Positions 1-64,000 of a stretch of DNA of 64,000 nt are shown here, one piece after another. A program made the translations under genes and the position numbers. This stretch comes from Candidatus Latescibacterota bacterium (lineage in GTDB: Bacteria; Latescibacterota; UBA2968; UBA8231): positions 3,552,001-3,616,000 of the forward strand of contig OZ241889.1 of NCBI GenBank assembly GCA_965203355.1, given 5' to 3'. The notes beneath the pieces are model-generated. The model worked only from the letters and a program-made list of their open reading frames with translations. It ran no database searches and had not been told where the DNA came from. Numbering within the stretch: the first letter of the stretch is position 1; the number at the start of each line of letters is the position of its first letter.

Positions 1-1
1 A

Positions 2-109
2 ATAGACGCCGAAGGGAACATCCTGAACGCCCCTCCGATTTATCGACAGTTCTTCATAACTGAGATGGAACGGTCTATTTGGAAGAGACGGAAGTCTAAA
101 GGGAGTTAA
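2..109 (+). CDS. 3' end of a probable AAA/ABC ATPase with DUF3696-like C-terminus (partial)
   Basis: Frame from base 2 reads IDAEGNILNAPPIYRQFFITEMERSIWKRRKSKGS*. This resembles the 'ID..G.....P..FF' tail of DUF3696. The stop lies 3 nt before the next ATG. Confidence 0.55.
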   Translation: MDAEGNILNAPPIYRQFFITEMERSIWKRRKSKGS

Positions 110-112
110 GCA

Positions 113-586
113 ATGTGTGCAATTGTTGATGCGAATGTAGCCAATGAAGTTTTCGGTCCTAACCAATCTCCGGCCGGAGAGAAATTCTATGATTGGATCA
201 ACAAAGCAAAGGGGCGCTTGGTAGTGGGCGGCAAGTTGCTTAAAGAACTCAAGAAATGTTCACCAACATTCAGAAAAGAACTGGTGATTACGTTAGGTAC
301 GTTATTAGAAGCAGGCAGGATGAGAATCGTGAACGCAGATCAAGTCAATACCAAGGCAAAAGAGCTCAAGAGCAAATGCGATTCAGATGATCCACATATC
401 ATCGCCTTAGCCCAAATCAGCGGTGCCCGTCTGTTATACACTAATGACGAAGGACTACAGCGGGATTTCAAGGACAAACGTCTAATCAATCAACCGGAAG
501 GTAGGATCTACACCACAGTTCAAAACAACAACTTCACTTCTACCCACAAGAGCCTGCTTAGACAGCGAAACCTATGCCAGAGATAA
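113..586 (+). CDS. PIN-domain-like protein (putative RNase effector)
   Basis: N-terminal IVDANV plus DDPHIIALA and LYTND acidic motifs typical of the PIN fold; 157 aa. Confidence 0.65.
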   Translation: MCAIVDANVANEVFGPNQSPAGEKFYDWINKAKGRLVVGGKLLKELKKCSPTFRKELVITLGTLLEAGRMRIVNADQVNTKAKELKSKCDSDDPHIIALAQISGARLLYTNDEGLQRDFKDKRLINQPEGRIYTTVQNNNFTSTHKSLLRQRNLCQR

Positions 587-620
587 CTGCTCCGCGACTA
601 CCGGCAGCACCGAGCCAATC

Positions 621-2303
621 ATGATCCGCCGTGTGACAATCAAAAACTTCAAGCGCTTCCGTGAACAGGAATTTGAGCTTGCAGAATCAGTCGTCCTTGC
701 CGGGCCGAACAACGCCGGTAAATCAACGTTGCTCCAATCTGTTGCGCTCTGGAAGTTCGTGCTAGACCGCTGGGTTGCTCAACGGGCGGGCGGAAGAGCC
801 GTTAAGCGTTCGGGTGTCGCTATCCCGCGCACTGACATCACCGCAGTCCCGCTCCGCGAGATGAACCTCCTTTGGGAAGACCGGAAAGTAACCGGCCCTC
901 GCGGCATGTCCGACGCACGGCGGTTGATCGAGATCGTCGTGGAAGGACAGACAAACGGGCAAAACTGGACGTGTGGGCTTGAGCTCCAGTACAATAATCC
1001 CGAGTTGATTCACGCGCGGCCTCAAGGTGCAAAGAACCTCAATAGCGAAGCCATACGCGCCTTTCCGCCAACGGAAGCCCAGGAACTCTCCATCGTTCAC
1101 GTCCCCCCGCTCTCCGGCATTGAACACGACGAGCCTCGGCGCGATCGAGGCATGCAAGACTTGCTCATCGGTCAAGGACGACCAGGCGACATTCTGCGGA
1201 ACCTCCTGTTGGAAGTTGCCGAAAGCAACGATGCGGAAAACTGGCCGGCACTTGCGAGACACATCAAGGACCTCTTCCGCATCGAACTAATCAAGCCGAA
1301 TTACCAACCGGCTCAACCATATATCGTATGCGAATACCAAGAGCCGGGACACACGCGACCGCTGGATCTCTCAAACGCTGGCAGCGGAACGCTACAAGTG
1401 ATTCTTCTACTCGCTTTCTTGTACGCCCGCCCGGCCACGGTAATCCTGCTCGACGAGCCGGATGCCCACCAGCACATCATCCTACAACGGCAAGTGTACG
1501 ATCTCATCCGCAAAGTTGCGCACGAGCGTCAGGGGCAAGTCATTGTCGCAACCCACTCCGAGGTCATCCTCGATTCAACAGAGCCGACCCGGGTACTCGG
1601 CTTCTTCAGCCCAGCACCCCGTCCCCTTGCCGATAAAACCGAGCGCGATCAACTCCGCGAGGCACTCAAGCGCATTACCACCACGGACCTGCTGTTGGGC
1701 CAAGAAGTTGGGGGCGTACTCTATGTTGAAAGCGAGGCCGACGAGCGCATACTAAGCGAGTGGGCGCACATACTCAATCATCCAGCGCAGCGTTTCTTTG
1801 AGCGACCTTTTGTCCACTCGCTCGGCAGCAGGAGCCTTCGCGAAGCAAGAGCACATTTCTTTGCCATGCGGGCGGTTTGTCCAGACTTACGCGCCCTCTG
1901 TCTGCTCGATGGGGACAATAAAGACGAACCGGACGTGGAGATGCAGAATGCGGGTCTAGTCGTTCTACGCTGGCGCCGCTACGAAATCGAGAACTACCTC
2001 CTGCATCCAGAGGCCATTAAGCGATTTGCCGACTTCCCGTTGCTGCATACAAAAATTGACGACGCATTCTGGCGAGAGGTACCCCACGGGACCGATCTCT
2101 TTGGGAATCATGTCTCGCTTGTGCGCGTCAAGGCAAGCGACGAGTTCTTAGTACCGCTATTGGAAAAGCTCGGCATCAACACTCCCAAGAGAGAGCTATA
2201 TCTGCTGGCAGCCGCTATGAAAAAAGACGAGATCCACCCAGAGATACGCGAAAAACTCGACCACATCGCAGAGTCGCTCAATCCGCGGGAGACAGAGGCT
2301 TAG
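621..2303 (+). CDS. ABC-type (AAA_15/AAA_21) ATPase fused to a TOPRIM/DUF4435-like domain; OLD/PARIS-like defence protein
   Basis: Walker A GPNNAGKS, signature-like LSNAGSG, Walker B LLDEPDAH, H-loop ATHS; C-terminal YVESEAD, LLDGD and YEIENYLL motifs. Confidence 0.8.
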   Translation: MIRRVTIKNFKRFREQEFELAESVVLAGPNNAGKSTLLQSVALWKFVLDRWVAQRAGGRAVKRSGVAIPRTDITAVPLREMNLLWEDRKVTGPRGMSDARRLIEIVVEGQTNGQNWTCGLELQYNNPELIHARPQGAKNLNSEAIRAFPPTEAQELSIVHVPPLSGIEHDEPRRDRGMQDLLIGQGRPGDILRNLLLEVAESNDAENWPALARHIKDLFRIELIKPNYQPAQPYIVCEYQEPGHTRPLDLSNAGSGTLQVILLLAFLYARPATVILLDEPDAHQHIILQRQVYDLIRKVAHERQGQVIVATHSEVILDSTEPTRVLGFFSPAPRPLADKTERDQLREALKRITTTDLLLGQEVGGVLYVESEADERILSEWAHILNHPAQRFFERPFVHSLGSRSLREARAHFFAMRAVCPDLRALCLLDGDNKDEPDVEMQNAGLVVLRWRRYEIENYLLHPEAIKRFADFPLLHTKIDDAFWREVPHGTDLFGNHVSLVRVKASDEFLVPLLEKLGINTPKRELYLLAAAMKKDEIHPEIREKLDHIAESLNPRETEA

Positions 2304-2353
2304 CGATGGCGCATTGGTATAAAGCTGCGAAGCTGCCGTAGGGAGAATGTTCG

Positions 2354-2737
2354 ATGAGTAAAACCACCTTTTTGGAGGAATACCTTCGCCACCGACTCGG
2401 ACATCTATCGTATCCTAAAAAGATAATTCCGTATGTCCAGCGACATGAGTTTGAGGGACTGTTGTTCTCGGATGTAAGCGTTTTTACGGGCTTGATTGAG
2501 GCACCAGACGGATCGGTGCGAGCCTTGCAAGACATCCGTTCACAGTTCCAGACGCCCGAAGATATCAACGACAATAGCGACACGGCTCCGAGCAAACGGA
2601 TTAAGCAGGTTGTACCTAGATACTATAAGAATGTTGACGGCCCCCGTCTGGCAATGAGAATAGGCTTGGACGCGATTCGCGCTGAATGCCCTCGGTTCAA
2701 CAACTGGGTAACGAACTTGGAGTCGCTGGGGAACTAA
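2354..2737 (+). pseudogene. N-terminally truncated DUF4276-family protein
   Basis: IPYVQRHEFEGLLFSD, PEDIND..TAPSKRI and CPRFNNW match the C-terminal half of DUF4276. The N-terminal VEG motif is absent. Confidence 0.6.
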
Positions 2738-2779
2738 GATAAACCACCGCGTACACAACCGATCAAAGAGAGAGACAGC

Positions 2780-5569
2780 ATGGCCCTCGACCCTTGGTAT
2801 AAAATCGTAACGCTCCGTAAAGAAGTACGCGAAGGCCGCTCGTTCAGCCCAGACGAGTTCGCCATCGCCCTTGAGCAGATCGTCGCCCAAACCGCCCCCG
2901 CCGATTACCGCGATCCAGCGCAGTTCTTCTCGCGCACTTGCTTCACCCGCGCCCTGAAGGAACACGCTGGCATGGTCCTTCGGCGTCTTTCCGGCAAAAC
3001 CGAGAACACCGCACCGGTCCTCACGCTCGTCACCCAATTTGGCGGCGGCAAGACGCATACACTCGCTTCTCTGTACCATATCGCCAACGCCGGCGCAGAT
3101 GCCGCCAAATTCCCCGGCGTGTCAGCGCTCCTCAACGAGGCGGGCATGGCCGAAGCTCCGCCCGCTCGCGTCGGCGTTTTCGTCGGCAACGCTTGGGACC
3201 CAGCCGAAGGCCGCGAAACGCCTTGGATCGACCTAGCGCGCCAACTCGCAGGCGAGAAGGGCGTTGCAGCACTCGGCCCGGCCGCAAAAACCACGCCACC
3301 GGGCACCGAAGCACTGGCCAATGTATTCGCGGCTGCGGATGCGCCCGTGCTGCTACTGTTCGATGAAGTCCTCAACTGCGTCAACCGCCATCGCTCCATG
3401 GCCGAGCCTTTCCACGCCTTCCTGCAAAACCTGACCGTCGCCGTCACTGGCACCACGCAAGCCGCAGCGGTCATCAGCCTGCCGCGCAGCCAAGTCGAAA
3501 TGACCGATTGGGACCAACAGTGGCAAGACCGAATTACCAAGGTCGTGCGCCGCGTCGCCCGCGACCTGATCGCCAATGACGAATCCGAAATCAGCGAGGT
3601 CGTGCGCCGACGGCTGTTCGAGGACCTCGGCAACGAGCGCATTCGCAAGCGCGTCGCCAAAGCCTACGCGGACTGGTGCTTTGAACGCACCGCCCGCCTA
3701 CCTGCCGAGTGGCTGGCGGTTGATACCGCGACGACCGAGGCCAAGGCCAGGGAATTTCTGCGGGGCCGATTCGAGGCGTGCTATCCCTTTCATCCAGCGA
3801 CCCTTTCGGTCTTTCAGCGCAAGTGGCGTGCGCTCACCCAGTTTCAGCAAACCCGCGGCGCCATGGCCATGCTGGCGCAGTGGATTTCTTGGGCCGCACG
3901 CGAGCAGTTCACCAAGGCGCGAACTGAGCCGCTGATCACGCTGGGCTCGGCCCCGTTGGACGTGCCCGAGTTCCGCGCCGTGGTTTTGGGCCAGTTGGGC
4001 GAATCGCGGCTCGATGCGGCGATTGACGCGGACCTCGCCGGGACAACGGCCCGCGCCCGACCACTCGATGCAGATGTCAAGGGGGCACTGCGCGGCATCC
4101 ACGGTCGCGTGGGTACGGCCATTCTGTTTGAGTCCTCGGGCGGACAAATGGACAAGGTAGCCCATCTGCCGGAATTGCGTTTTGCGCTCGGCGAGCCCGA
4201 GATCGATACGGCGACCATTGACAGCGCGGCGACGGCTCTCGAAGGGTCGGGGTTTTTTATCCGCAAGGTCGGCACAGACGGCTATCGCATCCATCACCAA
4301 GCGACCCTGCGCAAGGTCGTCAGCGACCGGCGGGCCTCGCTCGACGAGGCTACCGAGATCAAGCCAGCGATCCGCAAGCTAGTCGAGGAACAGTTCAAGC
4401 GCGGCGCAACCTTGCCGCTAGCTTTCTTCCCCCCCGATAGCGGCGCAGTCCAAGATTCTCCGCGCCTCACCCTAATCGTCCTCGACCCCGACGTAGAATG
4501 GACCAACGGCAACCAAGTGGTCGAGCGCCTTGACCAGTGGACGCAGCAGCGGGGCACTTCGCCACGGCTATACCGAGCTTCGTTGGTGTGGTGTGCGCGG
4601 AAACCAGGCCGGGAACTGCGCGACAAAGCCGAGCTATGGCTTGCTTGGCAGCGCGTAGCGCAAGAGATGTCCGAAGGCATCCTCGGCTCAGAATACGACC
4701 GCGCCGACCGCGCCGAAATCCAGACCCAAGTGCGGGACGCCGAGCAAGCGGCCAAGGACGAAGTATGGGCTAGCTATCGCTTCGTGGCGCTGGCCGACAA
4801 TCAGGCAAAGCATCGGCTCAAGATCATCGACCTCGGCGCCGGTCATGCCAGCGCTAGTGAAACCCTCTGCGGACGGATGATCAGTGCGTTGAAATCCGAA
4901 GCCCTGCTCAACGAGAATGTGGGGGCGGGCTACCTCGATCGCCACTGGCCGGCGGCGTTCAAAGACACGGGTGCTTGGCCGCTGACCAGTTTGCGCCAGA
5001 GCTTTCTGAACGGTGCCTTGACGCGCTTGCTCGATCCCGATGCGGTACTGCGGCAGAAAATCGTTGAGTTTGTGGCAAAGGGAGAGTTCGGCCTAGCCTC
5101 TGGTGCCAAGGACGGCGGCGGCTTTAATAGGCTGTGGTATGAAGAGGCGGTCGCAGCCGAGGAAGTAGCGTTTGAGGACAATGTCTTCTTGGTAGCCAAG
5201 GACAAGGCCAAAGAACGCAAAACCGCCCCTCGAGATGCGCCGCAGACACAACCAGACCCGGCTCCAAGCCCAGAGCCCGTTCCCCGGCCAGAGCCTAGTC
5301 CAGCCAATCAAACGACCATGCTGCGGCTTACCGGCACCGTGCCGCCTGAACTCTGGAACCGGCTAGGCACCAAGCTACTGCCCAAGCTGCGCTCCGGGGA
5401 AGAGGTCAGCGTCGGCATAGAATTCGCCGTGCGCGTTAGCTTGCCATTGGCCCAGAACATGGAAACCGAATTACGGCAGGTGCTCGCCGATCTGAATCTA
5501 CAGGATCAGGTCCGCGTCGCACGATCACTCCCCCAGCCTACCCTTCCTCTCGCGCCACCTTCCCCTTGA
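2780..5569 (+). CDS. DUF499-family AAA+ ATPase (BREX-related defence systems)
   Basis: FF.RT.FT, TQFGGGKTH Walker A, LLLFDE Walker B, EVVRRRLFE, YPFHP and FQQTRG motifs; Pro-rich linker before a small C-terminal domain. Confidence 0.9.
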   Translation: MALDPWYKIVTLRKEVREGRSFSPDEFAIALEQIVAQTAPADYRDPAQFFSRTCFTRALKEHAGMVLRRLSGKTENTAPVLTLVTQFGGGKTHTLASLYHIANAGADAAKFPGVSALLNEAGMAEAPPARVGVFVGNAWDPAEGRETPWIDLARQLAGEKGVAALGPAAKTTPPGTEALANVFAAADAPVLLLFDEVLNCVNRHRSMAEPFHAFLQNLTVAVTGTTQAAAVISLPRSQVEMTDWDQQWQDRITKVVRRVARDLIANDESEISEVVRRRLFEDLGNERIRKRVAKAYADWCFERTARLPAEWLAVDTATTEAKAREFLRGRFEACYPFHPATLSVFQRKWRALTQFQQTRGAMAMLAQWISWAAREQFTKARTEPLITLGSAPLDVPEFRAVVLGQLGESRLDAAIDADLAGTTARARPLDADVKGALRGIHGRVGTAILFESSGGQMDKVAHLPELRFALGEPEIDTATIDSAATALEGSGFFIRKVGTDGYRIHHQATLRKVVSDRRASLDEATEIKPAIRKLVEEQFKRGATLPLAFFPPDSGAVQDSPRLTLIVLDPDVEWTNGNQVVERLDQWTQQRGTSPRLYRASLVWCARKPGRELRDKAELWLAWQRVAQEMSEGILGSEYDRADRAEIQTQVRDAEQAAKDEVWASYRFVALADNQAKHRLKIIDLGAGHASASETLCGRMISALKSEALLNENVGAGYLDRHWPAAFKDTGAWPLTSLRQSFLNGALTRLLDPDAVLRQKIVEFVAKGEFGLASGAKDGGGFNRLWYEEAVAAEEVAFEDNVFLVAKDKAKERKTAPRDAPQTQPDPAPSPEPVPRPEPSPANQTTMLRLTGTVPPELWNRLGTKLLPKLRSGEEVSVGIEFAVRVSLPLAQNMETELRQVLADLNLQDQVRVARSLPQPTLPLAPPSP

Positions 5570-6371
5570 CGACCCACTCGGCCAGCACCGGCCACAGGGC
5601 GTGAACCACCGCCAGCAGCCTGAGTCGCCTCGGCACGTAGAGCCGCTGCTGGCGCCGTTGCATCCCGCGCACAATCGCCTGCGCGGCCTGGTCTAAACGC
5701 ACCGCTTCCGCCCGGTGTTTGCGCGATGCAGCACCCAACGCCTTCCCGTCTTTCCCCAGTGCGCGTTGCCGCAACTCCGTCCCCTCGAGCCAGTGCAAGA
5801 GCACCGTCATCACCCCCACCCCGCTCTCGGCCACCTCCATCCGCAAGGCATCGCAAAACCCCTGTAGCGCGTGTTTGGACGCCGAGTACCCGGTGTGTAA
5901 CGGCACCCCCACCTGCCCCTGAATGGACGAAATGGCCACGAATAGGCCCTTGCTTTTTTTGAGGTGCGGCAGCGCCGGATGCACGCAGTGTACAGCACCC
6001 AAGTAATTCACTTCCATCAGCTTGCGGAACAAAGCCACATCCTCAACCGCGGCCAACTCGGTCCACATGCTAAGGCCGGCATTGGCGATCAAGTAGTCTA
6101 TGCGTCCAAAGCGCGCAATGGCCGCTTCCGCCAGCCGCTTGCCATCCTCAGCTAGGGCGACATCCCCAACGACGATCAGCACCTCGCTCCCCAACGGCTC
6201 GCACGCTTGGGCGACGGCCTCCAGCCGCGCGGCATTGCGCGCCAAGAGCACGAGCTGCGCGCCCTGCTGGGCACACTCCAGCGCCAGCGTCGCGCCCAAG
6301 CCCGCAGAAGCACCGGTGATTACAACGGTCTTATTGCTCAGGCTTCCGGCGCGCACGGCCAAAAATCCCAT
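5538..6371 (-). CDS. Short-chain dehydrogenase/reductase, DHRS7/DHRS7B-like
   Basis: TGASAGLG Rossmann motif, ANAG, catalytic YSASK(HALQGFCDALR). Start uncertain (ATG at 6371 used); overlaps the end of the upstream gene. Confidence 0.9.
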   Translation of the reverse strand: MGFLAVRAGSLSNKTVVITGASAGLGATLALECAQQGAQLVLLARNAARLEAVAQACEPLGSEVLIVVGDVALAEDGKRLAEAAIARFGRIDYLIANAGLSMWTELAAVEDVALFRKLMEVNYLGAVHCVHPALPHLKKSKGLFVAISSIQGQVGVPLHTGYSASKHALQGFCDALRMEVAESGVGVMTVLLHWLEGTELRQRALGKDGKALGAASRKHRAEAVRLDQAAQAIVRGMQRRQQRLYVPRRLRLLAVVHALWPVLAEWVVKGKVAREEG

Positions 6372-8172
6372 TCTGAATGCCGAAAATATTTTGCGGATCC
6401 AGCGCTTCTTTGGTCTTGCGTAGGGCCTCAATGCTGTTTGCGCTCTGGATGTGCTGGACGAAGCGCTGCCGGATTTTGCCTATCCCGTGGTGGTGGGATA
6501 GCGAGCCGCCGTGGTCCAAGATCGTCTGCCGCAGCGCGTGCTCGATGTCGTGATAGACCGCAATCGGGCGCTCCAAGCCCCGCCCGGAAAGCCCCATCGT
6601 AAAGTAGATGCACACCCCGGTGTGGTACGTCTGCGTCACCCGGTACGACAAGTAGGGCCGCCCGGCAACGCCGCGGGCGCTACACTGCGCGGTCAGCTCG
6701 GCTTGCACGGCCTGCGTCACGTCGTGGATGCGGCTCCAAGGCACCGAGGTCTCAAAGGTCTCGCCCAAGAAATCGAACTGGTTCAAAAAATCGCGGATAT
6801 AGGCAATCCCAAAAGTCAGCATGTAGCCGCGCCGACCGTTAGTAGCCCCGGCACTTTTGCCGCCGTGGGCCTTGGCCAGCTTGAAAATCGTCCGCTTCTG
6901 GTGGTCCACCTCAGCGCGGGTCCCCTCCATGGCAATCGTACACGCCGCCATGGCGAGCGGATCAAACCCCAACACCTTTAGCAAAGCGAACTTTTGCACC
7001 TTTTCCTTGAGGTGCTGCCAAGAAGAAGGCGCGGCCTTGAGGGCCTGTCCAAAGCGGAACTCTTGGTTGTTGACCAAGCGAATACTCGCCGGCAAGGTCC
7101 CGGTCTGGCGCAAGGCCTGCAAGTACTCCACGCCTTGGGCAAAGGACTTGAACACCAGCGAACCGTATGCGCGCACGGCCGGTTGGGGATGGATCTTGAG
7201 CACGGCCTTGGTGATGATGCCGAGGTTGCCCTCCGAGCCAAAAAGCAGCCCGCGCGGCTGGATGCCGGTCGAGTTGCGCGGCGTAGCGTGCCGGGTCTCC
7301 ACGGCGCCAGTCGGCGTCACCAAGGTCGCTTCGAGGACGATGTCTTCGATATTGCCGTAGCGGTTTTTCTTCATGCCACTGGCGTTGGTCGCGATCCAGC
7401 CGCCCAAGGTCGAAAGCTCAATGCTGTCGGGATCGTGGCCGGCCGTGTAGCCCCGAGCCGCGAGCGCACGCTCCAGTTCCTTGCCCGAAATCCCGGCTTC
7501 AACGCAGGCCTGGAGATTTTCCTCGTCGAGCTCGACGATCCGGTTCATGCGCCGCATATCTACCGAAGCAAAGACGCGGTCGTCGTCGGTGGGCAAGGCC
7601 AGGGCACCGCTGACGTTGGTGCCGCCGCCGTAGGGCACGAGGCAAACGCCGTGCTCGGCCGCGAGGCGCACGATGGCGCACACGTGGTCTTCGCTCGCTG
7701 GATAAAGCACCAGATCGACCACGCGCTCCAAAGCATCGCCGTAGAGCAAGCGATAGACCTCATCAACGCTGAGCTGGCCGTGGCTGTGGATGAGGCGCTC
7801 GTCGTCGTCGAGCGACACCTGCTCGGCCCCGAGCGCGTCCTGCCAAGCAGCGACGAGGCTGGCGTCGGCCCGCGAAGGCGGCACCTCGTGGACCTCTTTT
7901 TCGACGGCCATCTCCTTGGGATCAATCGGAACTTGGAGCATCTCTTCGACAAAGGGGATGAAGTGCGGCATGGTAAAGCCAGCCAGCGGATAGCGGCTCC
8001 CGGTCACTCGCACGGTCTTCGGCCCGTCGAACTCAAAGCGAGTGTCCGCATAGCCCCACTTGTGCGGATGGCGCTCCCCGTCGGCGAGATCGTAGCACGC
8101 ATCGGCTGCGGCTTGACGGACCATGGCCGCCGCAACGGCGAACACCGCAATGGCGAGGACGATTTCGAGCAT
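6331..8172 (-). CDS. AGPS: Alkyldihydroxyacetonephosphate synthase-like FAD oxidoreductase
   Basis: PYGGGTNV, GHDPDSIELSTLGGWIAT, SGMKKNRYGNIED, GSEG.LG, RVTQTY.TGVCIYF, SHHHGIGK; hydrophobic N-terminal anchor. Confidence 0.88.
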   Translation of the reverse strand: MLEIVLAIAVFAVAAAMVRQAAADACYDLADGERHPHKWGYADTRFEFDGPKTVRVTGSRYPLAGFTMPHFIPFVEEMLQVPIDPKEMAVEKEVHEVPPSRADASLVAAWQDALGAEQVSLDDDERLIHSHGQLSVDEVYRLLYGDALERVVDLVLYPASEDHVCAIVRLAAEHGVCLVPYGGGTNVSGALALPTDDDRVFASVDMRRMNRIVELDEENLQACVEAGISGKELERALAARGYTAGHDPDSIELSTLGGWIATNASGMKKNRYGNIEDIVLEATLVTPTGAVETRHATPRNSTGIQPRGLLFGSEGNLGIITKAVLKIHPQPAVRAYGSLVFKSFAQGVEYLQALRQTGTLPASIRLVNNQEFRFGQALKAAPSSWQHLKEKVQKFALLKVLGFDPLAMAACTIAMEGTRAEVDHQKRTIFKLAKAHGGKSAGATNGRRGYMLTFGIAYIRDFLNQFDFLGETFETSVPWSRIHDVTQAVQAELTAQCSARGVAGRPYLSYRVTQTYHTGVCIYFTMGLSGRGLERPIAVYHDIEHALRQTILDHGGSLSHHHGIGKIRQRFVQHIQSANSIEALRKTKEALDPQNIFGIQNGIFGRARRKPEQ

Positions 8173-8204
8173 AGATCAATCTCCTAATGAGTGCTCAATG
8201 ACTA

Positions 8205-9257
8205 CTACAGCCCTTCCTGGACATCCTTTTTCCGCACTTTCCATATAAAGGCATCGTAGTAGTAGTGAATCAGGGCAAAGGAACTGAGCAGCGAATAGCT
8301 AAAGAGGTCAAAGTTCGCGTTGAAGCCGACTAGACCAAAGCCAAAGTCGCGCACCAAGCCCTCGCTCAGCGCGTGAAAGACAACCGCATAGGCCGCGCAC
8401 AGCAAGAGAAAGAACTTGACACCTCCCTTGCTCGCCACGCAGCGCAGCAGGGCCGAGTCGCCGCCGGTGCGCTCGACCTTGTGGCGGTTGTAGAAATACA
8501 CCATGACGATGTACTGAATCCCGTGCATGATCCGGTGCGCCACGGCAAAGACGAGCAGATAGGCCGTGGTAAAACTGGTGAAGTACCACAGGAAATAGCT
8601 CGACAGCAAAAAGACGTACTTGAGGGGATTGAGCGCCAAGCCGCGCCAAGCGCAATAGGCGATATGCCCCACGTAGATTAGGCCGTAGGCTAGGGCCAGG
8701 GTCCACGATACGAGGTGTACCGTCTTTACCGCCTCCGCACTGATGGGCAGGTGCCACTCGTGCAACATCCGCACCCAGACCGTGGAAAATAGCGGCGACA
8801 CCACCAACATGTTGCCAAAGAAGATCCAATTGAAAGCCAAGTCGAACTTAGCGGTGGAGGGCGCGCCGGCCTTGGCTTTGAAATCGTACACGCGCGCAAA
8901 GCCGTATTGCTGCATCAAGCTGTGCTGATGATCCCACAAAGTCACGATCAACACCAAGCTCAACGGCGCCCACTGGATCAGGCCGTAAGCAAAGGCGACC
9001 AGCACGATCGGCCCGAGAATGAAGCGCTCCTTAAAGCGGGCAAATTCCGCGGGCGAGCCATACACGCGCAGCCAAGTGACGAAGTGGTGCGGGATCGTCA
9101 CCCACAAGGCAATGGCCGCCAGCGCCGCCCCCGGCAGGTAGTGCCCGGACACGAGCGCAAAGCAAACCGCCGCAAAGGGCAGACTCACAAACCAGATAGA
9201 GTCCTGCCGGCGATCGACGATATAGGCCGGTCGCAGGACGATGGAATTATTCGCCAT
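8205..9257 (-). CDS. His-rich polytopic membrane protein of unknown function
   Basis: About 9 hydrophobic segments; motifs PHHFVTW, WDHQHSLMQQYGF, HRIMHGIQY, IHYYYDAFIWK. ATG at 9257 overlaps the upstream stop. Confidence 0.75.
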   Translation of the reverse strand: MANNSIVLRPAYIVDRRQDSIWFVSLPFAAVCFALVSGHYLPGAALAAIALWVTIPHHFVTWLRVYGSPAEFARFKERFILGPIVLVAFAYGLIQWAPLSLVLIVTLWDHQHSLMQQYGFARVYDFKAKAGAPSTAKFDLAFNWIFFGNMLVVSPLFSTVWVRMLHEWHLPISAEAVKTVHLVSWTLALAYGLIYVGHIAYCAWRGLALNPLKYVFLLSSYFLWYFTSFTTAYLLVFAVAHRIMHGIQYIVMVYFYNRHKVERTGGDSALLRCVASKGGVKFFLLLCAAYAVVFHALSEGLVRDFGFGLVGFNANFDLFSYSLLSSFALIHYYYDAFIWKVRKKDVQEGL

Positions 9258-10812
9258 GAGAAGTAGCCAGCCGGGCGAGTGCCACAGCGTCTGGGCTGAA
9301 GCGGATTTCACGGGCGCGACGCTGGCGCAAAGAGGCGGCCAGTTCCTTAACCGCCGCTTGGAGCTGGTCCGCCGCCCAATCGGCCTCCACCTGTTCGCGG
9401 ATCTCGCTTAGCGGCGGCAGCCGGTCCGAGCGGCGGCTCAATACTTGCAGGACAATATAACCATTATCCGTGGCAAAGGGACCGTGCAAGGTGCCCTCGT
9501 CGGCGCGCAGGGCGCGGCTGACCGGATTATCGCCCGCCAACGCGCCGCTGCCGTAAATCACCTCGACAAAGCGATCCACGAGCTCGGTCGTGTCGCGACC
9601 GGTGCGCATCCGCTCGACAATGGCGGTGCCCTCGGCTTCGTCGCGGGCGAGCAGCCGGCGCACGGCCACCTCGGCCGGCGCGGTGTAGCGGAGCTTGTGC
9701 TCCTCGTAAAACAGGCTCAGACCGTTGGGATTGGGCGGTGGCACCTGCGCTTGTAGCGCGCCCTGCAAACGCCGCGCAAGCTGCATCTGCCGCAGTCGCT
9801 CCAACTCGCGTTGCAGACTCGGATCGGCGGCCAGCGCGAGCCGCGCCGTTTCGAGCGGGACCAACACGTGCCGCCCCACTTCGCGCCGCAGCACTTGCGC
9901 GCCCTCGCCTTGGCCCTTCAGCAGTTCGCGGGCCTGCGCGACCGTTAGCACGCCGCCGTCGTACGCGGCCACGACCGCTGCTGGCGACCCCATCAGCCCA
10001 TCCGGCTCGTAGCGCACATTATAGCGCACGTGCAATGTGTCGTAATAAGCCAAGAGCTGCCGCCCGAGCTGCTCCCGCAGCACCAAGCGCTGGATGGTCT
10101 CCCGCTCTTGCTCAAAACTAACCGGGTGCGCGTCTGTTAGCTTGATGAGAAAGTATCCATCAGCCACTTGCATCGGCTCGGAGATCTCACCGACTTGCAT
10201 GGAAAAGGCCCTTTCGGTTAGCGCGGCGTGCGAGGCCATCGTATCGCCCCAGCGATGGTAGCCCATGTCGGCTTGACGCTCTAGAATCCGCGCGTCTTGC
10301 GAGTGCTGCATCGACAGTTCCTCAAAGTCTGCCCCGGCCGCGAGCGCGGCCAAAATCTCCGGTAACTGCTGCTTTGAGCGCACCATCAGCAGACTAAAGC
10401 GCACGCGGCGGTTGTACGGGCTGCGCTGGAAATAGGCCCGCAGTGCCGCTTCGGCGACTTCGGGCTGCGCGATTCCAGCGCGCTTGTACAGGGCCTGCTG
10501 CACCAGCCGCTCCTGCGTCTGCGCCTGCCATTGGGCAAACTCGGCGCTCGCACCCAAGCCCCGCCGCTCGGCTTCCTGCACCAGCAGCACTTGCTCGACC
10601 AGGGCTTCCAACAACCACTCGGCCCCGTACTCGGCCCGCAATTCCGGGGCTATCCGCGCCGTGAACTGGCGGTAGTCGGCCACCCGAATCGCCGTTGGCC
10701 CCACCTCCACCAAGACGGCATCTTCAGCGGCCAGGGCCGGGCCGTCCTCGGCGCAGCCGCTTAGGCCGGCCAACGCCGAGCACAGCACCGCTCCCAGCCA
10801 ACACTTATTCAT
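9247..10812 (-). CDS. SurA/PrsA-like parvulin (PpiC) peptidyl-prolyl isomerase lipoprotein
   Basis: Lipobox LSGC; GADFEELSMQHSQD...ADMGY...GEISEP...GYFLIK rotamase motif; second degenerate rotamase domain. Confidence 0.8.
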   Translation of the reverse strand: MNKCWLGAVLCSALAGLSGCAEDGPALAAEDAVLVEVGPTAIRVADYRQFTARIAPELRAEYGAEWLLEALVEQVLLVQEAERRGLGASAEFAQWQAQTQERLVQQALYKRAGIAQPEVAEAALRAYFQRSPYNRRVRFSLLMVRSKQQLPEILAALAAGADFEELSMQHSQDARILERQADMGYHRWGDTMASHAALTERAFSMQVGEISEPMQVADGYFLIKLTDAHPVSFEQERETIQRLVLREQLGRQLLAYYDTLHVRYNVRYEPDGLMGSPAAVVAAYDGGVLTVAQARELLKGQGEGAQVLRREVGRHVLVPLETARLALAADPSLQRELERLRQMQLARRLQGALQAQVPPPNPNGLSLFYEEHKLRYTAPAEVAVRRLLARDEAEGTAIVERMRTGRDTTELVDRFVEVIYGSGALAGDNPVSRALRADEGTLHGPFATDNGYIVLQVLSRRSDRLPPLSEIREQVEADWAADQLQAAVKELAASLRQRRAREIRFSPDAVALARLATSHGE

Positions 10813-12175
10813 GTTGCGTGCGCTCTTTCATCTGCTGGATTGCCGTTAGTGCTTGCTTGCTTGCTTCTACCTGGCCGGATTTCAAATACGCCACGGCCAG
10901 CTTCTGCCGGGCGTCGAGCCAGTCCGGCCGGGCCGCCACCGCCACGGTCAGCATCTCAGCAGCTTGGGCGTAGTCTCCAGCGCGTGCGTGTAGCAGCCCC
11001 AAAAAGTAATGCGTCTCCGCGTCTTCCGGTGCTAAGCGGCGCGCCTCCGCCAAAGTGGCTAGCGCTTCGTCAAAACGCTGCAAGCGCAGGTACGCCTGAC
11101 CGAGGTTGTAGTGCGCCTTGGCATAGGCTGGGTCCAAGGCCAGCGCGGCTCGGTACTCGGCGACCGCCTCGGCCAATTGGCCCAAGCGCAGGTACAGGTT
11201 CCCCAAGTTGTTGCGGTAGCGCAAGCTGTCCGGCGCGAGCCGCACGGCCAGCCGATACGCTTCGGCCGCCTCGGTCAAGCGGCCCTGCTCGGTGTACAGC
11301 AGGCCGAGTTGCGCCCGGGCCTCGTGGTCGTCGGGCGCATTGCCCAACATCCGCCGTTGGTCGTCGATTTTGTCGAGCTGTTGGTCGAGCGCCCGGAACT
11401 GAGCCAGCACAGCGGTGCTCTCCGCGCGGCGACCAAGCCGCTTGAGGGCATTGGCCAGCGCAAAGTACGCCTCCTTGGACAAAGAGTCGAGCGCACGGGC
11501 GCGACGGGCCGCGCGTTCAGCGGCCGCGTACTCGCCGCGCTTGAGCTCCACCTGCGCCAGAGCGACGTACGCGGCCGCGTCCGTGCTGTCCAGTTCGACC
11601 GCGTGCAAAAGCGCTTGGGCGGCGCGCTCAAAGTCGAGTTCTTTCAGGCGCGTCCGGCCCAAAAGCCGGTAGAAGGAGGCCTGGGTCGAATCGCGGTCCA
11701 AGCCCGCTTGTAGCAGCGTTTCTACCTCGGCGTACTCGCCGCGCAAGAAATAGATGTAGCCGAGGTCGTAGTACGTCGTCAGATGGCCGGGATCAAACGA
11801 GAGCACCCGGCGGTGTTCGTCAATCGCTTGGGCGTAGTTGAGCTGTTTGACGTACAGGGCCGCGAGGTTGTGCCGCGCCGACACATGCGTCGAGTCCAGC
11901 GCCAATACGCGCTGATAGGCCGCCATAGCACTGGGGTAATCGAGTTGGCGCGCGTAGGCGTTGCCGAGGTTGTAGTGGACTTTGGCCGATCCGGGGGCGA
12001 GCGCGGCGGCCTGCTGGTACGCGTCAATGGCCTCGGTATGGCGCCCGGCGGCCGCGAGCGCGGTGCCGCGCACAAAGAGCACTTCGGCGTCCATGGCCGC
12101 GCCCGGCCGCGCCTTTTCCTTTGTCGCTTCCTCCGCACAGGCGTATAATGCGAGGCAGATTAGCAGCCCCTTCAT
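10805..12175 (-). CDS. TPR-repeat lipoprotein
   Basis: Signal MKGLLICLALYAC; repeated HYNLG/NNLG TPR units; ATG overlaps the upstream TGA. Confidence 0.9.
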   Translation of the reverse strand: MKGLLICLALYACAEEATKEKARPGAAMDAEVLFVRGTALAAAGRHTEAIDAYQQAAALAPGSAKVHYNLGNAYARQLDYPSAMAAYQRVLALDSTHVSARHNLAALYVKQLNYAQAIDEHRRVLSFDPGHLTTYYDLGYIYFLRGEYAEVETLLQAGLDRDSTQASFYRLLGRTRLKELDFERAAQALLHAVELDSTDAAAYVALAQVELKRGEYAAAERAARRARALDSLSKEAYFALANALKRLGRRAESTAVLAQFRALDQQLDKIDDQRRMLGNAPDDHEARAQLGLLYTEQGRLTEAAEAYRLAVRLAPDSLRYRNNLGNLYLRLGQLAEAVAEYRAALALDPAYAKAHYNLGQAYLRLQRFDEALATLAEARRLAPEDAETHYFLGLLHARAGDYAQAAEMLTVAVAARPDWLDARQKLAVAYLKSGQVEASKQALTAIQQMKERTQHE

Positions 12176-13800
12176 CGCGCCGCTCCTTCGACGAGCCAAT
12201 GCTCTTGATTGACGCCTAAATTCTCGTATTGCTCGACCCGGCCACTCGGCCAATAGACGACTACGCGCTCAATGCCGGTGGATGTTCCCAACCCAAAGTG
12301 CAACCGCACATCGCTCTGCGAGAGGTAGCTAGCCCCCGAGCGCACCTCGTCCGTCTGCACCCGCCCGCCGCTGGCGATTTCGACGCGGGCACCAATGCCA
12401 GCGCGGTTGCTGTCGCGGCCCGTCAGCCGCAGGCGCACCCAGTGGCCGTGCGCGCCGTCATTGCGCATCAAGGTCGGCGCAGCCGCGACATTCGCGACCA
12501 GCACGTCCATGTCGCCATCGTCGTCGTAGTCGCCAAAAGCCGCGCCGCGACTGACCCGTTTCAACGACAGGGCACCCCGGTCGGCAGCGCATTCCTCAAA
12601 GCGGCCGTCGCCCCTATTGAGAAAGAGCTGATTGCGCTGCGGAAAGGTCGCGTTCTCGTATTGCTCGACATCGCTTTCCAAGTGGCCATTGGCGACGAAA
12701 AGATCGCGGTCGCCGTCGTTGTCCGCATCGAAAAAGCGCGTGCCCCACGCCAAGTAAGCAATGCTACTCTTGCCCAACCCGGCGAGAAACGTTTCATCGA
12801 CAAAGGTGCCATCGCCGAGATTCTTGTACAGCGTGTTGGTCTCCCACTGAAAGTTCGTGACGAAAAGGTCGGGATCGCCGTCGTTGTCGTAGTCGCCCAT
12901 GTCAACGCCCATGCCCGCTTCGACATCGCCGTCCTCGTTGTACGCCACGCCGGCCAACAGCGCTGCTTCGGCAAAGTGGCCCGTGCCGTCGTTGAGATAC
13001 AAAAAGTTCAAGGTCTTGTCGTTGGCCAGGTAGAGGTCGGGATCGCCATCGCGGTCCACGTCGCCGAAGACCACGCCGAGCTCCTTGCCCTCGGCACTGC
13101 CCAGCCCGGCCGCGGTCGTGATGTCGGCAAACGTGCCATCGCCCTCGTTCCGATACAACACATCGGACATCCCATCAAAGGCCTCCGGGCCGCAGTAGAG
13201 TTGCAGCCCGCTGCCCCCCTCGGCGCAGACGCGGTGATTGGCATAGGAAAAGTCGTGGTAGTTGCCCACGTACAAATCGACGAAACCGTCGCGGTCAATG
13301 TCGGCAAACGCGGCACTCGCCCCCCAGCCCTCGTCGCCGACTTGGGCCGCGGCCGTGACGTCGGCAAACGTGCCATCGCCCTCGTTCCGATACAGCACAT
13401 TAGCCCCGAAGTTGGTCGCGTACAAATCGAGATCGCCGTCGTTGTCCACGTCGCCGACCGCGCAGCCCATGCCGTAGCCGGTGTCGCCGACCCCAGCGAA
13501 CTCGGTCACATCGGCGAAGGTGCCATCGCCGCGATTGTGGTAGAGCGCGTTTTGCGGCGCTGGATCGTATTCGGTCCCGGGCACAGCAGCGCCGTTGATT
13601 AGATAAACGTCGAGGCGACCGTCGCCGTCGTAATCGAAAAAACCGCCGCCCGGACCAACCGTTTCAATGACGAATTTCTGACCGTTGGCTCCATTGACGT
13701 GGACGAAGTCGATGCCCGCTTCTTGGGTAGCGTCGTGGAAGCGGGGATTGGCGTACATGGGGACAGATGAAAACAGTAGCAGCAGAAAAAACTTGAGCAT
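12172..13800 (-). CDS. CRTAC1-family protein (FG-GAP repeats + ASPIC/UnbV domain)
   Basis: Signal peptide; repeated DxDxDGxxDL motifs; C-terminal GIGARV...SYLSQ...HFGLG...WPSG. Confidence 0.92.
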   Translation of the reverse strand: MLKFFLLLLFSSVPMYANPRFHDATQEAGIDFVHVNGANGQKFVIETVGPGGGFFDYDGDGRLDVYLINGAAVPGTEYDPAPQNALYHNRGDGTFADVTEFAGVGDTGYGMGCAVGDVDNDGDLDLYATNFGANVLYRNEGDGTFADVTAAAQVGDEGWGASAAFADIDRDGFVDLYVGNYHDFSYANHRVCAEGGSGLQLYCGPEAFDGMSDVLYRNEGDGTFADITTAAGLGSAEGKELGVVFGDVDRDGDPDLYLANDKTLNFLYLNDGTGHFAEAALLAGVAYNEDGDVEAGMGVDMGDYDNDGDPDLFVTNFQWETNTLYKNLGDGTFVDETFLAGLGKSSIAYLAWGTRFFDADNDGDRDLFVANGHLESDVEQYENATFPQRNQLFLNRGDGRFEECAADRGALSLKRVSRGAAFGDYDDDGDMDVLVANVAAAPTLMRNDGAHGHWVRLRLTGRDSNRAGIGARVEIASGGRVQTDEVRSGASYLSQSDVRLHFGLGTSTGIERVVVYWPSGRVEQYENLGVNQEHWLVEGAAR

Positions 13801-13816
13801 TTGATCGATGAGGTGC

Positions 13817-14083
13817 CTAGGGAAAGTGTTGGTAAAAATCTCGGCGCGACAAACAGCGGACGAAAGTTACGGTATTTTCGTTGAGTTGAAGGCCGAGCCT
13901 GTAACTGCCAACCCGAAATCGAAAACAATTGTCAAAACCGCTGATCTTGCGGACGTTATTTGCTTTTGTAAGGTCATTCACCCGCTCGATTTGCTCGATC
14001 GCCGTCCTAATACGCTCTTTAATAGATGGATCGCGGATCCGTCTGAGATCTCTGGTGAAGCTGTTACTAAACTCGAATTTCAA
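13817..14083 (-). CDS. relE: RelE/ParE-family type II toxin
   Basis: 88 aa basic protein: F.RDLRRI...KISG...FRFRVGSYRLG...RRDFY. Confidence 0.85.
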   Translation of the reverse strand: MKFEFSNSFTRDLRRIRDPSIKERIRTAIEQIERVNDLTKANNVRKISGFDNCFRFRVGSYRLGLQLNENTVTFVRCLSRRDFYQHFP

Positions 14084-14883
14084 GTTTTAATACTCGATCT
14101 CCTAAAATTTTAAACACCTGCTCTCTAGAGGCTCGTCCCGTTTCTTCGCCCTCTTTAATTGCATTTACCAGAGCAATATCTTCAAGAGCTTCCAAAAGTT
14201 TTTTCACGTCTTGGACGAACTCTCTCGCAAATTCTTTCCTTTTCTTTGGTGTCGACAGCCGCTTGAGTTTTTCCTTGGTGGGGTTGTACAGATTTAGATT
14301 TTTATCGACATATATCCACCAAGGATATCGACAACACTTGTCGTCTTCACTGCTCATGTGCTTCAATCCCCTCTTGAACATGGCGTACGAGTCTCTATGT
14401 TCCTCTTGGGGACAATAAACCCCGAACCAGAGGCATCCTTTGTCCTCTCCAATGTCGAGCGAACCAGCTTTACTCAATTCGTAGGATCGGCTTACATTAT
14501 CTCTATCTATTTGATCGGCTGGAATGGGTCTAAGTTCGGGAATCTCCGATTGCAGCAATTTCAGTTCAGAGTCAATTTCTTGCCAGAGTTTCTCGCGCAG
14601 TTCTGACACCACTTCATCCCAAGCCTCATGCAAGTCGCGGATGAGCACGAGATTGTTACTCTCCAAACAGAGCTTCTTTAAGTCATCCATATATTTCCTC
14701 CGGTAATCTGTGTCTGTCAGCTTTCGGACAAGCCGTAAGTATTGCGCGATCGACTCCCGCAATTCGGGTTCGTCGCAGGCGAGTTTTTGGCAACAAAACG
14801 TTGAAGGGCTCCGGTCGCCCGACCTCATACTTTTTGTAAAGCTGATCCGCTTCTTCTAATAAGTTGTGGTAATTATCGTTCAT
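14067..14883 (-). pseudogene. Internally deleted, frameshifted PD-(D/E)XK-superfamily nuclease gene whose 3' end runs into an antitoxin-like tail
   Basis: N-terminus MNDNYHNLLEEA...PEPFNV (RBS AAGGA upstream) joins out of frame near 14797 to CQKLACDEPELRESIAQYL. It ends LEDIALVNAIKEGEETGRASREQVFKIL and overlaps the relE start. Confidence 0.55.
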
Positions 14884-15037
14884 GTCTCATCCTTTTGGGA
14901 ACTACTATTCAACCTAACTATGCGAATCTCAGGCGTCAAAGGTTCTCAGCGGATCCAACGCCGCGGCGCGGATGGCGTCGGGAAAGTCACAAGCAGTCCT
15001 AAACAGCGTGTAGAAATGGGACCATGTCGCTACGGCG

Positions 15038-17476
15038 TCAAAAATCCCGCAGTGCCACCGGCCAGACCTCGGCCGCAATCGGCGGGCGCGGATGAGCAGC
15101 CGAAGGAGCGGCGCCCCAATAGCGTGCGCCAATAAAGCTAAAGGCCGCATACCACAGCAACGCAACCAAAAGCAGCGCAACCAACGGCCAACGGCCAGCG
15201 GCGGACGGACGGCTTACCTCCGCGCCTGAAGGCGCCCGGCGACTGCCCAACAAGAGTGCCACACCCACCCCCGCATACGCGGCCGCGCCGACCACCAGCG
15301 ATGCGCGCGCACCCAACTCCATGCCCAAAGCTACGGCTCCGACCGAGCCGAGTACCGAAAAGAAGCCGTTGACAGCCCACAACCAAGGAACGATCCCCGC
15401 GCATTGCGAACCACCCAAGCGCAGGCCGGCCGGGAAACAAGTGCCCAGCAACATGCCGAGCGGCGCGACGAGAGCCAGCGTCAACCCGACCCGCCCAGCC
15501 AGCGGCCACGCCAACGCCCCAGCGAGTACCCCATCGAGCAAGAACCCATAGAGATAGACGACGAGGCCGACCCCCACGCCGACCCAGCCCAACCCCCGAG
15601 GATGCGCGAGCGGGCGGCACCACCCACCCGCGAGGCTCCCCACGCCAGTGCCCAACAACAGCCCGAAGAGCGCCACGGCCAGCGTCAAGGTCGGATAGCC
15701 AAGAAACAGGCTAAAGCGCTGCAAAAGATGGATCTCGACCATCATAAAGCCAGTGCCCAATCCAGCGGCGAACAACGCCCACAGCAGCGGCGGCAGCCCA
15801 GACGCGCTCCGCACGCGCATACTCGGCACCCCAAGCGGCAAAAACATCACCAGCGCACACGCCAACAACGCGCCAATCAACAGCCGGTTCAGCTTGGGAT
15901 CCAGCCCGCGAGTCGCGTCGTAAAAGAAGGGCCGGTCGTCGGTCGTCGGCGAAATGTCGAGCGCGGATGCGGCGACAAAGTCCGCGATGGTAGCGCCGCG
16001 CAACGCCGCCAGCGCAGGTCGCTCATTCCTGCCGGGCGAGAAATACGCTTCTAAACCCAACTCCTCCATCGCTGCGTGTAGGCGCGCCAACTGCCCGGCC
16101 GTATAGGGCTGCTGCTGCACCAGCAACAAGGGGCGGTGCGCTTCTTGTCGCGCTGGATCGCCGCGCGTACCGTTGACGACGACGAGGTGGTCGAGGACCG
16201 CACTTGGCGCGTGGCCGCGCTCTTCCCACAGGGCGCCTAAGGTAGCGACGACGCGCAACATCAGCGCGTGATTGTGCACGACGAGCGCCAAGCGCCCTCC
16301 CTCGGCGAGGTGATCGAGATAAGCGGCAAACGCCTCGCGGGTGAACAGGTAGTTCTCGGAGAGCGCATACCCGACCAAATCGGCCGCTTCGGCATACACC
16401 AAGGGCAGGGCGATAAGATCGTAACGCGCGCGAGAACGCTCCAAGTAGTTGCGGCCATCGCCGATGTGCAACTCCACGCCCTCCAAGTCGTACAAATGAC
16501 CGTTGTATTCTCCATAGGAGCGGACCAGGGCGGCAATCGCTGGATTGATCTCTACGGCTTCGATATGCCGCCAGCCGGTCATCAGCGCGTACAGCACGTC
16601 AGCCCCACCGCCCGGGCCGATAATCAGGGCGCGGGCGCGGCGCGAAAAGTAATAGGGGAAAAACGCGGCCTCGCGGCGCACGAAAAACAGCCGCCGATAA
16701 TCCCCGGGGAAGCGAAACATGTAAGATCCGGCCCCGCCATCTACGTACAAGTTCAGGCCCGTGTCGCCCGTGCGATCGACTAAATCGGTGCACGCGTAGG
16801 CACTCCAGCGCGTGGCTTGCACGGTCCCGCGATGATGCGCCGCCGCCAAGGCGCGGAACATCGGCTTGTCGGCCGCCTCGGCCAAGGCATTGAGATCGAT
16901 GAGTTCGCCGGGTTGGCTGCCATAGACGACCAGGCCGGCCGCTAAAACAAGGGGCCCGGCCCAGGCCCAGCGGGCCAAAAAGAAAGCCGCGGCCACCAGC
17001 GCAAAGACGCTTGCGCCCAATAGGACCCCAACGCCGCCCAGCCATTCGAGGGCCGGCACGGCGTACAGGATCCCGCAAGCGGCCCCCACCAAGTCCCAAA
17101 AGTAGAGCATGGAGCTCTGTTGGTAACGCGCCCGGAAAGCAACGGCCAGGAAGGCCCCAGCGGCTAGGAAGGGGAGGCCGGCGATGCCCAGCAGCAGCAG
17201 CAGCACCATGCGAGGGAATTGCGCTACGGCCAACGCACCGCCGATCATGCTGACGCCGCAGCCGACCGCCCAATGGCCCAAGTGCTCTTCCCGCACCCGC
17301 AGCACCGCACTCAGCCCAGCCCCCAGCCCCAAGCCGCACACCGCTCCTGAGACCACGAGAAACGTGTAGTGATAGTGCTGCAAAAAGGAGAACAGCCGGA
17401 CGAGACCGATTTCATAGCCGACGACCGCGGCCGCCACCAACCCCACGCCGAGTTGAAGCCGCCGCTCAGCGCTCAC
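15038..17476 (-). CDS. Membrane-embedded spermidine-synthase-like class I SAM-dependent transferase
   Basis: N- and C-terminal TM bundles flank LIIGPGGGAD, VEINP, DGR.YL, ENYLFTREAF and TDDRPFF. GTG start at 17476 overlaps the upstream stop. Confidence 0.82.
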   Translation of the reverse strand: MSAERRLQLGVGLVAAAVVGYEIGLVRLFSFLQHYHYTFLVVSGAVCGLGLGAGLSAVLRVREEHLGHWAVGCGVSMIGGALAVAQFPRMVLLLLLGIAGLPFLAAGAFLAVAFRARYQQSSMLYFWDLVGAACGILYAVPALEWLGGVGVLLGASVFALVAAAFFLARWAWAGPLVLAAGLVVYGSQPGELIDLNALAEAADKPMFRALAAAHHRGTVQATRWSAYACTDLVDRTGDTGLNLYVDGGAGSYMFRFPGDYRRLFFVRREAAFFPYYFSRRARALIIGPGGGADVLYALMTGWRHIEAVEINPAIAALVRSYGEYNGHLYDLEGVELHIGDGRNYLERSRARYDLIALPLVYAEAADLVGYALSENYLFTREAFAAYLDHLAEGGRLALVVHNHALMLRVVATLGALWEERGHAPSAVLDHLVVVNGTRGDPARQEAHRPLLLVQQQPYTAGQLARLHAAMEELGLEAYFSPGRNERPALAALRGATIADFVAASALDISPTTDDRPFFYDATRGLDPKLNRLLIGALLACALVMFLPLGVPSMRVRSASGLPPLLWALFAAGLGTGFMMVEIHLLQRFSLFLGYPTLTLAVALFGLLLGTGVGSLAGGWCRPLAHPRGLGWVGVGVGLVVYLYGFLLDGVLAGALAWPLAGRVGLTLALVAPLGMLLGTCFPAGLRLGGSQCAGIVPWLWAVNGFFSVLGSVGAVALGMELGARASLVVGAAAYAGVGVALLLGSRRAPSGAEVSRPSAAGRWPLVALLLVALLWYAAFSFIGARYWGAAPSAAHPRPPIAAEVWPVALRDF

Positions 17477-20400
17477 CGTGAGCCTCGCGCTGACGCAGCT
17501 GGGCGAGCATCTGCCGCGCCTTGCTGTGTTCGGGATCGGCTTCGACTGCGCGCGTAAACGCCGCCACCGCTTGCTCCTGCTCACCGGCCAACAGGTACGC
17601 GTTGCCCAAGTTGTAGTGGGCGCGGGCGTAGTGGGGATCGCGGCGCAACACCTCTCGGTACGCCGCAATGGCCAACCCCAATGCGCGGCCGCGGAGATAG
17701 ATGTTGCCCAAATTGTTGCGGGCGTCGAGATGATCCGGCGCCACGGCCAAGGCCGCTTGGTACGCTTGACTAGCGGCCTCGTGGCGGCCAATCCGCGCAT
17801 AGACCGCACCCAGCTTGTAATACGCGGCCGCATCGTTGGGATTGAGCACTACGGCCGTTTTGTGAGCCAGCAACTTTTCATGCTCCTGCTGCAAGGCGTG
17901 GAAATAGTCGAGCAGTTTGCGGCCGCGCACCTCCTCACCGCGCCGCAACAGGGCCTGACCCAAGTGGTAGTACACTTCCGCGCGATCTGGATCCGCCGCT
18001 AAGGCCCGCTGCAACAGGGGGATGGCCGCGGCGTCTTCGCCCTCCTGCAAAAGCAGGATCCCCAGCCGACCCAAAAGCGCGGCACTATTCGGGGCGTGTT
18101 CCAACCCCTGCTGCAAAGCGGTGCGCGCGGCAGCCGCTTCCTCGCGCGCCATCCAGATCTGCGCCGTCAGTTCGCGGGCCTCAGTACGCGCTGGCTGCAC
18201 TTGTACCACCCCATCGAGTTGGGCGAGCGCGTCTTCGTATTGCGCTTGGACAAAATAGATCCGCGCCAGTTGCAGCATGAGCTCAACTTCCCCGGGCAAA
18301 GCGGCGAGCCCCCGCCGCAAAACAGCGATGGCCAAGCCATAGTCCGTCTGCCGGGCGTGCAAGCCAGCCAAGTTGAAATAGGCTTGGAGATAACGCGGCT
18401 GCCGCGCAATGGCCCGCTCGTAGCGTGGCACGGCCGCGGCCAAACGCTGTTGGCTAAGGTGGATGTTGCCCAGCACGTAGTGCGGCTCGGCCAAGGTGCT
18501 GTCGAGCGAGATCGCTTGGCTCAGCGCGGTGACGGCTCGTTCTAGCGCCCCGCGATCGGCGTAGAGCTTCCCCAAGCCCACGTAGGCTTGGGCGGCGCCC
18601 GCGTCGAGTTGCAAGGCGCGGCCATAAGCCGCCTCGGCCTCGTCGTACGCACGCTCGCGCACCAGCCCGGCCGCCAGTTCAATGTGGACATCGGCGCCGG
18701 CCGGGCGGGCACGCGCGGCGGCGCGCAACTCGGACAGCGGGGCGGCGGGCGGCCGCGCTATCCGCGTCTTTTCCGGCAGGACCAAAGGCGCTTGCCGCCA
18801 GAATTGCTCCAGATGCTCGGCCGGGCGGCCTTGGGGCGCGGCCACCGCGACCGCCGCGTCAGCCGCCGGGCGCGGTGCGCTCACCTCCGGCTCGACGACC
18901 CGCAGCACCTGCCCGGCCCTCACCTCCGTCAAAACTTGGCGAATGCCCGATGGCCACGCGATCGCCACCTGCTCGGCCTCCTCACTCGACCCCAACCCAA
19001 AAAACAGGCGCGCGTCGTTTTGCGACAAATAGCTCGCCGCACTGCGCTTTTCCTGCACCAGCGTCCGGCCATGGACGCGCACCATCACGCGCGCACCGTA
19101 CCCATCGCGGTTGCTCGTCCGCCCGGCTAGCATGAGCGCTAGGTAATGCCCGGCTTGGGTGTCGTTGCGCCAAAGCAGGGCGCGCTGCCCGGTGTTGAGC
19201 AAAAAAATATCCAAGTCGCCGTCGTTGTCGTAATCGGCCACGGCCGAGCCGCGCCCGACCAAATCCCGCGTCGGCGCGGCCACGCCAGCCGCCTTACTCA
19301 CCTCGGTAAAGCGGCCGCGACCATCGTTGAGATACAACTGATCAGGCTGGCCGTACGCGGCCTGCGGGTCAAATTGGTCGATGTCTTCGTCGATGTGGCC
19401 ATTCGCCACGTAGAGATCCGGGTCGCCGTCGTTGTCCGCGTCGAGGAAGCTGATGCCAAAGGCCAGCTTGTCCAAGCTGTTGGCCGCTAGGCCTGCGGCC
19501 AGCGATTCGTCGGCAAACATCCCGCCGCCCGCGTTGTGGTACAGGGTGTTACTTTCCCATTGGAAATTGGTCATCGCCAAGTCGAGGCGGCCATCGCCGT
19601 CGCCATCGGCCACATCCACGCCCATCGTTCCCTCGGGCTTGCCGCCGCTGTTGTACGCCACGCCGGCCACCAACCCCACTTCGGCAAAATGGCCGCCATC
19701 GTTGCGCCAGAGAAAATTGGGCGTGGCGTCGTTGCCTTGAAACAAATCCGGATCGCCGTCGAGATCGCAGTCGAAAAACACAGCACCCAACTCGCGGCCT
19801 TCGCGCGTGAGCAGCCCGGCCGCTTGGGTAACATCCACAAAGCGGCCGCCATCGTTGCGCCAGAGCACATTCCGCTCCCCCGGGTATTCAGTGGGGGCCA
19901 AGTGCCGCCGCGGCCAGCGCAGGGTTCCGCCCGCACTCAACTCGCCGCGCTCAAACTCGTAGCGTAGATAATTCGCCACGTACAGGTCTAAGTCGCCGTC
20001 GAGATCCCAATCGACAAACGACGATCCAGTCGACCACCGCTCGTCCGCTCCAATCCCCACCGCCGCCGTCACATCCGCAAAAGCCCAAGCCCGCGCCAGC
20101 CCTTCGTTGCGATAGAGTCGGTTGCGGCCAAAGTTGGCGACGAAGAGGTCGGCATCGCCGTCGTTGTCGTAGTCCCCGGCCGACGCGCCCATGCCGTAGC
20201 CCGCGTCCGCCACCCCGAGGCTGGCGCCGCGCTCGGCAAAGTGCCCGCGGTCGTTGCGATACAGCGCGTTTTGCGGCGGCACCGCCGAGACGTAGCCGGG
20301 CAAATCCGCCCCGTTCACCACGTACAAATCCATCCACCCGTCGCGGTTGTAATCGAAAAACGCCGCGCCCGAACCAATCGTCTCCACCCCGTATTTGCGC

Positions 20401-20543
20401 CCGGAACGGCCGCTAGTATGCACAAAATCGATTCCTGCTTCCGCGGTCGCATCGACAAAGCGCACGGCAGGCGGCGGCGGATCGCTCGCGGTACAGCCGC
20501 AGACCAAGGCGACAATGTACGTCAAAATCCTGCGTGGGATCAT
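17466..20543 (-). CDS. CRTAC1/FG-GAP-ASPIC/UnbV protein fused to a C-terminal TPR array (lipoprotein)
   Basis: Lipobox-like VCGC; FG-GAP repeats; UnbV motif SYLSQ...FFGLG...WPSG; about 10 TPRs. Confidence 0.9.
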   Translation of the reverse strand: MIPRRILTYIVALVCGCTASDPPPPAVRFVDATAEAGIDFVHTSGRSGRKYGVETIGSGAAFFDYNRDGWMDLYVVNGADLPGYVSAVPPQNALYRNDRGHFAERGASLGVADAGYGMGASAGDYDNDGDADLFVANFGRNRLYRNEGLARAWAFADVTAAVGIGADERWSTGSSFVDWDLDGDLDLYVANYLRYEFERGELSAGGTLRWPRRHLAPTEYPGERNVLWRNDGGRFVDVTQAAGLLTREGRELGAVFFDCDLDGDPDLFQGNDATPNFLWRNDGGHFAEVGLVAGVAYNSGGKPEGTMGVDVADGDGDGRLDLAMTNFQWESNTLYHNAGGGMFADESLAAGLAANSLDKLAFGISFLDADNDGDPDLYVANGHIDEDIDQFDPQAAYGQPDQLYLNDGRGRFTEVSKAAGVAAPTRDLVGRGSAVADYDNDGDLDIFLLNTGQRALLWRNDTQAGHYLALMLAGRTSNRDGYGARVMVRVHGRTLVQEKRSAASYLSQNDARLFFGLGSSEEAEQVAIAWPSGIRQVLTEVRAGQVLRVVEPEVSAPRPAADAAVAVAAPQGRPAEHLEQFWRQAPLVLPEKTRIARPPAAPLSELRAAARARPAGADVHIELAAGLVRERAYDEAEAAYGRALQLDAGAAQAYVGLGKLYADRGALERAVTALSQAISLDSTLAEPHYVLGNIHLSQQRLAAAVPRYERAIARQPRYLQAYFNLAGLHARQTDYGLAIAVLRRGLAALPGEVELMLQLARIYFVQAQYEDALAQLDGVVQVQPARTEARELTAQIWMAREEAAAARTALQQGLEHAPNSAALLGRLGILLLQEGEDAAAIPLLQRALAADPDRAEVYYHLGQALLRRGEEVRGRKLLDYFHALQQEHEKLLAHKTAVVLNPNDAAAYYKLGAVYARIGRHEAASQAYQAALAVAPDHLDARNNLGNIYLRGRALGLAIAAYREVLRRDPHYARAHYNLGNAYLLAGEQEQAVAAFTRAVEADPEHSKARQMLAQLRQREAHGER

Positions 20544-20655
20544 TTGGGTTGATGCAGAATCACTTCCTGCCCACAATACCATAATAGCACTTCGCAAATG
20601 TACACCGCGCTATATATTAGAGTTAGAAATAATAATTACCACATAGGAGGCCTTC

Positions 20656-22281
20656 TTGCTGCATCGTTTTCTCGCGTCGTTCCCCATGCTACTGCTCGCC
20701 TGTACCGACCCTGAACCGCCGCCCAACCCAGACGTGCTCGCCCGCGTCGGTAGCGTTGCCATCGAGCGCGACCGCGTCGAGCGCGCGGCCGGGCGGCTCT
20801 TTCCCAAAAACGCCCCGGGCGACCTGCAACGCCAAGCCCTTGAACGACTCGTCGATATGGAGGTCTTGCTGTTGGCCGCCCGCCAAGCCGGGCTGGAAAA
20901 CGACTTCCAAGTCAGCAGCACAGTCGCGCAACGGCAACAAGAACTCATTCTCGAAGAAATGTACCGTCGCGGCGTGGTCTCTATCGCCGAGGACATAAGC
21001 CGCGCCGAGGCGCGCCAGTACTTTGAGCAGCACCGCATCGGCCAGCAGCGCCGCCTGAGCCGCATTCTCGCCCGAGGGCCAGCCGCCATCGACCAGGTCC
21101 TCGCCCGGCTGCGCGGCCCAGACAGCTTTGCCACGGTGGCGAGCGAACTCTCCGACGATGGCAACACCGCCCAGCAAGGCGGCGACCTCGGCTGGAAGAG
21201 CCGCCTCGATTTCAAAAACTACGTGCTGCGCCGCCAGATATTCGCCGCCAAACCGGGCGAGACCATCGGTCCCGTGCAGGAGCCAGACGGCTTCTCGGTT
21301 TTCGCGGTCACGGACGAGCGCGAAGTGCCCTTCGCGGAGATGGCCCCGGCCGTCATCGCGGCCATGCAGGAGCAAAAGCACGCCATCGCCACCTTTGAAT
21401 TCCTCGAAGGGCTGGCCAATCGCGCCGACATCGCGGAACGGCGCGAGACCTTCGACTTGCTCTTGGCCCGGCTCAGCGCGGCCGGCGAACAAATGCCCGC
21501 GTTCAAAAAGGGGGAGACCGAGCTAGTCCTGCTCGAACTCGATGGCCAGCCGTGGACGCTGAACAACTTCATGGCGGCCATGACCAGCGAGCGCAACCCG
21601 GCCGAGATCCGCGAATTGGACGACTTGCGCCGCTTCGCCCGGCGCCTCTACGCGCTCAAGGTCCTGCTGCCTCGCCACGCCCGCGAAATAGGCATCCACG
21701 AGGCCGAGCGCGTCGCCCAAGGCATTGAAGCCAAACGCCGCCAAGCACTTATCGAGCGCATCCGCCAAGTCAGGGTGCTCGAAACGCTCAACCCGACCCA
21801 AGACGAAATTCGCGCGTACTACGAGGCAAACAAAAACCTCTACGTGCGGGCGGAGCGGATCTCGATTCTCGAAATCCTCGTCGATACCCGCACCCAGGCG
21901 GACTCGCTGTTGGCCGCCATTGAACGCGGCGGCGACCTCGGCGAGCTCGCCCGGCGCTACTCGCGGCGCAGCACCCGCATCCGTCGCGCCGAAGGGCGCA
22001 TTCAGCTTTTGCGCCCGGACAAGTACGGCAATTTAGGTTGGGAAGCCAAAGACGCCGAGGTCGGCCAGATCGTCGGCCCGGTCAAGACCGCCCAGGGCTT
22101 TACGGTCTTCAAGGTGCTCGACAAGGTGCCCGGGTACCAACAGAGCTTAGACGAGGTATGGGGCCGCGTACGCGCCCACTTGATCCAAGACCTGACCCAA
22201 TCGCGCTTCGATGCGTTGCTAGTCCAGCTCAAAGATCAGTACTCCGACCAGATCCACATCTACGAGGATCGGCTGCGCTAA
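20656..22281 (+). CDS. SurA/PrsA-like foldase lipoprotein with two PpiC rotamase domains
   Basis: RBS AGGAGG; lipobox LLAC; SFATVASELSDD...GGDLGW and DLGELARRYS...GPVKT..GF motifs. Confidence 0.85.
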   Translation: MLHRFLASFPMLLLACTDPEPPPNPDVLARVGSVAIERDRVERAAGRLFPKNAPGDLQRQALERLVDMEVLLLAARQAGLENDFQVSSTVAQRQQELILEEMYRRGVVSIAEDISRAEARQYFEQHRIGQQRRLSRILARGPAAIDQVLARLRGPDSFATVASELSDDGNTAQQGGDLGWKSRLDFKNYVLRRQIFAAKPGETIGPVQEPDGFSVFAVTDEREVPFAEMAPAVIAAMQEQKHAIATFEFLEGLANRADIAERRETFDLLLARLSAAGEQMPAFKKGETELVLLELDGQPWTLNNFMAAMTSERNPAEIRELDDLRRFARRLYALKVLLPRHAREIGIHEAERVAQGIEAKRRQALIERIRQVRVLETLNPTQDEIRAYYEANKNLYVRAERISILEILVDTRTQADSLLAAIERGGDLGELARRYSRRSTRIRRAEGRIQLLRPDKYGNLGWEAKDAEVGQIVGPVKTAQGFTVFKVLDKVPGYQQSLDEVWGRVRAHLIQDLTQSRFDALLVQLKDQYSDQIHIYEDRLR

Positions 22282-22300
22282 GGGCGGGCGGGACGCTGAT

Positions 22301-22792
22301 TCAACGGTAGAGATCGCCCCCGCCAAACCGCATCTTCCCCTTTGAAGCATCCGCGAAGTACTGCTCTACTTTCTCCCGCGAGCGCGGAAAGTACCGATTC
22401 AACTCTTCCACCACCGCTTGCACTTTCTCGGCGTTCTCGCCCATATCCAGCAAGAGTCGCGCGTACAAAAAGAGCAACTGCAAGTTGCGCCGGTCCACGG
22501 CCAGCGCCTTCTCCAGATGCGCCCGGGCCTCGGCCAATCGTCCCGCTTCGGCTAGGGCAGTCCCCATCAGCAGATTGGCTTCGGCTCCGGCTGGGTACAG
22601 CGTCAGCAGCACCTGCGCTAGCGCTTGCAAGGACGTGCCTTTGAGCTGGGGCTGCCCTCGGGCGTGTGTGCGTTCCAAAAGGTGCCCGTACTCGGTCGTG
22701 CGCTGTTGTTCAAGCAAGGCTAGGACCCCACCGACCGCCGCGACGCCCAAGAGCAATTTAAGCGAGTGCCAGTATCGCATTTGGCGGTCCAC
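22301..22792 (-). CDS. Small membrane-anchored TPR protein
   Basis: N-terminal hydrophobic helix; TPR-like ANLLMGTALAEAGRLAEARAHLEKAL; 1 nt from the upstream gene. Confidence 0.65.
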   Translation of the reverse strand: MDRQMRYWHSLKLLLGVAAVGGVLALLEQQRTTEYGHLLERTHARGQPQLKGTSLQALAQVLLTLYPAGAEANLLMGTALAEAGRLAEARAHLEKALAVDRRNLQLLFLYARLLLDMGENAEKVQAVVEELNRYFPRSREKVEQYFADASKGKMRFGGGDLYR

Positions 22793-22793
22793 T

Positions 22794-24404
22794 TCAACGC
22801 ACCAGGGTCATCCGCGCTAGATAGCGCATCCCCCCCATCTGCGCCGACACGAGATATACGCCGCTGGCCGCCGCACGCCCGGCCTCGTCGCGCCCATCCC
22901 ACGCGAGCTGATAGCTACCGGCCGGCCGGTAGCCCCGAAAGAGCCGCCGCACCGTCTGCCCCAAGATATTGAACACCTCGATATCGACTTCGCCCGCCGC
23001 TGGTAGCGCCACTGAAATCGCAGTGGAGGCGTTGAAAGGATTGGGAAAATTGAACACCCGCACGGCCATCGGTCGAGCCGCGGGCGCGGGAACCGGCATC
23101 ACGAGACCCGCCGCAGCGGCCAATTCCAATCCAGCCGGCGTCAGCCCGCTGGGCACGCGCGCTGGCACGTGAACCGCTATCGTCGAATCGGTCAGAGCGT
23201 GCATGAAGGCCAGCAGTGCGCGCTTCTCCTCAGCACTCAGGTTTAGCGGCACTAGTTCGGGATCGAGGTTCTCGGCCGGGATGGAGGCTTCGTCGCCGCC
23301 GCCGCGGTCGTAGAACTCAATAACATCCTCTAAGGTCGCCAGGGCCCCGTCGTGCATGTAGGGGGCCGTCTGCGCGATTTGGCGCAAACCTACCACGCGG
23401 AAAGCGCCGATGTCGCGGGGATTGCCCGAGTTGAGAAAGCGGCCTTCATCTCGGCCGGTGGGGCGCGGCGTCCCGGTATTCGTCGTCGCCGAGGCCCGGC
23501 CCGGCCCAATCTGCTCGACGCCTTGGGCGCGGAAACTCGAATCCGTAAACAGCGGGCCGCTGTGACAGTTGACGCAGCGCGCTTTGGTGTGGAACAGTTC
23601 AAGCCCGCGCTTTTGCACCGCCGTCAGCGCCGCGTCGTCGCCGGCCACGTAGCGGTCGTACGCGGTGTTGACCGTGTTTTGCTCGCGCTCAAACGCGGCA
23701 ATGGCCCGGCCAAAAGTCGAGCGCGTGATGACCGACTGCAAGGGCGTTGGATCGTGGGCGCAGCCGAGCCGCGGCAACTGCCGGGCCACGGAGTCGGCTT
23801 CGGCCGGGAAGGCCTGCTCGAAAAGCGCGACGTATTCGGGGATTTCCCGCAACCGCGTCAGCACGCTATCGACGGCCATCTCGCGCTCATAAGCGTCGCC
23901 GCGCAGCTCGACGCGCACGATGAGCGGCCGCAGCGCTTGGGCCTCCAGCCCGCGATCCTTGCCATCCCACAGCATGAAGCCTTTGGTCGAAGGCCGTCCA
24001 GACTCGTCGCCGTTGTAACCGACGTTAAAGAGGGTCATGGTGTGTCGCGGCTCGGTAATCACGGTATCGCCGGTGACAGCCGAACGCCCCGGCACCCGAT
24101 CGGGGCCCAAGCCCCGGCCCCCGACGCCCACCGCAAGAGGCAGCCCATCGGCCAAGCCAAAGGTCGGCAGGTGGCAGGTACCGCAGGCCGTGTCCTTTTC
24201 TCCGCTGAGAATGGGGTCGAAGAACAGCAAGCGGCCCAGCTCGACGCGCTCGGGGTTGTAGGGATTGTTTGCGGGGTAGGGCACTGGCGGCACCGGCTGA
24301 AGGCCGAAACGCCGCCGCAGGTCGTCTTCCTGCCCCGGGGCGCCGATGGCGCTGGCGAGCAAGGTCAGCAGCGCAGCGCTGGCTAGATATCTCCGTTTGT
24401 TCAT
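22794..24404 (-). CDS. Di-heme cytochrome c peroxidase/MauG-family protein with C-terminal FlgD-Ig (T9SS type A-like) domain
   Basis: LGRLLFFDPILS, CGTCH, CVNCH, TAPYMHDG; tail NFPNPFN...WDGRD..G..AASGVY...MTLVR. Confidence 0.9.
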   Translation of the reverse strand: MNKRRYLASAALLTLLASAIGAPGQEDDLRRRFGLQPVPPVPYPANNPYNPERVELGRLLFFDPILSGEKDTACGTCHLPTFGLADGLPLAVGVGGRGLGPDRVPGRSAVTGDTVITEPRHTMTLFNVGYNGDESGRPSTKGFMLWDGKDRGLEAQALRPLIVRVELRGDAYEREMAVDSVLTRLREIPEYVALFEQAFPAEADSVARQLPRLGCAHDPTPLQSVITRSTFGRAIAAFEREQNTVNTAYDRYVAGDDAALTAVQKRGLELFHTKARCVNCHSGPLFTDSSFRAQGVEQIGPGRASATTNTGTPRPTGRDEGRFLNSGNPRDIGAFRVVGLRQIAQTAPYMHDGALATLEDVIEFYDRGGGDEASIPAENLDPELVPLNLSAEEKRALLAFMHALTDSTIAVHVPARVPSGLTPAGLELAAAAGLVMPVPAPAARPMAVRVFNFPNPFNASTAISVALPAAGEVDIEVFNILGQTVRRLFRGYRPAGSYQLAWDGRDEAGRAAASGVYLVSAQMGGMRYLARMTLVR

Positions 24405-25291
24405 GGTCCCTCCCCCAGCCGAACGCTCTTTATCGCGCCCCAGGTCTCGCGGCGCAGCCCGGTGCCTAGGTCGGCATTAGCGGCGCAGCGGAACCCCACG
24501 TCCGGTCCTTTGAAATCGGGTGCATCCCGCGCGCGATAGGTGGGCCGCACGTGACTGGCATCCACCGCATACGAGCCGCCGCGCACCGCCTTGACGACGC
24601 CTTGGTCCGGCCCTTGGGGATTGATGGCTGGGCCAACGACGTAGTAACTCGGATGGTACCAGTCGTTGGTCCATTCGAAGACATTGCCCACCATGTCGTG
24701 GGCGCCAAAGGGGCTGGACCCGTCTCGCGTTTGGTAGCCATCTCTATTGGAACCGTCGAAAAAGCCGACCGGGTTCGTGCCGAGGATGGTCCCGAAGCCG
24801 CGCTCAAATGGATCGTTGCTCTGGAAGTAATTGGCGCGAAAGGCATCCAAGCCATCGCCCCAAGGATACTTGCGGCCATCGTCGCAGCGCGCGGCGCGCT
24901 CCCATTCGGCCTCGGTCGGCAATCGCTTGCCAGCCCACTGGCAAAATCCCACAGCGTCGTACCACGTCACCAGCGTAATGGGATGGTTTTGCCGCGCCGC
25001 CGTATTCTGCAAGGTCCACTCCGGTAGCATCGCACCGGTGTCGCGCTGGTACTCTCCCCATTCCGCCACCGTGACCTCGTATTTGTCAATCAGGTACGCG
25101 TCGAGGTAAATCTCGCGCACGGGCTGCTCGTCAAAGGCTTCGCCTTCCATGCCCCGGGGAAAAAACCCGGCGGGCACTAGGACCATGGCGGTGGCCCAAC
25201 CCGTGGGCAGCGGGATGCTCCGCTCGACTTTCTCGTGTTGGGCGCAGACCGGCAGGGCAATCAGCGCACAGAGGGCAATTCGACCGATCAT
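24401..25291 (-). CDS. FGE-sulfatase (SUMF1/EgtB/PvdO) domain secreted protein with TWGxIK tail
   Basis: IDKYEVT, RLPTEAEWERAAR, YPWG, DMVGNVFEW, RGGS, GFRCA; ends ETWGAIKS... Confidence 0.9.
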   Translation of the reverse strand: MIGRIALCALIALPVCAQHEKVERSIPLPTGWATAMVLVPAGFFPRGMEGEAFDEQPVREIYLDAYLIDKYEVTVAEWGEYQRDTGAMLPEWTLQNTAARQNHPITLVTWYDAVGFCQWAGKRLPTEAEWERAARCDDGRKYPWGDGLDAFRANYFQSNDPFERGFGTILGTNPVGFFDGSNRDGYQTRDGSSPFGAHDMVGNVFEWTNDWYHPSYYVVGPAINPQGPDQGVVKAVRGGSYAVDASHVRPTYRARDAPDFKGPDVGFRCAANADLGTGLRRETWGAIKSVRLGEGP

Positions 25292-25457
25292 AGGCACATT
25301 CTCCAGCAAGGACTTGGTTTGGACTATGGCTCTTGTAAGATATAAACAGAGTAAAAATTCCGCTTCTAGCCTACCCACAGCCTATGGGCCTTGTTTTGCC
25401 GCGCAGGTATTATTAGCCTATCTCCCCTCTGCGGCCCGTGCGCGAAAGTAGGTATTT

Positions 25458-27794
25458 ATGAATCTTTGCATGGCCTTCGCGGCCTTGATCTTGGGCAGCT
25501 ACCCGCTAGCAGCCGATCAGTTGCGCTACGACTCAGCGCGCGATTGGCGTCAATGGCACCTGCCCCTAGGCGCGGTGGAATTGACCCCATCCGGTGCGAT
25601 CCAGCTCACAAAAATCGAGAAGGGCATCAACGCGATACGCGATCTAGACGCCTTCGGCGGCGGCATCCGCCATGCCGGCTCCAACCTCAACACCGCCCGG
25701 TTGGCCATCGACGGCAATCCAGCGACCGGTTGGGCTCCCGACCCAGCGGCCAATCCAGACGAGTGGTTCATCGAGATCGACTTGGGCCGGGCGGTCTCGG
25801 CCAAAAGCATCACGTTGGTGTTCGACGCGGCTGCTCCGCCCTTTGATCTGTTCGACCTGCTGCTTTCGACCGGCGAGCCAGAAACCGACTTTATCGCCGC
25901 GCCGATTGAAGGCTCCTTGGTCTATCGCGTCAAAGCGCGCATCAAGGAAAACACCCTCCATCGGGTGACGTACCACATAGAACAAATCGACGAAGAGCCC
26001 ATCCAATTCATCCGCTTTGAGCCGCTGCTCATAGTGCCCGATGCGCGCCTCGCCGAGATCGAAGTCGAAACCATTGGCGACAACATCGCCCTCGGGCTGT
26101 TGGAGCGCGGCGGGACCGTCGATGTCAACATTAATCTCGCTAGCAACGACTCGCAGCCGCTCGGCAAGGCCCGGGCTTTGTTCGATGGAAACCTGTACGA
26201 GCGCTGGCGGGCGGGCAGAGCCTCTAGGGCCCCAGTCGACATCCTCGCCCACATGGTCCTCGATTTAGGCGCGGTCTATTGGGTCGATCAAACGCGGATC
26301 ATCGGCGGCGTGGTCGTGCGCTCCGGCTTTGGCGGCGGCATTACCACTAGTCACTACGTTTCGCGCCGGCGCTGGGACTTCCGCTTCTACGAGTTTATGA
26401 CCTCGGACGGCTCGCTTTCGCCCGACGGCTCGCGCCTGTGGGCCAAGCACTTTTCCGGTGCTTCGCCTCAGAGCCAGACCGCCAAGGGCCTAGTCGATCA
26501 CCATTTCGACCTAATGCCGACGCGCTTTATTCGCATCTTATGGAAGTATTGGGACACCAGTTGCTATTCCTTTCAGCGGCTCGGCGAGGAAGGGGGCGTC
26601 AACAGAGTCCCCGGCTGCGCCGCGGGTGGAACGACCGACGAGATTCAGATTTTCGGCGAAGGGTTCCCGTCGGAAGTCGATTTCCGCTCGCCCCTGATCG
26701 ACTTGGGGGCCGGCAAGAACCTCAACTCGGTGGAGTGGAGCGGCACCGAGCCGCCCGGGACGCGCATCGAGATTCGCACCCGTACCGGCGACGAAGTATT
26801 GGAGACCTACACGTACCGCGACAAGAATGGCAAGGAAGTTACCGAACGGAAGTACAACAAGCTCATTCCCAGCTTCAAAGGCCCGATCGACACCACCCTC
26901 GCGGCCGGCGGCGACTGGAGTGCGTGGAGCCGCATTTACAGCTTCTCTGGCGAGGCTTTTCTCTCGCCTTCGCCGCGACGCTACCTCGAAATCGACGTGC
27001 GTATGACCTCAGATTCGCCGGCTGTGGGCGCTGCTCTCGACCACTTGGCCGTCCATTTCACTCAGCCGCTCGCTGGCCGCGTACTCGGGGAAATTTCTCC
27101 GCCGCAGGCCCTACCGGGCATGCCGACCGAGTTCACGTATTACTTGCGCCCCGAAAGCACTAGCGGCTTTGACCGCCTCGCGATGGAGTCGGACGCACCC
27201 GTGCATTTTGTGGGCATCTCGCACAATGGAGCCGCCCTCGGCGTGCAAATGGACACCACCGCAAGCGGTTTCCTAGTCCATCTGCCCGACCGCATCCGCA
27301 CCGATCAGCTCATTGAGCTAAAATTTCAGTCTTCCGTGTTTAGGCAATCGACGCGCTTCGACGTCTTTTTGCAGGACAGCCGCCAAGACGAGAGCGTGCG
27401 CCAGCGCGTGGACCCGGGCGACGCCACCGAACAGATTGCGAGCAACACCAACATCGTCACCTTGCCGGTCTCGCGGGAATTACTCGCCAATATGTCCTTC
27501 TCGTCCAAGGCCATCACGCCCAACGGCGATGGGGTCAACGACGAACTGACGCTGGAGATCGCGCTGGTCAATGTGCTAGCACCGCGCCCCTTGCGATTGC
27601 GCCTGTACGACCTCGCCGGTCGCCCGGTGTACGACCGCAGCGAAGACAGCCGCGCCGGCCTGTACCAGCTCGTCTGGGATGGCCGCGATAGCCGCGGCGA
27701 GCGGGTGGCCCCCGGCCTGTACGTGCTCGAAGTCCTGGTGGCGGGCGACGCGGGCGACGAGAAAACGCAGGCACTCATTTCCGTAGCTTACTAG
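25458..27794 (+). CDS. Secreted discoidin/galactose-binding-like + FlgD-Ig protein, 'long' paralog 1
   Basis: Signal peptide; IDG..T.W, IDLG, TRTG, WSAWS, SPSPRRY, TPNGDGVND, WDGRD; ends VAY. Confidence 0.8.
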   Translation: MNLCMAFAALILGSYPLAADQLRYDSARDWRQWHLPLGAVELTPSGAIQLTKIEKGINAIRDLDAFGGGIRHAGSNLNTARLAIDGNPATGWAPDPAANPDEWFIEIDLGRAVSAKSITLVFDAAAPPFDLFDLLLSTGEPETDFIAAPIEGSLVYRVKARIKENTLHRVTYHIEQIDEEPIQFIRFEPLLIVPDARLAEIEVETIGDNIALGLLERGGTVDVNINLASNDSQPLGKARALFDGNLYERWRAGRASRAPVDILAHMVLDLGAVYWVDQTRIIGGVVVRSGFGGGITTSHYVSRRRWDFRFYEFMTSDGSLSPDGSRLWAKHFSGASPQSQTAKGLVDHHFDLMPTRFIRILWKYWDTSCYSFQRLGEEGGVNRVPGCAAGGTTDEIQIFGEGFPSEVDFRSPLIDLGAGKNLNSVEWSGTEPPGTRIEIRTRTGDEVLETYTYRDKNGKEVTERKYNKLIPSFKGPIDTTLAAGGDWSAWSRIYSFSGEAFLSPSPRRYLEIDVRMTSDSPAVGAALDHLAVHFTQPLAGRVLGEISPPQALPGMPTEFTYYLRPESTSGFDRLAMESDAPVHFVGISHNGAALGVQMDTTASGFLVHLPDRIRTDQLIELKFQSSVFRQSTRFDVFLQDSRQDESVRQRVDPGDATEQIASNTNIVTLPVSRELLANMSFSSKAITPNGDGVNDELTLEIALVNVLAPRPLRLRLYDLAGRPVYDRSEDSRAGLYQLVWDGRDSRGERVAPGLYVLEVLVAGDAGDEKTQALISVAY

Positions 27795-27810
27795 TAGGTT
27801 CGCGGGCAAA

Positions 27811-27960
27811 AAAATCTTGACAGTCAAACACATATTTATTTGTTTGTCTCCCGTATTATTGATTTGACAACGGCCAAAAATCGCCCATGAAAGGAGGTTT
27901 GAAGTACTAGCGGCTGCACTTTTGAGCAATTCCGCTCGCTACCTATGGCGGGCTTTTTCC
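27811..27960 (+). promoter_or_regulatory. AT-rich promoter/leader region with palindrome and terminator-like hairpin
   Basis: TTGACAGTCAA palindrome at 27817-27827; AAGGAGGT at 27891-27898; hairpin GCTCGCTA-ccta-TGGCGGGC plus T5 at 27934-27958. Confidence 0.4.
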
Positions 27961-28001
27961 TGCAACCTTTTACGGACCGAACAATTGAGGAGGATTTCAC
28001 A

Positions 28002-28907
28002 ATGCGTAAAGTCTTAGCTTTGACTTTAGGTATCGCTATCGCTGGTGCTGCTTTCGCGCAGGAGCCGGCTGAAGTACCGCTCTATTTCGCCGTAGGCATC
28101 CCCGGCGATCACCTGCCCACCATCGACGGCGACAATTCCGACTGGGCTTGGGTCGATCGCAGCTTTGAGGTCACCATTGACGACATGAATCCGCTGACTG
28201 GCGGGGCCGACGACGCGGATGACCTATTCATCGACCTGATCATCGGCTGGAGCGACGCCAACAACCGCGTCAGTGCCATGATTCACGTCCACGACGACTT
28301 CCTGATCGTCGATAAGAACCCCACCTGCACTTTCCGCGACGACAACTGCGAAGTGCATTTCGACCCGGACAACCAAGGCGGCGGTCCGTACTCGGCCCCC
28401 GAAGACCAAGACTTGCAGCCGGCCTACCAGATGTGCCTGAGCTTCTCCGAGCAGTTCTCGCGCGTCCAAATGTACAACGGCGCGCTGGGCAATTTCGAGC
28501 AGGACGCCCTGAACTTCTGGTGGACCCACACCGACTTCGTCGAGGCCGGTCACGTCAACCAAGGCCAAGAGTACTACTACGAGTTCAGCGCTGAGTTGAT
28601 GGATCCGATCTCGATCAGCGGCGGCCCGGACGCCAGCACGGTGTGGATGCTCGCGGCCGAGCAGACCATCGGCATGTCGATCTCGGTTGACGACGCCGAC
28701 GAAGGGCTCAACGCCAACGGCAACGATCCGCTCACCGAGGAGTGCTGCGAAAACGGGTTCTACTGGCAGGCCCAGTTCAGCATGGCCGAGCAGTTCATGA
28801 ACACCGGCGGCATGCCCGATATCTTCCTGACGCAGATCGAGGAAGCTACGGCGGTCGAGCAAAGCTCTTGGGGCCAGATCAAGTCGCTGGTAGGCGAAGA
28901 GCTATAA
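28002..28907 (+). CDS. Secreted acidic CBM9/DOMON-like sugar-binding protein with SWGQIK tail
   Basis: RBS GAGGAGG; signal peptide ending AFA; PTIDGD.SDW, V.DD, D.CEVHFDPD, YEF, IG.SISVDD.D; ends AVEQSSWGQIKSLV. Confidence 0.7.
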   Translation: MRKVLALTLGIAIAGAAFAQEPAEVPLYFAVGIPGDHLPTIDGDNSDWAWVDRSFEVTIDDMNPLTGGADDADDLFIDLIIGWSDANNRVSAMIHVHDDFLIVDKNPTCTFRDDNCEVHFDPDNQGGGPYSAPEDQDLQPAYQMCLSFSEQFSRVQMYNGALGNFEQDALNFWWTHTDFVEAGHVNQGQEYYYEFSAELMDPISISGGPDASTVWMLAAEQTIGMSISVDDADEGLNANGNDPLTEECCENGFYWQAQFSMAEQFMNTGGMPDIFLTQIEEATAVEQSSWGQIKSLVGEEL

Positions 28908-28946
28908 ACAGACTGTAGCCGTCTTCGTCTTAAAGCGTAAGTTCAC

Positions 28947-28982
28947 AAGGGGAGGGGAATGGATTCCCCTCCCCTTATTTTG
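28947..28982 (+). terminator. Intrinsic terminator
   Basis: AAGGGGAGGGGAA-tgga-TTCCCCTCCCCTT perfect 13-bp stem followed by ATTTT. Confidence 0.85.
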
Positions 28983-29008
28983 TCTATGGGAGAGAGGCAA
29001 CGCGCGCT

Positions 29009-30808
29009 ATGTTCAAGTGGCAATTTAGGCTGTTGATCGGCGTTCTATTGGGTGCGCGGGCGGCTGGTGCCGTGGAAGTGTGGACCGCGGGCGGCTCTGG
29101 CTTTGCCTGGCGCGATGTCGGCGAACTGACCGGACTCACCACCGACGCATCGGTCCTGCTCCCAGCCGTGGTGGACTCGACCACCAATGCCGTCGAAATT
29201 CTCACCCTGAAGCGGCGGGGGGGCAACATTTCCTCGCCGCAGTCGAGCGACGATCTGACCGGCCTGCTCACCGACGGCAACGCCGAGACCTTTTGGCGCG
29301 TCACGCGCGAGCGCCGTCCCGACGGCACTTCCATGCTCATCGACTTAGGCGCGATCTTGCCGATCAACCGCATCCGCTTTCAAGGCAACCCCGACATCTT
29401 TCTTCGCGCCTATGAGCTTTTTGTTCACGATGGCGACCCCGCGCAACTGAGAGAAGACCTGCCGATCGCCTTTGTCAACCAAGTCGGCGCCAATCTCGAA
29501 CAAAGCGAATCGGCTATCGACGTGCGCATTCCCCTCCAATTCGTGCGCTTTCTCCGCCTGATTAGCCGCTCGGGCCAAGAATTTATCATCGAGGAAGTCG
29601 AGGTCTTTGGCGATGGCTTCGCGCCCACCGGCAGTTATCTCTCCCAAGTCATCGACCTCGGCGAGGCCGCCAACTTTGGCCAAATTCGCCTCCAGACCCG
29701 CTCCGACCCGTTGACTAACGTGGTATTGCAGACGCGGACCGGCACGGTGCCCGACCCCAAAATTTACTATCGCAAAACCGAGGTCTTTGAGGGCGAGGAT
29801 CGGCAGGAAGAACCCATCTTGCCGATAGGCACGCCCGAGGCGGCCGACGAGTACGACGATCTGACCTCGTCCGACCAGGGCGCGATCATCGACAACATCG
29901 ACGAGTGGAGTCCTTGGTCGGCACCATACGAGGATTTCTTTGGCGATCTACTCTCGCCGGGCAACCGCCGCTACGTCCAGTTCCGCCTGTTGTTTTCGTC
30001 CGAGGACGCACGTCAATCAGCTCTCGTCGATTCGTTCTCCTTTGACTATTCGCTGCCGACACTGGCCGAAGAACTGACGGCCGAAATCACGCCAGCGACG
30101 GTCGCGCTCGGCGCGCGCAATGCCTTCGATTACTACATCCGCTCGACTTTCGGCACGGCCAACGCTGGATTCGACCGGGTGGAAATCCGCACGCCTTTCA
30201 AAGCGACGGTCAACAGCGTCGAGTTAGACGGGATCCCCGTATCCTTTGTGGAGGAGGACGCACAGGACGAGAGCAGGCTGGCCATCCAACTGACCGATGA
30301 CCGAGTGACCGAATCGGGCCAGCTTTTGCGCATCCATTTTGAGGCCATGGTGACGGTCTATGGCACCACTTTTTTCGCCAAGGTTTTCGACAGCCAAACG
30401 GGCGAACTCGGTCAAGACGTGGTGGCCGGAGACGCCACCCCCGCAGCCCAAACCGATCGCCTGTCGATCCAAGGCGCGTTGCGCCAAGAACTCGTCCTCG
30501 AATTGAAGGCGGACCCGCCGATATTTAGCCCCAACGGCGATGGAGTCAACGACCAGTTACAGGTGTCCTACATCTTGCTCCGCGCACTCTCGCAGGTGCC
30601 GGCCGACCTAAGGGTGTACGATCTCGCGGGTCGCCCGGTGCGGCACTTGCAAAAAAGCGGTGCGCTCAACGGGCCACAGCACACCACTTGGGACGGCTTG
30701 GACGAGCGCGGTGCCATGGTGCCACCTGGCCTCTACATCTTGCGGCTTTCCATTGATACGGATACCGGCTCTGAAGATCGGTCGCTGCTAGTGGGGCTAG
30801 CGTACTGA
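29009..30808 (+). CDS. Secreted discoidin-like + FlgD-Ig protein, 'short' paralog
   Basis: Signal peptide; GGSGFAW, LTDGNAETFW, SQVIDLG, TRTG, WSPWS, SPGNRRY, SPNGDGVND; ends LAY. Confidence 0.8.
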   Translation: MFKWQFRLLIGVLLGARAAGAVEVWTAGGSGFAWRDVGELTGLTTDASVLLPAVVDSTTNAVEILTLKRRGGNISSPQSSDDLTGLLTDGNAETFWRVTRERRPDGTSMLIDLGAILPINRIRFQGNPDIFLRAYELFVHDGDPAQLREDLPIAFVNQVGANLEQSESAIDVRIPLQFVRFLRLISRSGQEFIIEEVEVFGDGFAPTGSYLSQVIDLGEAANFGQIRLQTRSDPLTNVVLQTRTGTVPDPKIYYRKTEVFEGEDRQEEPILPIGTPEAADEYDDLTSSDQGAIIDNIDEWSPWSAPYEDFFGDLLSPGNRRYVQFRLLFSSEDARQSALVDSFSFDYSLPTLAEELTAEITPATVALGARNAFDYYIRSTFGTANAGFDRVEIRTPFKATVNSVELDGIPVSFVEEDAQDESRLAIQLTDDRVTESGQLLRIHFEAMVTVYGTTFFAKVFDSQTGELGQDVVAGDATPAAQTDRLSIQGALRQELVLELKADPPIFSPNGDGVNDQLQVSYILLRALSQVPADLRVYDLAGRPVRHLQKSGALNGPQHTTWDGLDERGAMVPPGLYILRLSIDTDTGSEDRSLLVGLAY

Positions 30809-30819
30809 GCGCACGGCCT

Positions 30820-33189
30820 ATGTCCAGTCCCCTATTCAATCACGCCACGCGCGCGTTAGGTCTCGTTGTAGCGTTGAGCGGTTTCGCCTTGGGCGAGCGC
30901 GTTTCGTTTGACACCCGCTCTGCTTGGCGCGAATGGACCCACCCGGTCGGTGCCTTAGCCCTCCAAGCGACCGGCCGGATCCAACCGGTACCCGTACGCA
31001 AAAACATCGACGCCGTGCGCAATGCCGAGCACTTTGGCGGCGGCATCCGCCAAGTCGGCAGCAACGCCCGCGACGCCAGCCGCATCATGGATGGCAATCC
31101 GGCCACTAGCTGGTCGCCCGATCCAGCGGACGGCATTGAAAACGCCTATATCGAACTCGACTTGGGCCGCTTGGTGACCTCCGCTGAAATCGCCCTAACG
31201 TTCGACCCGTCCGCGCCGCCCTTTGAGTTTTTCACCATCTTGCTGTCGAGCGGCGAAAAGTTCTTTACCAACGCCTTAGTGCCCGTAGAAGGCACCTTGG
31301 GCTACGGCCTCTCCAAGACCATTGGTTTCAACGAGAGCCACGAACTCGTTCTCGACCCCCGCCAGCGCACCTTGGCCCCGTCCGGCTCGGACGGCTTGGC
31401 CGATGGCCCGGCCGGCGAGTTCAAGGAATCCTCGGGTCTGGTGCGCATTATTCGCATTGAACTGTCCAAGTTTGTCGAGGGAGCGGGCTTGGCCGAGATT
31501 TCGGTTTCCACCATCGGCGACAACATCTCCCTCGGGATCATTGAGCGCGGCGGCAACATCGAACTCATCACCGACTTGCAAGCCGTGCTCTCCGGCGGCG
31601 AGAACATGGTAGATGGCGATATTGTCACCAACTGGGGCATGCAGACGTACCACCAGACCCAGACCGGCTTCGACATCTTCAATCGCATCATCTTCGATTT
31701 AGGGGCCCATTACTGGATTGACCAGATTCGCATCATCGGCGAGCCAGCCGGTGCTCCATCGCGGATGCGCAGTCGCTACGCCAACTTCTTCTGGTACCAG
31801 CTGCTCGCTTCCGACGGCTCGATCTCCCCGGATGGCACCCTGAATTTTCGCGAGCTCGCCTTTGTCGACGACAGCCCGCTAAACGAGACGACGATCCGCA
31901 ACTTCGACCACCAATTCGACTTGCAGAAAATCCGCTATATCAAGCAATACTTCCCCTCTTCTCGCCACGGCGGCGAGCGCAGCGGCACCCACGGCACCTA
32001 CCGCCTCTTCGCGCTGATTAGCGAGTTTCAGATTTACGGCGAAGGCTTTCCCGCCGAGGTGCAGCTCACCTCGCCGATTCTCGACCTCGGCGCCGCCAAG
32101 GCCCTGACTTCGGTCGAGTGGGACGCGGCCGTGCCGCCCGGTACGCGCATCGAGCTCCGCAGTCGCACCGGCAAGGAAGTCGTCGAGACCATTCACTACT
32201 TCGACAAGAAGGGCAAAGAGATCACCGAGCGGAAGTGGAACAAGACGCCTTCGAGCTTGCGCGGGCCGACCGAAACCGCGATCTCGGTCGGTTCGGACTG
32301 GAGCATCTGGAGCGATCCGTACGTGACTTCGGGTGCGCTCTTTAACTCGCCCTCGCCGCGCCGCTATGCCCAACTCGACCTGCGGCTGATTTCCGACGAT
32401 CCCAACGCAGCCCCGTCGCTCAATGCCCTGCATTTGAACATGGAAAATCCCATGGCCCTCGAAACGCGCGCCGAGGTATTTCCCAGCCAAGTTGAACCCG
32501 GCGTCAAAAAGGACTTTACGTACTTTGTCCTGCCCATTTTTGGCGGGCGCGCACAGGGCTTTGACCGCCTGACCATGGCCGCGTCCGTGCCCGTTGATTT
32601 TACCAGTCTAACGTTGGGGGACGAGCCGGTGGAGGTCGCGGTCACCCCAGTCGCCGCCGGGTTTGTCGTCGATCTACCGACCCCGGTTCGTCGCTCGGCG
32701 CTGATCGAGCTTTCGTTCAGCAGCACCATTTACCAAAACCAGACGCGCTTCGACCTTTTCCTCGGCAACAGCAATCTCGACCCGGCGGTGCGCCAGCGCG
32801 TCGACCCAGGCGACGCCAAAGCCGATGTGCCGAGCGAATCCGTCTCCGTGCAACTGCCAATCAACGATCTCTTGCTAGCCAACATCGCCCTTTCGACGGC
32901 GGTACTGACGCCCAATGGCGATGGAATTGGCGACGAGCTAGCCATTGAATTTGACGCGCTCAAACTGGTGACGCCGCGACCCGTTCGGGTCCACATCTAC
33001 GACTTGGCCGGCCGCAACGTGCGCACCCTCGACAGCGGCGCTGGGCTGGCGCGGCGCTATCGCTTCACTTGGAATGGCCGCAACCGCACCGGGGCACTCG
33101 TGAGTCCAGGGACCTACTTAGTGCAAATCGAGGTGGCCGGCGACTCCCAGACCGAGACCGTGCAGCGGCTCGTGCCGGTGGCCTACTGA
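30820..33189 (+). CDS. Secreted discoidin-like + FlgD-Ig protein, 'long' paralog 2
   Basis: Colinear with 25458-27794: GGGIR..GSN, SPILDLG, SRTG, WSIWS, SPSPRRY, TPNGDGIGD; ends VAY. Confidence 0.8.
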   Translation: MSSPLFNHATRALGLVVALSGFALGERVSFDTRSAWREWTHPVGALALQATGRIQPVPVRKNIDAVRNAEHFGGGIRQVGSNARDASRIMDGNPATSWSPDPADGIENAYIELDLGRLVTSAEIALTFDPSAPPFEFFTILLSSGEKFFTNALVPVEGTLGYGLSKTIGFNESHELVLDPRQRTLAPSGSDGLADGPAGEFKESSGLVRIIRIELSKFVEGAGLAEISVSTIGDNISLGIIERGGNIELITDLQAVLSGGENMVDGDIVTNWGMQTYHQTQTGFDIFNRIIFDLGAHYWIDQIRIIGEPAGAPSRMRSRYANFFWYQLLASDGSISPDGTLNFRELAFVDDSPLNETTIRNFDHQFDLQKIRYIKQYFPSSRHGGERSGTHGTYRLFALISEFQIYGEGFPAEVQLTSPILDLGAAKALTSVEWDAAVPPGTRIELRSRTGKEVVETIHYFDKKGKEITERKWNKTPSSLRGPTETAISVGSDWSIWSDPYVTSGALFNSPSPRRYAQLDLRLISDDPNAAPSLNALHLNMENPMALETRAEVFPSQVEPGVKKDFTYFVLPIFGGRAQGFDRLTMAASVPVDFTSLTLGDEPVEVAVTPVAAGFVVDLPTPVRRSALIELSFSSTIYQNQTRFDLFLGNSNLDPAVRQRVDPGDAKADVPSESVSVQLPINDLLLANIALSTAVLTPNGDGIGDELAIEFDALKLVTPRPVRVHIYDLAGRNVRTLDSGAGLARRYRFTWNGRNRTGALVSPGTYLVQIEVAGDSQTETVQRLVPVAY

Positions 33190-33230
33190 GGGGGACTGCT
33201 TTTGCCACTTTACCGCAAAAAGGAACAGCG

Positions 33231-35000
33231 ATGACCCGTGCCGCACTCGCATTAGCTTGCTTAGCCATACCGGTCTCGGCCGCCGAACGGCTCAAAATAG
33301 GCGGCGATGGCCTGGAGTGGGAGCGCAACGCGCTCATCTTCAACGCACTTGAAGTCACCGACGATAGGGGCCTCTCGCCGCTGGAGGCCGACCCCGAAGA
33401 GAATATCCTGCCGCGCATCAAGGAACTCGGCGGCAGCGCGACCACCTCGGTGCGCACGGCAGCGGCGCGCTCCAATCAGATAATCAACGAACTCATCGAC
33501 GGCTCCCACACCACGGGTTGGCGCGTGTACACCAACCCCAACGGCGCTGAACTCGAAGTCGATATGGGTGCCATCTTCGTCCTCCATCGCCTCTATTTTC
33601 GCCGCGGCGTCCTCAACGACGACGAGCGTTCGCTGCGCGGCTACGAGTTCTACGCCAACGACGGCGATTCGCTCAACTTCATCGGCGGCAATCCCGTGTA
33701 CGCGCTCATAGCGCAAGACCGCTCGCACGGCCAGCCCGAGCTCGATCTGAGCTTTCCGCCGACCAAGGTGCGTTTTTTCAGGCTGCGCAGCACGGGCGAA
33801 CGCGGCTTCCAGATGGGCGACCTCGAAGTTTTTGGCGTTGGCGTCACGCCCTTTGCCCAGTACATATCGCACGTGATCGACCTCGGCGAGGCGGCCAACT
33901 TTGGGCCGATCGATGTGTACAGCCGCATCAACGGCACCGCGCAAGCCCAGTTCAGCACCAAAACCGGTTTTGTCGCCGAGGACTCGCTTTACTTCCGCCA
34001 AACCGGCATTCCCGGGGAAGTGGAGGAAGTGGCCCTAGCGGATTTCGACCGCACGCTCGATCCATCGTACGCCGGCGTCGTCCGCGAAAACGACCGCGAC
34101 TGGAGTGCGTGGTCCCCGCCCTACGCCGAGCGGATCAACGCCTCGATCCATTCGCCGGACAACCGGCGCTACCTCCAGTTCCAATTCAAGCTCCTGTCGG
34201 GCAGCTTGCTCGACAAAGCCGTCATCGACTCCGTGGTCTTTAACTACACCGTGCCGGCCCTCGCCGACTCGGTCATCGCCGAAATCAGCCCGGCCACGGC
34301 CATCCTCGGGCGGGAGAACGAATTTACCTATTACCTGCGCTCGGTCGTCTCGAGCGGCAACCGAGGTTTTGACACCGTGATCATCCACACGCCATTTGCG
34401 GCCCGCGCCACCGGCGTACGCGTCGATGGGGTGGAGATTGACAACTTCACCACAGCATCCGATTTGGGCCGCTTGCAGGTGAGCTTTCCCGACCAACGCA
34501 TAACCCGTAGCGGCCAAGAAGTCGCCGTGCGCTTTGCCAGCTTGGTCACCGTCTCCGGCACGGAATTCCGCGCCGAGGTCGCCGACAGCCAATCCGACGC
34601 GTTTCCTCAGCGAGTCGCTTTTGGCGATGCGGTCGCGGAAGCCGCCGACAACACGCTCGTCGTCAGTGCCCGCATCGACGATGAGCTTTTTACCGGCGTG
34701 GTGTTCTCATCTGCGGTAATCACGCCCAATGGCGATGGCATCAACGACCAGATCACCCTCGACTACATTCTGCTCAAGGCGACCCACGAGGTCGAAGTCG
34801 AGGTCGTCGTGTACGATTTGAGCGGCCAGCCGGTGCATCGCCTCTACCAAGCCCGCGATCGCTCCGGTCCCAATCAAGTTAGCTGGGATGGCCGCGACGA
34901 CGCCGGCGCGGTGGTGCCGGGGATGTACTTGCTCCGCCTCAAAGCCGCGACCGACGCTGGCATCGCCACGCAAATGCGGAGTATTGCCGTAGTGTATTAA
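33231..35000 (+). CDS. Secreted discoidin-like + FlgD-Ig protein, 'short' paralog
   Basis: ATG at 33231 after AAGGA; IGGDGLEW, LIDG..TTGW, SHVIDLG, WSAWS, SPDNRRY, TPNGDGIND; ends VVY. Confidence 0.8.
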   Translation: MTRAALALACLAIPVSAAERLKIGGDGLEWERNALIFNALEVTDDRGLSPLEADPEENILPRIKELGGSATTSVRTAAARSNQIINELIDGSHTTGWRVYTNPNGAELEVDMGAIFVLHRLYFRRGVLNDDERSLRGYEFYANDGDSLNFIGGNPVYALIAQDRSHGQPELDLSFPPTKVRFFRLRSTGERGFQMGDLEVFGVGVTPFAQYISHVIDLGEAANFGPIDVYSRINGTAQAQFSTKTGFVAEDSLYFRQTGIPGEVEEVALADFDRTLDPSYAGVVRENDRDWSAWSPPYAERINASIHSPDNRRYLQFQFKLLSGSLLDKAVIDSVVFNYTVPALADSVIAEISPATAILGRENEFTYYLRSVVSSGNRGFDTVIIHTPFAARATGVRVDGVEIDNFTTASDLGRLQVSFPDQRITRSGQEVAVRFASLVTVSGTEFRAEVADSQSDAFPQRVAFGDAVAEAADNTLVVSARIDDELFTGVVFSSAVITPNGDGINDQITLDYILLKATHEVEVEVVVYDLSGQPVHRLYQARDRSGPNQVSWDGRDDAGAVVPGMYLLRLKAATDAGIATQMRSIAVVY

Positions 35001-35086
35001 CAGGGCCGGGCCATCTCGGCCGCCTATTTTTGACTGCGCGGCTAGTCGCGCACCAAGCACAAATGAACGCCTAAGGGAGGGTTGTT

Positions 35087-37702
35087 ATGCACAAAGTTAT
35101 GTTCTGGGGGCTTGCCTTGCTGGTTCTAGTGGTCGCCGCGTCCAGCGTCCAAGCAGCCACCCCGGGGCGCGAGCGCGGCGCCACCTCGCAAGTTCGGATC
35201 GAGGGCTTCGACCCCTTGATCCCGACTTTGCGCAAGTGGTACGTGCCCCAGGATCTCTACTACATCTACCATTGGGGAGGCTACAAGTACACCAACTACG
35301 CCAGGGAACCGTTCCAGCGCTATGTCAACACGCAGTTAGAAGGCACGGGCCAGTACGACATCTTCGGCAACTGGATCACCCGCGGCTGGCGCGTTTACGA
35401 GTGGCGTCAGCAGCAGCCGCTGGCCTTTGGCAGCTCGGTATTCAAAGACAGCCGCTTTGGCTCTTGGTTCCAAAACCTACTGGTGGCCGCCGATTCCAAG
35501 GGCCAGTACTACTCCGCGCTGACCGTCGGCGATTACATCCGCACGACCCTGACCCCACTGACCTTCAGCCGCTCGCGCTTCAACGGCGTCCAATGGGACT
35601 TTGCGTCCGACAAGTACGAAGCCACCGTGCTGCTGTCGCGCGTCAATGAACCGGTGCGGTTGGCACAGGGGGGGAACCGAGTGCAAGACACGGACTTCAC
35701 CAACTTCATCGGCCTGCGCGGCCGCGCCCAAGTCGGCGATTTCATGGGCTTAGGCGTCACGTATGTCAATACGAACTTCGGCTCGGCGAGCAGCAATTTC
35801 TCGGAAAACTCGCGCGCTGGCTTGCTGACCAGTAGCCAGAATTCGGGCAACGTCACCGAAATCGTCATCCGCATCGCCGACGACTCGCCCGGCGACGGGT
35901 CGGGCGCGTTGTTCTTTTCGGCGCAGATGATCGTCGATGGCCAAGAGACCGCGGTCAATCCCACTATTGAGGGCGGCCGCCAGCGCGAGGGCTTTCTCGA
36001 AGCCCTCGAAGAGGCCCCGATCCTCCTCCGCTACCGCGTGCCCGACCCGCTGGTGGTGCAAAAGGTCAGCTTTGCCATGGTGCTCTCCAACGACTATCGA
36101 GTGGAGATCACCTCCAACTTGCAGACCAATATCAACGGCCAGCCCATCTTCTTGCCGGTCACTCGCTCCGAAGGCAATGTGCGCGACAACACCAACCAGC
36201 GCGTCGTCCGCTTTGACTACGGACTACCTTCGGCCAACCAAATCGCCAGCGTTGACTTGACCATTGAGGATATATGGGGCTTGGAGGTGCGCGGCGAATT
36301 CGCGCGCAACACCCAGTTTCAGCGCTATCCCAACATCAACATCCAGAAACTGAGCAACCTCAAAAAGAGCAGCCGCACGGCCGATGCTTGGTTTGTCAAC
36401 GCCACGCGCCGCATGAACCGCTACTTTGGCTACGGCGAGGTGTTCAGCATGGATTACGGGTACACCACGCGCGGGTACATCACCGACCAAAACGATGTGG
36501 TGGATTACGAAAACCAGCGCCAGAACTGGTTCGAGTACATCGACGATAACGACGATCAGGACCAACTCGTCGATTGGCCGCGCTTTGGCGGGGCCGGCGG
36601 CGACAACGCCGTCTTCCCCGGCCTCGACGAAAACAACGACCTGCTCTCGGACTTCAACGAAAACGCCAACCTCACCCCGGACTACGAAGAGCCATTCTTG
36701 CGCCACTACATCGACCCGCCCGACTTCCTTTTTGGCGTCGATATGAACCACAATACCGTGGTGGATCGCTTTGAAAACGACGACGAGGCCGACTATCCCT
36801 ACCGCAAGGGTCATCGCGGCTGGAACGTGTACGGGGGAGCCGAGATTTACCCCGGGATCAATCTCACCGTAGGGCGCAATCGCGAGTGGCTGATCGCCGG
36901 CGAAGAGCGGTCAACCGCCCTGTACGCCTTGCTCAGCGCGGTGCGCGACATCGCTAGGACGGGCAAGTTTGAAGTCTTCCACATGATCAAGTCCGTTGAA
37001 GACAACATCGCCGACAACCTGCTGCAATGGGTGCAACGCCCAGGTTCCATTGGCGGCTTGCAGCCTTTTGACGACCCCTTAATCACCGGCAACACCCTCG
37101 TCAATCAGAGCTTCGTCGGCTACAAGTACGCCCGCGGCAACCTGACTTTTGTCAACAAGTTCCGCCTCGATCACTTCAAGCAGCGCGACGACGCGGCCAG
37201 CCGCCTCCGCGACAGCGCGTTCTACGGCGTGATCAACAAGGCGGATTATCCGTTTTCCATTGGGCGCAACATCACCTTTATCCCGCGCTGGAAAAACATG
37301 TGGCGCAAACGCACCCAACCGCGCACCATCCAGCTTGAGATCAACGAGTTGAGTGAGATTTTCTCCTTGTCCGCGGTGTTCCCGGTGCTGACGAGAAGCC
37401 GCGTCGAAGTCGGCGTAGAAGCCATAATTTTCCGCAATGCCGTGGCGATTCCCGACCCCTTGCCGCCCGAATACATCGACGATTTCATCGGCAAGGTGTT
37501 CACCCTACAGTACACCAATCGAGTCCAGTACCAAGGGTACAGCGTCATTTCCAACGTGGGCTTTCAGGTCAACGACATCAACTTTGCCAACCTCACCGAC
37601 CAAGACGTGAGCAACACCATTGCCTTCATCGAACTCTATGCCGGGCTAGACGAAGAGCGCTTGGGCGGCCGGCCCGCCGAAAGAAGGGGATGGAGCTTCT
37701 AA
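35087..37702 (+). CDS. Large secreted protein, probable outer-membrane beta-barrel with acidic Ca-binding-like loops
   Basis: RBS GGAGG; signal peptide; alternating aromatic/polar strands; DDNDDQD, DENND and DMNHN motifs; terminal Phe. Confidence 0.55.
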   Translation: MHKVMFWGLALLVLVVAASSVQAATPGRERGATSQVRIEGFDPLIPTLRKWYVPQDLYYIYHWGGYKYTNYAREPFQRYVNTQLEGTGQYDIFGNWITRGWRVYEWRQQQPLAFGSSVFKDSRFGSWFQNLLVAADSKGQYYSALTVGDYIRTTLTPLTFSRSRFNGVQWDFASDKYEATVLLSRVNEPVRLAQGGNRVQDTDFTNFIGLRGRAQVGDFMGLGVTYVNTNFGSASSNFSENSRAGLLTSSQNSGNVTEIVIRIADDSPGDGSGALFFSAQMIVDGQETAVNPTIEGGRQREGFLEALEEAPILLRYRVPDPLVVQKVSFAMVLSNDYRVEITSNLQTNINGQPIFLPVTRSEGNVRDNTNQRVVRFDYGLPSANQIASVDLTIEDIWGLEVRGEFARNTQFQRYPNINIQKLSNLKKSSRTADAWFVNATRRMNRYFGYGEVFSMDYGYTTRGYITDQNDVVDYENQRQNWFEYIDDNDDQDQLVDWPRFGGAGGDNAVFPGLDENNDLLSDFNENANLTPDYEEPFLRHYIDPPDFLFGVDMNHNTVVDRFENDDEADYPYRKGHRGWNVYGGAEIYPGINLTVGRNREWLIAGEERSTALYALLSAVRDIARTGKFEVFHMIKSVEDNIADNLLQWVQRPGSIGGLQPFDDPLITGNTLVNQSFVGYKYARGNLTFVNKFRLDHFKQRDDAASRLRDSAFYGVINKADYPFSIGRNITFIPRWKNMWRKRTQPRTIQLEINELSEIFSLSAVFPVLTRSRVEVGVEAIIFRNAVAIPDPLPPEYIDDFIGKVFTLQYTNRVQYQGYSVISNVGFQVNDINFANLTDQDVSNTIAFIELYAGLDEERLGGRPAERRGWSF

Positions 37703-38997
37703 AGCCGCAGACGGCCATCTTGGCCTGGGGCTTGTGGGCCTGCGCCGACGCACCGCCCGAAAGCGCGTCGGCGATCTTGGCCCGAGTGGGCGAAGCCGAG
37801 ATTAGCGCGCGGGATTTTGCCGCGGCGTTAGAAAAGCTCCCGGCCAGCCGCGAAGCGCAGCCGCTTGCCGATTGGCGTCGCCAACTTCAGGCCCTCATCG
37901 ACAAAGAGTTGCTGCTGCTCGAAGCCCAGGCCCAAGGGCTAGACGAAGCGATCGCCGATGCGATGGCCGTTTGGGAGCGCCAAGAACGGGTCGAAGCGTT
38001 GCTCGCACGCGAGATGGGCGAGCGATTGACTTATACGGAAGCCGAGCTCGCGGCATTCTTCGCCGAATCGGGCGCGGGCCGCGAAATTCGCTTGCGGCGC
38101 TTGCCCGTGCGCGAGCGGGCCGCCGCCTTGGCGGCGCTTAGAAAGGCGCAAGAAGGGTTGGCTCTGGACGGAGCGTGGAGCGAGAGCGGGTGGCTCAACG
38201 CACTCAACGCGGGCGACGCGCGCACCGCCGCCCTGTTCCTACAGGAAGTGGGAGCCGTTGAGTTGGTAGAAACGGACGGGCAATTTTTAGTGGTAGCCGT
38301 TGCGGCCGAGCGCTCGGTCTCGTTGGCCGACCGCCGACCGCTCGTGGAAGCGGCCCTAGCTCGGCACAAGAAGCAACAGGCGAACCTAGCCTATCTAGAG
38401 CAGTTGACCAGCCAATACGCGGTGCAGTTAGACACGGCCGCGCTGCGGCAGGTCGCCGCTGGTGCGGCGCGGCCAGCGGTGCGGTTGGTCCGCAGTGCGG
38501 CGGGCGACTGGAGCGTCCGGGACTACCAGCAGGCCCTCGCCCGACTCGGGGCCGCGGCCGGGTCGCCGCCGACCGATGTCAGCGCCCTCGGATTCAAGGT
38601 GACGCGGGCCTTTGTCGCCGACCAAATTCTACCGCGGGAAGCGCGCCAGCACGGCCTAGACGCCGAGTTGGAACCGCGCCGCGCTGAGGTGCGCCAACAA
38701 AAGCTGATCCAAGCCTTGTGGGAGCGAGAAATTTACGCGCACATCGAGCTTGACCCCGCGCAGATACGCGCCTTTTACGAGGCCAACGCGCAACGCTACG
38801 CCCGCTCGGGCGCGCTCGGGCAAAAACTGCAAGCGCAAGTTGCACGCGACCTGCGCGACGCCCAAGCCGTGCCCCTATTCGACCGCTACATCGCGCAACT
38901 GCGCGAAAAATACGCCGAACTCGTCGCGGTGGAGGAAGGGCGGTTGGGGGCGTTTGTCTCCCAACGCAGACAGGCGACCAACCCAGTCGATCTATGA
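37690..38997 (+). CDS. SurA-N-domain/degenerate parvulin chaperone lipoprotein
   Basis: Lipobox-like LWAC; ILARVG..EIS, LIDKELLLLEAQAQGLD and IRAFYEAN are shared with the other foldases; rotamase motifs eroded. Confidence 0.65.
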   Translation: MELLKPQTAILAWGLWACADAPPESASAILARVGEAEISARDFAAALEKLPASREAQPLADWRRQLQALIDKELLLLEAQAQGLDEAIADAMAVWERQERVEALLAREMGERLTYTEAELAAFFAESGAGREIRLRRLPVRERAAALAALRKAQEGLALDGAWSESGWLNALNAGDARTAALFLQEVGAVELVETDGQFLVVAVAAERSVSLADRRPLVEAALARHKKQQANLAYLEQLTSQYAVQLDTAALRQVAAGAARPAVRLVRSAAGDWSVRDYQQALARLGAAAGSPPTDVSALGFKVTRAFVADQILPREARQHGLDAELEPRRAEVRQQKLIQALWEREIYAHIELDPAQIRAFYEANAQRYARSGALGQKLQAQVARDLRDAQAVPLFDRYIAQLREKYAELVAVEEGRLGAFVSQRRQATNPVDL

Positions 38998-39020
38998 GTT
39001 TATCAGAGAGGAGTGTTCCC

Positions 39021-39785
39021 ATGGACGCTGACAAAAAAATTTCCATCCTCGTCGCGGCGGCCCTCTTATTGGCCTGCGGCCATTACCTAATGCCCGGGCG
39101 GTTCCAGCCCTTAGAGGTGGCCCAGCAGTCGACCGACATTCAAGGGTCGAGTATGAAAATCCTCGACGACGGTACGGTCACCTTCGTGCAGAACCGCCTC
39201 GAAGTGTCCGTGCGGCCCATGGACGACGAGGAGATCAATCGCCAGTACCCGGCCCAATCTACCAACGCCAGCGGTCCGGCCGACGAGCTACCGTCCAACC
39301 CGTTCACCTATGGCAATTGGCTCGATCCGCGCACCGGTACGTCTCCGCAGCGTTTGTCCATCTTCAAAATCACGGTCAAAAACTACGAATATCCCAAGGT
39401 TAAGTTCGACCCGCTGCTGGTGAACGTGGAGTCGGCCAATGGGCGGCACTATCATCCTTGGGGCAGCTATGACGTAGAGGAGTACTTTCGGCGTTTTCCG
39501 TTGGCCTTCAACGGTTTGGGCTATATGCGCTTTGACGAGCGTCGCGACCTCTACAACCAAGCCAAGTACCCAGACGACGAGTTTTGCTTCTCCGGGCAAG
39601 AGGTCGAAGGCTACGTGGTTTTCCCCAAGATCCACGACGACGTCGCCGAAATCGCCGTCGAGATTCCCGAGTTCGGCCTGCGCTACAACTTCCGCAACGA
39701 GCCTCTGGAGACTATCGACCTGCGCTTCCGCTTCAAGCGCGCCATTGACAGAGTCAAAAACATCGACAAACTAGCGGCCAATTAG
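39021..39785 (+). CDS. Hypothetical lipoprotein (Ig-like, DUF4352-like fold possible)
   Basis: RBS GAGGAG; lipobox LLAC; FKITVKN...SGQEVEGYVVF. Confidence 0.7.
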   Translation: MDADKKISILVAAALLLACGHYLMPGRFQPLEVAQQSTDIQGSSMKILDDGTVTFVQNRLEVSVRPMDDEEINRQYPAQSTNASGPADELPSNPFTYGNWLDPRTGTSPQRLSIFKITVKNYEYPKVKFDPLLVNVESANGRHYHPWGSYDVEEYFRRFPLAFNGLGYMRFDERRDLYNQAKYPDDEFCFSGQEVEGYVVFPKIHDDVAEIAVEIPEFGLRYNFRNEPLETIDLRFRFKRAIDRVKNIDKLAAN

Positions 39786-39836
39786 CCGAGCTGGTCAGGC
39801 TGTACAAGCCTAGGGGCAGGCGGCGGCCCCCATTTA

Positions 39837-42800
39837 ATGCTGATCAAATCCCTCCTATTCGCCACCGCGGCCTTCTTTCTGCTATCGGTTACGGCCTTTA
39901 ATCCAGCCACCATAGCGCGCTGGATGGAACGGGCCATCGGCTGGGAACCCCGGCGCGAAGTGCCCGCGACCAGCGAAGCCCCCTCGCTGCGCGAAGCCGT
40001 CGCGCAAATAAACGCCGCCGACCTAGCGCACCACCTCCGCATCCTCACCGCCGACTCGTCCCGCGTTACCGGCTATGCGGGAGCCACCAACGCAGCCCGC
40101 TATATCGAAGGGGCATTCCGCCGACTCGGCCTCCAAGTCACCAGCGAATTTTTCCCCCTTTCCGTTCCGCTAGATCGCGGGGGTCGGCTGCGTTTGGTCG
40201 GCTCGGACGAATCCATCCCCATCTACGGGTTGTGGCCCAATCACGTGCGCACGCCATCCCTGCCACCGGGCGGCGTCTCCGGCCACCTCATAGACTTGGG
40301 GCGCGGCAGTTTGGCCGCGATGGATGGAAAACGGCTAGCAGGTAGTGTCGCGCTGATGGGATTTGGCTCGGGCAACGCCCACGTCCAAGCGCGGGCCTTG
40401 GGCGCACAAGCTATCCTGCTGTACGACGATGGTCGCGTCACGCGCAGCCAGGCCGCGGAAAAATTCCTCCAAGTGCCCGTGGACATCCCGCGCTTTTGGG
40501 TGGAAGCGGCCGACGCCGAACTCCTGCGGCAACACGCGCCCAGCGGCAACGCCCACGTGCATCTCACCGCGCGCATGGATTGGGAGTCGGTCCAGGCACG
40601 CAACATATTCGCCGTGCTCCCGGGCTTGGCCGAGGACATGCCGCGCGGTCAGCGCCGCGAAATCCAGCCGTGGGACGAGCAAATCATCGTCCTGCAAGCA
40701 CACTACGACGCGATCTCGGTCGTCCCGGCGCTGGCCCCGGGCGCCGAGAACGCGACCGGCATGGCGGCACTGCTCGAAATCGCGCGTTTGCTCGTCGCCG
40801 AAGGCACCCGCTACACCGTGCTCTTTTTGGCCACCCCCGGGCACTTTCAAGGCTTGGCCGGCGTCAACGATTTTCTCTACCGCCACGCGCGCAAAAGCGC
40901 GCATTTTCGCGACCAGATCCCGCCCGCCGACCGCATTGACTTCCGCCTCTTCATCGGCCTCGACTTGGCCAGCCACAGCCCGCAAGTCGGCAGCTTTACC
41001 CTGGGCACGTTCTACAACTCGGCTTGGCGCAACGACGACTATCAAAAAAACCTGATGGCGCACTACGCCTCGCGCTTTGCCCGCTACAACCGCGAGATTT
41101 TCGCGGACTCAACGCGCTACCAAGACGCCATTGCCCCGCCGAAGCGGGTGTGGAAAAACTTCATGCCCGTGCGCCTCGCGCTCGACAGCGAGGCCGCGGC
41201 TTTCGTGGGCAAAGAATCGCTCTCCTTCGTCACGCCCAACCAACTGCGCCAGCGCGTTGACACGCCCCTCGACCGGCTCGAATTCGTCGCGCTCGACAAC
41301 CTCGCCGAACAGACTCGCACCCTAGCCGGGCTATTGCTCAAGGCCGCTTCCGACCCGGACTTTTTCAACGACACCAAGCTGACCCTACGCGACTGGGGCC
41401 ACAGCTTAGCAGGCAACATCTACTGGTTCGACCGCGACGTGAATTTTGCCGTGCCCAAGGCCCCGGTGCCCAACGCTCTGGTCACCTATCTCCAGCCCGG
41501 CCCCAACGCCGTGGCCGGCGTGCGCACCCTTATGGCCACGCACGGAGACGAGAGCGGCTACTTCAAGTTCGACATTGTGCGCAACCGCTTTGCCAACCGG
41601 ATCCAAGCCTTTGAACTCGACGAATACGGGCGCATCGTCTCGGCCCCGGACCTCGGCGAAGAAGGCGACAAAACCTATCCGGGCACCCAGCCGTATGGCT
41701 GGTGGGAAAACCGCATGTTGCAGGTCCTGTTTCGCTGCCGCGCCCTGAGCTTTTTGGAGGTGGTTGATCCGCGCTACCTATCGGCCATGGACCGCGTCAA
41801 CGTCCTCGGAGCCAACGACGCGCCGCCGCGTTCCTTTTCCCTCAGCTACATCGAAAACCAGAGCGCCGGGCAAGACCGGGTGGTGCAGGCGGGCGTGGTG
41901 TTCGCCGAGCCGGGCACCCGCGTCAAAATTCTCGCGGGCGAGGGCGCTTTTGGCGGCGAAAGTGCGCTCGCTGGCGTGCGCTACATGCTCACCAATGCGG
42001 ACTCCGCCCTGTTCGCCGACCTCGATCCGGCCCGCGTTGATCTGGCGACCATTGAGCGGGCACAAGGCGCGGGCTTCCGCGTCGAACAAGGACTCATCCC
42101 CTACCCGGCCTGGCAAGCCGCCCGCGACATCTGGATCATCAACGAGGCGCGGATCAAACAAATGGTGCGCCACGGCATCGTCCTCGACCAGCTACAGGCC
42201 ATGCACGAACAAGCGCGCGCTGCCCTGCTCGAAGCCAGCGACAAACGCGCGGCGTTCGATTACACCGGCTACCAGCGCGCCGTCCGCCGCGCCCTCGGGC
42301 TGGAGGCCCGCATCTACCCGGAAATCAAGGCCACGGCCAACGACGCGGTCCGCGCGGTAATTTTCTACTTCGCGCTCCTGTTGCCCTTTGCCTTCTTCTG
42401 CGAGCGTTTCTTCTGCGGCTTCCCGGACGTGCGGCGGCAAATCGCCGGCTTTGTCGGCATCTTCGTCCTCGTGTTTTTGATTCTGCGCTTTGTCCATCCA
42501 GCCTTCAAACTGAGCACCTCGCCGTACATCATCTTTCTCGCGTTTGTCATCCTCGCTTTGGGCGTCCTCGTCATTTTCATCGTCGTGGCGCGCTTTAAGG
42601 CCCTTTTACAACGGCGCAAGGGCGCAGCCGCCGGCCTGCACGAAACCGACGTGGGCCGGATCGCCGCGGGTTTTGCGGCCGTGTTGTTGGGCATCTCCAA
42701 CTTGAGCAAGCGCCGCCTGCGCACCGCGCTGACCGCCGCGACCCTGACCTTTTTGACCTTTACCGTCAACTCCTTTACCTCGGTCAAGTCCAGCTTCGAC

Positions 42801-44429
42801 TTCTATCGCCTGCCGCGCGACACCCCGCCTCTGTACGAAGGCGGCCTCATCCGCGACCGCGCTTGGCGCGGCCTACAGGATTCCATCTTGGACTACGTGC
42901 AGAGCGCGTTTGGCGACCGCGCTTTGGTGGTGCCGCGCGCTTGGTATTTGTCGCCGGTCGAATCCGAGCGGGCCTTTATCGACCTAACCGCCACCGCCAC
43001 CGGCGCGGCCAGTTTCGCGCATGGCGTGGTGGGCCTACAGCCGGCTGAAGCCCAGGTAACGGGCCTGGACGCGCACATCTCGGCGGGCCGCTTCTTTGCG
43101 GCGGGCGACGACCAGGTCGTCATCTTGCCCGACAGCCTAGCCGCGCTCATCGGCATTGGTCCCGAAAACGTGGGCACGGCGTCCATCGCGCTATACGGCG
43201 AGGAGTACCAAGTCATTGGCCTGTTTGACAGCGCGGCCCTGAAAGAAGTCGTCGATCTCGATGGCGAGCGTCTGACGCCGGTGGATACGGTCAAAGACGC
43301 CGGCCTCATCGCGCGCGAGAGCACCGAAGACCCACGCGCCTTGGCCGCCACCGCGGTCGAAACCTTCAACCACCTCGAAGTAATCAACACCCTCTTCTTG
43401 CCCTATGAGCGCGTCCGCGCCATGGACGGCCGCCTGCGCTCCATCGCCATTGCTGCGGACGCGGGCGACCCGGAATTTGTCCAGCGCGTAGAGTCCTTTA
43501 TGTCGCGGGTCGCGCTGACCCTGTTCGTCGGCCAAGGCGACCGGGTCGTGGCGTACAGTTCGATCGGCTCCACCCAAATAAGCGGGGCCGGCCAACTCTT
43601 GGTGCCGATCATCATCGCCGCCTTGATCGTGCTCAATACCATGATGGGAGCCGTGTACGAGCGCGTGCGCGAAATCGGCATCTACAGCGTGGTCGGCTTG
43701 GCCCCCAGCCACATCGGCCTGCTATTCTTGGCCGAGTCCACGGTCTTTGCCACCTTTGGCGCGGTGGTCGGTTACGTCCTCGGCCAAGTCGCCCATCTGT
43801 TCATGCTGCAATACGGGCTGCTGGCCGGCCTGACGCTCAACTACTCGTCGCTGTCGGCGGTGTGGGCTACGATCATCGTCATCGGCACGGTCTATTTATC
43901 GACCTTGTATCCAGCGTGCCTAGCGGCCAACATGGCCGTCCCGGACGTGACGCGGCAATGGCAATTCCCCCCACCCGCTGGCGACCACTGGCGCTTTGAC
44001 TTTCCCTTCACGGTCGGCGGGGCCGAAGTGCCGAGCATGTACGTGTACCTCAAATCGGTTTTCGCCGCCTACGGCGAAGGCTCAATCGGCGACTTCATCG
44101 CCCGCGACATCGAGCTATCCGTCACCCCGGACGGGCCGGAGCCATCCTACGCCATTGCCATGAGCACTTGGCTGGCTCCCTACGACCTCGGCATCAGCCA
44201 ACAGGTACGCCTACGGGCAACTCCCACGGGCGAGCACCGCATCTACAAGATCGAGACCCACATCGAACGCCTCAGCGGCGACGTGGCCTCTTGGCAGCGA
44301 ATGAATCGCAAATTCCTCAACGTGCTGCGCAAGCGATTCCTCGTCTGGCGCACTCTGGCGCCGGGGATCCGCCAAGAGTACCACACGCGGGTGTCGGCCG
44401 AATTTGCCCACAGCGCGGAACCGACATGA
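39837..44429 (+). CDS. M28 peptidase-like domain + FtsX/MacB-like permease fusion (1530 aa)
   Basis: SRVTGY.G, PA-like insert, AHYD...GAENATG; TM block; MacB-like periplasmic domain (GRFF); FtsX motif VYERVREIGIYSVVGLAP...FLAE. Confidence 0.85.
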   Translation: MLIKSLLFATAAFFLLSVTAFNPATIARWMERAIGWEPRREVPATSEAPSLREAVAQINAADLAHHLRILTADSSRVTGYAGATNAARYIEGAFRRLGLQVTSEFFPLSVPLDRGGRLRLVGSDESIPIYGLWPNHVRTPSLPPGGVSGHLIDLGRGSLAAMDGKRLAGSVALMGFGSGNAHVQARALGAQAILLYDDGRVTRSQAAEKFLQVPVDIPRFWVEAADAELLRQHAPSGNAHVHLTARMDWESVQARNIFAVLPGLAEDMPRGQRREIQPWDEQIIVLQAHYDAISVVPALAPGAENATGMAALLEIARLLVAEGTRYTVLFLATPGHFQGLAGVNDFLYRHARKSAHFRDQIPPADRIDFRLFIGLDLASHSPQVGSFTLGTFYNSAWRNDDYQKNLMAHYASRFARYNREIFADSTRYQDAIAPPKRVWKNFMPVRLALDSEAAAFVGKESLSFVTPNQLRQRVDTPLDRLEFVALDNLAEQTRTLAGLLLKAASDPDFFNDTKLTLRDWGHSLAGNIYWFDRDVNFAVPKAPVPNALVTYLQPGPNAVAGVRTLMATHGDESGYFKFDIVRNRFANRIQAFELDEYGRIVSAPDLGEEGDKTYPGTQPYGWWENRMLQVLFRCRALSFLEVVDPRYLSAMDRVNVLGANDAPPRSFSLSYIENQSAGQDRVVQAGVVFAEPGTRVKILAGEGAFGGESALAGVRYMLTNADSALFADLDPARVDLATIERAQGAGFRVEQGLIPYPAWQAARDIWIINEARIKQMVRHGIVLDQLQAMHEQARAALLEASDKRAAFDYTGYQRAVRRALGLEARIYPEIKATANDAVRAVIFYFALLLPFAFFCERFFCGFPDVRRQIAGFVGIFVLVFLILRFVHPAFKLSTSPYIIFLAFVILALGVLVIFIVVARFKALLQRRKGAAAGLHETDVGRIAAGFAAVLLGISNLSKRRLRTALTAATLTFLTFTVNSFTSVKSSFDFYRLPRDTPPLYEGGLIRDRAWRGLQDSILDYVQSAFGDRALVVPRAWYLSPVESERAFIDLTATATGAASFAHGVVGLQPAEAQVTGLDAHISAGRFFAAGDDQVVILPDSLAALIGIGPENVGTASIALYGEEYQVIGLFDSAALKEVVDLDGERLTPVDTVKDAGLIARESTEDPRALAATAVETFNHLEVINTLFLPYERVRAMDGRLRSIAIAADAGDPEFVQRVESFMSRVALTLFVGQGDRVVAYSSIGSTQISGAGQLLVPIIIAALIVLNTMMGAVYERVREIGIYSVVGLAPSHIGLLFLAESTVFATFGAVVGYVLGQVAHLFMLQYGLLAGLTLNYSSLSAVWATIIVIGTVYLSTLYPACLAANMAVPDVTRQWQFPPPAGDHWRFDFPFTVGGAEVPSMYVYLKSVFAAYGEGSIGDFIARDIELSVTPDGPEPSYAIAMSTWLAPYDLGISQQVRLRATPTGEHRIYKIETHIERLSGDVASWQRMNRKFLNVLRKRFLVWRTLAPGIRQEYHTRVSAEFAHSAEPT

Positions 44430-46336
44430 CCGCGCGCGCCTTGCTCATCGGCTTGGGCCTCGTAGTGCTGATCAACATCGGGGCTCCGTACAGCATGTTC
44501 ATTCTCAAGTCCTCGCAGTGGGCGATCAGCTATCTGCCCTTGAGCGTGGTCTTTCTCTTTACCGGCTTGGTCTTTCTCAACGCCACGGCCAAGTCGCTGC
44601 TAAAAGTGCGCGGCCTCGTCACCAGCGAACTCGGCTTGATCTTCATCATGTCCTTGGTCGGCGCCTCGATTCCCACTTGGGGCACTTCTACGTACCTGAT
44701 CGCCGTCATCGCCGCGCCCCAGTATTTTGCCTCGCCCGAAAATCAGTGGCAGAGCAAGGTCGTGCAGTACATAGAAGAATGGCTCGTGCCCAACGACGCG
44801 ATTGCCCTCAAGTGGTTTTACAACGGCCTACCCGCGGGCGAATCCATTCCTTGGGGGGCTTGGATCGTGCCGCTTTTTTGGTGGACCAGCTTGGTGATGG
44901 CCATTTTCTTTTTGTGTCACTGCATGGTCGCGGCACTGCGCAAGCAGTGGGTCGAGTACGAGCGTCTGCCCTTCGCGCTGATGGAATTGCCCCAGCAACT
45001 CATCGCCCCGCCATCGGGCACTAACTGGCCCAGCTTCGTGCGGCAAAAGGCGTTCTGGTTCGGCTTTGCCCTGCCCTTCTGCGTGGTCATGTGGAACGTG
45101 GTCTCGTACTTTACCCCGGCCTTTCCCCCCATTCCGCGCGATCTGTCCGATCCCATTCGCATTGGCCGCGAATTTCCCGCCATCAACACCAACATCAACT
45201 GGGCCATCGTCGGCTTTGCGTATTTCGTCAATCTCGACGTGTCCTTCAGCATGTGGTTTTTCACGGTGCTGACCATGCTGCAACAGGGCCTGTTCAACCG
45301 CTTTGGCTACACTATTGCTGGCCGCGATGTGTACACCCTCGGCCACCCCGGCATCGGTTGGCAGTCATTCGGCGCGTTGATCGCCCTCGTCGTCGGGATG
45401 TTGTGGATGGCGCGCGGCCACCTCGGCGCGATCTGGCGCAAAGCCGTGCACAACGATGCAGACGTCGACGACTCAGACGAGTTGATGTCCTATCGGATGA
45501 TCGTCTTTGGCGGCGGGTTGGCCCTGCTGTACATCGCCTTTTGGCTGTGGCGGGCCGGCGTGAACCCCCCCGCGATCGCGCTCTTCATCTTGGCCACCTT
45601 GGTGCTCTACGTCGGCATTACCCGCATCATCATGGAGGGGGGCTTGCTCTTCAGCCGCGCCCCGCTAGTCGGCCAGACCTTCGTCGGCTACGCACTCGGG
45701 CCGCACGCTACCGCGCAGAGCCACATCGTCATGGGACTGTCCTACGGCTGGCACCACGAGCTCAAAGGCTTCTTCATGGTCGCGGCGGCCAACAGCGCCA
45801 AAGTGTCCGACCACGTCCGCGGCAACCGCCGCTGGCTGAGCTTCTACATCTTCCTCGCGGCCCTCGTAGCCCTGATCGTCTCCATGGCCTTTGCGCTCTA
45901 CATGGGCTACTCCTATGGCGCGTACAACTACGGGGGGTGGATCTTCGGCACCGGGTCGCAAGTGCCCTACGTGGAAAGCCTGCGCAAAATCGACCTCAAG
46001 GCCCCGGATTGGACGCGGTTGGGCCACCTCCTGAGCGGCGCGGGGGCCATGGGGCTGCTAACCTTTATGCGCTACCGCTTCTCGTGGTGGCCCCTGCACC
46101 CGATCGGCATGCCGGTCGGCATCTGCTCCTACCCCATGACCATCATCGTCTTTTCGATCTTCGTCTCTTGGCTGGCCAAATGGGCCATCATGCGCTCGGG
46201 CGGCATCGGCCTCTACCACCGCGCCCAGCCCTTTTTCATCGGCCTCATCCTCGGGTACTTCACCGCGATTGGCCTGTCCTTTTGCATTGACATGATTTGG
46301 TTCCCCGGGCAGGGGCACCCGCTATACGGAAACTAG
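44426..46336 (+). CDS. DUF6785/DUF6784-like polytopic membrane protein (OPT-related)
   Basis: W..W..PL.WW, LRKQWVEYERLPF, WWPLHPIG, PFFIGLILG; ATG overlaps the upstream TGA. Confidence 0.8.
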   Translation: MTARALLIGLGLVVLINIGAPYSMFILKSSQWAISYLPLSVVFLFTGLVFLNATAKSLLKVRGLVTSELGLIFIMSLVGASIPTWGTSTYLIAVIAAPQYFASPENQWQSKVVQYIEEWLVPNDAIALKWFYNGLPAGESIPWGAWIVPLFWWTSLVMAIFFLCHCMVAALRKQWVEYERLPFALMELPQQLIAPPSGTNWPSFVRQKAFWFGFALPFCVVMWNVVSYFTPAFPPIPRDLSDPIRIGREFPAINTNINWAIVGFAYFVNLDVSFSMWFFTVLTMLQQGLFNRFGYTIAGRDVYTLGHPGIGWQSFGALIALVVGMLWMARGHLGAIWRKAVHNDADVDDSDELMSYRMIVFGGGLALLYIAFWLWRAGVNPPAIALFILATLVLYVGITRIIMEGGLLFSRAPLVGQTFVGYALGPHATAQSHIVMGLSYGWHHELKGFFMVAAANSAKVSDHVRGNRRWLSFYIFLAALVALIVSMAFALYMGYSYGAYNYGGWIFGTGSQVPYVESLRKIDLKAPDWTRLGHLLSGAGAMGLLTFMRYRFSWWPLHPIGMPVGICSYPMTIIVFSIFVSWLAKWAIMRSGGIGLYHRAQPFFIGLILGYFTAIGLSFCIDMIWFPGQGHPLYGN

Positions 46337-46339
46337 CGC

Positions 46340-48322
46340 ATGGCCAAAGACCACCCCAAAGCACCCGAGCTGATTCCCGCGGATCTCCAATTTGAACCGG
46401 GCTTCAACCTCAAGACCTTGTGGGCCGCGCTCTTCGTCGGCTTCATCATGCTGCCCGGGGCCATCTACTTGGGGCTGGTGACCGGCCAGAGCATGGCCGG
46501 CGGGGCCGAGTGGGTAACGCTCATCCTCTTCATCGAAATCGCCAAGCGCTCCTTTGCCCGCCTGCGCACCCAAGAGGTCATCATTCTCTACTGGGTGGCC
46601 GGCGGCTTGGTCGTGATGGGCGGCAAGCTGGGCACCGGAGCCGAGCTGTTTGGCGGGCCTTTTGGCGGGCTGATCTGGGACCAGTACTTGATCCAATCGC
46701 CCCAAGCCGACGGCTTGCACCAGTACATCCCCGACTGGGTAGTGCCGCCGCGCGGGTCGCCAGCGCTGGCGGGACGCTCCTTTTTGCACCCGGCTTGGCT
46801 CAAGCCCATCGCCCTGCTCCTGACGGTCATTGTGATGCAGAAGATCAACAGCCTGTCCTTGGGCTACGTGCTGTTCCGCATCACCAACGACATCGAGCGT
46901 TTGCCGTACCCGCTCGCCGCAGTGCAGGCCGGCGGCGCGACCGCCCTCGCCGAAAGCGCCGGGCCGAGCCAAGGCTGGCGCTGGGAGGTCTTTAGCATTG
47001 GGGCCTTTATCGGCATTGTCTGGGGGCTGTTCTACGTAGTTATTCCCACGATCTCGGGCATTTTCTTTACCGAAACCGTGACGATCCTGCCGATTCCGTT
47101 CATCGACCTAACCGTCTCCCTCAAGGGAATACTGCCGGCCAGCATCATGGGCATGGGCACGGACCTCGGGCACGTCATGGTCGGCTTTGTCCTGCCCTTT
47201 TGGATTGTGGTCGGCTCCTTTGCCGCGGCCTTTCTCGTCAACATCCTCGTCAACCCGCTGCTCTACGCCTACGACGTGCTGCACACTTGGGAGCCGGGCA
47301 TGTCGGCGATCCCAACCCAGATCGCCAATTCCTTTGACTTCTGGCTCAGCTTCTCCATTGGCGGCGCCGTCCTCGTGGCCGCGATGGGTTTTGCCATGGT
47401 GGGCAAGACCTTGTGGACTTTGCGCGGGGTTAAGCGCGAGGGCCACGACGGCCGGCTGCCCGCCGGACGCGGCGACATCCCCATCCCTTTCGCCTTGGGC
47501 ATCTGGGCGGTGAGCACACTCGGCTTTGTGGTCTTGGTGTGGTATTTGGTGCCGGAATTCCCTTGGTGGATCAGCGCGTTCTTCGGCTTTGTGTGGACGC
47601 CGATCTACTCGTATATCGGCGCGCGCATGATCGGCCTGACCGGCTCGCCGCAAGGAGCGGCCTTCCCCTATCTGCGCGAAGGCTCCTTTTATCTGTCGGG
47701 CTATCAGGGCGCGGCCGTGTGGTTCGCGCCGATTCCGCTCTTCCAGTGGGGCTACGAAGCAGCGGCCTTCAAGCAACTCGAACTGACCCGCACCCACTTC
47801 GGCAGCATCGTCAAACTGGCCGGCGTTACGTTGCTGATCATGTTTGTCTGTTCGTTTGTGTTCTGGTCTTTTATCTGGAAGCTCGGGCCGATTCCCTCGG
47901 CAGCCTATCCCTATGTGCAGAAGTTTTGGCCTTTCCACGCCACCATGCAGGCGTTCTGGGCCAAGTCAACGCTCGCCGAAGGCGGCAACGAGCTGATCAA
48001 AACCATCATTCGCTGGGAATACGTGCTCACGGGCGCGTTGAGCAGTGCCGGGATTTTGGGCGGGCTGGCGCTCTTGCGCTGGCCGATCGCCCTGTTCTAC
48101 GGATTCATCGGCGGCGTGGGCGCGTGGCCGCACTTTCTGCTGCCCAACTTCATCGGCGCCTTGCTGGGCCGCTATCACTTGCAGAAGCGCTTTGGCGAGG
48201 CACGCTGGCGGGCGTACGCGCCGATTCTGTTGGCCGGCTATTCGTGCGGGATGGGCTTGGTCGGCATGTCTTCCATCGCGCTGGCGCTGATTTCAAAAGC
48301 AGTGTCGAGCATTGTTTTTTAG
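46340..48322 (+). CDS. OPT-superfamily-like membrane transporter
   Basis: About 16 hydrophobic segments; MLPGAIYLGL, DIERLPYPLA, GPIPSAAYPY, PILLAGYSCG. Confidence 0.7.
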   Translation: MAKDHPKAPELIPADLQFEPGFNLKTLWAALFVGFIMLPGAIYLGLVTGQSMAGGAEWVTLILFIEIAKRSFARLRTQEVIILYWVAGGLVVMGGKLGTGAELFGGPFGGLIWDQYLIQSPQADGLHQYIPDWVVPPRGSPALAGRSFLHPAWLKPIALLLTVIVMQKINSLSLGYVLFRITNDIERLPYPLAAVQAGGATALAESAGPSQGWRWEVFSIGAFIGIVWGLFYVVIPTISGIFFTETVTILPIPFIDLTVSLKGILPASIMGMGTDLGHVMVGFVLPFWIVVGSFAAAFLVNILVNPLLYAYDVLHTWEPGMSAIPTQIANSFDFWLSFSIGGAVLVAAMGFAMVGKTLWTLRGVKREGHDGRLPAGRGDIPIPFALGIWAVSTLGFVVLVWYLVPEFPWWISAFFGFVWTPIYSYIGARMIGLTGSPQGAAFPYLREGSFYLSGYQGAAVWFAPIPLFQWGYEAAAFKQLELTRTHFGSIVKLAGVTLLIMFVCSFVFWSFIWKLGPIPSAAYPYVQKFWPFHATMQAFWAKSTLAEGGNELIKTIIRWEYVLTGALSSAGILGGLALLRWPIALFYGFIGGVGAWPHFLLPNFIGALLGRYHLQKRFGEARWRAYAPILLAGYSCGMGLVGMSSIALALISKAVSSIVF

Positions 48323-48347
48323 GCGTTGGGCGCGCCGCTCAGGTTGT

Positions 48348-48396
48348 AAAATGCCCCCTTTTTTGTACATTGTACGTACGAAAAAGGGGGCATTTT
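48348..48396. repeat. 16-bp perfect inverted repeat (bidirectional terminator or operator)
   Basis: AAAATGCCCCCTTTTT ...17 nt... AAAAAGGGGGCATTTT, between the operon end and the ATPase remnant. Confidence 0.8.
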
Positions 48397-48404
48397 TATT
48401 CATT

Positions 48405-48653
48405 TTGTATAGAACGGCTGAACATGTGCTGGCCCAATGGTTGGCCGCTCCACAGCGAAAACCGCTGGTCATCCGCGGCGCGCGCCAAGTGGGCAAATCC
48501 ACCCTAGTACGGCAATTCGCTCAATCCCAGCGCCGACACCTCAACGAAATCAACCTCGACATGACCTTGCTCTCGCTGCCGCTTTACTTGGTGGGGCAAC
48601 TGGGCCGCCTGCTGGACCGGCTCAGACAGGGCACAGCCCCTCAACGCCGCTAA
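48405..48653 (+). pseudogene. Internally deleted AAA_14/DUF4143-family ATPase
   Basis: N-terminus RKPLVIRGARQVGKSTLV...INL is joined directly to the family's usual C-terminus LLSLPLYLVGQL; only 82 codons. Confidence 0.8.
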
Positions 48654-48720
48654 CGGCAACGCGAAATATCCGCATTCCAGCCGCGGCAAAAATGGCTGCG
48701 GTAACGAGCAAAGACCGGCC

Positions 48721-49149
48721 TTACTCTTTTGCTCCACTGGCAATCCACGCGCGGATGATCGCCACCTGCTCGGGGGACAACGGGGCGCCCGGCGGCATTT
48801 GCTGGCTGACGATTTCGTCGTCGCCGCGCACCTTTATCAGCAGGTACGACTCATTGGGATTGCCCGGATCCACCAGCTTAAAACCGGGCCGTTGGCCGCT
48901 GGCAACGCCGACGATGCGCGCGGCAAAGTCGCCCTCCAGCGACAGACCGGCCGCTGGCGCGACGCCGCTGTGGCAGCCCGAAAAGGTGCAACTAACCGCA
49001 AATACCGCGCGGACTTGTGCGAGGGTAGCTTCGGTGGGCGACCCCTCGCCTTGGCTGTCTGGCCCCACCGCCGAGTCATCGCCCCCACAGCCGCCCCACC
49101 ACAGAGCCGCAATCAACAGCAGCGACAGACGCATAAGTCGTAGCAACAT
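48721..49149 (-). CDS. Small lipoprotein with an atypical c-type cytochrome motif (CX4CH)
   Basis: Lipobox WGGC; SCTFSGCH; VDPGNPNESYLLIKV; QMPP; IRAWIASGA (Planctomycete cytochrome c-like). Confidence 0.75.
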   Translation of the reverse strand: MLLRLMRLSLLLIAALWWGGCGGDDSAVGPDSQGEGSPTEATLAQVRAVFAVSCTFSGCHSGVAPAAGLSLEGDFAARIVGVASGQRPGFKLVDPGNPNESYLLIKVRGDDEIVSQQMPPGAPLSPEQVAIIRAWIASGAKE

Positions 49150-49216
49150 AATTCGTTCCTCGTAGCAATTGATGGTTGCGCCGTAAGCGCGGCGCAAGTA
49201 TATAAACCACCGCTTG

Positions 49217-49386
49217 GGGGGGCAATCGCCCGCGAGGTGACGCGCCAGTGGTCAGTGGTCAGTGGTCAGTGGTCAGTCCGCTCCGCTCGTAGGGTGTGGT
49301 GCGGGGACTGGTCACTGGCCACCGGCCACCGGCCACTGATTGGTCAGTGGCCCGCTGGGGGGCAATCGACCGCGAGGTGACACGCC
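49217..49386. repeat. Heptamer-repeat hairpin flanked by 30-bp direct repeats
   Basis: (CAGTGGT)4 arm at 49246-49279 pairs imperfectly with 49305-49338; direct repeats at 49217-49246 and 49357-49386 match at 28/30. Confidence 0.85.
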
Positions 49387-49451
49387 CCGGCTAAAATGTT
49401 AAATTGGCAGGTTATTCGCGCTTTTCCACCCCTGAGAACAGAGGAGTACGC

Positions 49452-50993
49452 ATGAACCTGAGTTGGTTTGACTACGCCATCGTCCTCGTCTATGTCGGCG
49501 GCACCATCGTCGCAGGCACGTTCGCCCGCGGTGCCATCAAGGGCATCTCCGACTTCCTCGTCGCCGGCCGCGGCCTCAAAACCCACATGGCCGTCGCCAC
49601 GATGGTCTCGACCGGCCTCGGGCTGGTAACGGTCATGTACATGGCCGAGGAAGGCTTCAAATACGGCTTCGTGCCTTTCGTCTTTGGCCTCATGGCGCTG
49701 ATCACCACCGCGATCATCGGTCGCACGGGCTTTATCGTCAGCCGCCTGCGCCACTTGCAGATAATGACCGTGCCCGAGTTCTACGAACTCAAGTACACGC
49801 GCGGGGTGCGCCTACTCGGCGGCATCATCCTCACCCTGGCCGGCACCCTCAACATGGGACTGTTTCCCATCCTCGGCAGCAAATTCGTCGTTGGCTTCAC
49901 CGGCCTCGACAAGGAATACGTGAACTACGTCATGGTCGGCATGTTGCTCATCGTCGTCTTCTACACCCTGATGGGCGGCATGGTCTCGGTGGTGCTGACG
50001 GATTTCGCGCAGTTTGTGCTGCTGGCGCTGGGATTTTTCTTCGGCACCTATGTCATTCTCAATCATCCGCAACTCGGCTGGGGCAGCCTCGTCGAAGCCG
50101 TGCAAGTCCACAAAGGCGACATCGGCTTTGACCCGATAGCTAATCCCGGCTACGGCATCTCCATGATCTTGTTTCTATTCTGCGTCGGCTTGGTCGGCGT
50201 GGTCTGGCAACCGGAAATGATGCGGCCGCTGAGCGCCGAAAGCCCCAAGGTGGCCCGCCGCGTGTTCTGGATTTCGGCGGGCACCGTCATGGGGCGGGCG
50301 ATGGTGCCGATGTTTTGGGGCATCGCAACGCTGGCCTATTTTGGCAACCCCGAACTCGACCCGCACTACGCCATGCCCGAAATGCTCGGCAAAATCCTGC
50401 CCATCGGCATCGCCGGGCTGCTCATGGCCGGGATGTTCGCGGCCTTCATGTCCACGCACGATAGCTACCTGCTGGCCTGGAGCGGCGTCATCGTCCGCGA
50501 CGTGGTCTCGCCGATCAAGGCCATGCTCGCCAAGTCGAGCGGCGCACGCCAAGCAGACGGCACTTGGGGCGGGCTGTCGAGCGAGCGCGAGATCTACTGG
50601 ACCCGGGCCATCGTCGTCATCCTCGCGGCCTTCTTGGCCATTTTCGGCGCGCTCTACCAGCTTCCCGAAACCGCCTTCCGCTTTATGTACGTCACCGGCA
50701 GCATCTACTTCTCCGGCTGCGTCGGCACCGTGGCCTTAGGGCTGTATTGGAAAAAGGCCAATACCCCCGGTGCGTACTGCGCCCTAATCCTCGGCGCGCT
50801 GGTGCCGCTCAATTTCCTGATTATGAACGAAAATCAGTACTTGGTCCCCGAGTTTTTGTTGCCACTGGTCGAAAACTCCAACCTCGTCGGCGTTACCAGC
50901 CTAGCCTTGGGCGGCCTCGCCATGCTGGTAGTCGCCTCGCTCACGCAGCGCTCGCACCCGCCGCGCCCTTTAGACTTTAGCAACATGGAGTAA
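49452..50993 (+). CDS. Sodium:solute symporter (SSS) family protein
   Basis: RBS GAGGAG; DFLVAGRGL, TVPEFYE.KY, YTLMGGM.SV..TD..QF, AAFMST.DS. Confidence 0.92.
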   Translation: MNLSWFDYAIVLVYVGGTIVAGTFARGAIKGISDFLVAGRGLKTHMAVATMVSTGLGLVTVMYMAEEGFKYGFVPFVFGLMALITTAIIGRTGFIVSRLRHLQIMTVPEFYELKYTRGVRLLGGIILTLAGTLNMGLFPILGSKFVVGFTGLDKEYVNYVMVGMLLIVVFYTLMGGMVSVVLTDFAQFVLLALGFFFGTYVILNHPQLGWGSLVEAVQVHKGDIGFDPIANPGYGISMILFLFCVGLVGVVWQPEMMRPLSAESPKVARRVFWISAGTVMGRAMVPMFWGIATLAYFGNPELDPHYAMPEMLGKILPIGIAGLLMAGMFAAFMSTHDSYLLAWSGVIVRDVVSPIKAMLAKSSGARQADGTWGGLSSEREIYWTRAIVVILAAFLAIFGALYQLPETAFRFMYVTGSIYFSGCVGTVALGLYWKKANTPGAYCALILGALVPLNFLIMNENQYLVPEFLLPLVENSNLVGVTSLALGGLAMLVVASLTQRSHPPRPLDFSNME

Positions 50994-50997
50994 TGCA

Positions 50998-51177
50998 ATG
51001 GATGTCGAAATTTGGAAAGTCCTCTGGCAGTATGTCTTTATCGTCGCTAGCGTCCTCTTCTACGGCATTGTCATCGCCGTCGCCTACAAGGGCTTTGGCG
51101 ACGTGGCCCAGATGATCCGCAACATGGTCGCCGGCCGCGGGGCCAGCGAATCCGCCGCAGACGCCCAGCACGAGTGA
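50998..51177 (+). CDS. 59-aa single-TM protein, putative symporter accessory subunit (not in ORF track)
   Basis: MDVEIWKVLWQYVFIVASVLFYGIVIAVAYKGFGDVAQMIRNMV...; GGAG RBS; fills the gap exactly, with its TGA overlapping the next GTG. Confidence 0.75.
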   Translation: MDVEIWKVLWQYVFIVASVLFYGIVIAVAYKGFGDVAQMIRNMVAGRGASESAADAQHE

Positions 51178-52769
51178 CGCCGCGCGTCCGCTTAGGAGCC
51201 GCGCTGGCCGGCCTGTGGGCCGCGCTCAGCCACGCCGAAGTGCAGTTTGTCGAGGTGGCAACCGAGGCCGGGATCGCCTTTCGCCATCAAAACGGAGCCC
51301 AGGGGCAAAAATACCCAATGGAAACCATGGGCTCGGGCGCAGCCTTTTTCGACTACGATGGCGACGGATGGCTCGACCTCTACTTCGTCAACAGCGTTGG
51401 GCCGGGCGCGCTCTACCGCAACGCGCACGCCGGTCAGTTCACCGATGCCACCGACCCGGCCGACGCGGCCCATTCGGGCTACGGGTTGGGCTGTGCCGCC
51501 GCCGACTACGACGCAGACGGCGACTTGGACTTGTACATCACGGCGTACGGCCCCAACATCCTCTACCGCAACGAAGGCACGGGCCGGTTCGCAGACGTCG
51601 CCGACCAAGCCGGCGTGGCCGGCCCCGTCCTAGCCAATCCAGCCATGAGTACGGGCGCGGCCTTTGCCGACTGCGATTTAGATGGCGACTTGGACTTCTT
51701 CGTCGCCAATTACGCCAAGTTTCGCCCGGCGATCCACGAGCCCTGCCTCCGCTCCGGGATGGCGGTGTACTGCGGGCCGGAGGCCTTTGAGCCGCAGCGC
51801 GACGTCTTTTATCGCAACGAAGGGGACGCAACTTTTGCCGATGTCACCGAGGAAGTCGGGTTGCTGCCGGACGCCGCCAAGGAGTTAGGGGCCTTTTTCA
51901 TCGACTACGACCGCGACGGCGATCCCGACTTGTACGCGGCCGGCGACCGCACCCCCAACTTGCTCTACCGCAACGACAACGGCCGCTTTGCCGAGATCGG
52001 CGCTTTGGCCGGCGTGGCCTACAACGACGCCGGCAAACCGCTGGCCGGCATGGGGGTTGACGTGGGCGACTACGACGGCGATGGCTGGTTCGACTTCTTC
52101 GTCACTAACTATCAGTGGGAGACCAACAGCCTGTACCGCAACCTCGGCAACGGCTTTTTCGCCGACGCGACCTTTCAGGCTGGGCTGGGGGTTCCCAGCT
52201 TGCCGTTTCTCGCCTGGGGCACCCTCTTCATCGACTACGACAACGACGGCGACCGCGATCTGTTTGTCGCCAACGGCCATCTCGACGACAACATTCACCT
52301 GTTCGACGCCGTGACGTATGAGCAGCAAAACCAGCTCTTCCGCAATCAAGCAGGCCGCTTTGCCGACGCGAGCAATCAGGTGGGGCCGGGCCTCTTGCGG
52401 CGGCAAGTGAGTCGCGGCGCGGCCATGGGCGACTACGACAACGACGGCGACATCGACATCGCCGTAGCCAACAACAACCAACCGGCCGCGCTCTTGCGCA
52501 ACGACGGCGGCAACGCCCAGCACTATTTGAGCTTGCGGTTGGTCGGGAACTTTGTCGGAGCCGCCGTCCGCGTCGCCGCCGACGACTGGGTGCGGTGGGA
52601 TGTGGTGCGCGCCGGGTCGAGCTACATGTGCCAAAGCGCAATGCGTCCCTTTTTTGGCTTGGGCGCGCGCACCCGCGTCGATGCCGTGGAAATCCACTGG
52701 CCTAGCGGCGCTGTGCAGCGCTTACAGGACATCGCCGCCGACCAAATTCTAACCGTCCACGAGCCTTGA
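51174..52769 (+). CDS. CRTAC1-family protein (FG-GAP + ASPIC/UnbV)
   Basis: Signal peptide; DYDGDG repeats; FFGLG...WPSG; close paralog of 12172-13800. Confidence 0.92.
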   Translation: MTPRVRLGAALAGLWAALSHAEVQFVEVATEAGIAFRHQNGAQGQKYPMETMGSGAAFFDYDGDGWLDLYFVNSVGPGALYRNAHAGQFTDATDPADAAHSGYGLGCAAADYDADGDLDLYITAYGPNILYRNEGTGRFADVADQAGVAGPVLANPAMSTGAAFADCDLDGDLDFFVANYAKFRPAIHEPCLRSGMAVYCGPEAFEPQRDVFYRNEGDATFADVTEEVGLLPDAAKELGAFFIDYDRDGDPDLYAAGDRTPNLLYRNDNGRFAEIGALAGVAYNDAGKPLAGMGVDVGDYDGDGWFDFFVTNYQWETNSLYRNLGNGFFADATFQAGLGVPSLPFLAWGTLFIDYDNDGDRDLFVANGHLDDNIHLFDAVTYEQQNQLFRNQAGRFADASNQVGPGLLRRQVSRGAAMGDYDNDGDIDIAVANNNQPAALLRNDGGNAQHYLSLRLVGNFVGAAVRVAADDWVRWDVVRAGSSYMCQSAMRPFFGLGARTRVDAVEIHWPSGAVQRLQDIAADQILTVHEP

Positions 52770-52904
52770 TGGCAGCGGCGTTGCCCGATCTCGCCGCAGG
52801 TATTGTATTATGGCGCGATTAGTAGTTGTGTGCTTTACCTGTTTGCTCTAAGGTTTCAAGTTCATAAGCGACTCAATCCGCACCTCCCCAAGGGAGTGTT
52901 TTCG

Positions 52905-55432
52905 ATGGCAAAGCGTTTTTTGTGCGTCACCGCCTTCTTGTTGCCCGTCGTCTTGTTTGCACAAGACCGTCGAGGCGAGGATTATACCCGTTGGGGCTTG
53001 CCCGACGGTGCTGTCGCCCGTCTGGGCAAAGGCGGGGTTAGCACGGTGGCCTATTCGCCGGACGGTACGCGGCTGGCGGTCGGCGGCAGCATTGGTATCT
53101 GGCTATACGATGCCGCGACCGGGGCCGAAGTCGCCTTTCTCTCAGGCCATACGTCTTGGATCCGTTCGGTGGCATTTTCGCCGGATGGACTGACCCTCGC
53201 CACTGCCAGCGAAGACAGCACGATTCGGTTATGGGACGTGGCCACCAGAAAGCAACAGGCCATCCTACAAGGCCATACATGGTACGTCAATTCGGTGGCC
53301 TTTGCGCCGAATGGACTGACCCTCGCCACTGCCGGTACCGACGAGACGGTTCGGTTATGGGACGTGGCCACCAGAAAGCAACAGGCCGTCCTACACCATA
53401 CGTCTGGGGTCCGTTCGGTGGCCTTTGCGCCGGATGGACTGACCCTCGCCACTGCCAGTAGCGACGAAGTTCGGTTATGGGACGTGGCCACCAGAAAGCA
53501 ACAGGCCATCCTACAAGGCCATACGAATCCGGTCAATTCGGTGGCCTTTGCGCCGGATGGACTGACCCTCGCCACTGCCAGCGAAGACAGCACGATTCGG
53601 TTATGGGACGTGGCCACCAGAAAGCAACAGGCCGTCCTACAAGGCCATACGAGAATCGTCTCATCAGTGGCCTTTGCGCCGAATGGACTGACCCTTGCCA
53701 CTGCTAGTTGGGACGAAACGGTTCGGTTATGGGACGTGGCCACCAGAAAGCAACAGGCCGTCCTACACCTACACCATACGTCTTGGGCTTGGGTCCGTTC
53801 GGTGGCCTTTGCGCCGGATGGACTGACCCTTGCCACTGCTAGTTGGGACGAAACGGTTCGGTTATGGGACGTGGCCACCAGAAAGCAACAGGCCGTCCTA
53901 CAAGGCCATACGAGAATCGTCTCATCAGTGGCCTTTGCGCCGAATGGACTGACCCTTGCCACTGCTAGTTGGGACGAAACGGTTCGGTTATGGGACGTGG
54001 CCACCAGAAAGCAACAGGCCGTCCTACACCTACACCATACGTCTTGGGCTTGGGCTTGGGTCCGTTCGGTGGCCTTTGCGCCGGATGGACTGACCCTCGC
54101 CACTGCCAGTAGCGACGAGACAGTTCGGTTATGGGACGTGGCCACCAGAAAGCAACAGGCCGTCCTACAAGGCCATACGAATCCGGTCAATTCGGTGGCC
54201 TTTGCGCCGAATGGACTGACCCTTGCCACTGCTAGTTGGGACGAAACGGTTCGGTTATGGGACGTGGCCACCAGAAACAACAGGCCGTCCTACAAGGCCA
54301 TACGAGAATCGTCTCATCAGTGGCCTTTGCGCCGAATGGACTGACCCTTGCCACTGCCAGTAGCGACGAAACGGTTCGGTTATGGGACGTGGCCACCGAG
54401 CAGCAACAGGCCATCCTACAAGGCCATACGAATCGGGTCAATTCGGTGGCCTTTGCACCGAACGGGCAAACCCTCGCCACTGCCAGTGAGGACGAAACGG
54501 TTCGGTTATGGGACGTGGCCACCAGACAGCAACAGGCCGTCCTACAAGGCCATACGAATCCGGTCAATTCGGTGGCCTTTGCGCCGAACGGGCAAACCCT
54601 CGCCACTGCCAGCGACGACGAAACGGTTCGGTTATGGGACGTGGCCACCAGACAGCAACAGGCCGTCCTACAAGGCCATACGAATCCGGTCAATTCGGTG
54701 GCCTTTGCGCCGAACGGGCAAACCCTCGCCACTGCCAGCGACGACGAAACGGTTCTACTGTGGGATGTCTCAGGCGGCTTGACGGGTATTGTGCGGCATT
54801 TCCGGCGTACTGATGACGATAGGACGGCTCGGTCACAAGAGGTGGCCACTAGGCAGCAACAGGCTGTCCTACAAGGCCATACGAATCGGGTCAATTCGGT
54901 GGCCTTTGCGCCGAACGGGCAAACCCTCGCCACTGCCAGCGACGACGAAACGGTTCGGTTATGGGACGTGGCTACTGGGCAGCAACAGGCCGTCCTACAA
55001 GGCCATACGAGTTGGGTCTTATCAGTGGCGTTTTCGCCGGATGGGCAAACTCTCGCCACTGCCAGTTGGGACGGCACGATTCTGCTGTGGGACATGGCCC
55101 CCTATATCCTCGCCGCGACCTCGACAGCCGTTGACGCGGCAGTGCCCGTGCCGACCCAGACCGCACTCCTGCCCAACTATCCCAATCCCTTCAACAGCCG
55201 CACCCAACTGGCCTACCGGTTAGCCGCCCCCGGCTTGGTGCGGCTGGACATCTACAACGCCTTGGGACAGCCGGTGCGCACACTGGTGAATCAGATTCAG
55301 GACGCCGGGGAATACCAAGTAGCTTGGGACGCCCGCGACGGGCAGGGGGCGGCGGTGGCCACCGGCTACTATGTGACGCGGCTTTCTTATCCGGGCGGGC
55401 GGCTGACGCGCCCATTACTCTATATCAAGTAG
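52905..55432 (+). pseudogene. WD40-repeat protein with C-terminal FlgD-Ig (T9SS type A-like) domain, split by a 1-bp deletion
   Basis: Signal peptide; LPDGAVARLGKG; about 16 WD40 repeats; the repeat unit AGAAAGCAAC reads AGAAACAAC near 54277; tail NYPNPFN...WDARD...LLYIK. Confidence 0.8.
53140..55095 (+). repeat. Near-identical ~126-bp coding tandem repeats (WD40)
   Basis: Recurrent CGGTTATGGGACGTGGCCACCAGA...CAACAGGCCGTCCTACAAGGCCATACG. Confidence 0.95.
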
Positions 55433-55487
55433 CATTATTCCTGTCCAAAAGGAGACCGCATCATGCAAGCCCTTGCCACCTTTGACG

Positions 55488-56237
55488 ATGCCCACCACGC
55501 TGTCCCCGGACGAATTGGCCGCCTTGCAGCAGCGCATCGACGACATCATGCTGGGCCGCGTCCGCTACCAACACATGCGCTTGCAGGTCGTCGAAGCGGA
55601 TGGCACAGTGCGCCGCACCCTGGGCAACGAGGTGCCGACGCGCGCGTACCGGCGCATCGACGATCTAGAGCAAGACCCGCTCTTCCTCGCCTATATCCAG
55701 CACCCGCTCTTCCACCAGATCGCCCGCCGCTACATCGGCGAGGAAGTCTCGGTCTTCCGCTCAATGTTTATGAATAAACCGCCCGAACTACGCCGCGAAC
55801 TGCCTTGGCATCAGGACGTGGGCATTGGCTGGGGCATCGACACCAACCCCATCGTCACCGTGTGGACGGCACTCGACGACGCGACCCCGGCCACCGGCTG
55901 CATGCAGATCGCGCCGGGCAGCAACAAGCACGGCATCATCAACGAGCAACACTTTCTCTCCGCCGAGCAAGAAGCCCTATACACGCCCCCAGAAGCGGTG
56001 ATCGACTTGGAAGCCCAGGCCGGGGAGGCCATTCTGCTGCACAACTTTCTGCTGCATCGCTCGGGTACCAACGCCACCGCGGCGGCGCGCCGCGCTTTTA
56101 GCGCGACCTATATGGATGCCGCAACCCGCACCCGGGACACCCGCCAACCCTTTCCCGTGGTCTTTGGCGCACAGGCGCTAGACCCGGCGACGGTCCACGG
56201 CAAACCGGCCGAGTTGGTCGCCCAGTTTTACGGCTGA
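55488..56237 (+). CDS. Phytanoyl-CoA dioxygenase (PhyH)-family Fe/2OG oxygenase; 5' end possibly damaged
   Basis: PWHQD, VWTALDDA...GCM..PGS, LHRSGTN...RRA. The strong RBS/ATG at 55463 is out of frame. Confidence 0.85.
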   Translation: MPTTLSPDELAALQQRIDDIMLGRVRYQHMRLQVVEADGTVRRTLGNEVPTRAYRRIDDLEQDPLFLAYIQHPLFHQIARRYIGEEVSVFRSMFMNKPPELRRELPWHQDVGIGWGIDTNPIVTVWTALDDATPATGCMQIAPGSNKHGIINEQHFLSAEQEALYTPPEAVIDLEAQAGEAILLHNFLLHRSGTNATAAARRAFSATYMDAATRTRDTRQPFPVVFGAQALDPATVHGKPAELVAQFYG

Positions 56238-56256
56238 TTCCCGCGTTAGCAAGCTA

Positions 56257-58209
56257 ATGTCAACAACGCCCGAGCCGACCGCAGACCCAGTACCGGCTTT
56301 TACCGCCAAATCCGTGCTGGTCGGATGCGCTGGAGCCTTTAGCGTGTCGGCCGGGGCCGCCTACGGCACGCTCTATTTGCACGGTTCTTTTATGGCGCTG
56401 GGCACCAGTATGCCTGGGGCCGTGTTCCTCCTCTTCCTGCTAACCCTTTTTATCAATCCCCTGCTCAAGCTCTGCCACCCACGCTTGGGACTCAATCGGC
56501 GCGAACTGCTGGTCGTCTATGTTATGATGGTGATGGCCTCGCCGATTCCAACCCTCTTTGTCGGCAAGTTCCTCAGTGCCATTAGCTATCCCTTTTACTA
56601 CGCCACCGCTGAAAACGAGTGGCGGGAACTGATCCATCCCTACATCCCGGACTGGCTGATGGTCCACGATCTGGAAACCGCGCGCAAATTTTACGAGGGC
56701 AGTGGCCGCGACGAACCCATTCCTTGGGCCGTATGGCGCAGCGTCATCGGGGTGTGGACGCCCTTTATCTGCGCCCTCTTCCTAATGATGATTTCCTGCA
56801 TGGCGATTCTCCGCAAACAGTGGATCGAACACGAGCGCCTGATCTATCCGCTGATGCAGGTGCCGCTGGCCATGACCGAAGAAGGCGAGGCCGACCAAAA
56901 ACTAAGTCCCTTTTTCAAAAACCCCGTCATGTGGGCCGGCTTTGCCATCCCCGCGCTGTGGGGCACGTTGCACGGGCTGTACAACTACTTTCCCGCAATC
57001 ATTCCCATCGCCCAGGACGTCGATCCGATACGCATGGAGGTGCCGGTTTTTCGCCGCACCGCCGATCTGTATGTCGCGCTGCGCTTCAACATCATCGGCT
57101 TCTTCTATTTTCTCAAGACCGATATCGCCTTCAGCCTGTGGTTTTTCAACCTGATCTCTTTTGCAGTGCGCGGCATTTTTGGCATACTCGGCGTGGTCAG
57201 CACCCAGACCGGCGGCGCCGGCCACGCCGTGCGCGATCCCTTTTTGGCCTATCAGTCCATGGGGGCGATTCTCGTGCTCTTTTTGGGCGGCATCTGGACG
57301 GCGCGCAAGCATCTGCAAGGCGTGTGGCGCAAGGCTTTCAAAGGCGACGATAGCATCGACGACAGCGACGAAATCCTCTCCTACCGCGCGGCCCTGATCG
57401 CGCTCGCGGTCTCTTGTCTGGTGATCGTGGGTTGGCTGTGGCTGGCCGGACTGCCGCTGATTTTCGGGCTGGCTATTCTCTTCTTGGGCGTCGTCGTCAT
57501 CTTTGGCTACTCGCGGGTGGTAGCCGAAGGCGGGCTTTCAGACGGCTCGCCGCCGGTGGTGCCAGCCGGGATTTTGGTGTCCGCAGTGGGTTCGTCGGTC
57601 ATCGGTGCCCAAGGGTTAGTTGTGTTGGCGACGACCTTCCTGTGGACCACCGGGCGCAATTTCGTCATGGTCTCCTGCGCCAACAGTCTGCGGCTGGGCG
57701 AGGAGTTGGGGCGCAACCGCCGACCGCTCTTTTGGATCATCGCACTCGCGCTGGTCGTGGCCGTGGCCGCAGCCGTGTGGATGGTGATGCTACTCAGCCA
57801 CAAGTACGGGGCGATCAACCTGTGGATCTGGAGCGGTGGCAATTACAGTTACATAGAGAAAGTCCTCCGCACACCGACCGATTTCTACGGCTGGGGCTGG
57901 GTCAATGTGGGGATTGGCGCGGCCATTATGACCGGCCTGATGGTCGCGCGCTGGCTCTACGTGTGGTGGCCGCTGCATCCGCTGGGCTACGTGATCGGGC
58001 CGATCTGGATCATGGACCACTTGTGGTTCAATATGTTCATTGCTTGGGGAATCAAGGTCCTCGTGCTCAAATACGGGGGGGTGCGGCTCTATCTGAAGAC
58101 GCGGCCCTTTTTCATGGGGATGATCCTCGGCTATTTCACGCCCGGCGGGTTCTACCTGATCGTCGATCATTTCACTGGCATGACTTGGAACGTGATATTC
58201 TGGGGTTGA
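56257..58209 (+). CDS. Second DUF6785/DUF6784-like membrane protein
   Basis: Colinear with 44426-46336: LRKQWIEHERLIYPL, DDSDEILSYR, WWPLHPLG, PFFMGMILG. Confidence 0.8.
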   Translation: MSTTPEPTADPVPAFTAKSVLVGCAGAFSVSAGAAYGTLYLHGSFMALGTSMPGAVFLLFLLTLFINPLLKLCHPRLGLNRRELLVVYVMMVMASPIPTLFVGKFLSAISYPFYYATAENEWRELIHPYIPDWLMVHDLETARKFYEGSGRDEPIPWAVWRSVIGVWTPFICALFLMMISCMAILRKQWIEHERLIYPLMQVPLAMTEEGEADQKLSPFFKNPVMWAGFAIPALWGTLHGLYNYFPAIIPIAQDVDPIRMEVPVFRRTADLYVALRFNIIGFFYFLKTDIAFSLWFFNLISFAVRGIFGILGVVSTQTGGAGHAVRDPFLAYQSMGAILVLFLGGIWTARKHLQGVWRKAFKGDDSIDDSDEILSYRAALIALAVSCLVIVGWLWLAGLPLIFGLAILFLGVVVIFGYSRVVAEGGLSDGSPPVVPAGILVSAVGSSVIGAQGLVVLATTFLWTTGRNFVMVSCANSLRLGEELGRNRRPLFWIIALALVVAVAAAVWMVMLLSHKYGAINLWIWSGGNYSYIEKVLRTPTDFYGWGWVNVGIGAAIMTGLMVARWLYVWWPLHPLGYVIGPIWIMDHLWFNMFIAWGIKVLVLKYGGVRLYLKTRPFFMGMILGYFTPGGFYLIVDHFTGMTWNVIFWG

Positions 58210-58216
58210 TTTACAT

Positions 58217-58247
58217 TTGACAGGCATCTGCCATTTTGCGTTATATT
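58217..58247 (+). promoter_or_regulatory. Possible sigma70-type promoter
   Basis: TTGACA at 58217-58222 and TATATT at 58242-58247; the 19-nt spacing is longer than optimal. Confidence 0.35.
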
Positions 58248-58283
58248 CGCCGTGAGAGTTCCTGCTTTCAGGAGATGGCCGAT

Positions 58284-60335
58284 ATGAAATCCAAGCTCTG
58301 TTTGGCAGCAGTGTGCATGGCCACAGTCCAAGTCTGCACAGCGAGAGCGCAAGTGTCGCAATTCCACCTCGGCGGCGCATCGGGCCTCGACTGGGAAGAG
58401 CAGACGCTGGTCAACTTGATGGTGGATAACACCACGGCCCCGGGATCGATCCAACCGCTCGAACTCAAGCCCGACGTCAATGTGGTGACCTTGCTGCGCC
58501 ACTGGACGCGCTATCGGCAGCCAATCGACATCAACTACCAAGAGGGGATGCCTCGCGTCTGGCGGGCAATCGGCGACGTTTCCCGGCCCGGGCACGTCTC
58601 CAACCCGATGGAATTCATCGACGGGGATCTCAACACTTTTTACGAAGGTCGCGATTTTCAAGGCAGTGGCGGACTAGGGGGGATCTGGGGCGAGTTTTAC
58701 ACGCTCGATATGGGCATGCAGATTCCCGCCGATCGCTTCAAATTGGTGCCGCCCGAAGGCAACGACCCCTTCTTCCAAGAGCCGTACCGACCCAACTACA
58801 AGTTCGAGGCCTACGAGCTGACGGCCAGCAACGACAAGGTCGCGGTCGAAAGCCAACAACCTCCGCAATTTCGCTCGGGCGTCGCCGGTACGCAGGAGAC
58901 GGACTACTACCTGCCGCTGGACAAACGGTTGGCCAAGGTGGACCAGAACTTCGACGCCGTTATCGAGATCGACTTTCCCCTCCAGTATCTACGTTTCTTC
59001 CGCATGCGAGTGCTGCCAGATGCCCCGCCGAAATTCACGCGCTACGCGCTGGCCGAGCTAGAGGTCTACGGGCGCGGTTTCGTCCCCCGGGCGCGCTGGC
59101 TATCGCAGGTGATCGACATGGGTGATGTGGTCAATATCGGCGAGGTGAACTTCGGCTTGAGCACCTATCGGCGCGACCGGGATCAATGGGTCGAATCGCC
59201 CGACGCCAAGGCCGGAGTCAACATCGAGCTCAAGACGGGGCTAGACGACGGCCCCATCGCCTATCACTCGTACAACGACTTGGCCCAGCCCGTGGAAGTG
59301 GAAAAGGATGTCTATGCCAAGCTCAAGCCGCGCGTGTGGCCGTGGGATCCACCGGCTGTGGGTTGGCAGGGCGTCATCGCCGATGACATCAACAACTGGA
59401 GCTTCTGGTCGCCGCCGATCCGGGATCCGGGACAGCGGCCCCGCGTACCTAAGGGACGCTATATTCAGCTGCAAATCCAGCTAGAAACCGAAGCCTTGTG
59501 GGAGTTTGCTCGCCTCGACTGGATCACCATCGAAACCGCCCCGCTTTTGGCCGACCGGATCTTGGGCGAGGTCGCTGCGGTCGACCAGTTGCACCCGGCC
59601 GGCAAAGTACCCCAAGTGCCTGCGGGCGAGCCGACCGAGTTCGTCCTCGGCCTGCGCGCTGAGTTCTCGGCTGCCGGACAGCAGGGGTTTGACGCGGTGC
59701 GGCTAGGCCTGCCTTCTACGGGCCGGGTGCTGGGGCTGGAGATGGGCGAGCCGCTGGCGCCTGTGGAGCCGGACAGCATTGTCGTCGAAGGGAGCGAATT
59801 GGCCGTCTATTTGCCGCAGCGAATCGGGCCGGGCACCAACGACGATCTTCGGTTGCGCTTAGAAACGACGGTGTACGGTGCGTCCGACCAGTTGCGCGCC
59901 GAGGTTTTTGCGCGGCAGAGCGATTCGCTGCCGCAAAGCGTGGAAGGGGGCGACGCCAGCAGCGAATTGGGCACCGACCAACTGCGGGTATTAGCCAGTT
60001 CCGGTTCTCTCGAATCCGTGCTGTCCGACGTAGTGATCACCCCCGCCGTATGTACGCCCCAAGGAGACGCTATCAACGACCAAGTGGCCATTGAGTACAC
60101 CTTGTTCAGCGTGCTCAATGCGGTCGAAGTGGACGTCGAGTTGCTAACCTTGGCCGGTCGGCGGGTGCGGAGCCTGTCGGGTGGAGTGCAGGGTACGGGG
60201 TATCACTCGCTGCAATGGGATGGTCGCGACGAAGCCAATCAACTCGTCGCGCCAGGCGTGTATCTGGCGCGCATTGAGGCCAACACCGACCGCGGCCGAG
60301 TGGTGCGCTTCGGGGCCGTGGCCGTAGCCTACTAA
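58284..60335 (+). CDS. Secreted discoidin-like + FlgD-Ig protein, 'short' paralog
   Basis: AGGAG RBS; LGGASGLDW, FIDGDLNT, SQVIDMG, KTG, WSFWS, TPQGDAIND; ends VAY. Confidence 0.8.
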   Translation: MKSKLCLAAVCMATVQVCTARAQVSQFHLGGASGLDWEEQTLVNLMVDNTTAPGSIQPLELKPDVNVVTLLRHWTRYRQPIDINYQEGMPRVWRAIGDVSRPGHVSNPMEFIDGDLNTFYEGRDFQGSGGLGGIWGEFYTLDMGMQIPADRFKLVPPEGNDPFFQEPYRPNYKFEAYELTASNDKVAVESQQPPQFRSGVAGTQETDYYLPLDKRLAKVDQNFDAVIEIDFPLQYLRFFRMRVLPDAPPKFTRYALAELEVYGRGFVPRARWLSQVIDMGDVVNIGEVNFGLSTYRRDRDQWVESPDAKAGVNIELKTGLDDGPIAYHSYNDLAQPVEVEKDVYAKLKPRVWPWDPPAVGWQGVIADDINNWSFWSPPIRDPGQRPRVPKGRYIQLQIQLETEALWEFARLDWITIETAPLLADRILGEVAAVDQLHPAGKVPQVPAGEPTEFVLGLRAEFSAAGQQGFDAVRLGLPSTGRVLGLEMGEPLAPVEPDSIVVEGSELAVYLPQRIGPGTNDDLRLRLETTVYGASDQLRAEVFARQSDSLPQSVEGGDASSELGTDQLRVLASSGSLESVLSDVVITPAVCTPQGDAINDQVAIEYTLFSVLNAVEVDVELLTLAGRRVRSLSGGVQGTGYHSLQWDGRDEANQLVAPGVYLARIEANTDRGRVVRFGAVAVAY

Positions 60336-60338
60336 GCC

Positions 60339-62282
60339 ATGGGCTTGTACGCGACAATTTCTCGCTTGGCGACCCTGTACACAACCGCTGTGGTCCTCGC
60401 GCCACAACCAGCCGTTGCGGAAGTCCGCCAGTGGGTAGTGGGCGGAGACGAAGGAGCCGCTTGGCGGGAACGCGAGTTGCTTTCCACCGCGATGAGCTTC
60501 GGCGTACCGGGCACCATTCAACTCGTGGCCTTTACCTCTAAGGACAACGTCATTCCGAGCCTGACTTGGGTCGATGGATTTCCCAGCGGCTACGTCGAGG
60601 AACGCGCCCAAGCCCTGATCTGGGACAACGTGGCGGTCGTGCGCCCCCTGTTGGAAATTGTCGATGGCATTGATACGACCTCCACCAACCTCGCGTTTAA
60701 GCGCTTTGGCATCGCCCAAGACGGCACCAAGTTTTTCTTCGATTTGGGGACCCGCTTCCCGGCCAATCGGATTGCGTTTTTTCCGCGCTTGGCGGGCATC
60801 AGTTCAGAAGGGCGCCCCTTTAGCGAAGACTACATCCGCGGCTACGTACTCAAGATCAACGATGGCACCAGTTTCAACGAGCGGGACGAGCCGATCTACA
60901 CCCCCATCAAGCGCGTTGACTTTACCCGTCAGAACGCGGCCCAGATCGACTTCCCCCTGCAATTTGTCCGCTATATAGAATTAGAAGTAACCTCGGCCAA
61001 TCCGTTTGAACTGGCCGAATTCCAGCTCTTTGGCACGGGCTTCGCGCCAGCCGGATCCTATCGGTCAAAAGTCATTGACCTCGGAGCGTCCGCTAATTTC
61101 AGCCGCGTGGAATGGACGCTAGAAAAGCTGCGTCAAAGCGGCGACGAGCTAGTCGTCGAGCCAGCCGCCGATGCCGATTTGACGGTGGTGATGCGCACCG
61201 GCCTAGACGACAATCCCCGGGTCTATTACGAGTACACCGACCTCTTTACCCGCGAGCGACAGGTCGTCCCTGAAGACGAGTACCAGGCCCTCGACGAAAG
61301 TGTGCGCGGCCCGGTTGACGACGACCAAGTCAACTGGAGCCTGTGGTCGTCCCCTTTCACCGAGTCCGGCCAGCCCATCCAGCTACCCAGCCCAAGGCGC
61401 TATTTCCAGTTTGAGGTGCGAATCGAAAGCGGCGCGATCCTCGACGGCCTACGGCTCACATCGCTGAGCGTCGAGCACACGATCCCGCCGGTGGCTCAAG
61501 TCTTGGTGGCCGAGATTTCCCAGCTAGCCGTCCCCCGTCCCCCCGGCGATGTGCCCATTGTAACCGCCGGGGACTTTACGACGTTTGCCTACGATGTCGT
61601 AGCCCAAGTCGAGGAGGCGGACACCGGCTTTGACGCCCTGCGCATCCTCACCCCCCAATCAACGCCCGTGTTTCGGCAATTCTTCACTGGAGAAGACGGG
61701 ATCGCGGTCACGCCCGACAGCGTGCAAGCGGAACTAGGCCGTCTGACCATCTTCTTTCCCTCGCAGCGACCAGCGCTCGGCATTCACCGCATGCGCGCCG
61801 TATTCGACGCGCAGATTTTCATTCAAGGCACCTCGGTCGAAGCGGAGGTATTCGACGCGCAGGCCGAGGACAGCGTGCCGCAGCGAGTGCAACCCGGCGA
61901 CGCCAACCCAGCCGTGTTGACTAATGCTCTGCGGGTGCTGACGACGGCCGCTTCGGCCAGCCAGTTGGTATCCTCCTTGGCGGTGAGCAGCCCAGTCTTC
62001 ACGCCCAACGGAGACGGGATCAACGACCAAGTAGAACTGATCTACAGCCTGTTGCAGCTAGTAAAGCCGGTTGCAGTAACCGTTGAAATTTTCGATTTGG
62101 CCGGGCGCCCACGGCGAACCGTTCTCAAAGCTGAAAGCACTAGCGGTGCCTATGCAGTGGCTTGGGACGGGCGCGACGATCGCGGACAGGTAGTTCCGCC
62201 GGGCCTGTACCTCGCCGTGGTCCAAGTCCACGCTGAGCGCGAGACGCTCGTGCGCGCTAGCAGCATGGGTGTGGCGTATTGA
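60339..62282 (+). CDS. Secreted discoidin-like + FlgD-Ig protein, 'short' paralog
   Basis: VGGDEGAAW, IVDGIDTT, SKVIDLG, RTG, WSLWS, PSPRRY, TPNGDGIND; ends VAY. Confidence 0.8.
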   Translation: MGLYATISRLATLYTTAVVLAPQPAVAEVRQWVVGGDEGAAWRERELLSTAMSFGVPGTIQLVAFTSKDNVIPSLTWVDGFPSGYVEERAQALIWDNVAVVRPLLEIVDGIDTTSTNLAFKRFGIAQDGTKFFFDLGTRFPANRIAFFPRLAGISSEGRPFSEDYIRGYVLKINDGTSFNERDEPIYTPIKRVDFTRQNAAQIDFPLQFVRYIELEVTSANPFELAEFQLFGTGFAPAGSYRSKVIDLGASANFSRVEWTLEKLRQSGDELVVEPAADADLTVVMRTGLDDNPRVYYEYTDLFTRERQVVPEDEYQALDESVRGPVDDDQVNWSLWSSPFTESGQPIQLPSPRRYFQFEVRIESGAILDGLRLTSLSVEHTIPPVAQVLVAEISQLAVPRPPGDVPIVTAGDFTTFAYDVVAQVEEADTGFDALRILTPQSTPVFRQFFTGEDGIAVTPDSVQAELGRLTIFFPSQRPALGIHRMRAVFDAQIFIQGTSVEAEVFDAQAEDSVPQRVQPGDANPAVLTNALRVLTTAASASQLVSSLAVSSPVFTPNGDGINDQVELIYSLLQLVKPVAVTVEIFDLAGRPRRTVLKAESTSGAYAVAWDGRDDRGQVVPPGLYLAVVQVHAERETLVRASSMGVAY

Positions 62283-62298
62283 GCAAGGAGCGGTAGCT

Positions 62299-64000
62299 AT
62301 GAACCGACTATGGCTTTGTTTGTCGACGCTGGTTTTGCCAGCGAGTCTTGCCCATTCTCAAGAGGTTTTTGTCATAAACACCAAGGCGCAGTGGGAGACG
62401 TGGACCTACCCGGGCGGGGCTGTTGACTTGCGGGAGGATGGCTCGATCCGGCCGGTCAAGTTCGAGCAACCCTTTAACGCCGCGCCGAGTTCCCCTCTAT
62501 TCACGCATGAGCTAAAGAAGGTCAAAGAGCAGCGCGGCGGGGTGTGGAAGGCCGGCTCCAACGCGGCTGATGCCCCCCTGATCATTGACGACGACACCAC
62601 CACCTACTGGAAACCCCACCAAGACGACCCACTCGACACTTGGTGGCTCGAAATCGACTTGGGCCGGATGGTAGCCGTCAAGGAAGTTCGCCTGCACTTC
62701 CCCGACGAGGAAGGCGCCCGCCCGCTGCGCGCACTCCGGGTCTTTGGCTCTGACGGCAAATTCCAATCGATCACCGACGACGTCTTTCTCTTCAACCTCA
62801 TCGGCGGCACGACCAAGCGCAACGAAGAGACCCTCTTGTCGTATCCAGTATCCTTTGGCGAGGCGACCAAAAGGGTGCTGAGCTTTGGCCAACCCGCCGT
62901 CGACGACGTCTCCACGGCCTTCGCACCGACCCAATACATCCGCATCATCGCCGACGTCAAGAGCGAGGACGCAGCCCTCGCCGAGGTCGAGGTCATCGCG
63001 TTTGGACAGAACATCGCCCAAGGGACCGTGGCGCGCGGTGGGATCATCGACGATCAGGGCAAGGAGCGCGCCCCCGCCATGATCGACGGCAATGTCAATA
63101 CCTTTTGGGAGGAACTCAACTGGAGTGAGACCGGCCAGTTTATCGCCCAGTGGCGCTGGGATTTGGGCGCTGTCTTTTGGATCAACCGCGTCATCTTCGT
63201 AGCGTTTCAGGAGACCACCACTTGGGGGCGGCCGCGCATCTTGCGCCACCGGCTGCTCGGATCGGCTGGCGCGCTCAAGCCCTCGGGCGATATCGATTTC
63301 GACATCCTCTTTGACTTCCCCGCGCCAAGCGATTGGAACAATCCCGAGCCAATCACCTATCTCATGCACCCGTACCGCCCCTTGCGCCACCTCGAAATGA
63401 TCTTCGGCGGCAGCAGCAGCGGCGCGATGGCCGAAGCCGTTGTCGTCCCCACCGGCTATGTCGCCGAAGTGGAATTGCGCTCGGATTTCCTCAAGATAGA
63501 CGACCGCCCCAAGGTTTTCCGCACCCTCGAATGGGACGCCGATTTACCTTCGGGAACGCAAATTTTGGCGCAGACGCGCTCGGGGAGCGGCCTCGACGAG
63601 GGCAATACGTACTACCACCGCAAAGGCCACGAAGTGACCGAAGACGAATACAACGCCTTAAAGAAAAGGTGGAAGGGCGATATCGTGCCCTACATTCGGC
63701 CAAGCGAGGATTGGAGCGGCTGGAGTAATACGTACCTGTTTTCCGGCCAAGCGTTTCTCTCGCCCAGCCCAAGGCGCTACGTGCAGTTTAGGGTGCTGCT
63801 CAAATCGGCCAGCCCTGACGTGGCCCCCACCCTAAGCGGGCTGCGGCTCAACTACGAGGACTCGTTTCTCAACGGGGCACTCGGCCAAGTCGCCCCCAAC
63901 GAGGCCCGAGTGGGCCAGCCGGAAAACTTTACGTACGCCTTGCGGCCGGACTTCAAATCGGGCGACAAGGGCTTTAACCGCCTGCGGCTAAACACGCCGT
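62299..64000 (+). CDS. Secreted discoidin-like protein, 'long' paralog 3 (runs off the window; not in ORF track)
   Basis: AAGGAG RBS; MNRLWLCLSTLVLPASLAHSQE...WETWTYPGGAVDL...GSN...IDLG...TRSG...DWSGWSNTY..SPSPRRY. Confidence 0.8.
   Translation, partial: MNRLWLCLSTLVLPASLAHSQEVFVINTKAQWETWTYPGGAVDLREDGSIRPVKFEQPFNAAPSSPLFTHELKKVKEQRGGVWKAGSNAADAPLIIDDDTTTYWKPHQDDPLDTWWLEIDLGRMVAVKEVRLHFPDEEGARPLRALRVFGSDGKFQSITDDVFLFNLIGGTTKRNEETLLSYPVSFGEATKRVLSFGQPAVDDVSTAFAPTQYIRIIADVKSEDAALAEVEVIAFGQNIAQGTVARGGIIDDQGKERAPAMIDGNVNTFWEELNWSETGQFIAQWRWDLGAVFWINRVIFVAFQETTTWGRPRILRHRLLGSAGALKPSGDIDFDILFDFPAPSDWNNPEPITYLMHPYRPLRHLEMIFGGSSSGAMAEAVVVPTGYVAEVELRSDFLKIDDRPKVFRTLEWDADLPSGTQILAQTRSGSGLDEGNTYYHRKGHEVTEDEYNALKKRWKGDIVPYIRPSEDWSGWSNTYLFSGQAFLSPSPRRYVQFRVLLKSASPDVAPTLSGLRLNYEDSFLNGALGQVAPNEARVGQPENFTYALRPDFKSGDKGFNRLRLNTP

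Follow-up and report, generated by a model that had tools for sequence, protein, structure and literature searches.

Bacteroidota PULs (SusC/SusD utilisomes) occur in many diversified copies per genome, combine a barrel with several surface carbohydrate-binding proteins and often have a linked inner-membrane permease. In type IX secretion, according to two published accounts, T9SS type-B cargo binds PorP/SprF barrels encoded by adjacent genes (PMC9143113, PMC12618676). In type VII ABC permeases of the MacB/LolCE/FtsX kind a large periplasmic domain separates TM1 from TM2, and non-catalytic M28 proteins such as nicalin and the transferrin receptor have an M28 fold without the Glu-Glu pair; the OPT family is represented by PF03169.

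The locus described here shares features with each of these. It comprises eleven genes at positions 25458-48322 of a 64,000-nucleotide stretch of Candidatus Latescibacterota DNA (the window), and literature searches found no paper on a system of matching composition, as the original prediction had supposed. Our leading, still tentative, reading is that the region is a composite PUL-like nutrient capture-and-import locus made of two modules and is not a member of the SusC/D class. If this is true, nutrients are probably imported by a way so far undescribed.

Gene layout and conserved order

An ORF check recovered all eleven predicted genes, co-oriented on the + strand, at the coordinates first proposed for them. 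The first, the long paralog par1 (25458..27794; 778 aa), encodes a protein with a signal peptide, a discoidin/F5-8-type-C domain and a T9SS-like C-terminal tail. It is followed by the gene of a CBM9-like secreted protein (27945..28907, likely start 28002), 3′ of which lies a terminator-like hairpin (28947..28976, + strand) with a 13-pair stem. Three further paralogs come next: the short par2 (29009..30808; 599 aa), the long par3 (30820..33189; 789 aa) and the short par4 (33228..35000, 590 aa from its likely start, in an ORF that opens at 33069). The remaining genes encode an 871-aa outer-membrane beta-barrel of an unnamed family (35087..37702), with an Asp-rich loop at about 485-575, a SurA-like lipoprotein (37690..38997; 435 aa), a small lipoprotein of an unnamed family (38994..39785; 263 aa), an M28-FtsX inner-membrane protein (39837..44429; 1530 aa), a polytopic inner-membrane protein with DUF6785 and DUF6784 (44426..46336, 44426 being the likely start in an ORF from 44168) and an OPT-like polytopic permease (46340..48322; 660 aa). 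From par2 on the junctions are tight: by ORF coordinates there are five gaps (11, 38, 86, 51 and 3 nt) and three overlaps (13, 4 and 4 nt). A second terminator-like hairpin (48349..48395, + strand; 20-pair stem) lies 27 nt 3′ of the last gene. The predicted envelope locations were borne out by domain calls, the AF2 model of the barrel, hydrophobic segments, and signal peptides and lipoboxes spotted by eye in the N-termini. Family-profile searches of the eleven genes gave no match to an ABC ATPase, a Plug/TonB receptor or a secretion-core family, again as predicted, nor to a hydrolase.

In RNA-labelled libraries of relatives (about 90-93% identical), single contigs cover 29003-38583 and 29003-39119, possibly from carried-over DNA. 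Together with the two hairpins, of which that at 28947 rests on stem length and position only, the overall site count being no higher than in shuffles, these contigs provide hints about transcription. The par1 and CBM9-like genes form a separate unit upstream of module A (defined below). Modules A and B sit side by side and are probably transcribed together.

Gene order from par2 through the final membrane gene recurs in about 30 related Latescibacterota loci, at M28-FtsX identities as low as 63%; this arrangement exceeds chance. Among 33 orthologous loci, the barrel was found in 30, the paralogs in 28, DUF6785 in 29 and the 660-aa OPT-like protein in 27, most misses falling at contig ends. 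The synteny on which the original prediction depended is thus present. The recurrence of the DUF6785 and paralog pairing at 56257-64000 also proved real. This second cassette opens with a DUF6785 paralog (56257..58209, + strand; Pfam E 4e-122) that is 33% identical to the copy at 44426, and continues with the array parB1, parB2 and parB3 (58236..63999, + strand; FlgD_ig, CHU_C and F5_F8 matches), of which parB3 is cut by the window end. In G001, a closely related 4.5-Mb Latescibacterota genome, the cassette goes on past this point: after the paralog array comes a barrel that shares 40% identity with that at 35087, then CBM9-like, lipoprotein and SurA-like genes.

Two separable modules

The locus is made up of two separable modules and is not one indivisible machine. 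Module A, a many-copy cassette, consists of par2-par4, the barrel and both lipoproteins, the SurA-like and the small one; module B, an inner-membrane transporter module, consists of M28-FtsX, DUF6785 and the OPT-like permease. In a phylum sample of 150 genomes, the barrel was present in 93, M28-FtsX in 137 and DUF6785 in 136. The shared phylogenetic profile proposed for the components holds for M28-FtsX and DUF6785, whose presence was concordant in 149 of the 150, but not for the barrel cassette, which is distributed independently of module B. Thirteen genomes of this sample have the barrel without M28-FtsX and without DUF6785, and all 20 barrel-negative genomes listed individually have M28-FtsX. 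In addition, none of 47 paralogous M28-FtsX loci had a barrel or paralog within 10 kb. The notion of a single obligate eleven-gene trans-envelope machine is not supported by these observations. Since A and B are found apart in many genomes, their coupling at this locus may be mere adjacency.

Module B is one unit, because its three genes lie near each other in G001 and because M28-FtsX and DUF6785 agree so closely in presence. In G001, DUF6785 lies within about 500 bp of all six M28-FtsX matches, and each of the five OPT-like copies has an M28-FtsX gene no more than about 6 kb away (coordinates read by hand). Mobile inserts occur between M28-FtsX and DUF6785 in relatives, with neither gene lost. 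The same genome has 28 barrel genes versus five M28-FtsX/DUF6785/OPT-like trios; paralogs, mostly three, lie within 10 kb of all 28 barrels, and DUF6785 within 20 kb of 17 of them, in one case only 46 nt away.

Components of the two modules

By Pfam, the four paralogs (mutual identity 26-40%) carry F5/8-type-C domains and FlgD_ig/CHU_C tails. The par1 protein scores above cut-off with F5_F8_type_C (36.3 bits) and with CHU_C (33.7 bits); it is 40% identical to par3 over its full length and has a 92% identical ortholog in G001. For par2 (CHU_C, 29.3 bits) and par4 (FlgD_ig, 32.6 bits; its signal peptide follows an internal Met), orthologs are 60-93% identical in related loci and 58-94% identical, respectively. 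The AF2 model of par3 (pLDDT 86.1; orthologs 52-92% identical in related loci) combines a tandem pair of discoidin/CBM32-like domains with Ig-like domains and a sorting domain at the C-terminus, with neuropilin b1b2 and ZmpB CBM32-1/2 as best Foldseek matches. The paralogs have the look of binding proteins of the cell surface. The type-B CTD family CHU_C exceeds the Pfam cut-off in par1-par3, and the paralog tails end in a conserved Val/Ala-Ala/Val-Tyr motif; judged from their sequences, they are probably T9SS-type sorting domains. The T9SS translocon SprA was above cut-off in 5/5 related genomes, the same five having a PorV-like protein (E 1e-37 to 1e-44), from which we infer a T9SS in the source organism. 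With tails of this type and SprA in relatives, the paralogs would therefore need no private export route, and the dedicated one originally offered as an alternative can be dispensed with. The CBM9-like protein, whose G001 ortholog begins at an internal Met, matches CBM9_1 weakly (E 4.6e-4; 20.6 bits against a cut-off of 23.4), and other cassettes contain paralogs about 300-340 aa long.

The barrel has no Pfam or NCBIfam match and no Plug or TonB-receptor signature, and belongs to a family with 656 representative relatives; its orthologs are 74-97% identical between genomes. The AF2 model (pLDDT 80.7, pTM 0.81) confirms a barrel fold, of about 26-28 strands, with fold matches to SlpA, MtrB, LptD and porins. 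Seven of 49 barrel relatives weakly match the SlpA barrel family and none matches PF11751 (PorP_SprF). A PorP/SprF search also gave no match in 5/5 related genomes, where the control likewise matched nowhere. Both lipoproteins have a lipobox by eye. The SurA-like one matches an EpsD-type PPIase N-terminally (E 4e-6, below cut-off), and all six longer paralogs tested in its family have PPIC rotamase domains. The small lipoprotein has no family match in profile searches; its 13 copies in G001 lie mostly within about 10 kb of barrels (coordinates read by hand). Many copies of the barrel cassette also carry the small lipoprotein, the SurA-like lipoprotein and the CBM9-like protein.

The M28-FtsX protein scores above the Pfam cut-offs for FtsX (40.8 bits) and Peptidase_M28 (37.2 bits). 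An N-terminal anchor leads into a periplasmic M28/PA-like domain, after which come three TM segments, an FtsX-bearing MacB-like unit and a 170-aa C-terminal domain; the protein is made of two 4-TM units fused in one chain, the first periplasmic domain being an 800-aa M28/PA-like module, and the hydrophobicity script finds about eight distinct segments. It has 707 homologs (mean column identity 66% in 12 sequences), occurs in 3-5 diverged copies per genome and is similar in sequence to YtrF, MacB, LolC and LolF, with nicalin also among the matches. When it was aligned to the aminopeptidase 2ek8, the Glu-Glu pair fell on His336-Phe337 and the bridging Asp on Glu304, all three residues being invariant in 12 relatives. 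The M28 domain is predicted not to be a peptidase, because the Glu-Glu pair is replaced by this invariant His-Phe.

The DUF6785/DUF6784 protein matches its Pfam families with E 2e-113 and 2e-24. There are 23 DUF6785 matches in G001 and up to 88 first-look candidates per genome in the phylum sample. The 660-aa protein has no Pfam match of its own; homologs are annotated 'peptide transporter', and PF03169 is found in relatives with about 58% identity. The hydrophobicity script gave 12 windows, some overlapping, in each of the ORF from 44168 and the 660-aa protein. One profile comparison links the two as remote relatives (hhalign probability 80%, collinear over 443 columns). Seven of ten stand-alone DUF6785 neighbours tested were catabolic or uptake proteins: a sulfatase, SBP_bac_1, GFO/IDH/MocA, a Plug-bearing (TonB-dependent) receptor, gamma-glutamyltranspeptidase, GH32 and GH116. 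The literature searched contained nothing on DUF6785, nor a member of either permease-like family with a tested substrate.

Proposed nutrient uptake, its alternatives and the closest known systems

In the mechanism we propose, the paralogs would be exported by Sec and then by the general type IX system via their C-terminal sorting domains, and held at the cell surface on the 871-aa barrel encoded next to them, in the way that PorP/SprF-like barrels retain type-B cargo. Their tandem discoidin/CBM32-like domains may grip glycans or glycoconjugates, and the wide barrel could admit fragments to the periplasm, where the SurA-like chaperone and the lipoprotein might aid complex assembly or pass substrate on. 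The two OPT-superfamily-like permeases, DUF6785 and the 660-aa protein, would import the fragments (peptides, glycopeptides or oligosaccharides) using the proton gradient. The catalytically dead M28/PA domain of the double-FtsX protein would then serve the permeases as a receptor or scaffold in the periplasm, and not as a peptidase or ATP-driven pump. We favour capture and import over the layer-assembly route, the other option in the original prediction, because the 660-aa protein resembles OPT carriers, DUF6785 is remotely related to it, and DUF6785 occurs in many copies beside catabolic or uptake genes. The phrase 'OPT-like carriers instead of SusC/D' does not hold, since it mixes two layers: the carriers are in the inner membrane, and the SusC-like position is held by the barrel. 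The multiplicity of cassettes, as seen in the barrels of G001 and the set repeated by the second cassette, is as in substrate-specific uptake loci. Against uptake, a hydrolase is absent from the eleven genes, there is no indication of barrel gating or an energy source, and the strong conservation of paralogs and barrel is more in keeping with a structural complex than with rapidly evolving glycan binders. To our knowledge, the roles described for FtsX/MacB-type proteins lie in export and mechanotransmission and not in import.

The chief competitor, possible though distinctly less probable than uptake, is that module A serves for surface display or adhesion. The barrel would anchor or shuttle its own three T9SS-secreted lectin-like proteins, as a large analogue of PorP/SprF; the many cassettes would provide the cell with a varied coat that adheres to particles, algae or a host, with SurA-like, lipoprotein and TPR proteins as assembly factors and module B unrelated. 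The CTD-bearing paralogs beside every G001 barrel, the CHU_C tails, the high conservation of each paralog's orthologs, the separability of the modules and the weak SlpA matches all fit, as does the published precedent of side-by-side cargo and barrel genes. The blank PorP/SprF search fits too, its control being equally blank. Chaperone, TPR and LRR genes abound in the cassettes and enzymes are absent: 20 other proteins from G001 cassettes or their neighbourhood (TPR, LRR, SBP_bac_5, MFS, MacB-like and similar) included no hydrolase. However, an adhesin would not readily explain the DUF6785 permease near 17 of the 28 barrels or at the head of the second cassette, nor the SBP_bac_5 solute-binding protein inside one G001 cassette and the MFS transporter beside another; the barrel far exceeds an anchor's need, and its 49 relatives show no sequence relation to PorP/SprF.

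It is improbable that module B instead works in envelope maintenance or export, like MacB/Lol/FtsEX devices, with the double-FtsX protein driven by an ATPase encoded elsewhere so as to move or activate something in the periplasm, and the OPT-like proteins recycling products. This would account for the FtsX domain and the MacB, LolC, LolF and YtrF similarities, for ExbB and ExbD genes directly upstream in one paralogous locus type, and for a prevalence and column identity expected of a housekeeping function. The cluster has no ABC ATPase, however, and an ORF with both of what we take to be the ABC motifs occurs within 10 kb in just 6 of 80 loci, about 8 kb away; the several diverged copies per genome suit substrate classes better than a single housekeeping role, and M28-FtsX is always paired with permease-like proteins. 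Least likely, and by our estimate very unlikely, is that all eleven genes form one obligate machine, whether an importer or an assembly route for a paralog layer. Co-oriented, abutting or overlapping genes, their conserved order and a terminator-like hairpin only after the last gene speak for it, but the genomes with one module alone, the 47 isolated M28-FtsX loci, the unequal copy numbers in G001, the mobile inserts and the general T9SS route all speak against it.

Compared with Bacteroidota PULs, the locus proposed here for capture and import has no family match to a TonB-dependent Plug/barrel or SusD, its surface proteins have T9SS tails and are not lipoproteins, its cassette is without CAZymes or regulators, and its inner-membrane partner is DUF6785/OPT-like. 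As in the SprB-SprF and PG1035-PorP pairs, genes of CTD-bearing surface proteins with CHU_C tails adjoin a barrel gene; however, there are three cargo genes per barrel, the tails match FlgD_ig as well and terminate in the Tyr motif, and the barrel has 871 aa versus the 273 positions of the PorP_SprF family. The resemblance to the OPT family lies in the 660-aa protein's relatives and its collinearity with DUF6785, whereas the two proteins of the window itself fall short of PF03169. Type VII ABC permeases share the FtsX domain and large periplasmic domain of M28-FtsX, which differs in its two fused units, M28/PA-like module, extra conserved C-terminal domain and lack of a linked ATPase. Unlike nicalin and the transferrin receptor, it is a bacterial protein, membrane-fused to FtsX units, with an invariant His-Phe at the Glu-Glu site.

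Organisation and distribution of the gene cluster

The ORF listing bore out the original prediction of eleven co-oriented genes at 25458-48322, all on the + strand, with intergenic gaps of 3-150 nt and three short overlaps. Judged from their N-termini and their orthologs in a close relative, the likely starts of the CBM9-like gene, par4 (one of the four secreted FlgD-tailed paralogs, par1-par4) and the DUF6785 gene are at 28002, 33228 and 44426, respectively, each on the + strand. The CBM9-like protein itself has a weak CBM9_1 match in Pfam, under the cut-off. Searches of the eleven genes with Pfam and NCBIfam gave no ABC ATPase, Plug/TonB receptor or secretion-core family, in agreement with the absence claimed at the outset. 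The claimed recurrence at 56257-64000 was also seen, as a second paralog array (parB1-parB3, 58236..63999). The relative G001 has a complete genome of 4.5 Mb, and its locus shares ~94% identity with the window. There, this array (56257 onward) continues past the point where the window ends and leads into a barrel 40% identical to the first, after which come genes for a CBM9-like protein, a lipoprotein and a SurA-like protein.

Hairpins with long stems directly follow the CBM9-like gene (28947-28976) and the last gene of the cluster (48349-48395), and par4 is followed by a shorter one; overall hairpin counts were not above those of shuffles, sigma-70 scans gave nothing above shuffles, and Rfam gave no match on 24000-50000. 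Window-like contigs (~90-93% identical) occur in metatranscriptome-labelled runs from four studies, described as sponge, marine or plain metagenome. Together, the RNA-library contigs of relatives touch par2 through the OPT-like gene, and single contigs span 29003-38583 and 29003-39119; their depth provides no basis for ranking genes. These contigs fit with par2 through the lipoprotein gene being expressed and co-transcribed in relatives, and may alternatively represent carried-over DNA.

We found 707 homologs of the M28-FtsX protein (1530 aa, 39837..44429); over 100 share 50% identity or more across the full length. A synteny scan with one genome per species covered 80 loci with 10-kb flanks, nearly all labelled Latescibacterota or 'Gemmatimonadota' MAGs. 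Gene order was the same as the window's in an orthologous class of 33 loci (M28-FtsX 63-94% identical), as had been sought in the gene-neighbourhood check proposed with the original prediction. The barrel (871 aa, 35087..37702) is held by 30 of these 33 loci, the paralogs by 28, the SurA-like lipoprotein (435 aa, 37690..38997) by 30, the small lipoprotein (263 aa, 38994..39785) by 31, the DUF6785 gene (44426..46336) by 29 and the OPT-like gene (660 aa, 46340..48322) by 27. The misses are mostly contig ends, with two loci (L005 and L029) genuinely different, and par2, par3 and par4 each retain their own ortholog. In the diverged class (47 loci, M28-FtsX ~50% identical), no barrel or paralog was found within 10 kb in any of the 47 loci; an OPT-like gene was present in 35 and DUF6785 in 22, while relatives of the lipoprotein or SurA-like genes occurred in few.

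In one paralogous locus type of the M28-FtsX gene, the lipoprotein, SurA-like and OPT-like genes are directly preceded by ExbB and two ExbD genes (L120:936-2472 and L068:1624-3206). The small lipoprotein occupies the position expected for a TonB gene there, and no TonB_C-type gene was recognised at these two loci.

We scanned for three of the families with the same parameters, in what we assume to be the same 150 genomes of the phylum. Of these, 93 had the barrel, 137 M28-FtsX and 136 DUF6785, the latter two families being concordant in 149/150. First-look candidates reached 87 barrels and 88 DUF6785 per genome, with up to 68 DUF6785 candidates in barrel-free genomes. Cross-tabulated from genomes common to all three listings, the 13 genomes lacking M28-FtsX were all barrel-positive and all without DUF6785, and the 20 barrel-negative genomes listed had M28-FtsX in every case and DUF6785 in 19. 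This independent distribution divides the eleven genes into two separable modules: one of barrel and paralogs, often joined by the lipoprotein, SurA-like and CBM9-like genes, and one of M28-FtsX, DUF6785 and the OPT-like gene. The claim of a single eleven-gene trans-envelope system is not supported, given the scan of 150 genomes and the 47 diverged loci without barrel or paralogs.

Copy numbers in G001 amount to a large genomic investment, for 4.5 Mb, in four nameless families, with 28 barrels, about 76 paralogs and 23 DUF6785 matches. The same genome holds five full M28-FtsX genes plus one fragment, five OPT-like, 13 small lipoprotein and 11 SurA-like copies, and about 70 other proteins sharing only the paralogs' tail. 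A paralog lies within 10 kb of all 28 barrels (mostly three, and adjacent), at less than 500 nt for 19 of them; DUF6785 is within 20 kb for 17/28. DUF6785 lies no more than about 500 bp from each of the six M28-FtsX matches, and by coordinates the distance from each of the five OPT-like genes to an M28-FtsX gene is at most about 6 kb.

Several features of the window lie outside the cluster. The 1.1 kb between the OPT-like gene and a sodium:solute symporter (48323-49403) contains no convincing gene and no Rfam family match; its 242-aa ORF is Pro/Arg-rich, and the stretch is 57-83% conserved (translated) in most close relatives. At 52803-55432, two WD40 ORFs (513 and 398 aa) overlap in different frames, the second ending in a FlgD-like tail; they may be a single ~870-aa secreted beta-propeller gene interrupted by a frameshift or by an error in assembly. 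Three FG-GAP/ASPIC-UnbV proteins are encoded at 12172-13800, 17466-20597 (minus strand) and 51174-52769, one of them with fused TPR repeats, and their relatives recur beside G001 cassettes. An AAA_15/AAA_21 (AbiEii-like) ATPase beside a DUF499 protein (621-5569) looks like an anti-phage defence system unrelated to the cluster.

The barrel, its lipoprotein partners and the tailed paralogs

The 871-aa barrel matches no named family in Pfam or NCBIfam and a search of 50%-identity representatives gave 656 relatives. The AF2 model, made from 49 of these (pLDDT 80.7, pTM 0.81), predicts a large outer-membrane beta-barrel of ~26-28 strands, by our count from DSSP, with an inserted domain at ~240-370 and an Asp-rich loop at ~485-575 whose consensus, as we read it, resembles calcium-binding repeats. 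Sequence searches against solved structures gave chance-level matches only. Foldseek ranked SlpA, MtrB and LptD at the top, though their TM-scores were low (0.29 or less on the query), and VIA-align returned generic barrels only, with a fold-search Z of at most 13.1. The SlpA barrel family matched 7/49 relatives weakly. We claim no kinship to SlpA, MtrB or LptD, the fold matches being generic barrels with low TM-scores. At E<=0.01, PF11751 (PorP/SprF) matched none of the 49 relatives, and Plug/TonB_dep_Rec matched neither these nor the 11 cluster proteins.

Both lipoproteins (435 and 263 aa) belong to no named family. Sequence searches of the two against solved structures gave chance-level matches, and in the ESM Atlas the small lipoprotein, as well as the barrel, matched unnamed clusters only. 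The 435-aa copy has a below-cut-off match to an EpsD-type PPIase N-terminus and no Pfam rotamase match. Longer paralogs from other cassettes contain PPIC-type rotamase domains in 6/6 cases tested, making the family SurA/PpiD-like.

The paralogs par1-par4 combine an F5/8-type-C (discoidin) domain with a C-terminal tail matching FlgD_ig and CHU_C in Pfam. CHU_C (PF13585) scored 33.7, 29.3 and 29.5 bits in par1-par3, respectively, and 27.4 in parB2 (cut-off 27), while TIGR04183 and TIGR04131 were below their cut-offs. The AF2 model of par3 is all-beta (pLDDT 86.1), with two tandem discoidin/CBM32-like jelly rolls, closest in fold to neuropilin b1b2 and ZmpB CBM32-1/2, followed by Ig-like domains and a C-terminal sandwich; the short paralogs lack the first ~190 residues. 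An unrelated di-haem peroxidase encoded a little upstream (22794-24404, minus strand) has the FlgD_ig tail too; this tail is therefore an organism-wide sorting tag rather than one specific to the cluster. The T9SS translocon SprA was over cut-off in all five related genomes, accompanied by PorV-like matches below cut-off (E 1e-37 to 1e-44), which would provide a general export route for the tailed paralogs. By profile similarity the paralogs appear to carry a T9SS-type CTD, and we infer the presence of a T9SS from the relatives' genomes.

Five or more ~700-aa proteins are encoded in tandem beside a barrel cassette at G001:C1:1046000-1056000. Their N- and C-termini are nearly identical, they bear the same sorting tail, and the array seems to have arisen by recent tandem amplification of a secreted protein.

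The M28-FtsX protein and its associated putative permeases

The M28-FtsX protein matches PF02687 FtsX (40.8 bits, cut-off 25.5) and PF04389 Peptidase_M28 (37.2 bits, cut-off 21.3), and several homologs have a precomputed PF12704 annotation. Its TM map shows an N-terminal anchor, ~800 periplasmic residues and three TM segments, then a MacB-like unit (one TM segment, a ~270-aa periplasmic domain and the FtsX three-TM bundle) and a conserved 170-aa C-terminal tail. We read this as two putative 4-TM FtsX-type units fused in one chain. When aligned to the aminopeptidase 2ek8, the Glu-Glu pair falls on His336-Phe337 and the Asp-Asp pair on Glu304-Asn305. Across 12 diverse relatives, His336, Phe337 and Glu304 do not vary, whereas position 289, that of the first His ligand, is not conserved. 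We take the enzyme residues concerned to be the catalytic Glu, the zinc-ligand Glu/Asp and, at the Glu304 position, the bridging Asp. With the Glu-Glu pair replaced, the bridging Asp changed to Glu304 and the first His ligand unconserved, the M28 domain is very probably not a peptidase.

ABC_tran had no Pfam match in the cluster, and a motif scan for ABC ATPases gave a candidate in 6/80 loci, ~8 kb away. In many relatives (L003-L023), inserts of ~0.7-4 kb separate M28-FtsX from DUF6785, which overlap by 4 nt in the window (44426-44429). The inserts were considered as a place for an ABC ATPase, and this was rejected since their ORFs resemble PIN, Fic and DUF262-type genes; to judge by their N-terminal motifs, they presumably encode a PIN/VapC toxin, a Fic-type protein and a DUF262-type nuclease. 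The junction looks like an insertion hot spot within an operon. In G001, ordinary 800-aa MacB_PCD + FtsX permeases with no ATPase gene occur in or beside the cassettes (L082:16597-18972, lying between the orthologs of the CBM9-like gene and par2, and L121:187-2649); no such gene is present at the matching place in the window.

DUF6785 and DUF6784 both match the 44426-46336 protein strongly in Pfam. The 660-aa OPT-like protein, called a 'peptide transporter' by sources, has no Pfam or NCBIfam match of its own; apparent armadillo matches were dismissed, being confined to one 23-residue low-complexity stretch. PF03169 (OPT) matched neither of the window's two proteins and is precomputed on ~58%-identical relatives. 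A comparison of the 660-aa family with DUF6785 by hhalign gave a probability of 80% (E 1.4e-5), collinear over 443 columns; BLASTP of the protein against DUF6785 was not significant, so that the signal comes from profile comparison only.

Ten proteins neighbouring stand-alone DUF6785 genes were examined. Seven are catabolic or uptake proteins, comprising a sulfatase, a GFO/IDH/MocA oxidoreductase, a gamma-glutamyltranspeptidase, GH32, GH116, an SBP_bac_1 protein and a Plug-bearing TonB-dependent receptor. The other three are a GmrSD nuclease, a DUF3604 protein and an M28/N-acetyltransferase fusion. Taken with its great multiplicity and remote OPT similarity, this context suggests that DUF6785 is most plausibly a substrate-specific importer. 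A second M28-like/DUF6785 association was seen in G001 (L125:3956-6598), where an 880-aa protein with M28/DUF4910-like and aminoglycoside N-acetyltransferase-like domains is encoded directly upstream of a stand-alone DUF6785 gene.

Possible functions and comparison with known systems

PMC4454575 describes the Latescibacterota as widespread, uncultured and thought to degrade algal and detrital polymers, with non-specific porins assumed at the outer membrane. Our literature searches gave no paper on the gene composition described here, in line with the claim that it is undescribed, and nothing for DUF6785, for Latescibacterota with T9SS, or for FlgD Ig-like domains with type IX secretion. Other genes in the G001 cassettes and their neighbourhood encode TPR and LRR proteins, an SBP_bac_5 solute-binding protein, an MFS transporter and a MacB-like permease; no hydrolase turned up among 20 proteins tested from there.

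The original prediction offered a choice between capture and import on the one hand and a dedicated export route on the other. Capture and import is the better supported; a dedicated export route is not, since the relatives encode SprA. We tentatively favour a PUL-like capture-and-import device, at slightly less than an even chance. Lectin-like paralogs, displayed by the T9SS, would be held on their cognate new barrel, with the periplasmic chaperone and lipoprotein partners assisting the complex, and OPT-superfamily-like permeases would import the substrate, organised by the non-catalytic M28-FtsX protein as receptor or scaffold. The strong form of the original prediction, with all eleven genes making up one machine, loses ground because the two modules are distributed independently. 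The main rival is a surface-display or adhesin cassette that has an unrelated transporter module next door, which we consider unlikely. If the cassettes are uptake devices, they would be the phylum's counterpart of PULs, usable for predicting substrate niches from genomes; as display devices, they would extend the T9SS principle of cargo plus cognate barrel beyond Bacteroidota, to a new barrel family. Either way, the DUF6785/DUF6784, barrel and M28-FtsX families gain a first genomic context and testable hypotheses.

A more specific proposal, which we regard as doubtful, is that capture and import take the form of a Latescibacterota 'utilisome' without SusC/D or a TonB-plug receptor, in which barrel and lectins feed DUF6785 with M28-FtsX as a partner. 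The ~26-28-strand barrels would each form a fixed hetero-complex with three T9SS-delivered lectin subunits. DUF6785 would be a hugely expanded new importer family, an offshoot of the OPT superfamily, and the double-FtsX protein its master partner, using the dead aminopeptidase domain as a periplasmic substrate receptor. If true, the PUL principle would have been invented independently a second time, and T9SS type-B-like anchoring would have its first role in nutrient uptake.

Defining features of SusC/D, PorP/SprF and canonical MacB systems were looked for and not found, and the locus thus belongs to none of them. A SusC/SusD PUL has a SusC-like transporter (Plug plus TonB-dependent receptor barrel), which is absent from the eleven genes; a SusD-like lipoprotein, for which there is no Pfam or NCBIfam match here; and linked CAZymes, absent from the eleven genes and from the 20 other G001 proteins. 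The M28-FtsX protein shares the FtsX TM domain and periplasmic core with the MacB/FtsX type VII family but has no cognate ABC ATPase in the cluster, and it shares the fold of M28 metallopeptidases but is missing their catalytic Glu and zinc-ligand Glu/Asp. A PorP/SprF search of related genomes gave no match; its control also matched none, making it uninformative on absence. According to PMC9143113 and PMC12618676, PorP/SprF-like barrels anchor the type-B CTD cargo whose genes lie next to their own. The cassettes share with this arrangement a barrel gene adjoining a type-B cargo gene, as in all 28 G001 cases, but the neighbouring barrel here is of a different, much larger family.

Follow-up and report, generated by a model that had tools for sequence, protein, structure and literature searches.

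A giant Latescibacterota membrane protein with an altered aminopeptidase-like head and a MacB/LolC-type permease module may draw on an ATP motor encoded elsewhere in the genome

How does an FtsX-type permease work when it is fused to a peptidase-like domain and no ATPase gene lies beside it? The question is raised by the open reading frame at positions 39837 to 44429 (+ strand) of the window, the 64-kb stretch of Latescibacterota DNA analyzed here. Its translation is a giant membrane protein of 1530 aa (P0001), in which Pfam recognized Peptidase_M28 at residues 279 to 414 (E = 3.4e-9) and FtsX at residues 1258 to 1366 (E = 2.7e-10). The family to which P0001 belongs is large, with more than 700 full-length homologues and 1785 cluster representatives at E ≤ 1e-3, and unstudied, no paper describing it having been found in the literature.

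From the open reading frame and the Pfam matches, P0001 was divided into a PA/M28-like head, a stalk, three extra transmembrane (TM) helices, a MacB/FtsX module and a C-terminal cytoplasmic domain; all features given below lie on the + strand. A hydropathy scan placed a predicted signal peptide or membrane anchor at residues 1 to 21 (39837 to 39899). It is followed by the PA + M28-fold ectodomain (residues ~60 to 503, 40014 to 41345; AlphaFold, Foldseek and family profile) and, in the model, by a beta-sandwich region (residues ~522 to 718, 41400 to 41990) and three long helices running toward the membrane (residues ~757 to 835, 42105 to 42341). Hydropathy and a model of residues 830 to 1530 then placed the three additional TM helices (residues ~831 to 931, 42327 to 42629) ahead of the MacB/LolC-type module (residues ~940 to 1367, 42654 to 43937; Pfam FtsX, Foldseek and VIA-align). 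The modeled chain ends in a cytoplasmic alpha/beta domain that is not an NTPase fold (residues ~1384 to 1524, 43986 to 44408).

In the AlphaFold model of the ectodomain (pLDDT 92.6, pTM 0.91), the head on the periplasmic side adopts the PA + M28 aminopeptidase fold. Foldseek matched it to 2ek8, PaAP and BSAP at E values of 1e-23 to 1e-21 and to TfR1/GCPII at ~1e-17. The earlier note had likened the domain to nicalin and nicastrin, and the likeness to nicalin is real: phmmer gave E = 9e-4 over residues 280 to 335, and the family profile gave E = 3.5e-12 over 275 positions, with the whole M28 domain aligned. However, the same profile matched 2ek8 at E = 8e-27, so that by sequence comparison the head scores better against active bacterial PA-M28 aminopeptidases than against nicalin. 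We therefore rejected membership in the nicalin/nicastrin group and kept the resemblance as analogy and distant homology.

Positions of the metal site were mapped with HMMER onto two aminopeptidases of known structure, 2ek8 and 6hc6, and residue conservation was counted in 95 relatives of P0001 (27 to 92% identity). The three strings on which the earlier note relied are all present, namely, AHYD (residues 288 to 291, 40698 to 40709), GAENATG (residues 302 to 308, 40740 to 40760) and TPGHFQGLAG (residues 333 to 342). The first Zn-ligand His is kept in P0001 as claimed (HHD/HYD aligns with H289-Y-D291), but it is not typical of the family: among the 95 relatives, Tyr predominates at this position (64), ahead of His (13) and Phe (10); D291 is nearly invariant (94/95). 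E304 replaces the bridging Asp of GAxD and is itself E in 72 and D in 9 relatives. The catalytic Glu-Glu pair is altered too, but the residues that replace the catalytic Glu and the ligand Glu are H336-F337 (40842 to 40847) and not G335-H336, which had been proposed and lies one residue too N-terminal. The His substitution is conserved across relatives (H336, 94/95), and position 337 is F in 58, H in 9, G in 9, Y in 6, C in 5 and T in 4, with Glu absent among these six commonest residues. D376, in a GLDL motif (40962 to 40964) that aligned with the LD motif of nicalin, is kept in 93/95, and from its motif position and general knowledge of M28 enzymes we take it to be their fourth ligand Asp. 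In alignments to 2ek8, 6hc6 and nicalin, R471-x-x-V-D475-T-P-x-D479 (41247 to 41273) replaces the YHTxxD motif: D475 is the counterpart of the last ligand His (YHT) in the 2ek8 and 6hc6 alignments, which are low scoring and mutually consistent, and R471 aligned with an Arg of nicalin. R471, D475 and D479 are kept in 93, 82 and 92 of the 95 relatives, respectively. With the bridging Asp, the Glu-Glu pair and the last His all replaced in these alignments, the earlier view of a catalytically altered M28 domain is borne out; the canonical di-zinc site and general base are not intact, and the co-catalytic zinc site seems to have given way to another polar cluster that is itself conserved (D291, E304, H336, D376, R471 and D475).

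The head would then serve in ligand binding, with the end of a peptide or protein as the likeliest ligand, rather than act as a standard aminopeptidase. It might instead still be an enzyme, in which E304, H336, D376 and D475, with R471, bind one metal or form a new catalytic center that trims peptides or other polymer ends before uptake by transporter-like neighbors. Residues at or beside the old active-site positions are among the best conserved of the ectodomain (H336 and D291 in 94/95, D376 and R471 in 93/95), drift would be expected of a purely structural relic, and M28-fold relatives with a mononuclear site are known, e.g., glutaminyl cyclase. Yet the general-base Glu is His in 94/95, the ligand Glu has become Phe or another residue and is never commonly Glu, Tyr or Phe takes the place of the first His ligand in 74/95, and nicalin, which can be aligned along the entire domain, shows the same type of loss. 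We consider an enzymatic head improbable; it would be compatible with the presence or the absence of a motor.

The neighbors in question lie directly downstream. A polytopic membrane protein with DUF6785 and DUF6784 (44426 to 46336; Pfam E = 2e-113 and 2e-24) begins within the giant gene, its ATG overlapping the TGA of the latter as ATGA, and starting 3 nt past its own stop is the gene of P0122 (46340 to 48322), a 660-aa polytopic membrane protein resembling a divergent OPT-type "peptide transporter." P0122 itself had no Pfam match even at E ≤ 10. However, its first Atlas match (0.98) was a cluster with OPT in 33% of members, homologues at 58 to 64% identity carry PF03169 and the NCBI name "peptide transporter," and hhalign related it to the DUF6785 family with a probability of 94.3%. 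Paralogues of P0122 in G001, a genome with a 93%-identical orthologue of P0001, fell just below the OPT cutoff (25.4 versus 25.8 bits). On these profile comparisons, both proteins are distant relatives of OPT-type peptide transporters. A P0122-like gene directly follows the giant gene in 17/17 loci of the clade at 50 to 57% identity, and a DUF6785-like and/or P0122-like gene adjoins it in every locus with a flank long enough to judge. G001 carries seven giant paralogues; its six further paralogous loci all have an OPT-like gene (6/6), fused to the giant gene in one (L059), and the single-chain order M28-FtsX-DUF6785-DUF6784 recurs in the representative P0189. The overlap, the 3-nt spacer, the synteny and the fusions thus uphold the link to OPT-like neighbors that the earlier note had drawn.

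Three genes upstream (35087 to 39785), characterized by their translations and weak NCBIfam/Pfam matches, encode an exported protein of 871 aa that ends in GWSF and may be outer-membrane-like, one of 435 aa with weak similarity to the SurA/EpsD N terminus and one of 263 aa that bears a lipobox-like LLLAC. This trio is syntenic in closer relatives only (L001, L026, L027, L028 and L033) and is absent in L032, L037 and the seven 50 to 53% loci examined. A peptide theme for the system is suggested by genomic context, namely, the OPT-like partners, a P0122-like paralogue with fused PDZ domains, an M55 D-aminopeptidase gene set among the genes of one paralogous locus (L056), and a PqqD-like protein in the fullest operon described below.

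The membrane part of P0001 resembles ABC transporter permeases. Foldseek matched it to MacB, LolCDE and YtrEF at E values of 6e-11 to 1e-7, and VIA-align gave Z = 15.3 for YtrF, 14.2 for MacB and 12.6 (rmsd 3.7, 182 residues) for 3ftj, the periplasmic domain of MacB. The modeled order is an elbow helix, TM1, a periplasmic domain (42780 to 43583), TM2, a short coupling helix, TM3 and TM4, so that the tail is predicted to be a MacB/LolC-type FtsX permease module plus a small cytoplasmic domain. That last domain had no Pfam or Atlas match, and VIA matches were middling (the KA1 domain 3ost at Z = 8.9, Aha1/START-like folds at Z = 8.2 to 8.5).

As the earlier note stated, no ATPase partner lies near the gene. 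ABC_tran was absent from 40 open reading frames of at least 100 aa picked across the window, and an ATPase HMM constructed for this analysis matched nothing but an AAA_15/AAA_21 protein at 621 to 2303, and that weakly (30.8 bits). Neither a small FtsX nor a MacB-type ATPase was found in the window or in 61 genome loci (L001 to L061), a set that covers every locus of the clade to which the window belongs. None of the seven giant genes of G001 has ABC_tran within 12 kb, and within 5 kb the count is 0/7 versus 18/27 for the other FtsX genes (hypergeometric P value of ~0.002). These absences suit a receptor or scaffold independent of ATPases, in which a motorless FtsX dimer holds the pseudo-peptidase over proton-driven OPT-like permeases and the conserved C-terminal cytoplasmic domain sits where an ATPase would dock. 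Such a reading also agrees with the lack of a fused ABC_tran domain in 13 long representatives (0/13), although DUF6785/6784 were fused in L059 and P0189. The lack of ABC_tran near the G001 genes fits a motor acting in trans equally well. Strong conservation of the short helix that links TM2 to TM3 and of its REIG motif, the parts through which MacB-type permeases contact their ATPase, argues against independence from an ATPase.

Other relatives add a second objection. In three metagenome loci (L092, L126 and L139), a small FtsX protein (213 to 228 aa; PF02687, E = 1e-17 to 1e-20) and an ABC_tran ATPase (243 to 246 aa) are encoded within 1 to 5 kb, in three different gene arrangements; a further locus, L093, had scores identical to those of L092, and the pair was seen in only 4/80 metagenome loci. 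A full operon in the order giant gene, OPT-like gene, 294-aa protein, PqqD-like protein, small FtsX and ATPase was confirmed in L159 and L161 and is present in L163 as well, where the small FtsX was placed from the genome search. The paired ATPase is MJ0796/MacB/LolD-like (E = 7e-73 and 1e-56, versus 1e-45 for FtsE), and the small FtsX matched the MacB membrane domain better (1e-15) than it did division FtsX (7e-6). G001 has one orthologous pair, 119 kb away from its P0001 orthologue (69 to 76% identity for the ATPase, 46 to 58% for the small FtsX). Across 61 sampled Latescibacterota genomes, the giant gene was present in 48 (matches that are not copy numbers) and the small FtsX in 44, the latter in 44/48 genomes with the giant gene versus 0/13 without it, a count that ignores genome kinship and may reflect one clade boundary. 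Where present, the small FtsX was a single match (44/44). A linked ATPase was thus found in part of the family, as operon pairs in some relatives; the claim that there is no ATPase partner holds for the window and its close relatives but not for those with the pair in the same operon.

With operon pairs in three arrangements and a single-copy pair that co-occurs with the giant gene, we regard independence from an ATPase as rather unlikely, and the ATP motor of P0001 most likely comes from elsewhere in the genome. We lean, with modest confidence, toward a modular ABC machine of type VII (MacB/Lol-like) with its motor in trans, in which P0001 is the large substrate-specific or receptor subunit. 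Its FtsX module would pair with the minimal four-TM small FtsX and the MJ0796/LolD-type ATPase; the source organism, for which we infer the motor from G001, would encode this pair elsewhere and share it among several giant paralogues. ATP-driven movement of the stalk helices could then shift the head and load, unload or gate the OPT-like permeases. The earlier proposal of a receptor coupled to OPT-like neighbors survives in its OPT link but not in freedom from an ATPase as a family property.

The same ABC module could move the head for another purpose, cell wall remodeling, as in FtsEX-EnvC: the head would activate peptidoglycan hydrolases or bind stem peptides, and the OPT-like proteins would recycle released peptides. 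FtsEX-type mechanotransmission to periplasmic partners is established, one long representative (P0216) has an added N-terminal LysM + NMB0315-like domain, and the M55 D-aminopeptidase lies inside one paralogous locus. Still, up to seven paralogues per genome fit substrate diversity better than a housekeeping role, the neighboring genes for a TonB-dependent receptor and secreted discoidin-domain proteins point to nutrient acquisition, and no amidase or M23 gene is conserved beside the module in the loci examined. We consider this role very improbable.

Among known systems, the head (residues ~60 to 500) has its best sequence and fold matches in the bacterial PA-M28 aminopeptidases (Aneurinibacillus 2ek8, Bacillus subtilis BSAP/YwaD and Pseudomonas aeruginosa PaAP), a likeness that extends to the inserted PA domain. 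Those enzymes are secreted, whereas the head of P0001 is tethered to a membrane machine and has 3/5 metal-ligand positions (4/5 in the family consensus) and the general base replaced. Nicalin, nicastrin and transferrin receptor 1 are M28-fold ectodomains that have lost catalysis and serve as receptors or scaffolds in membrane complexes. Nicalin shares HYD, GA(D/E), LD and the Arg at position 471 with P0001, and transferrin receptor 1 resembles its head by Foldseek; however, these proteins are eukaryotic and single pass and have other partners, and the likeness implies no specific common ancestry.

With type VII ABC transporters (MacB, LolCDE, YtrEF, HrtBA and FtsEX), P0001 shares an FtsX membrane domain of four helices, the short coupling helix and, inserted after TM1 and before TM2, a periplasmic domain of Porter/Sabre-like type, and as with LolC/LolE and LolD, its relatives have a second FtsX subunit and an MJ0796/LolD-type ATPase in one operon. 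Unlike them, it has a pseudo-peptidase head of 815 residues and, in addition, three further TM helices and a further cytoplasmic domain; its putative small FtsX partner lacks the periplasmic domain of their second FtsX subunit, the motor is unlinked in the P0001 clade and probably common to several paralogues, and its obligatory partners are OPT-superfamily permeases. Known OPT oligopeptide transporters (PF03169), the family whose domain occurs in the close homologues of P0122 and to which DUF6785 is related through P0122, are stand-alone proton symporters, whereas the OPT-like partners here are tied to an ABC-type protein. The ADOP "orphan" permeases, duplicated FtsX permeases of Acidobacteria (NCBIfam TIGR03434), likewise form large paralogous FtsX families with no adjacent ATPase gene, and G001 has ADOP-like genes (~800 aa, two FtsX matches each). 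P0001 differs in its single FtsX domain, giant head and OPT-like partners, and the ADOP model did not match it at E ≤ 0.01. A parallel in logic comes from group II ECF transporters, in which one shared energizing module serves many S components. Folds and mechanism are unrelated and motor sharing is conjectural for the P0001 system, but the seven giant genes of G001 and the single small FtsX match suggest a like arrangement, in which each genome has a single motor locus and several unlinked, substrate-specific membrane subunits.

The giant gene at 39837 to 44429 (+ strand) is a single open reading frame that exactly fills this interval, and its 1530-residue product, P0001, gave two Pfam matches, Peptidase_M28 at residues 279 to 414 (E value = 3.4e-9) and FtsX at residues 1258 to 1366 (E value = 2.7e-10). 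It is a genuine gene. A word-indexed search recovered more than 700 full-length relatives of 1450 to 1620 residues sharing both domains; the few that are named are called "hypothetical protein," "FtsX-like permease," or "M28 family peptidase." When the first 840 residues served as query in an exhaustive search, 1785 representatives of clusters at 50% identity were returned (E value ≤ 1e-3), with 575 at an E value of ≤1e-30, and lengths were mostly 1400 to 1900 residues among the 150 representatives listed. Four representatives (P0126, P0128, P0130, and P0216) have 2450 to 3050 residues and carry extra domains N-terminal to the M28-like head, either Big_5 Ig-like repeats or LysM and an NMB0315-like domain. 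The genomes nearest to P0001 are Latescibacterota metagenome-assembled genomes, some carrying Gemmatimonadota or Planctomycetota labels. The giant gene was present in 48 of 61 Latescibacterota genomes sampled, and one genome, G001, which encodes a 93%-identical P0001 orthologue, holds seven giant genes. The literature searched, which lay mostly outside subscription journals, yielded no description of this architecture and no mention of DUF6785 or DUF6784, the domains of the gene next to it.

We modeled residues 22 to 836, the head of P0001, with 50 aligned relatives (pLDDT = 92.6, pTM = 0.91). The best Foldseek matches were to the solved aminopeptidases 2ek8, PaAP, and BSAP (E values of 1e-23 to 1e-21), followed by the transferrin receptor and GCPII (about 1e-17). 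Judged by this model, the head has the PA/M28 alpha-beta fold, with a beta-sandwich region and three long helices C-terminal to the PA/M28 part. The co-catalytic site of M28 enzymes such as those of Aeromonas and Streptomyces has five metal ligands, His, Asp, Glu, Asp, and His, and we mapped it by HMMER alignments of P0001 to 2ek8 and to 6hc6, both aminopeptidases of known structure. The HxD motif of both enzymes aligned with H289-Y-D291, their bridging Asp with E304, and their Glu-Glu pair with H336-F337; the His of YHTxxD fell on D475 in lower-scoring alignments in which 2ek8 and 6hc6 agreed. P0001 has H289, E304, F337, D376, and D475 at the five ligand positions instead of the canonical set, and the general-base Glu that an active M28 enzyme requires just before the ligand Glu is His336.

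These substitutions were then compared with the residues of 95 P0001 relatives (27 to 92% identity). Position 336 was His in 94 of the relatives, position 291 was Asp in 94, and positions 376 and 471 were Asp and Arg, respectively, in 93 each; position 475 was Asp in 82, position 304 was Glu in 72 and Asp in 9, and position 337 was Phe in 58, with Glu not among its six commonest residues. An earlier note on this DNA had called the M28 domain catalytically altered from three motifs (AHYD, GAENATG, and TPGHFQGLAG). All three were located in P0001, and the ligand set and general base are missing from it and from the relatives. The Glu-Glu site is replaced as the note had said, but one residue away from where it had placed the change according to the HMMER alignments. 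The first zinc-ligand His that it read in AHYD is indeed H289, the sole ligand that P0001 keeps, yet this residue is not conserved among the relatives (Tyr in 64, His in 13, and Phe in 10). These residue counts mean that, on sequence grounds, the whole family has lost both the canonical two-zinc site and the general base. The residues replacing the old site are themselves conserved, and the pocket is therefore under selection; we read the rebuilt pocket as a putative ligand-binding pocket. The same conserved replacements might form a new metal or catalytic center in a head that is still catalytic, which would be compatible with either view of the motor, but with the canonical ligands and base replaced we think this quite unlikely.

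The resemblance to nicalin that the note had pointed out was borne out by phmmer (E value = 9e-4, residues 280 to 335) and by the family profile (E value = 3.5e-12 over 275 positions), with the Arg at position 471 common to both. The same profile matched 2ek8 at 8e-27 and BSAP at 8e-23, both active, PA-containing bacterial enzymes, and nicastrin at 2e-3. Since 2ek8 and BSAP outscore nicalin, the likeness points to distant homology with parallel catalytic loss and not to membership. These comparisons indicate that P0001 is not a nicalin and that its head is an M28-fold domain without the defining catalytic features.

The membrane part (residues 830 to 1530) was modeled with a pLDDT of 85.8 and a pTM of 0.61, showing three extra membrane helices followed by a MacB/LolC-type module. 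Foldseek matched this model to MacB, LolCDE, and YtrEF (E values of 6e-11 to 1e-7), and VIA-align to YtrF (Z = 15.3) and MacB (Z = 14.2); a profile match to MacB stood at 3.4e-16. Like the type VII ABC permeases MacB, LolC, and FtsX, P0001 combines the four-helix FtsX domain, seen in both the Pfam and YtrF matches, with a periplasmic Porter/Sabre domain between the first and second transmembrane helices, which superimposes on the MacB periplasmic domain 3ftj (Z = 12.6, rmsd of 3.7 over 182 residues). Some homologues also carry PF12704. The fold and the Pfam match both place the membrane part in the MacB/FtsX superfamily. Eight membrane helices are predicted from hydropathy combined with the model; in this topology, the head and the MacB-like domain lie outside the membrane, and the cytoplasmic side holds the C-terminal domain. 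The latter, the last 150 residues or so, is a small alpha/beta domain with middling VIA-align matches to KA1 (Z = 8.9) and Aha1/START-like proteins (Z = 8.2 to 8.5); as modeled, it is not an NTPase fold, and an Atlas search with it gave no usable match. ADOP orphan permeases (TIGR03434) have two FtsX domains per chain. P0001 was rejected as a duplicated permease of this type, since Pfam found one FtsX stretch only and no ADOP family was among the NCBIfam matches at an E value of ≤0.01.

We next considered the OPT-like neighbors. The TGA of the giant gene overlaps the ATG of the DUF6785/DUF6784 gene (44426 to 46336, +) in the sequence ATGA at 44426 to 44429 (+), and the gene for P0122, a 660-residue protein (46340 to 48322, +), starts 3 nt past the stop of the DUF6785/DUF6784 gene. 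P0122 itself had no Pfam match even at an E value of ≤10. Its nearest Atlas cluster (score of 0.98) bears the automatic name "peptide transporter" and has OPT in 33% of members, and homologues at 58 to 64% identity carry PF03169 and the NCBI name "peptide transporter." Paralogues in G001 scored 25.4 and 19 bits against PF03169 (cutoff, 25.8), and in a profile-profile comparison P0122 and the DUF6785 family were related with a probability of 94.3%. Against the sequences of solved structures in the PDB, P0122 gave nothing beyond short, recurring matches to designed armadillo repeats, and we attribute these to chance.

The same partners recur across relatives. Within the clade of the window (66 to 94% identity), loci with enough flank keep the order giant gene, DUF6785, P0122; in the 50 to 57% clade (L039 to L055), a P0122-like gene lies directly downstream of the giant gene in 17/17 loci, and DUF6785 was not found in their flanks. 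This pattern of OPT-like partners also holds in the 80 metagenome loci wherever the flank allows, and each of the six other giant genes of G001 has a DUF6785-like gene beside it. Moreover, one G001 protein (L059, 2132 residues) holds M28, MacB_PCD, FtsX, DUF6785, and DUF6784 in one chain, and a second fusion of the M28-FtsX-DUF6785 type is represented by P0189. Because the overlap, the synteny, and the fusions coincide, there is strong evidence from gene organization for a functional and probably physical partnership between the giant and the OPT-like proteins, in line with the coupling that the earlier note had suggested. Complex prediction for the DUF6785 protein with P0001 residues 1250 to 1530 scored 0.11 against a mark of 0.32, which is evidence neither way.

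Several features of the surroundings were recorded alongside. In many close relatives (at least 90% identity), the giant/DUF6785 junction holds inserts of 0.7 to 4.2 kb (L003:14596-15481, L006:14587-18784, L012:14593-16441, L013:14596-15724, L018:14590-17825, and other loci), which the window lacks; they contain a recurrent PIN-domain pair of 84 and 126 residues, Fic proteins, a GmrSD restriction enzyme, and a DNA methylase, and the junction looks like a small toxin-antitoxin or defense hot spot within the operon. A stretch of lower GC content (0.54 to 0.59) at 113 to 5569, encoding a PIN protein, a DUF499 protein, and an AAA_15/AAA_21 ATPase partnered by a DUF4276 protein, looks like a defense or mobile islet. 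On both sides of the giant/OPT-like module lies an array of paralogous secreted proteins (25458 to 35000 and 58236 to 62282), most with F5/8 type C (discoidin) domains and all with a C-terminal FlgD_ig and/or CHU_C-type sorting domain. Two adjacent WD40-repeat open reading frames of 513 and 398 residues occupy 52803 to 55432, their called coordinates overlapping by about 109 nt. A second DUF6785/DUF6784 gene (56257 to 58209) has no giant FtsX gene beside it and is followed by two FlgD_ig-tailed proteins.

The earlier note had also held that the permease lacks an ATPase partner, and for this window that is correct. None of 40 open reading frames scanned in the window matched ABC_tran, and the window and 61 related genome loci (1.35 Mb in total) were devoid of MacB-type ATPases when searched with an ATPase HMM, the sole clear match being a MalK-type gene in L041. 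In G001, no ABC_tran match lay within 12 kb of any of the seven giant genes; in contrast, 18 of the 27 other FtsX genes had one within 5 kb. A separate cluster in G001:C1 (about 2.06 to 2.11 Mb) comprises some 13 genes for proteins of roughly 790 to 880 residues with two FtsX matches each, only two ABC_tran matches being seen inside it, and presumably resembles the "orphan duplicated permease" families of Acidobacteria.

Taken alone, such loci would suit a giant protein that serves as a scaffold independently of any ATPase. We regard this as unlikely, as an ATPase is linked to the giant gene in other relatives, and the earlier claim is not supported for the family as a whole. Among the 80 metagenome loci, L092, L126, and L139, in three different gene arrangements, encode an FtsX protein of 213 to 228 residues without a periplasmic domain and an ABC ATPase of 243 to 246 residues, 1 to 5 kb from the giant gene; L093 scored identically to L092. 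In the genome loci L159 and L161, the pair belongs to an operon of, in order, a TPR protein (an assignment made in L161), the giant protein, a P0122-like protein, a 294-residue protein with no match among solved structures, a PqqD-like protein, the small FtsX, and the ATPase. L163 has the same operon, its small FtsX being placed by a separate small-FtsX search. The operon ATPase is MJ0796/MacB/LolD-like, with lower likeness to FtsE, and the small FtsX is nearer the MacB membrane domain than division FtsX. An FtsEX-like role at the cell wall seems very improbable to us.

G001 has exactly one orthologous motor pair, 119 kb from its P0001 orthologue. The ATPase of this genome at L158 is 69 to 76% identical to the operon-linked ATPases and is for that reason a better candidate trans partner than the one at L067:3977-4726, which is 52 to 58% identical and was rejected. 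The latter (at about 3.778 Mb in G001) is a second LolD/MacB-type ATPase, whose isolated gene has uvrB on one side and a pyruvate dehydrogenase E1 gene on the other; no FtsX gene is closer than 4 kb. The ATPases of L088, L089, and L094, which adjoin a BPD_transp_1 importer gene, that of L108, which most resembles a G001 sugar-importer ATPase, and the MalK-like one of L041 were judged unrelated.

Of the 61 Latescibacterota genomes sampled for the giant gene, 44 contained the small FtsX, which matched once in each: it was found in 44/48 of those that have a giant gene and in 0/13 of the others. These counts ignore kinship among genomes, and the co-occurrence could stem from one clade boundary. 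The four exceptions (G021, G027, G031, and G035), with a giant gene and no small FtsX found, may be incomplete assemblies. We slightly favor a modular type VII ABC machine in which one motor locus per genome, consisting of the small FtsX and the ATPase, would serve several giant subunits, each combining a remodeled, peptidase-like head with OPT-like permeases of its own; the motor for the giant gene of the window would then be encoded elsewhere in the genome. The head would bind a peptide or a protein end, the giant subunit would pair with the small FtsX, and ATP-driven movement would act on the permeases in a direction that we likewise infer. The peptide theme is a matter of context only. It comes from the OPT-like partners, from a P0122-like paralogue that carries PDZ domains, from one locus that encloses an M55 D-aminopeptidase, from a TonB-dependent receptor beside the fused form, and from the PqqD-like protein in the full operon.

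In the parts of the Latescibacteria metabolic reconstruction covered here (PMC4454575), M28 enzymes are counted with the peptidases that liberate free amino acids, and such fusions are not noted. The giant M28-like proteins probably do not act in this way, and M28 counts may therefore overstate aminopeptidase capacity. Aquatic and sediment metagenomes of uncultured lineages are the source of many related contigs, and the family may therefore be relevant to the uptake of breakdown products by these organisms. If the proposed machine is real, a dead-peptidase receptor would link an ABC-type force-transmitting motor with permeases of the OPT fold, a combination of which no earlier description was found, and the system would offer a bacterial counterpart for studying inactive M28 domains as substrate receptors.

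More tentatively, the family could represent a new, composite class of transporter, a reading we consider possible but doubtful. A type VII ABC mechanotransmission motor, the small FtsX with its MJ0796-like ATPase, would act in trans and be common to interchangeable giant receptors, each a pseudo-peptidase head with its own OPT-fold permeases, and ATP hydrolysis would drive or gate transport through an otherwise secondary-transporter fold. The head would select the substrate, as nicalin and nicastrin do in eukaryotic membrane complexes. P0001 shares with those proteins an M28-like ectodomain without the catalytic set, although it is not closer to them than to ordinary M28 enzymes. Furthermore, whereas nicalin and nicastrin have a single-pass anchor and work with partners in the BOS or gamma-secretase complexes, P0001 is predicted to have eight hydrophobic helices and contains a MacB-type module.
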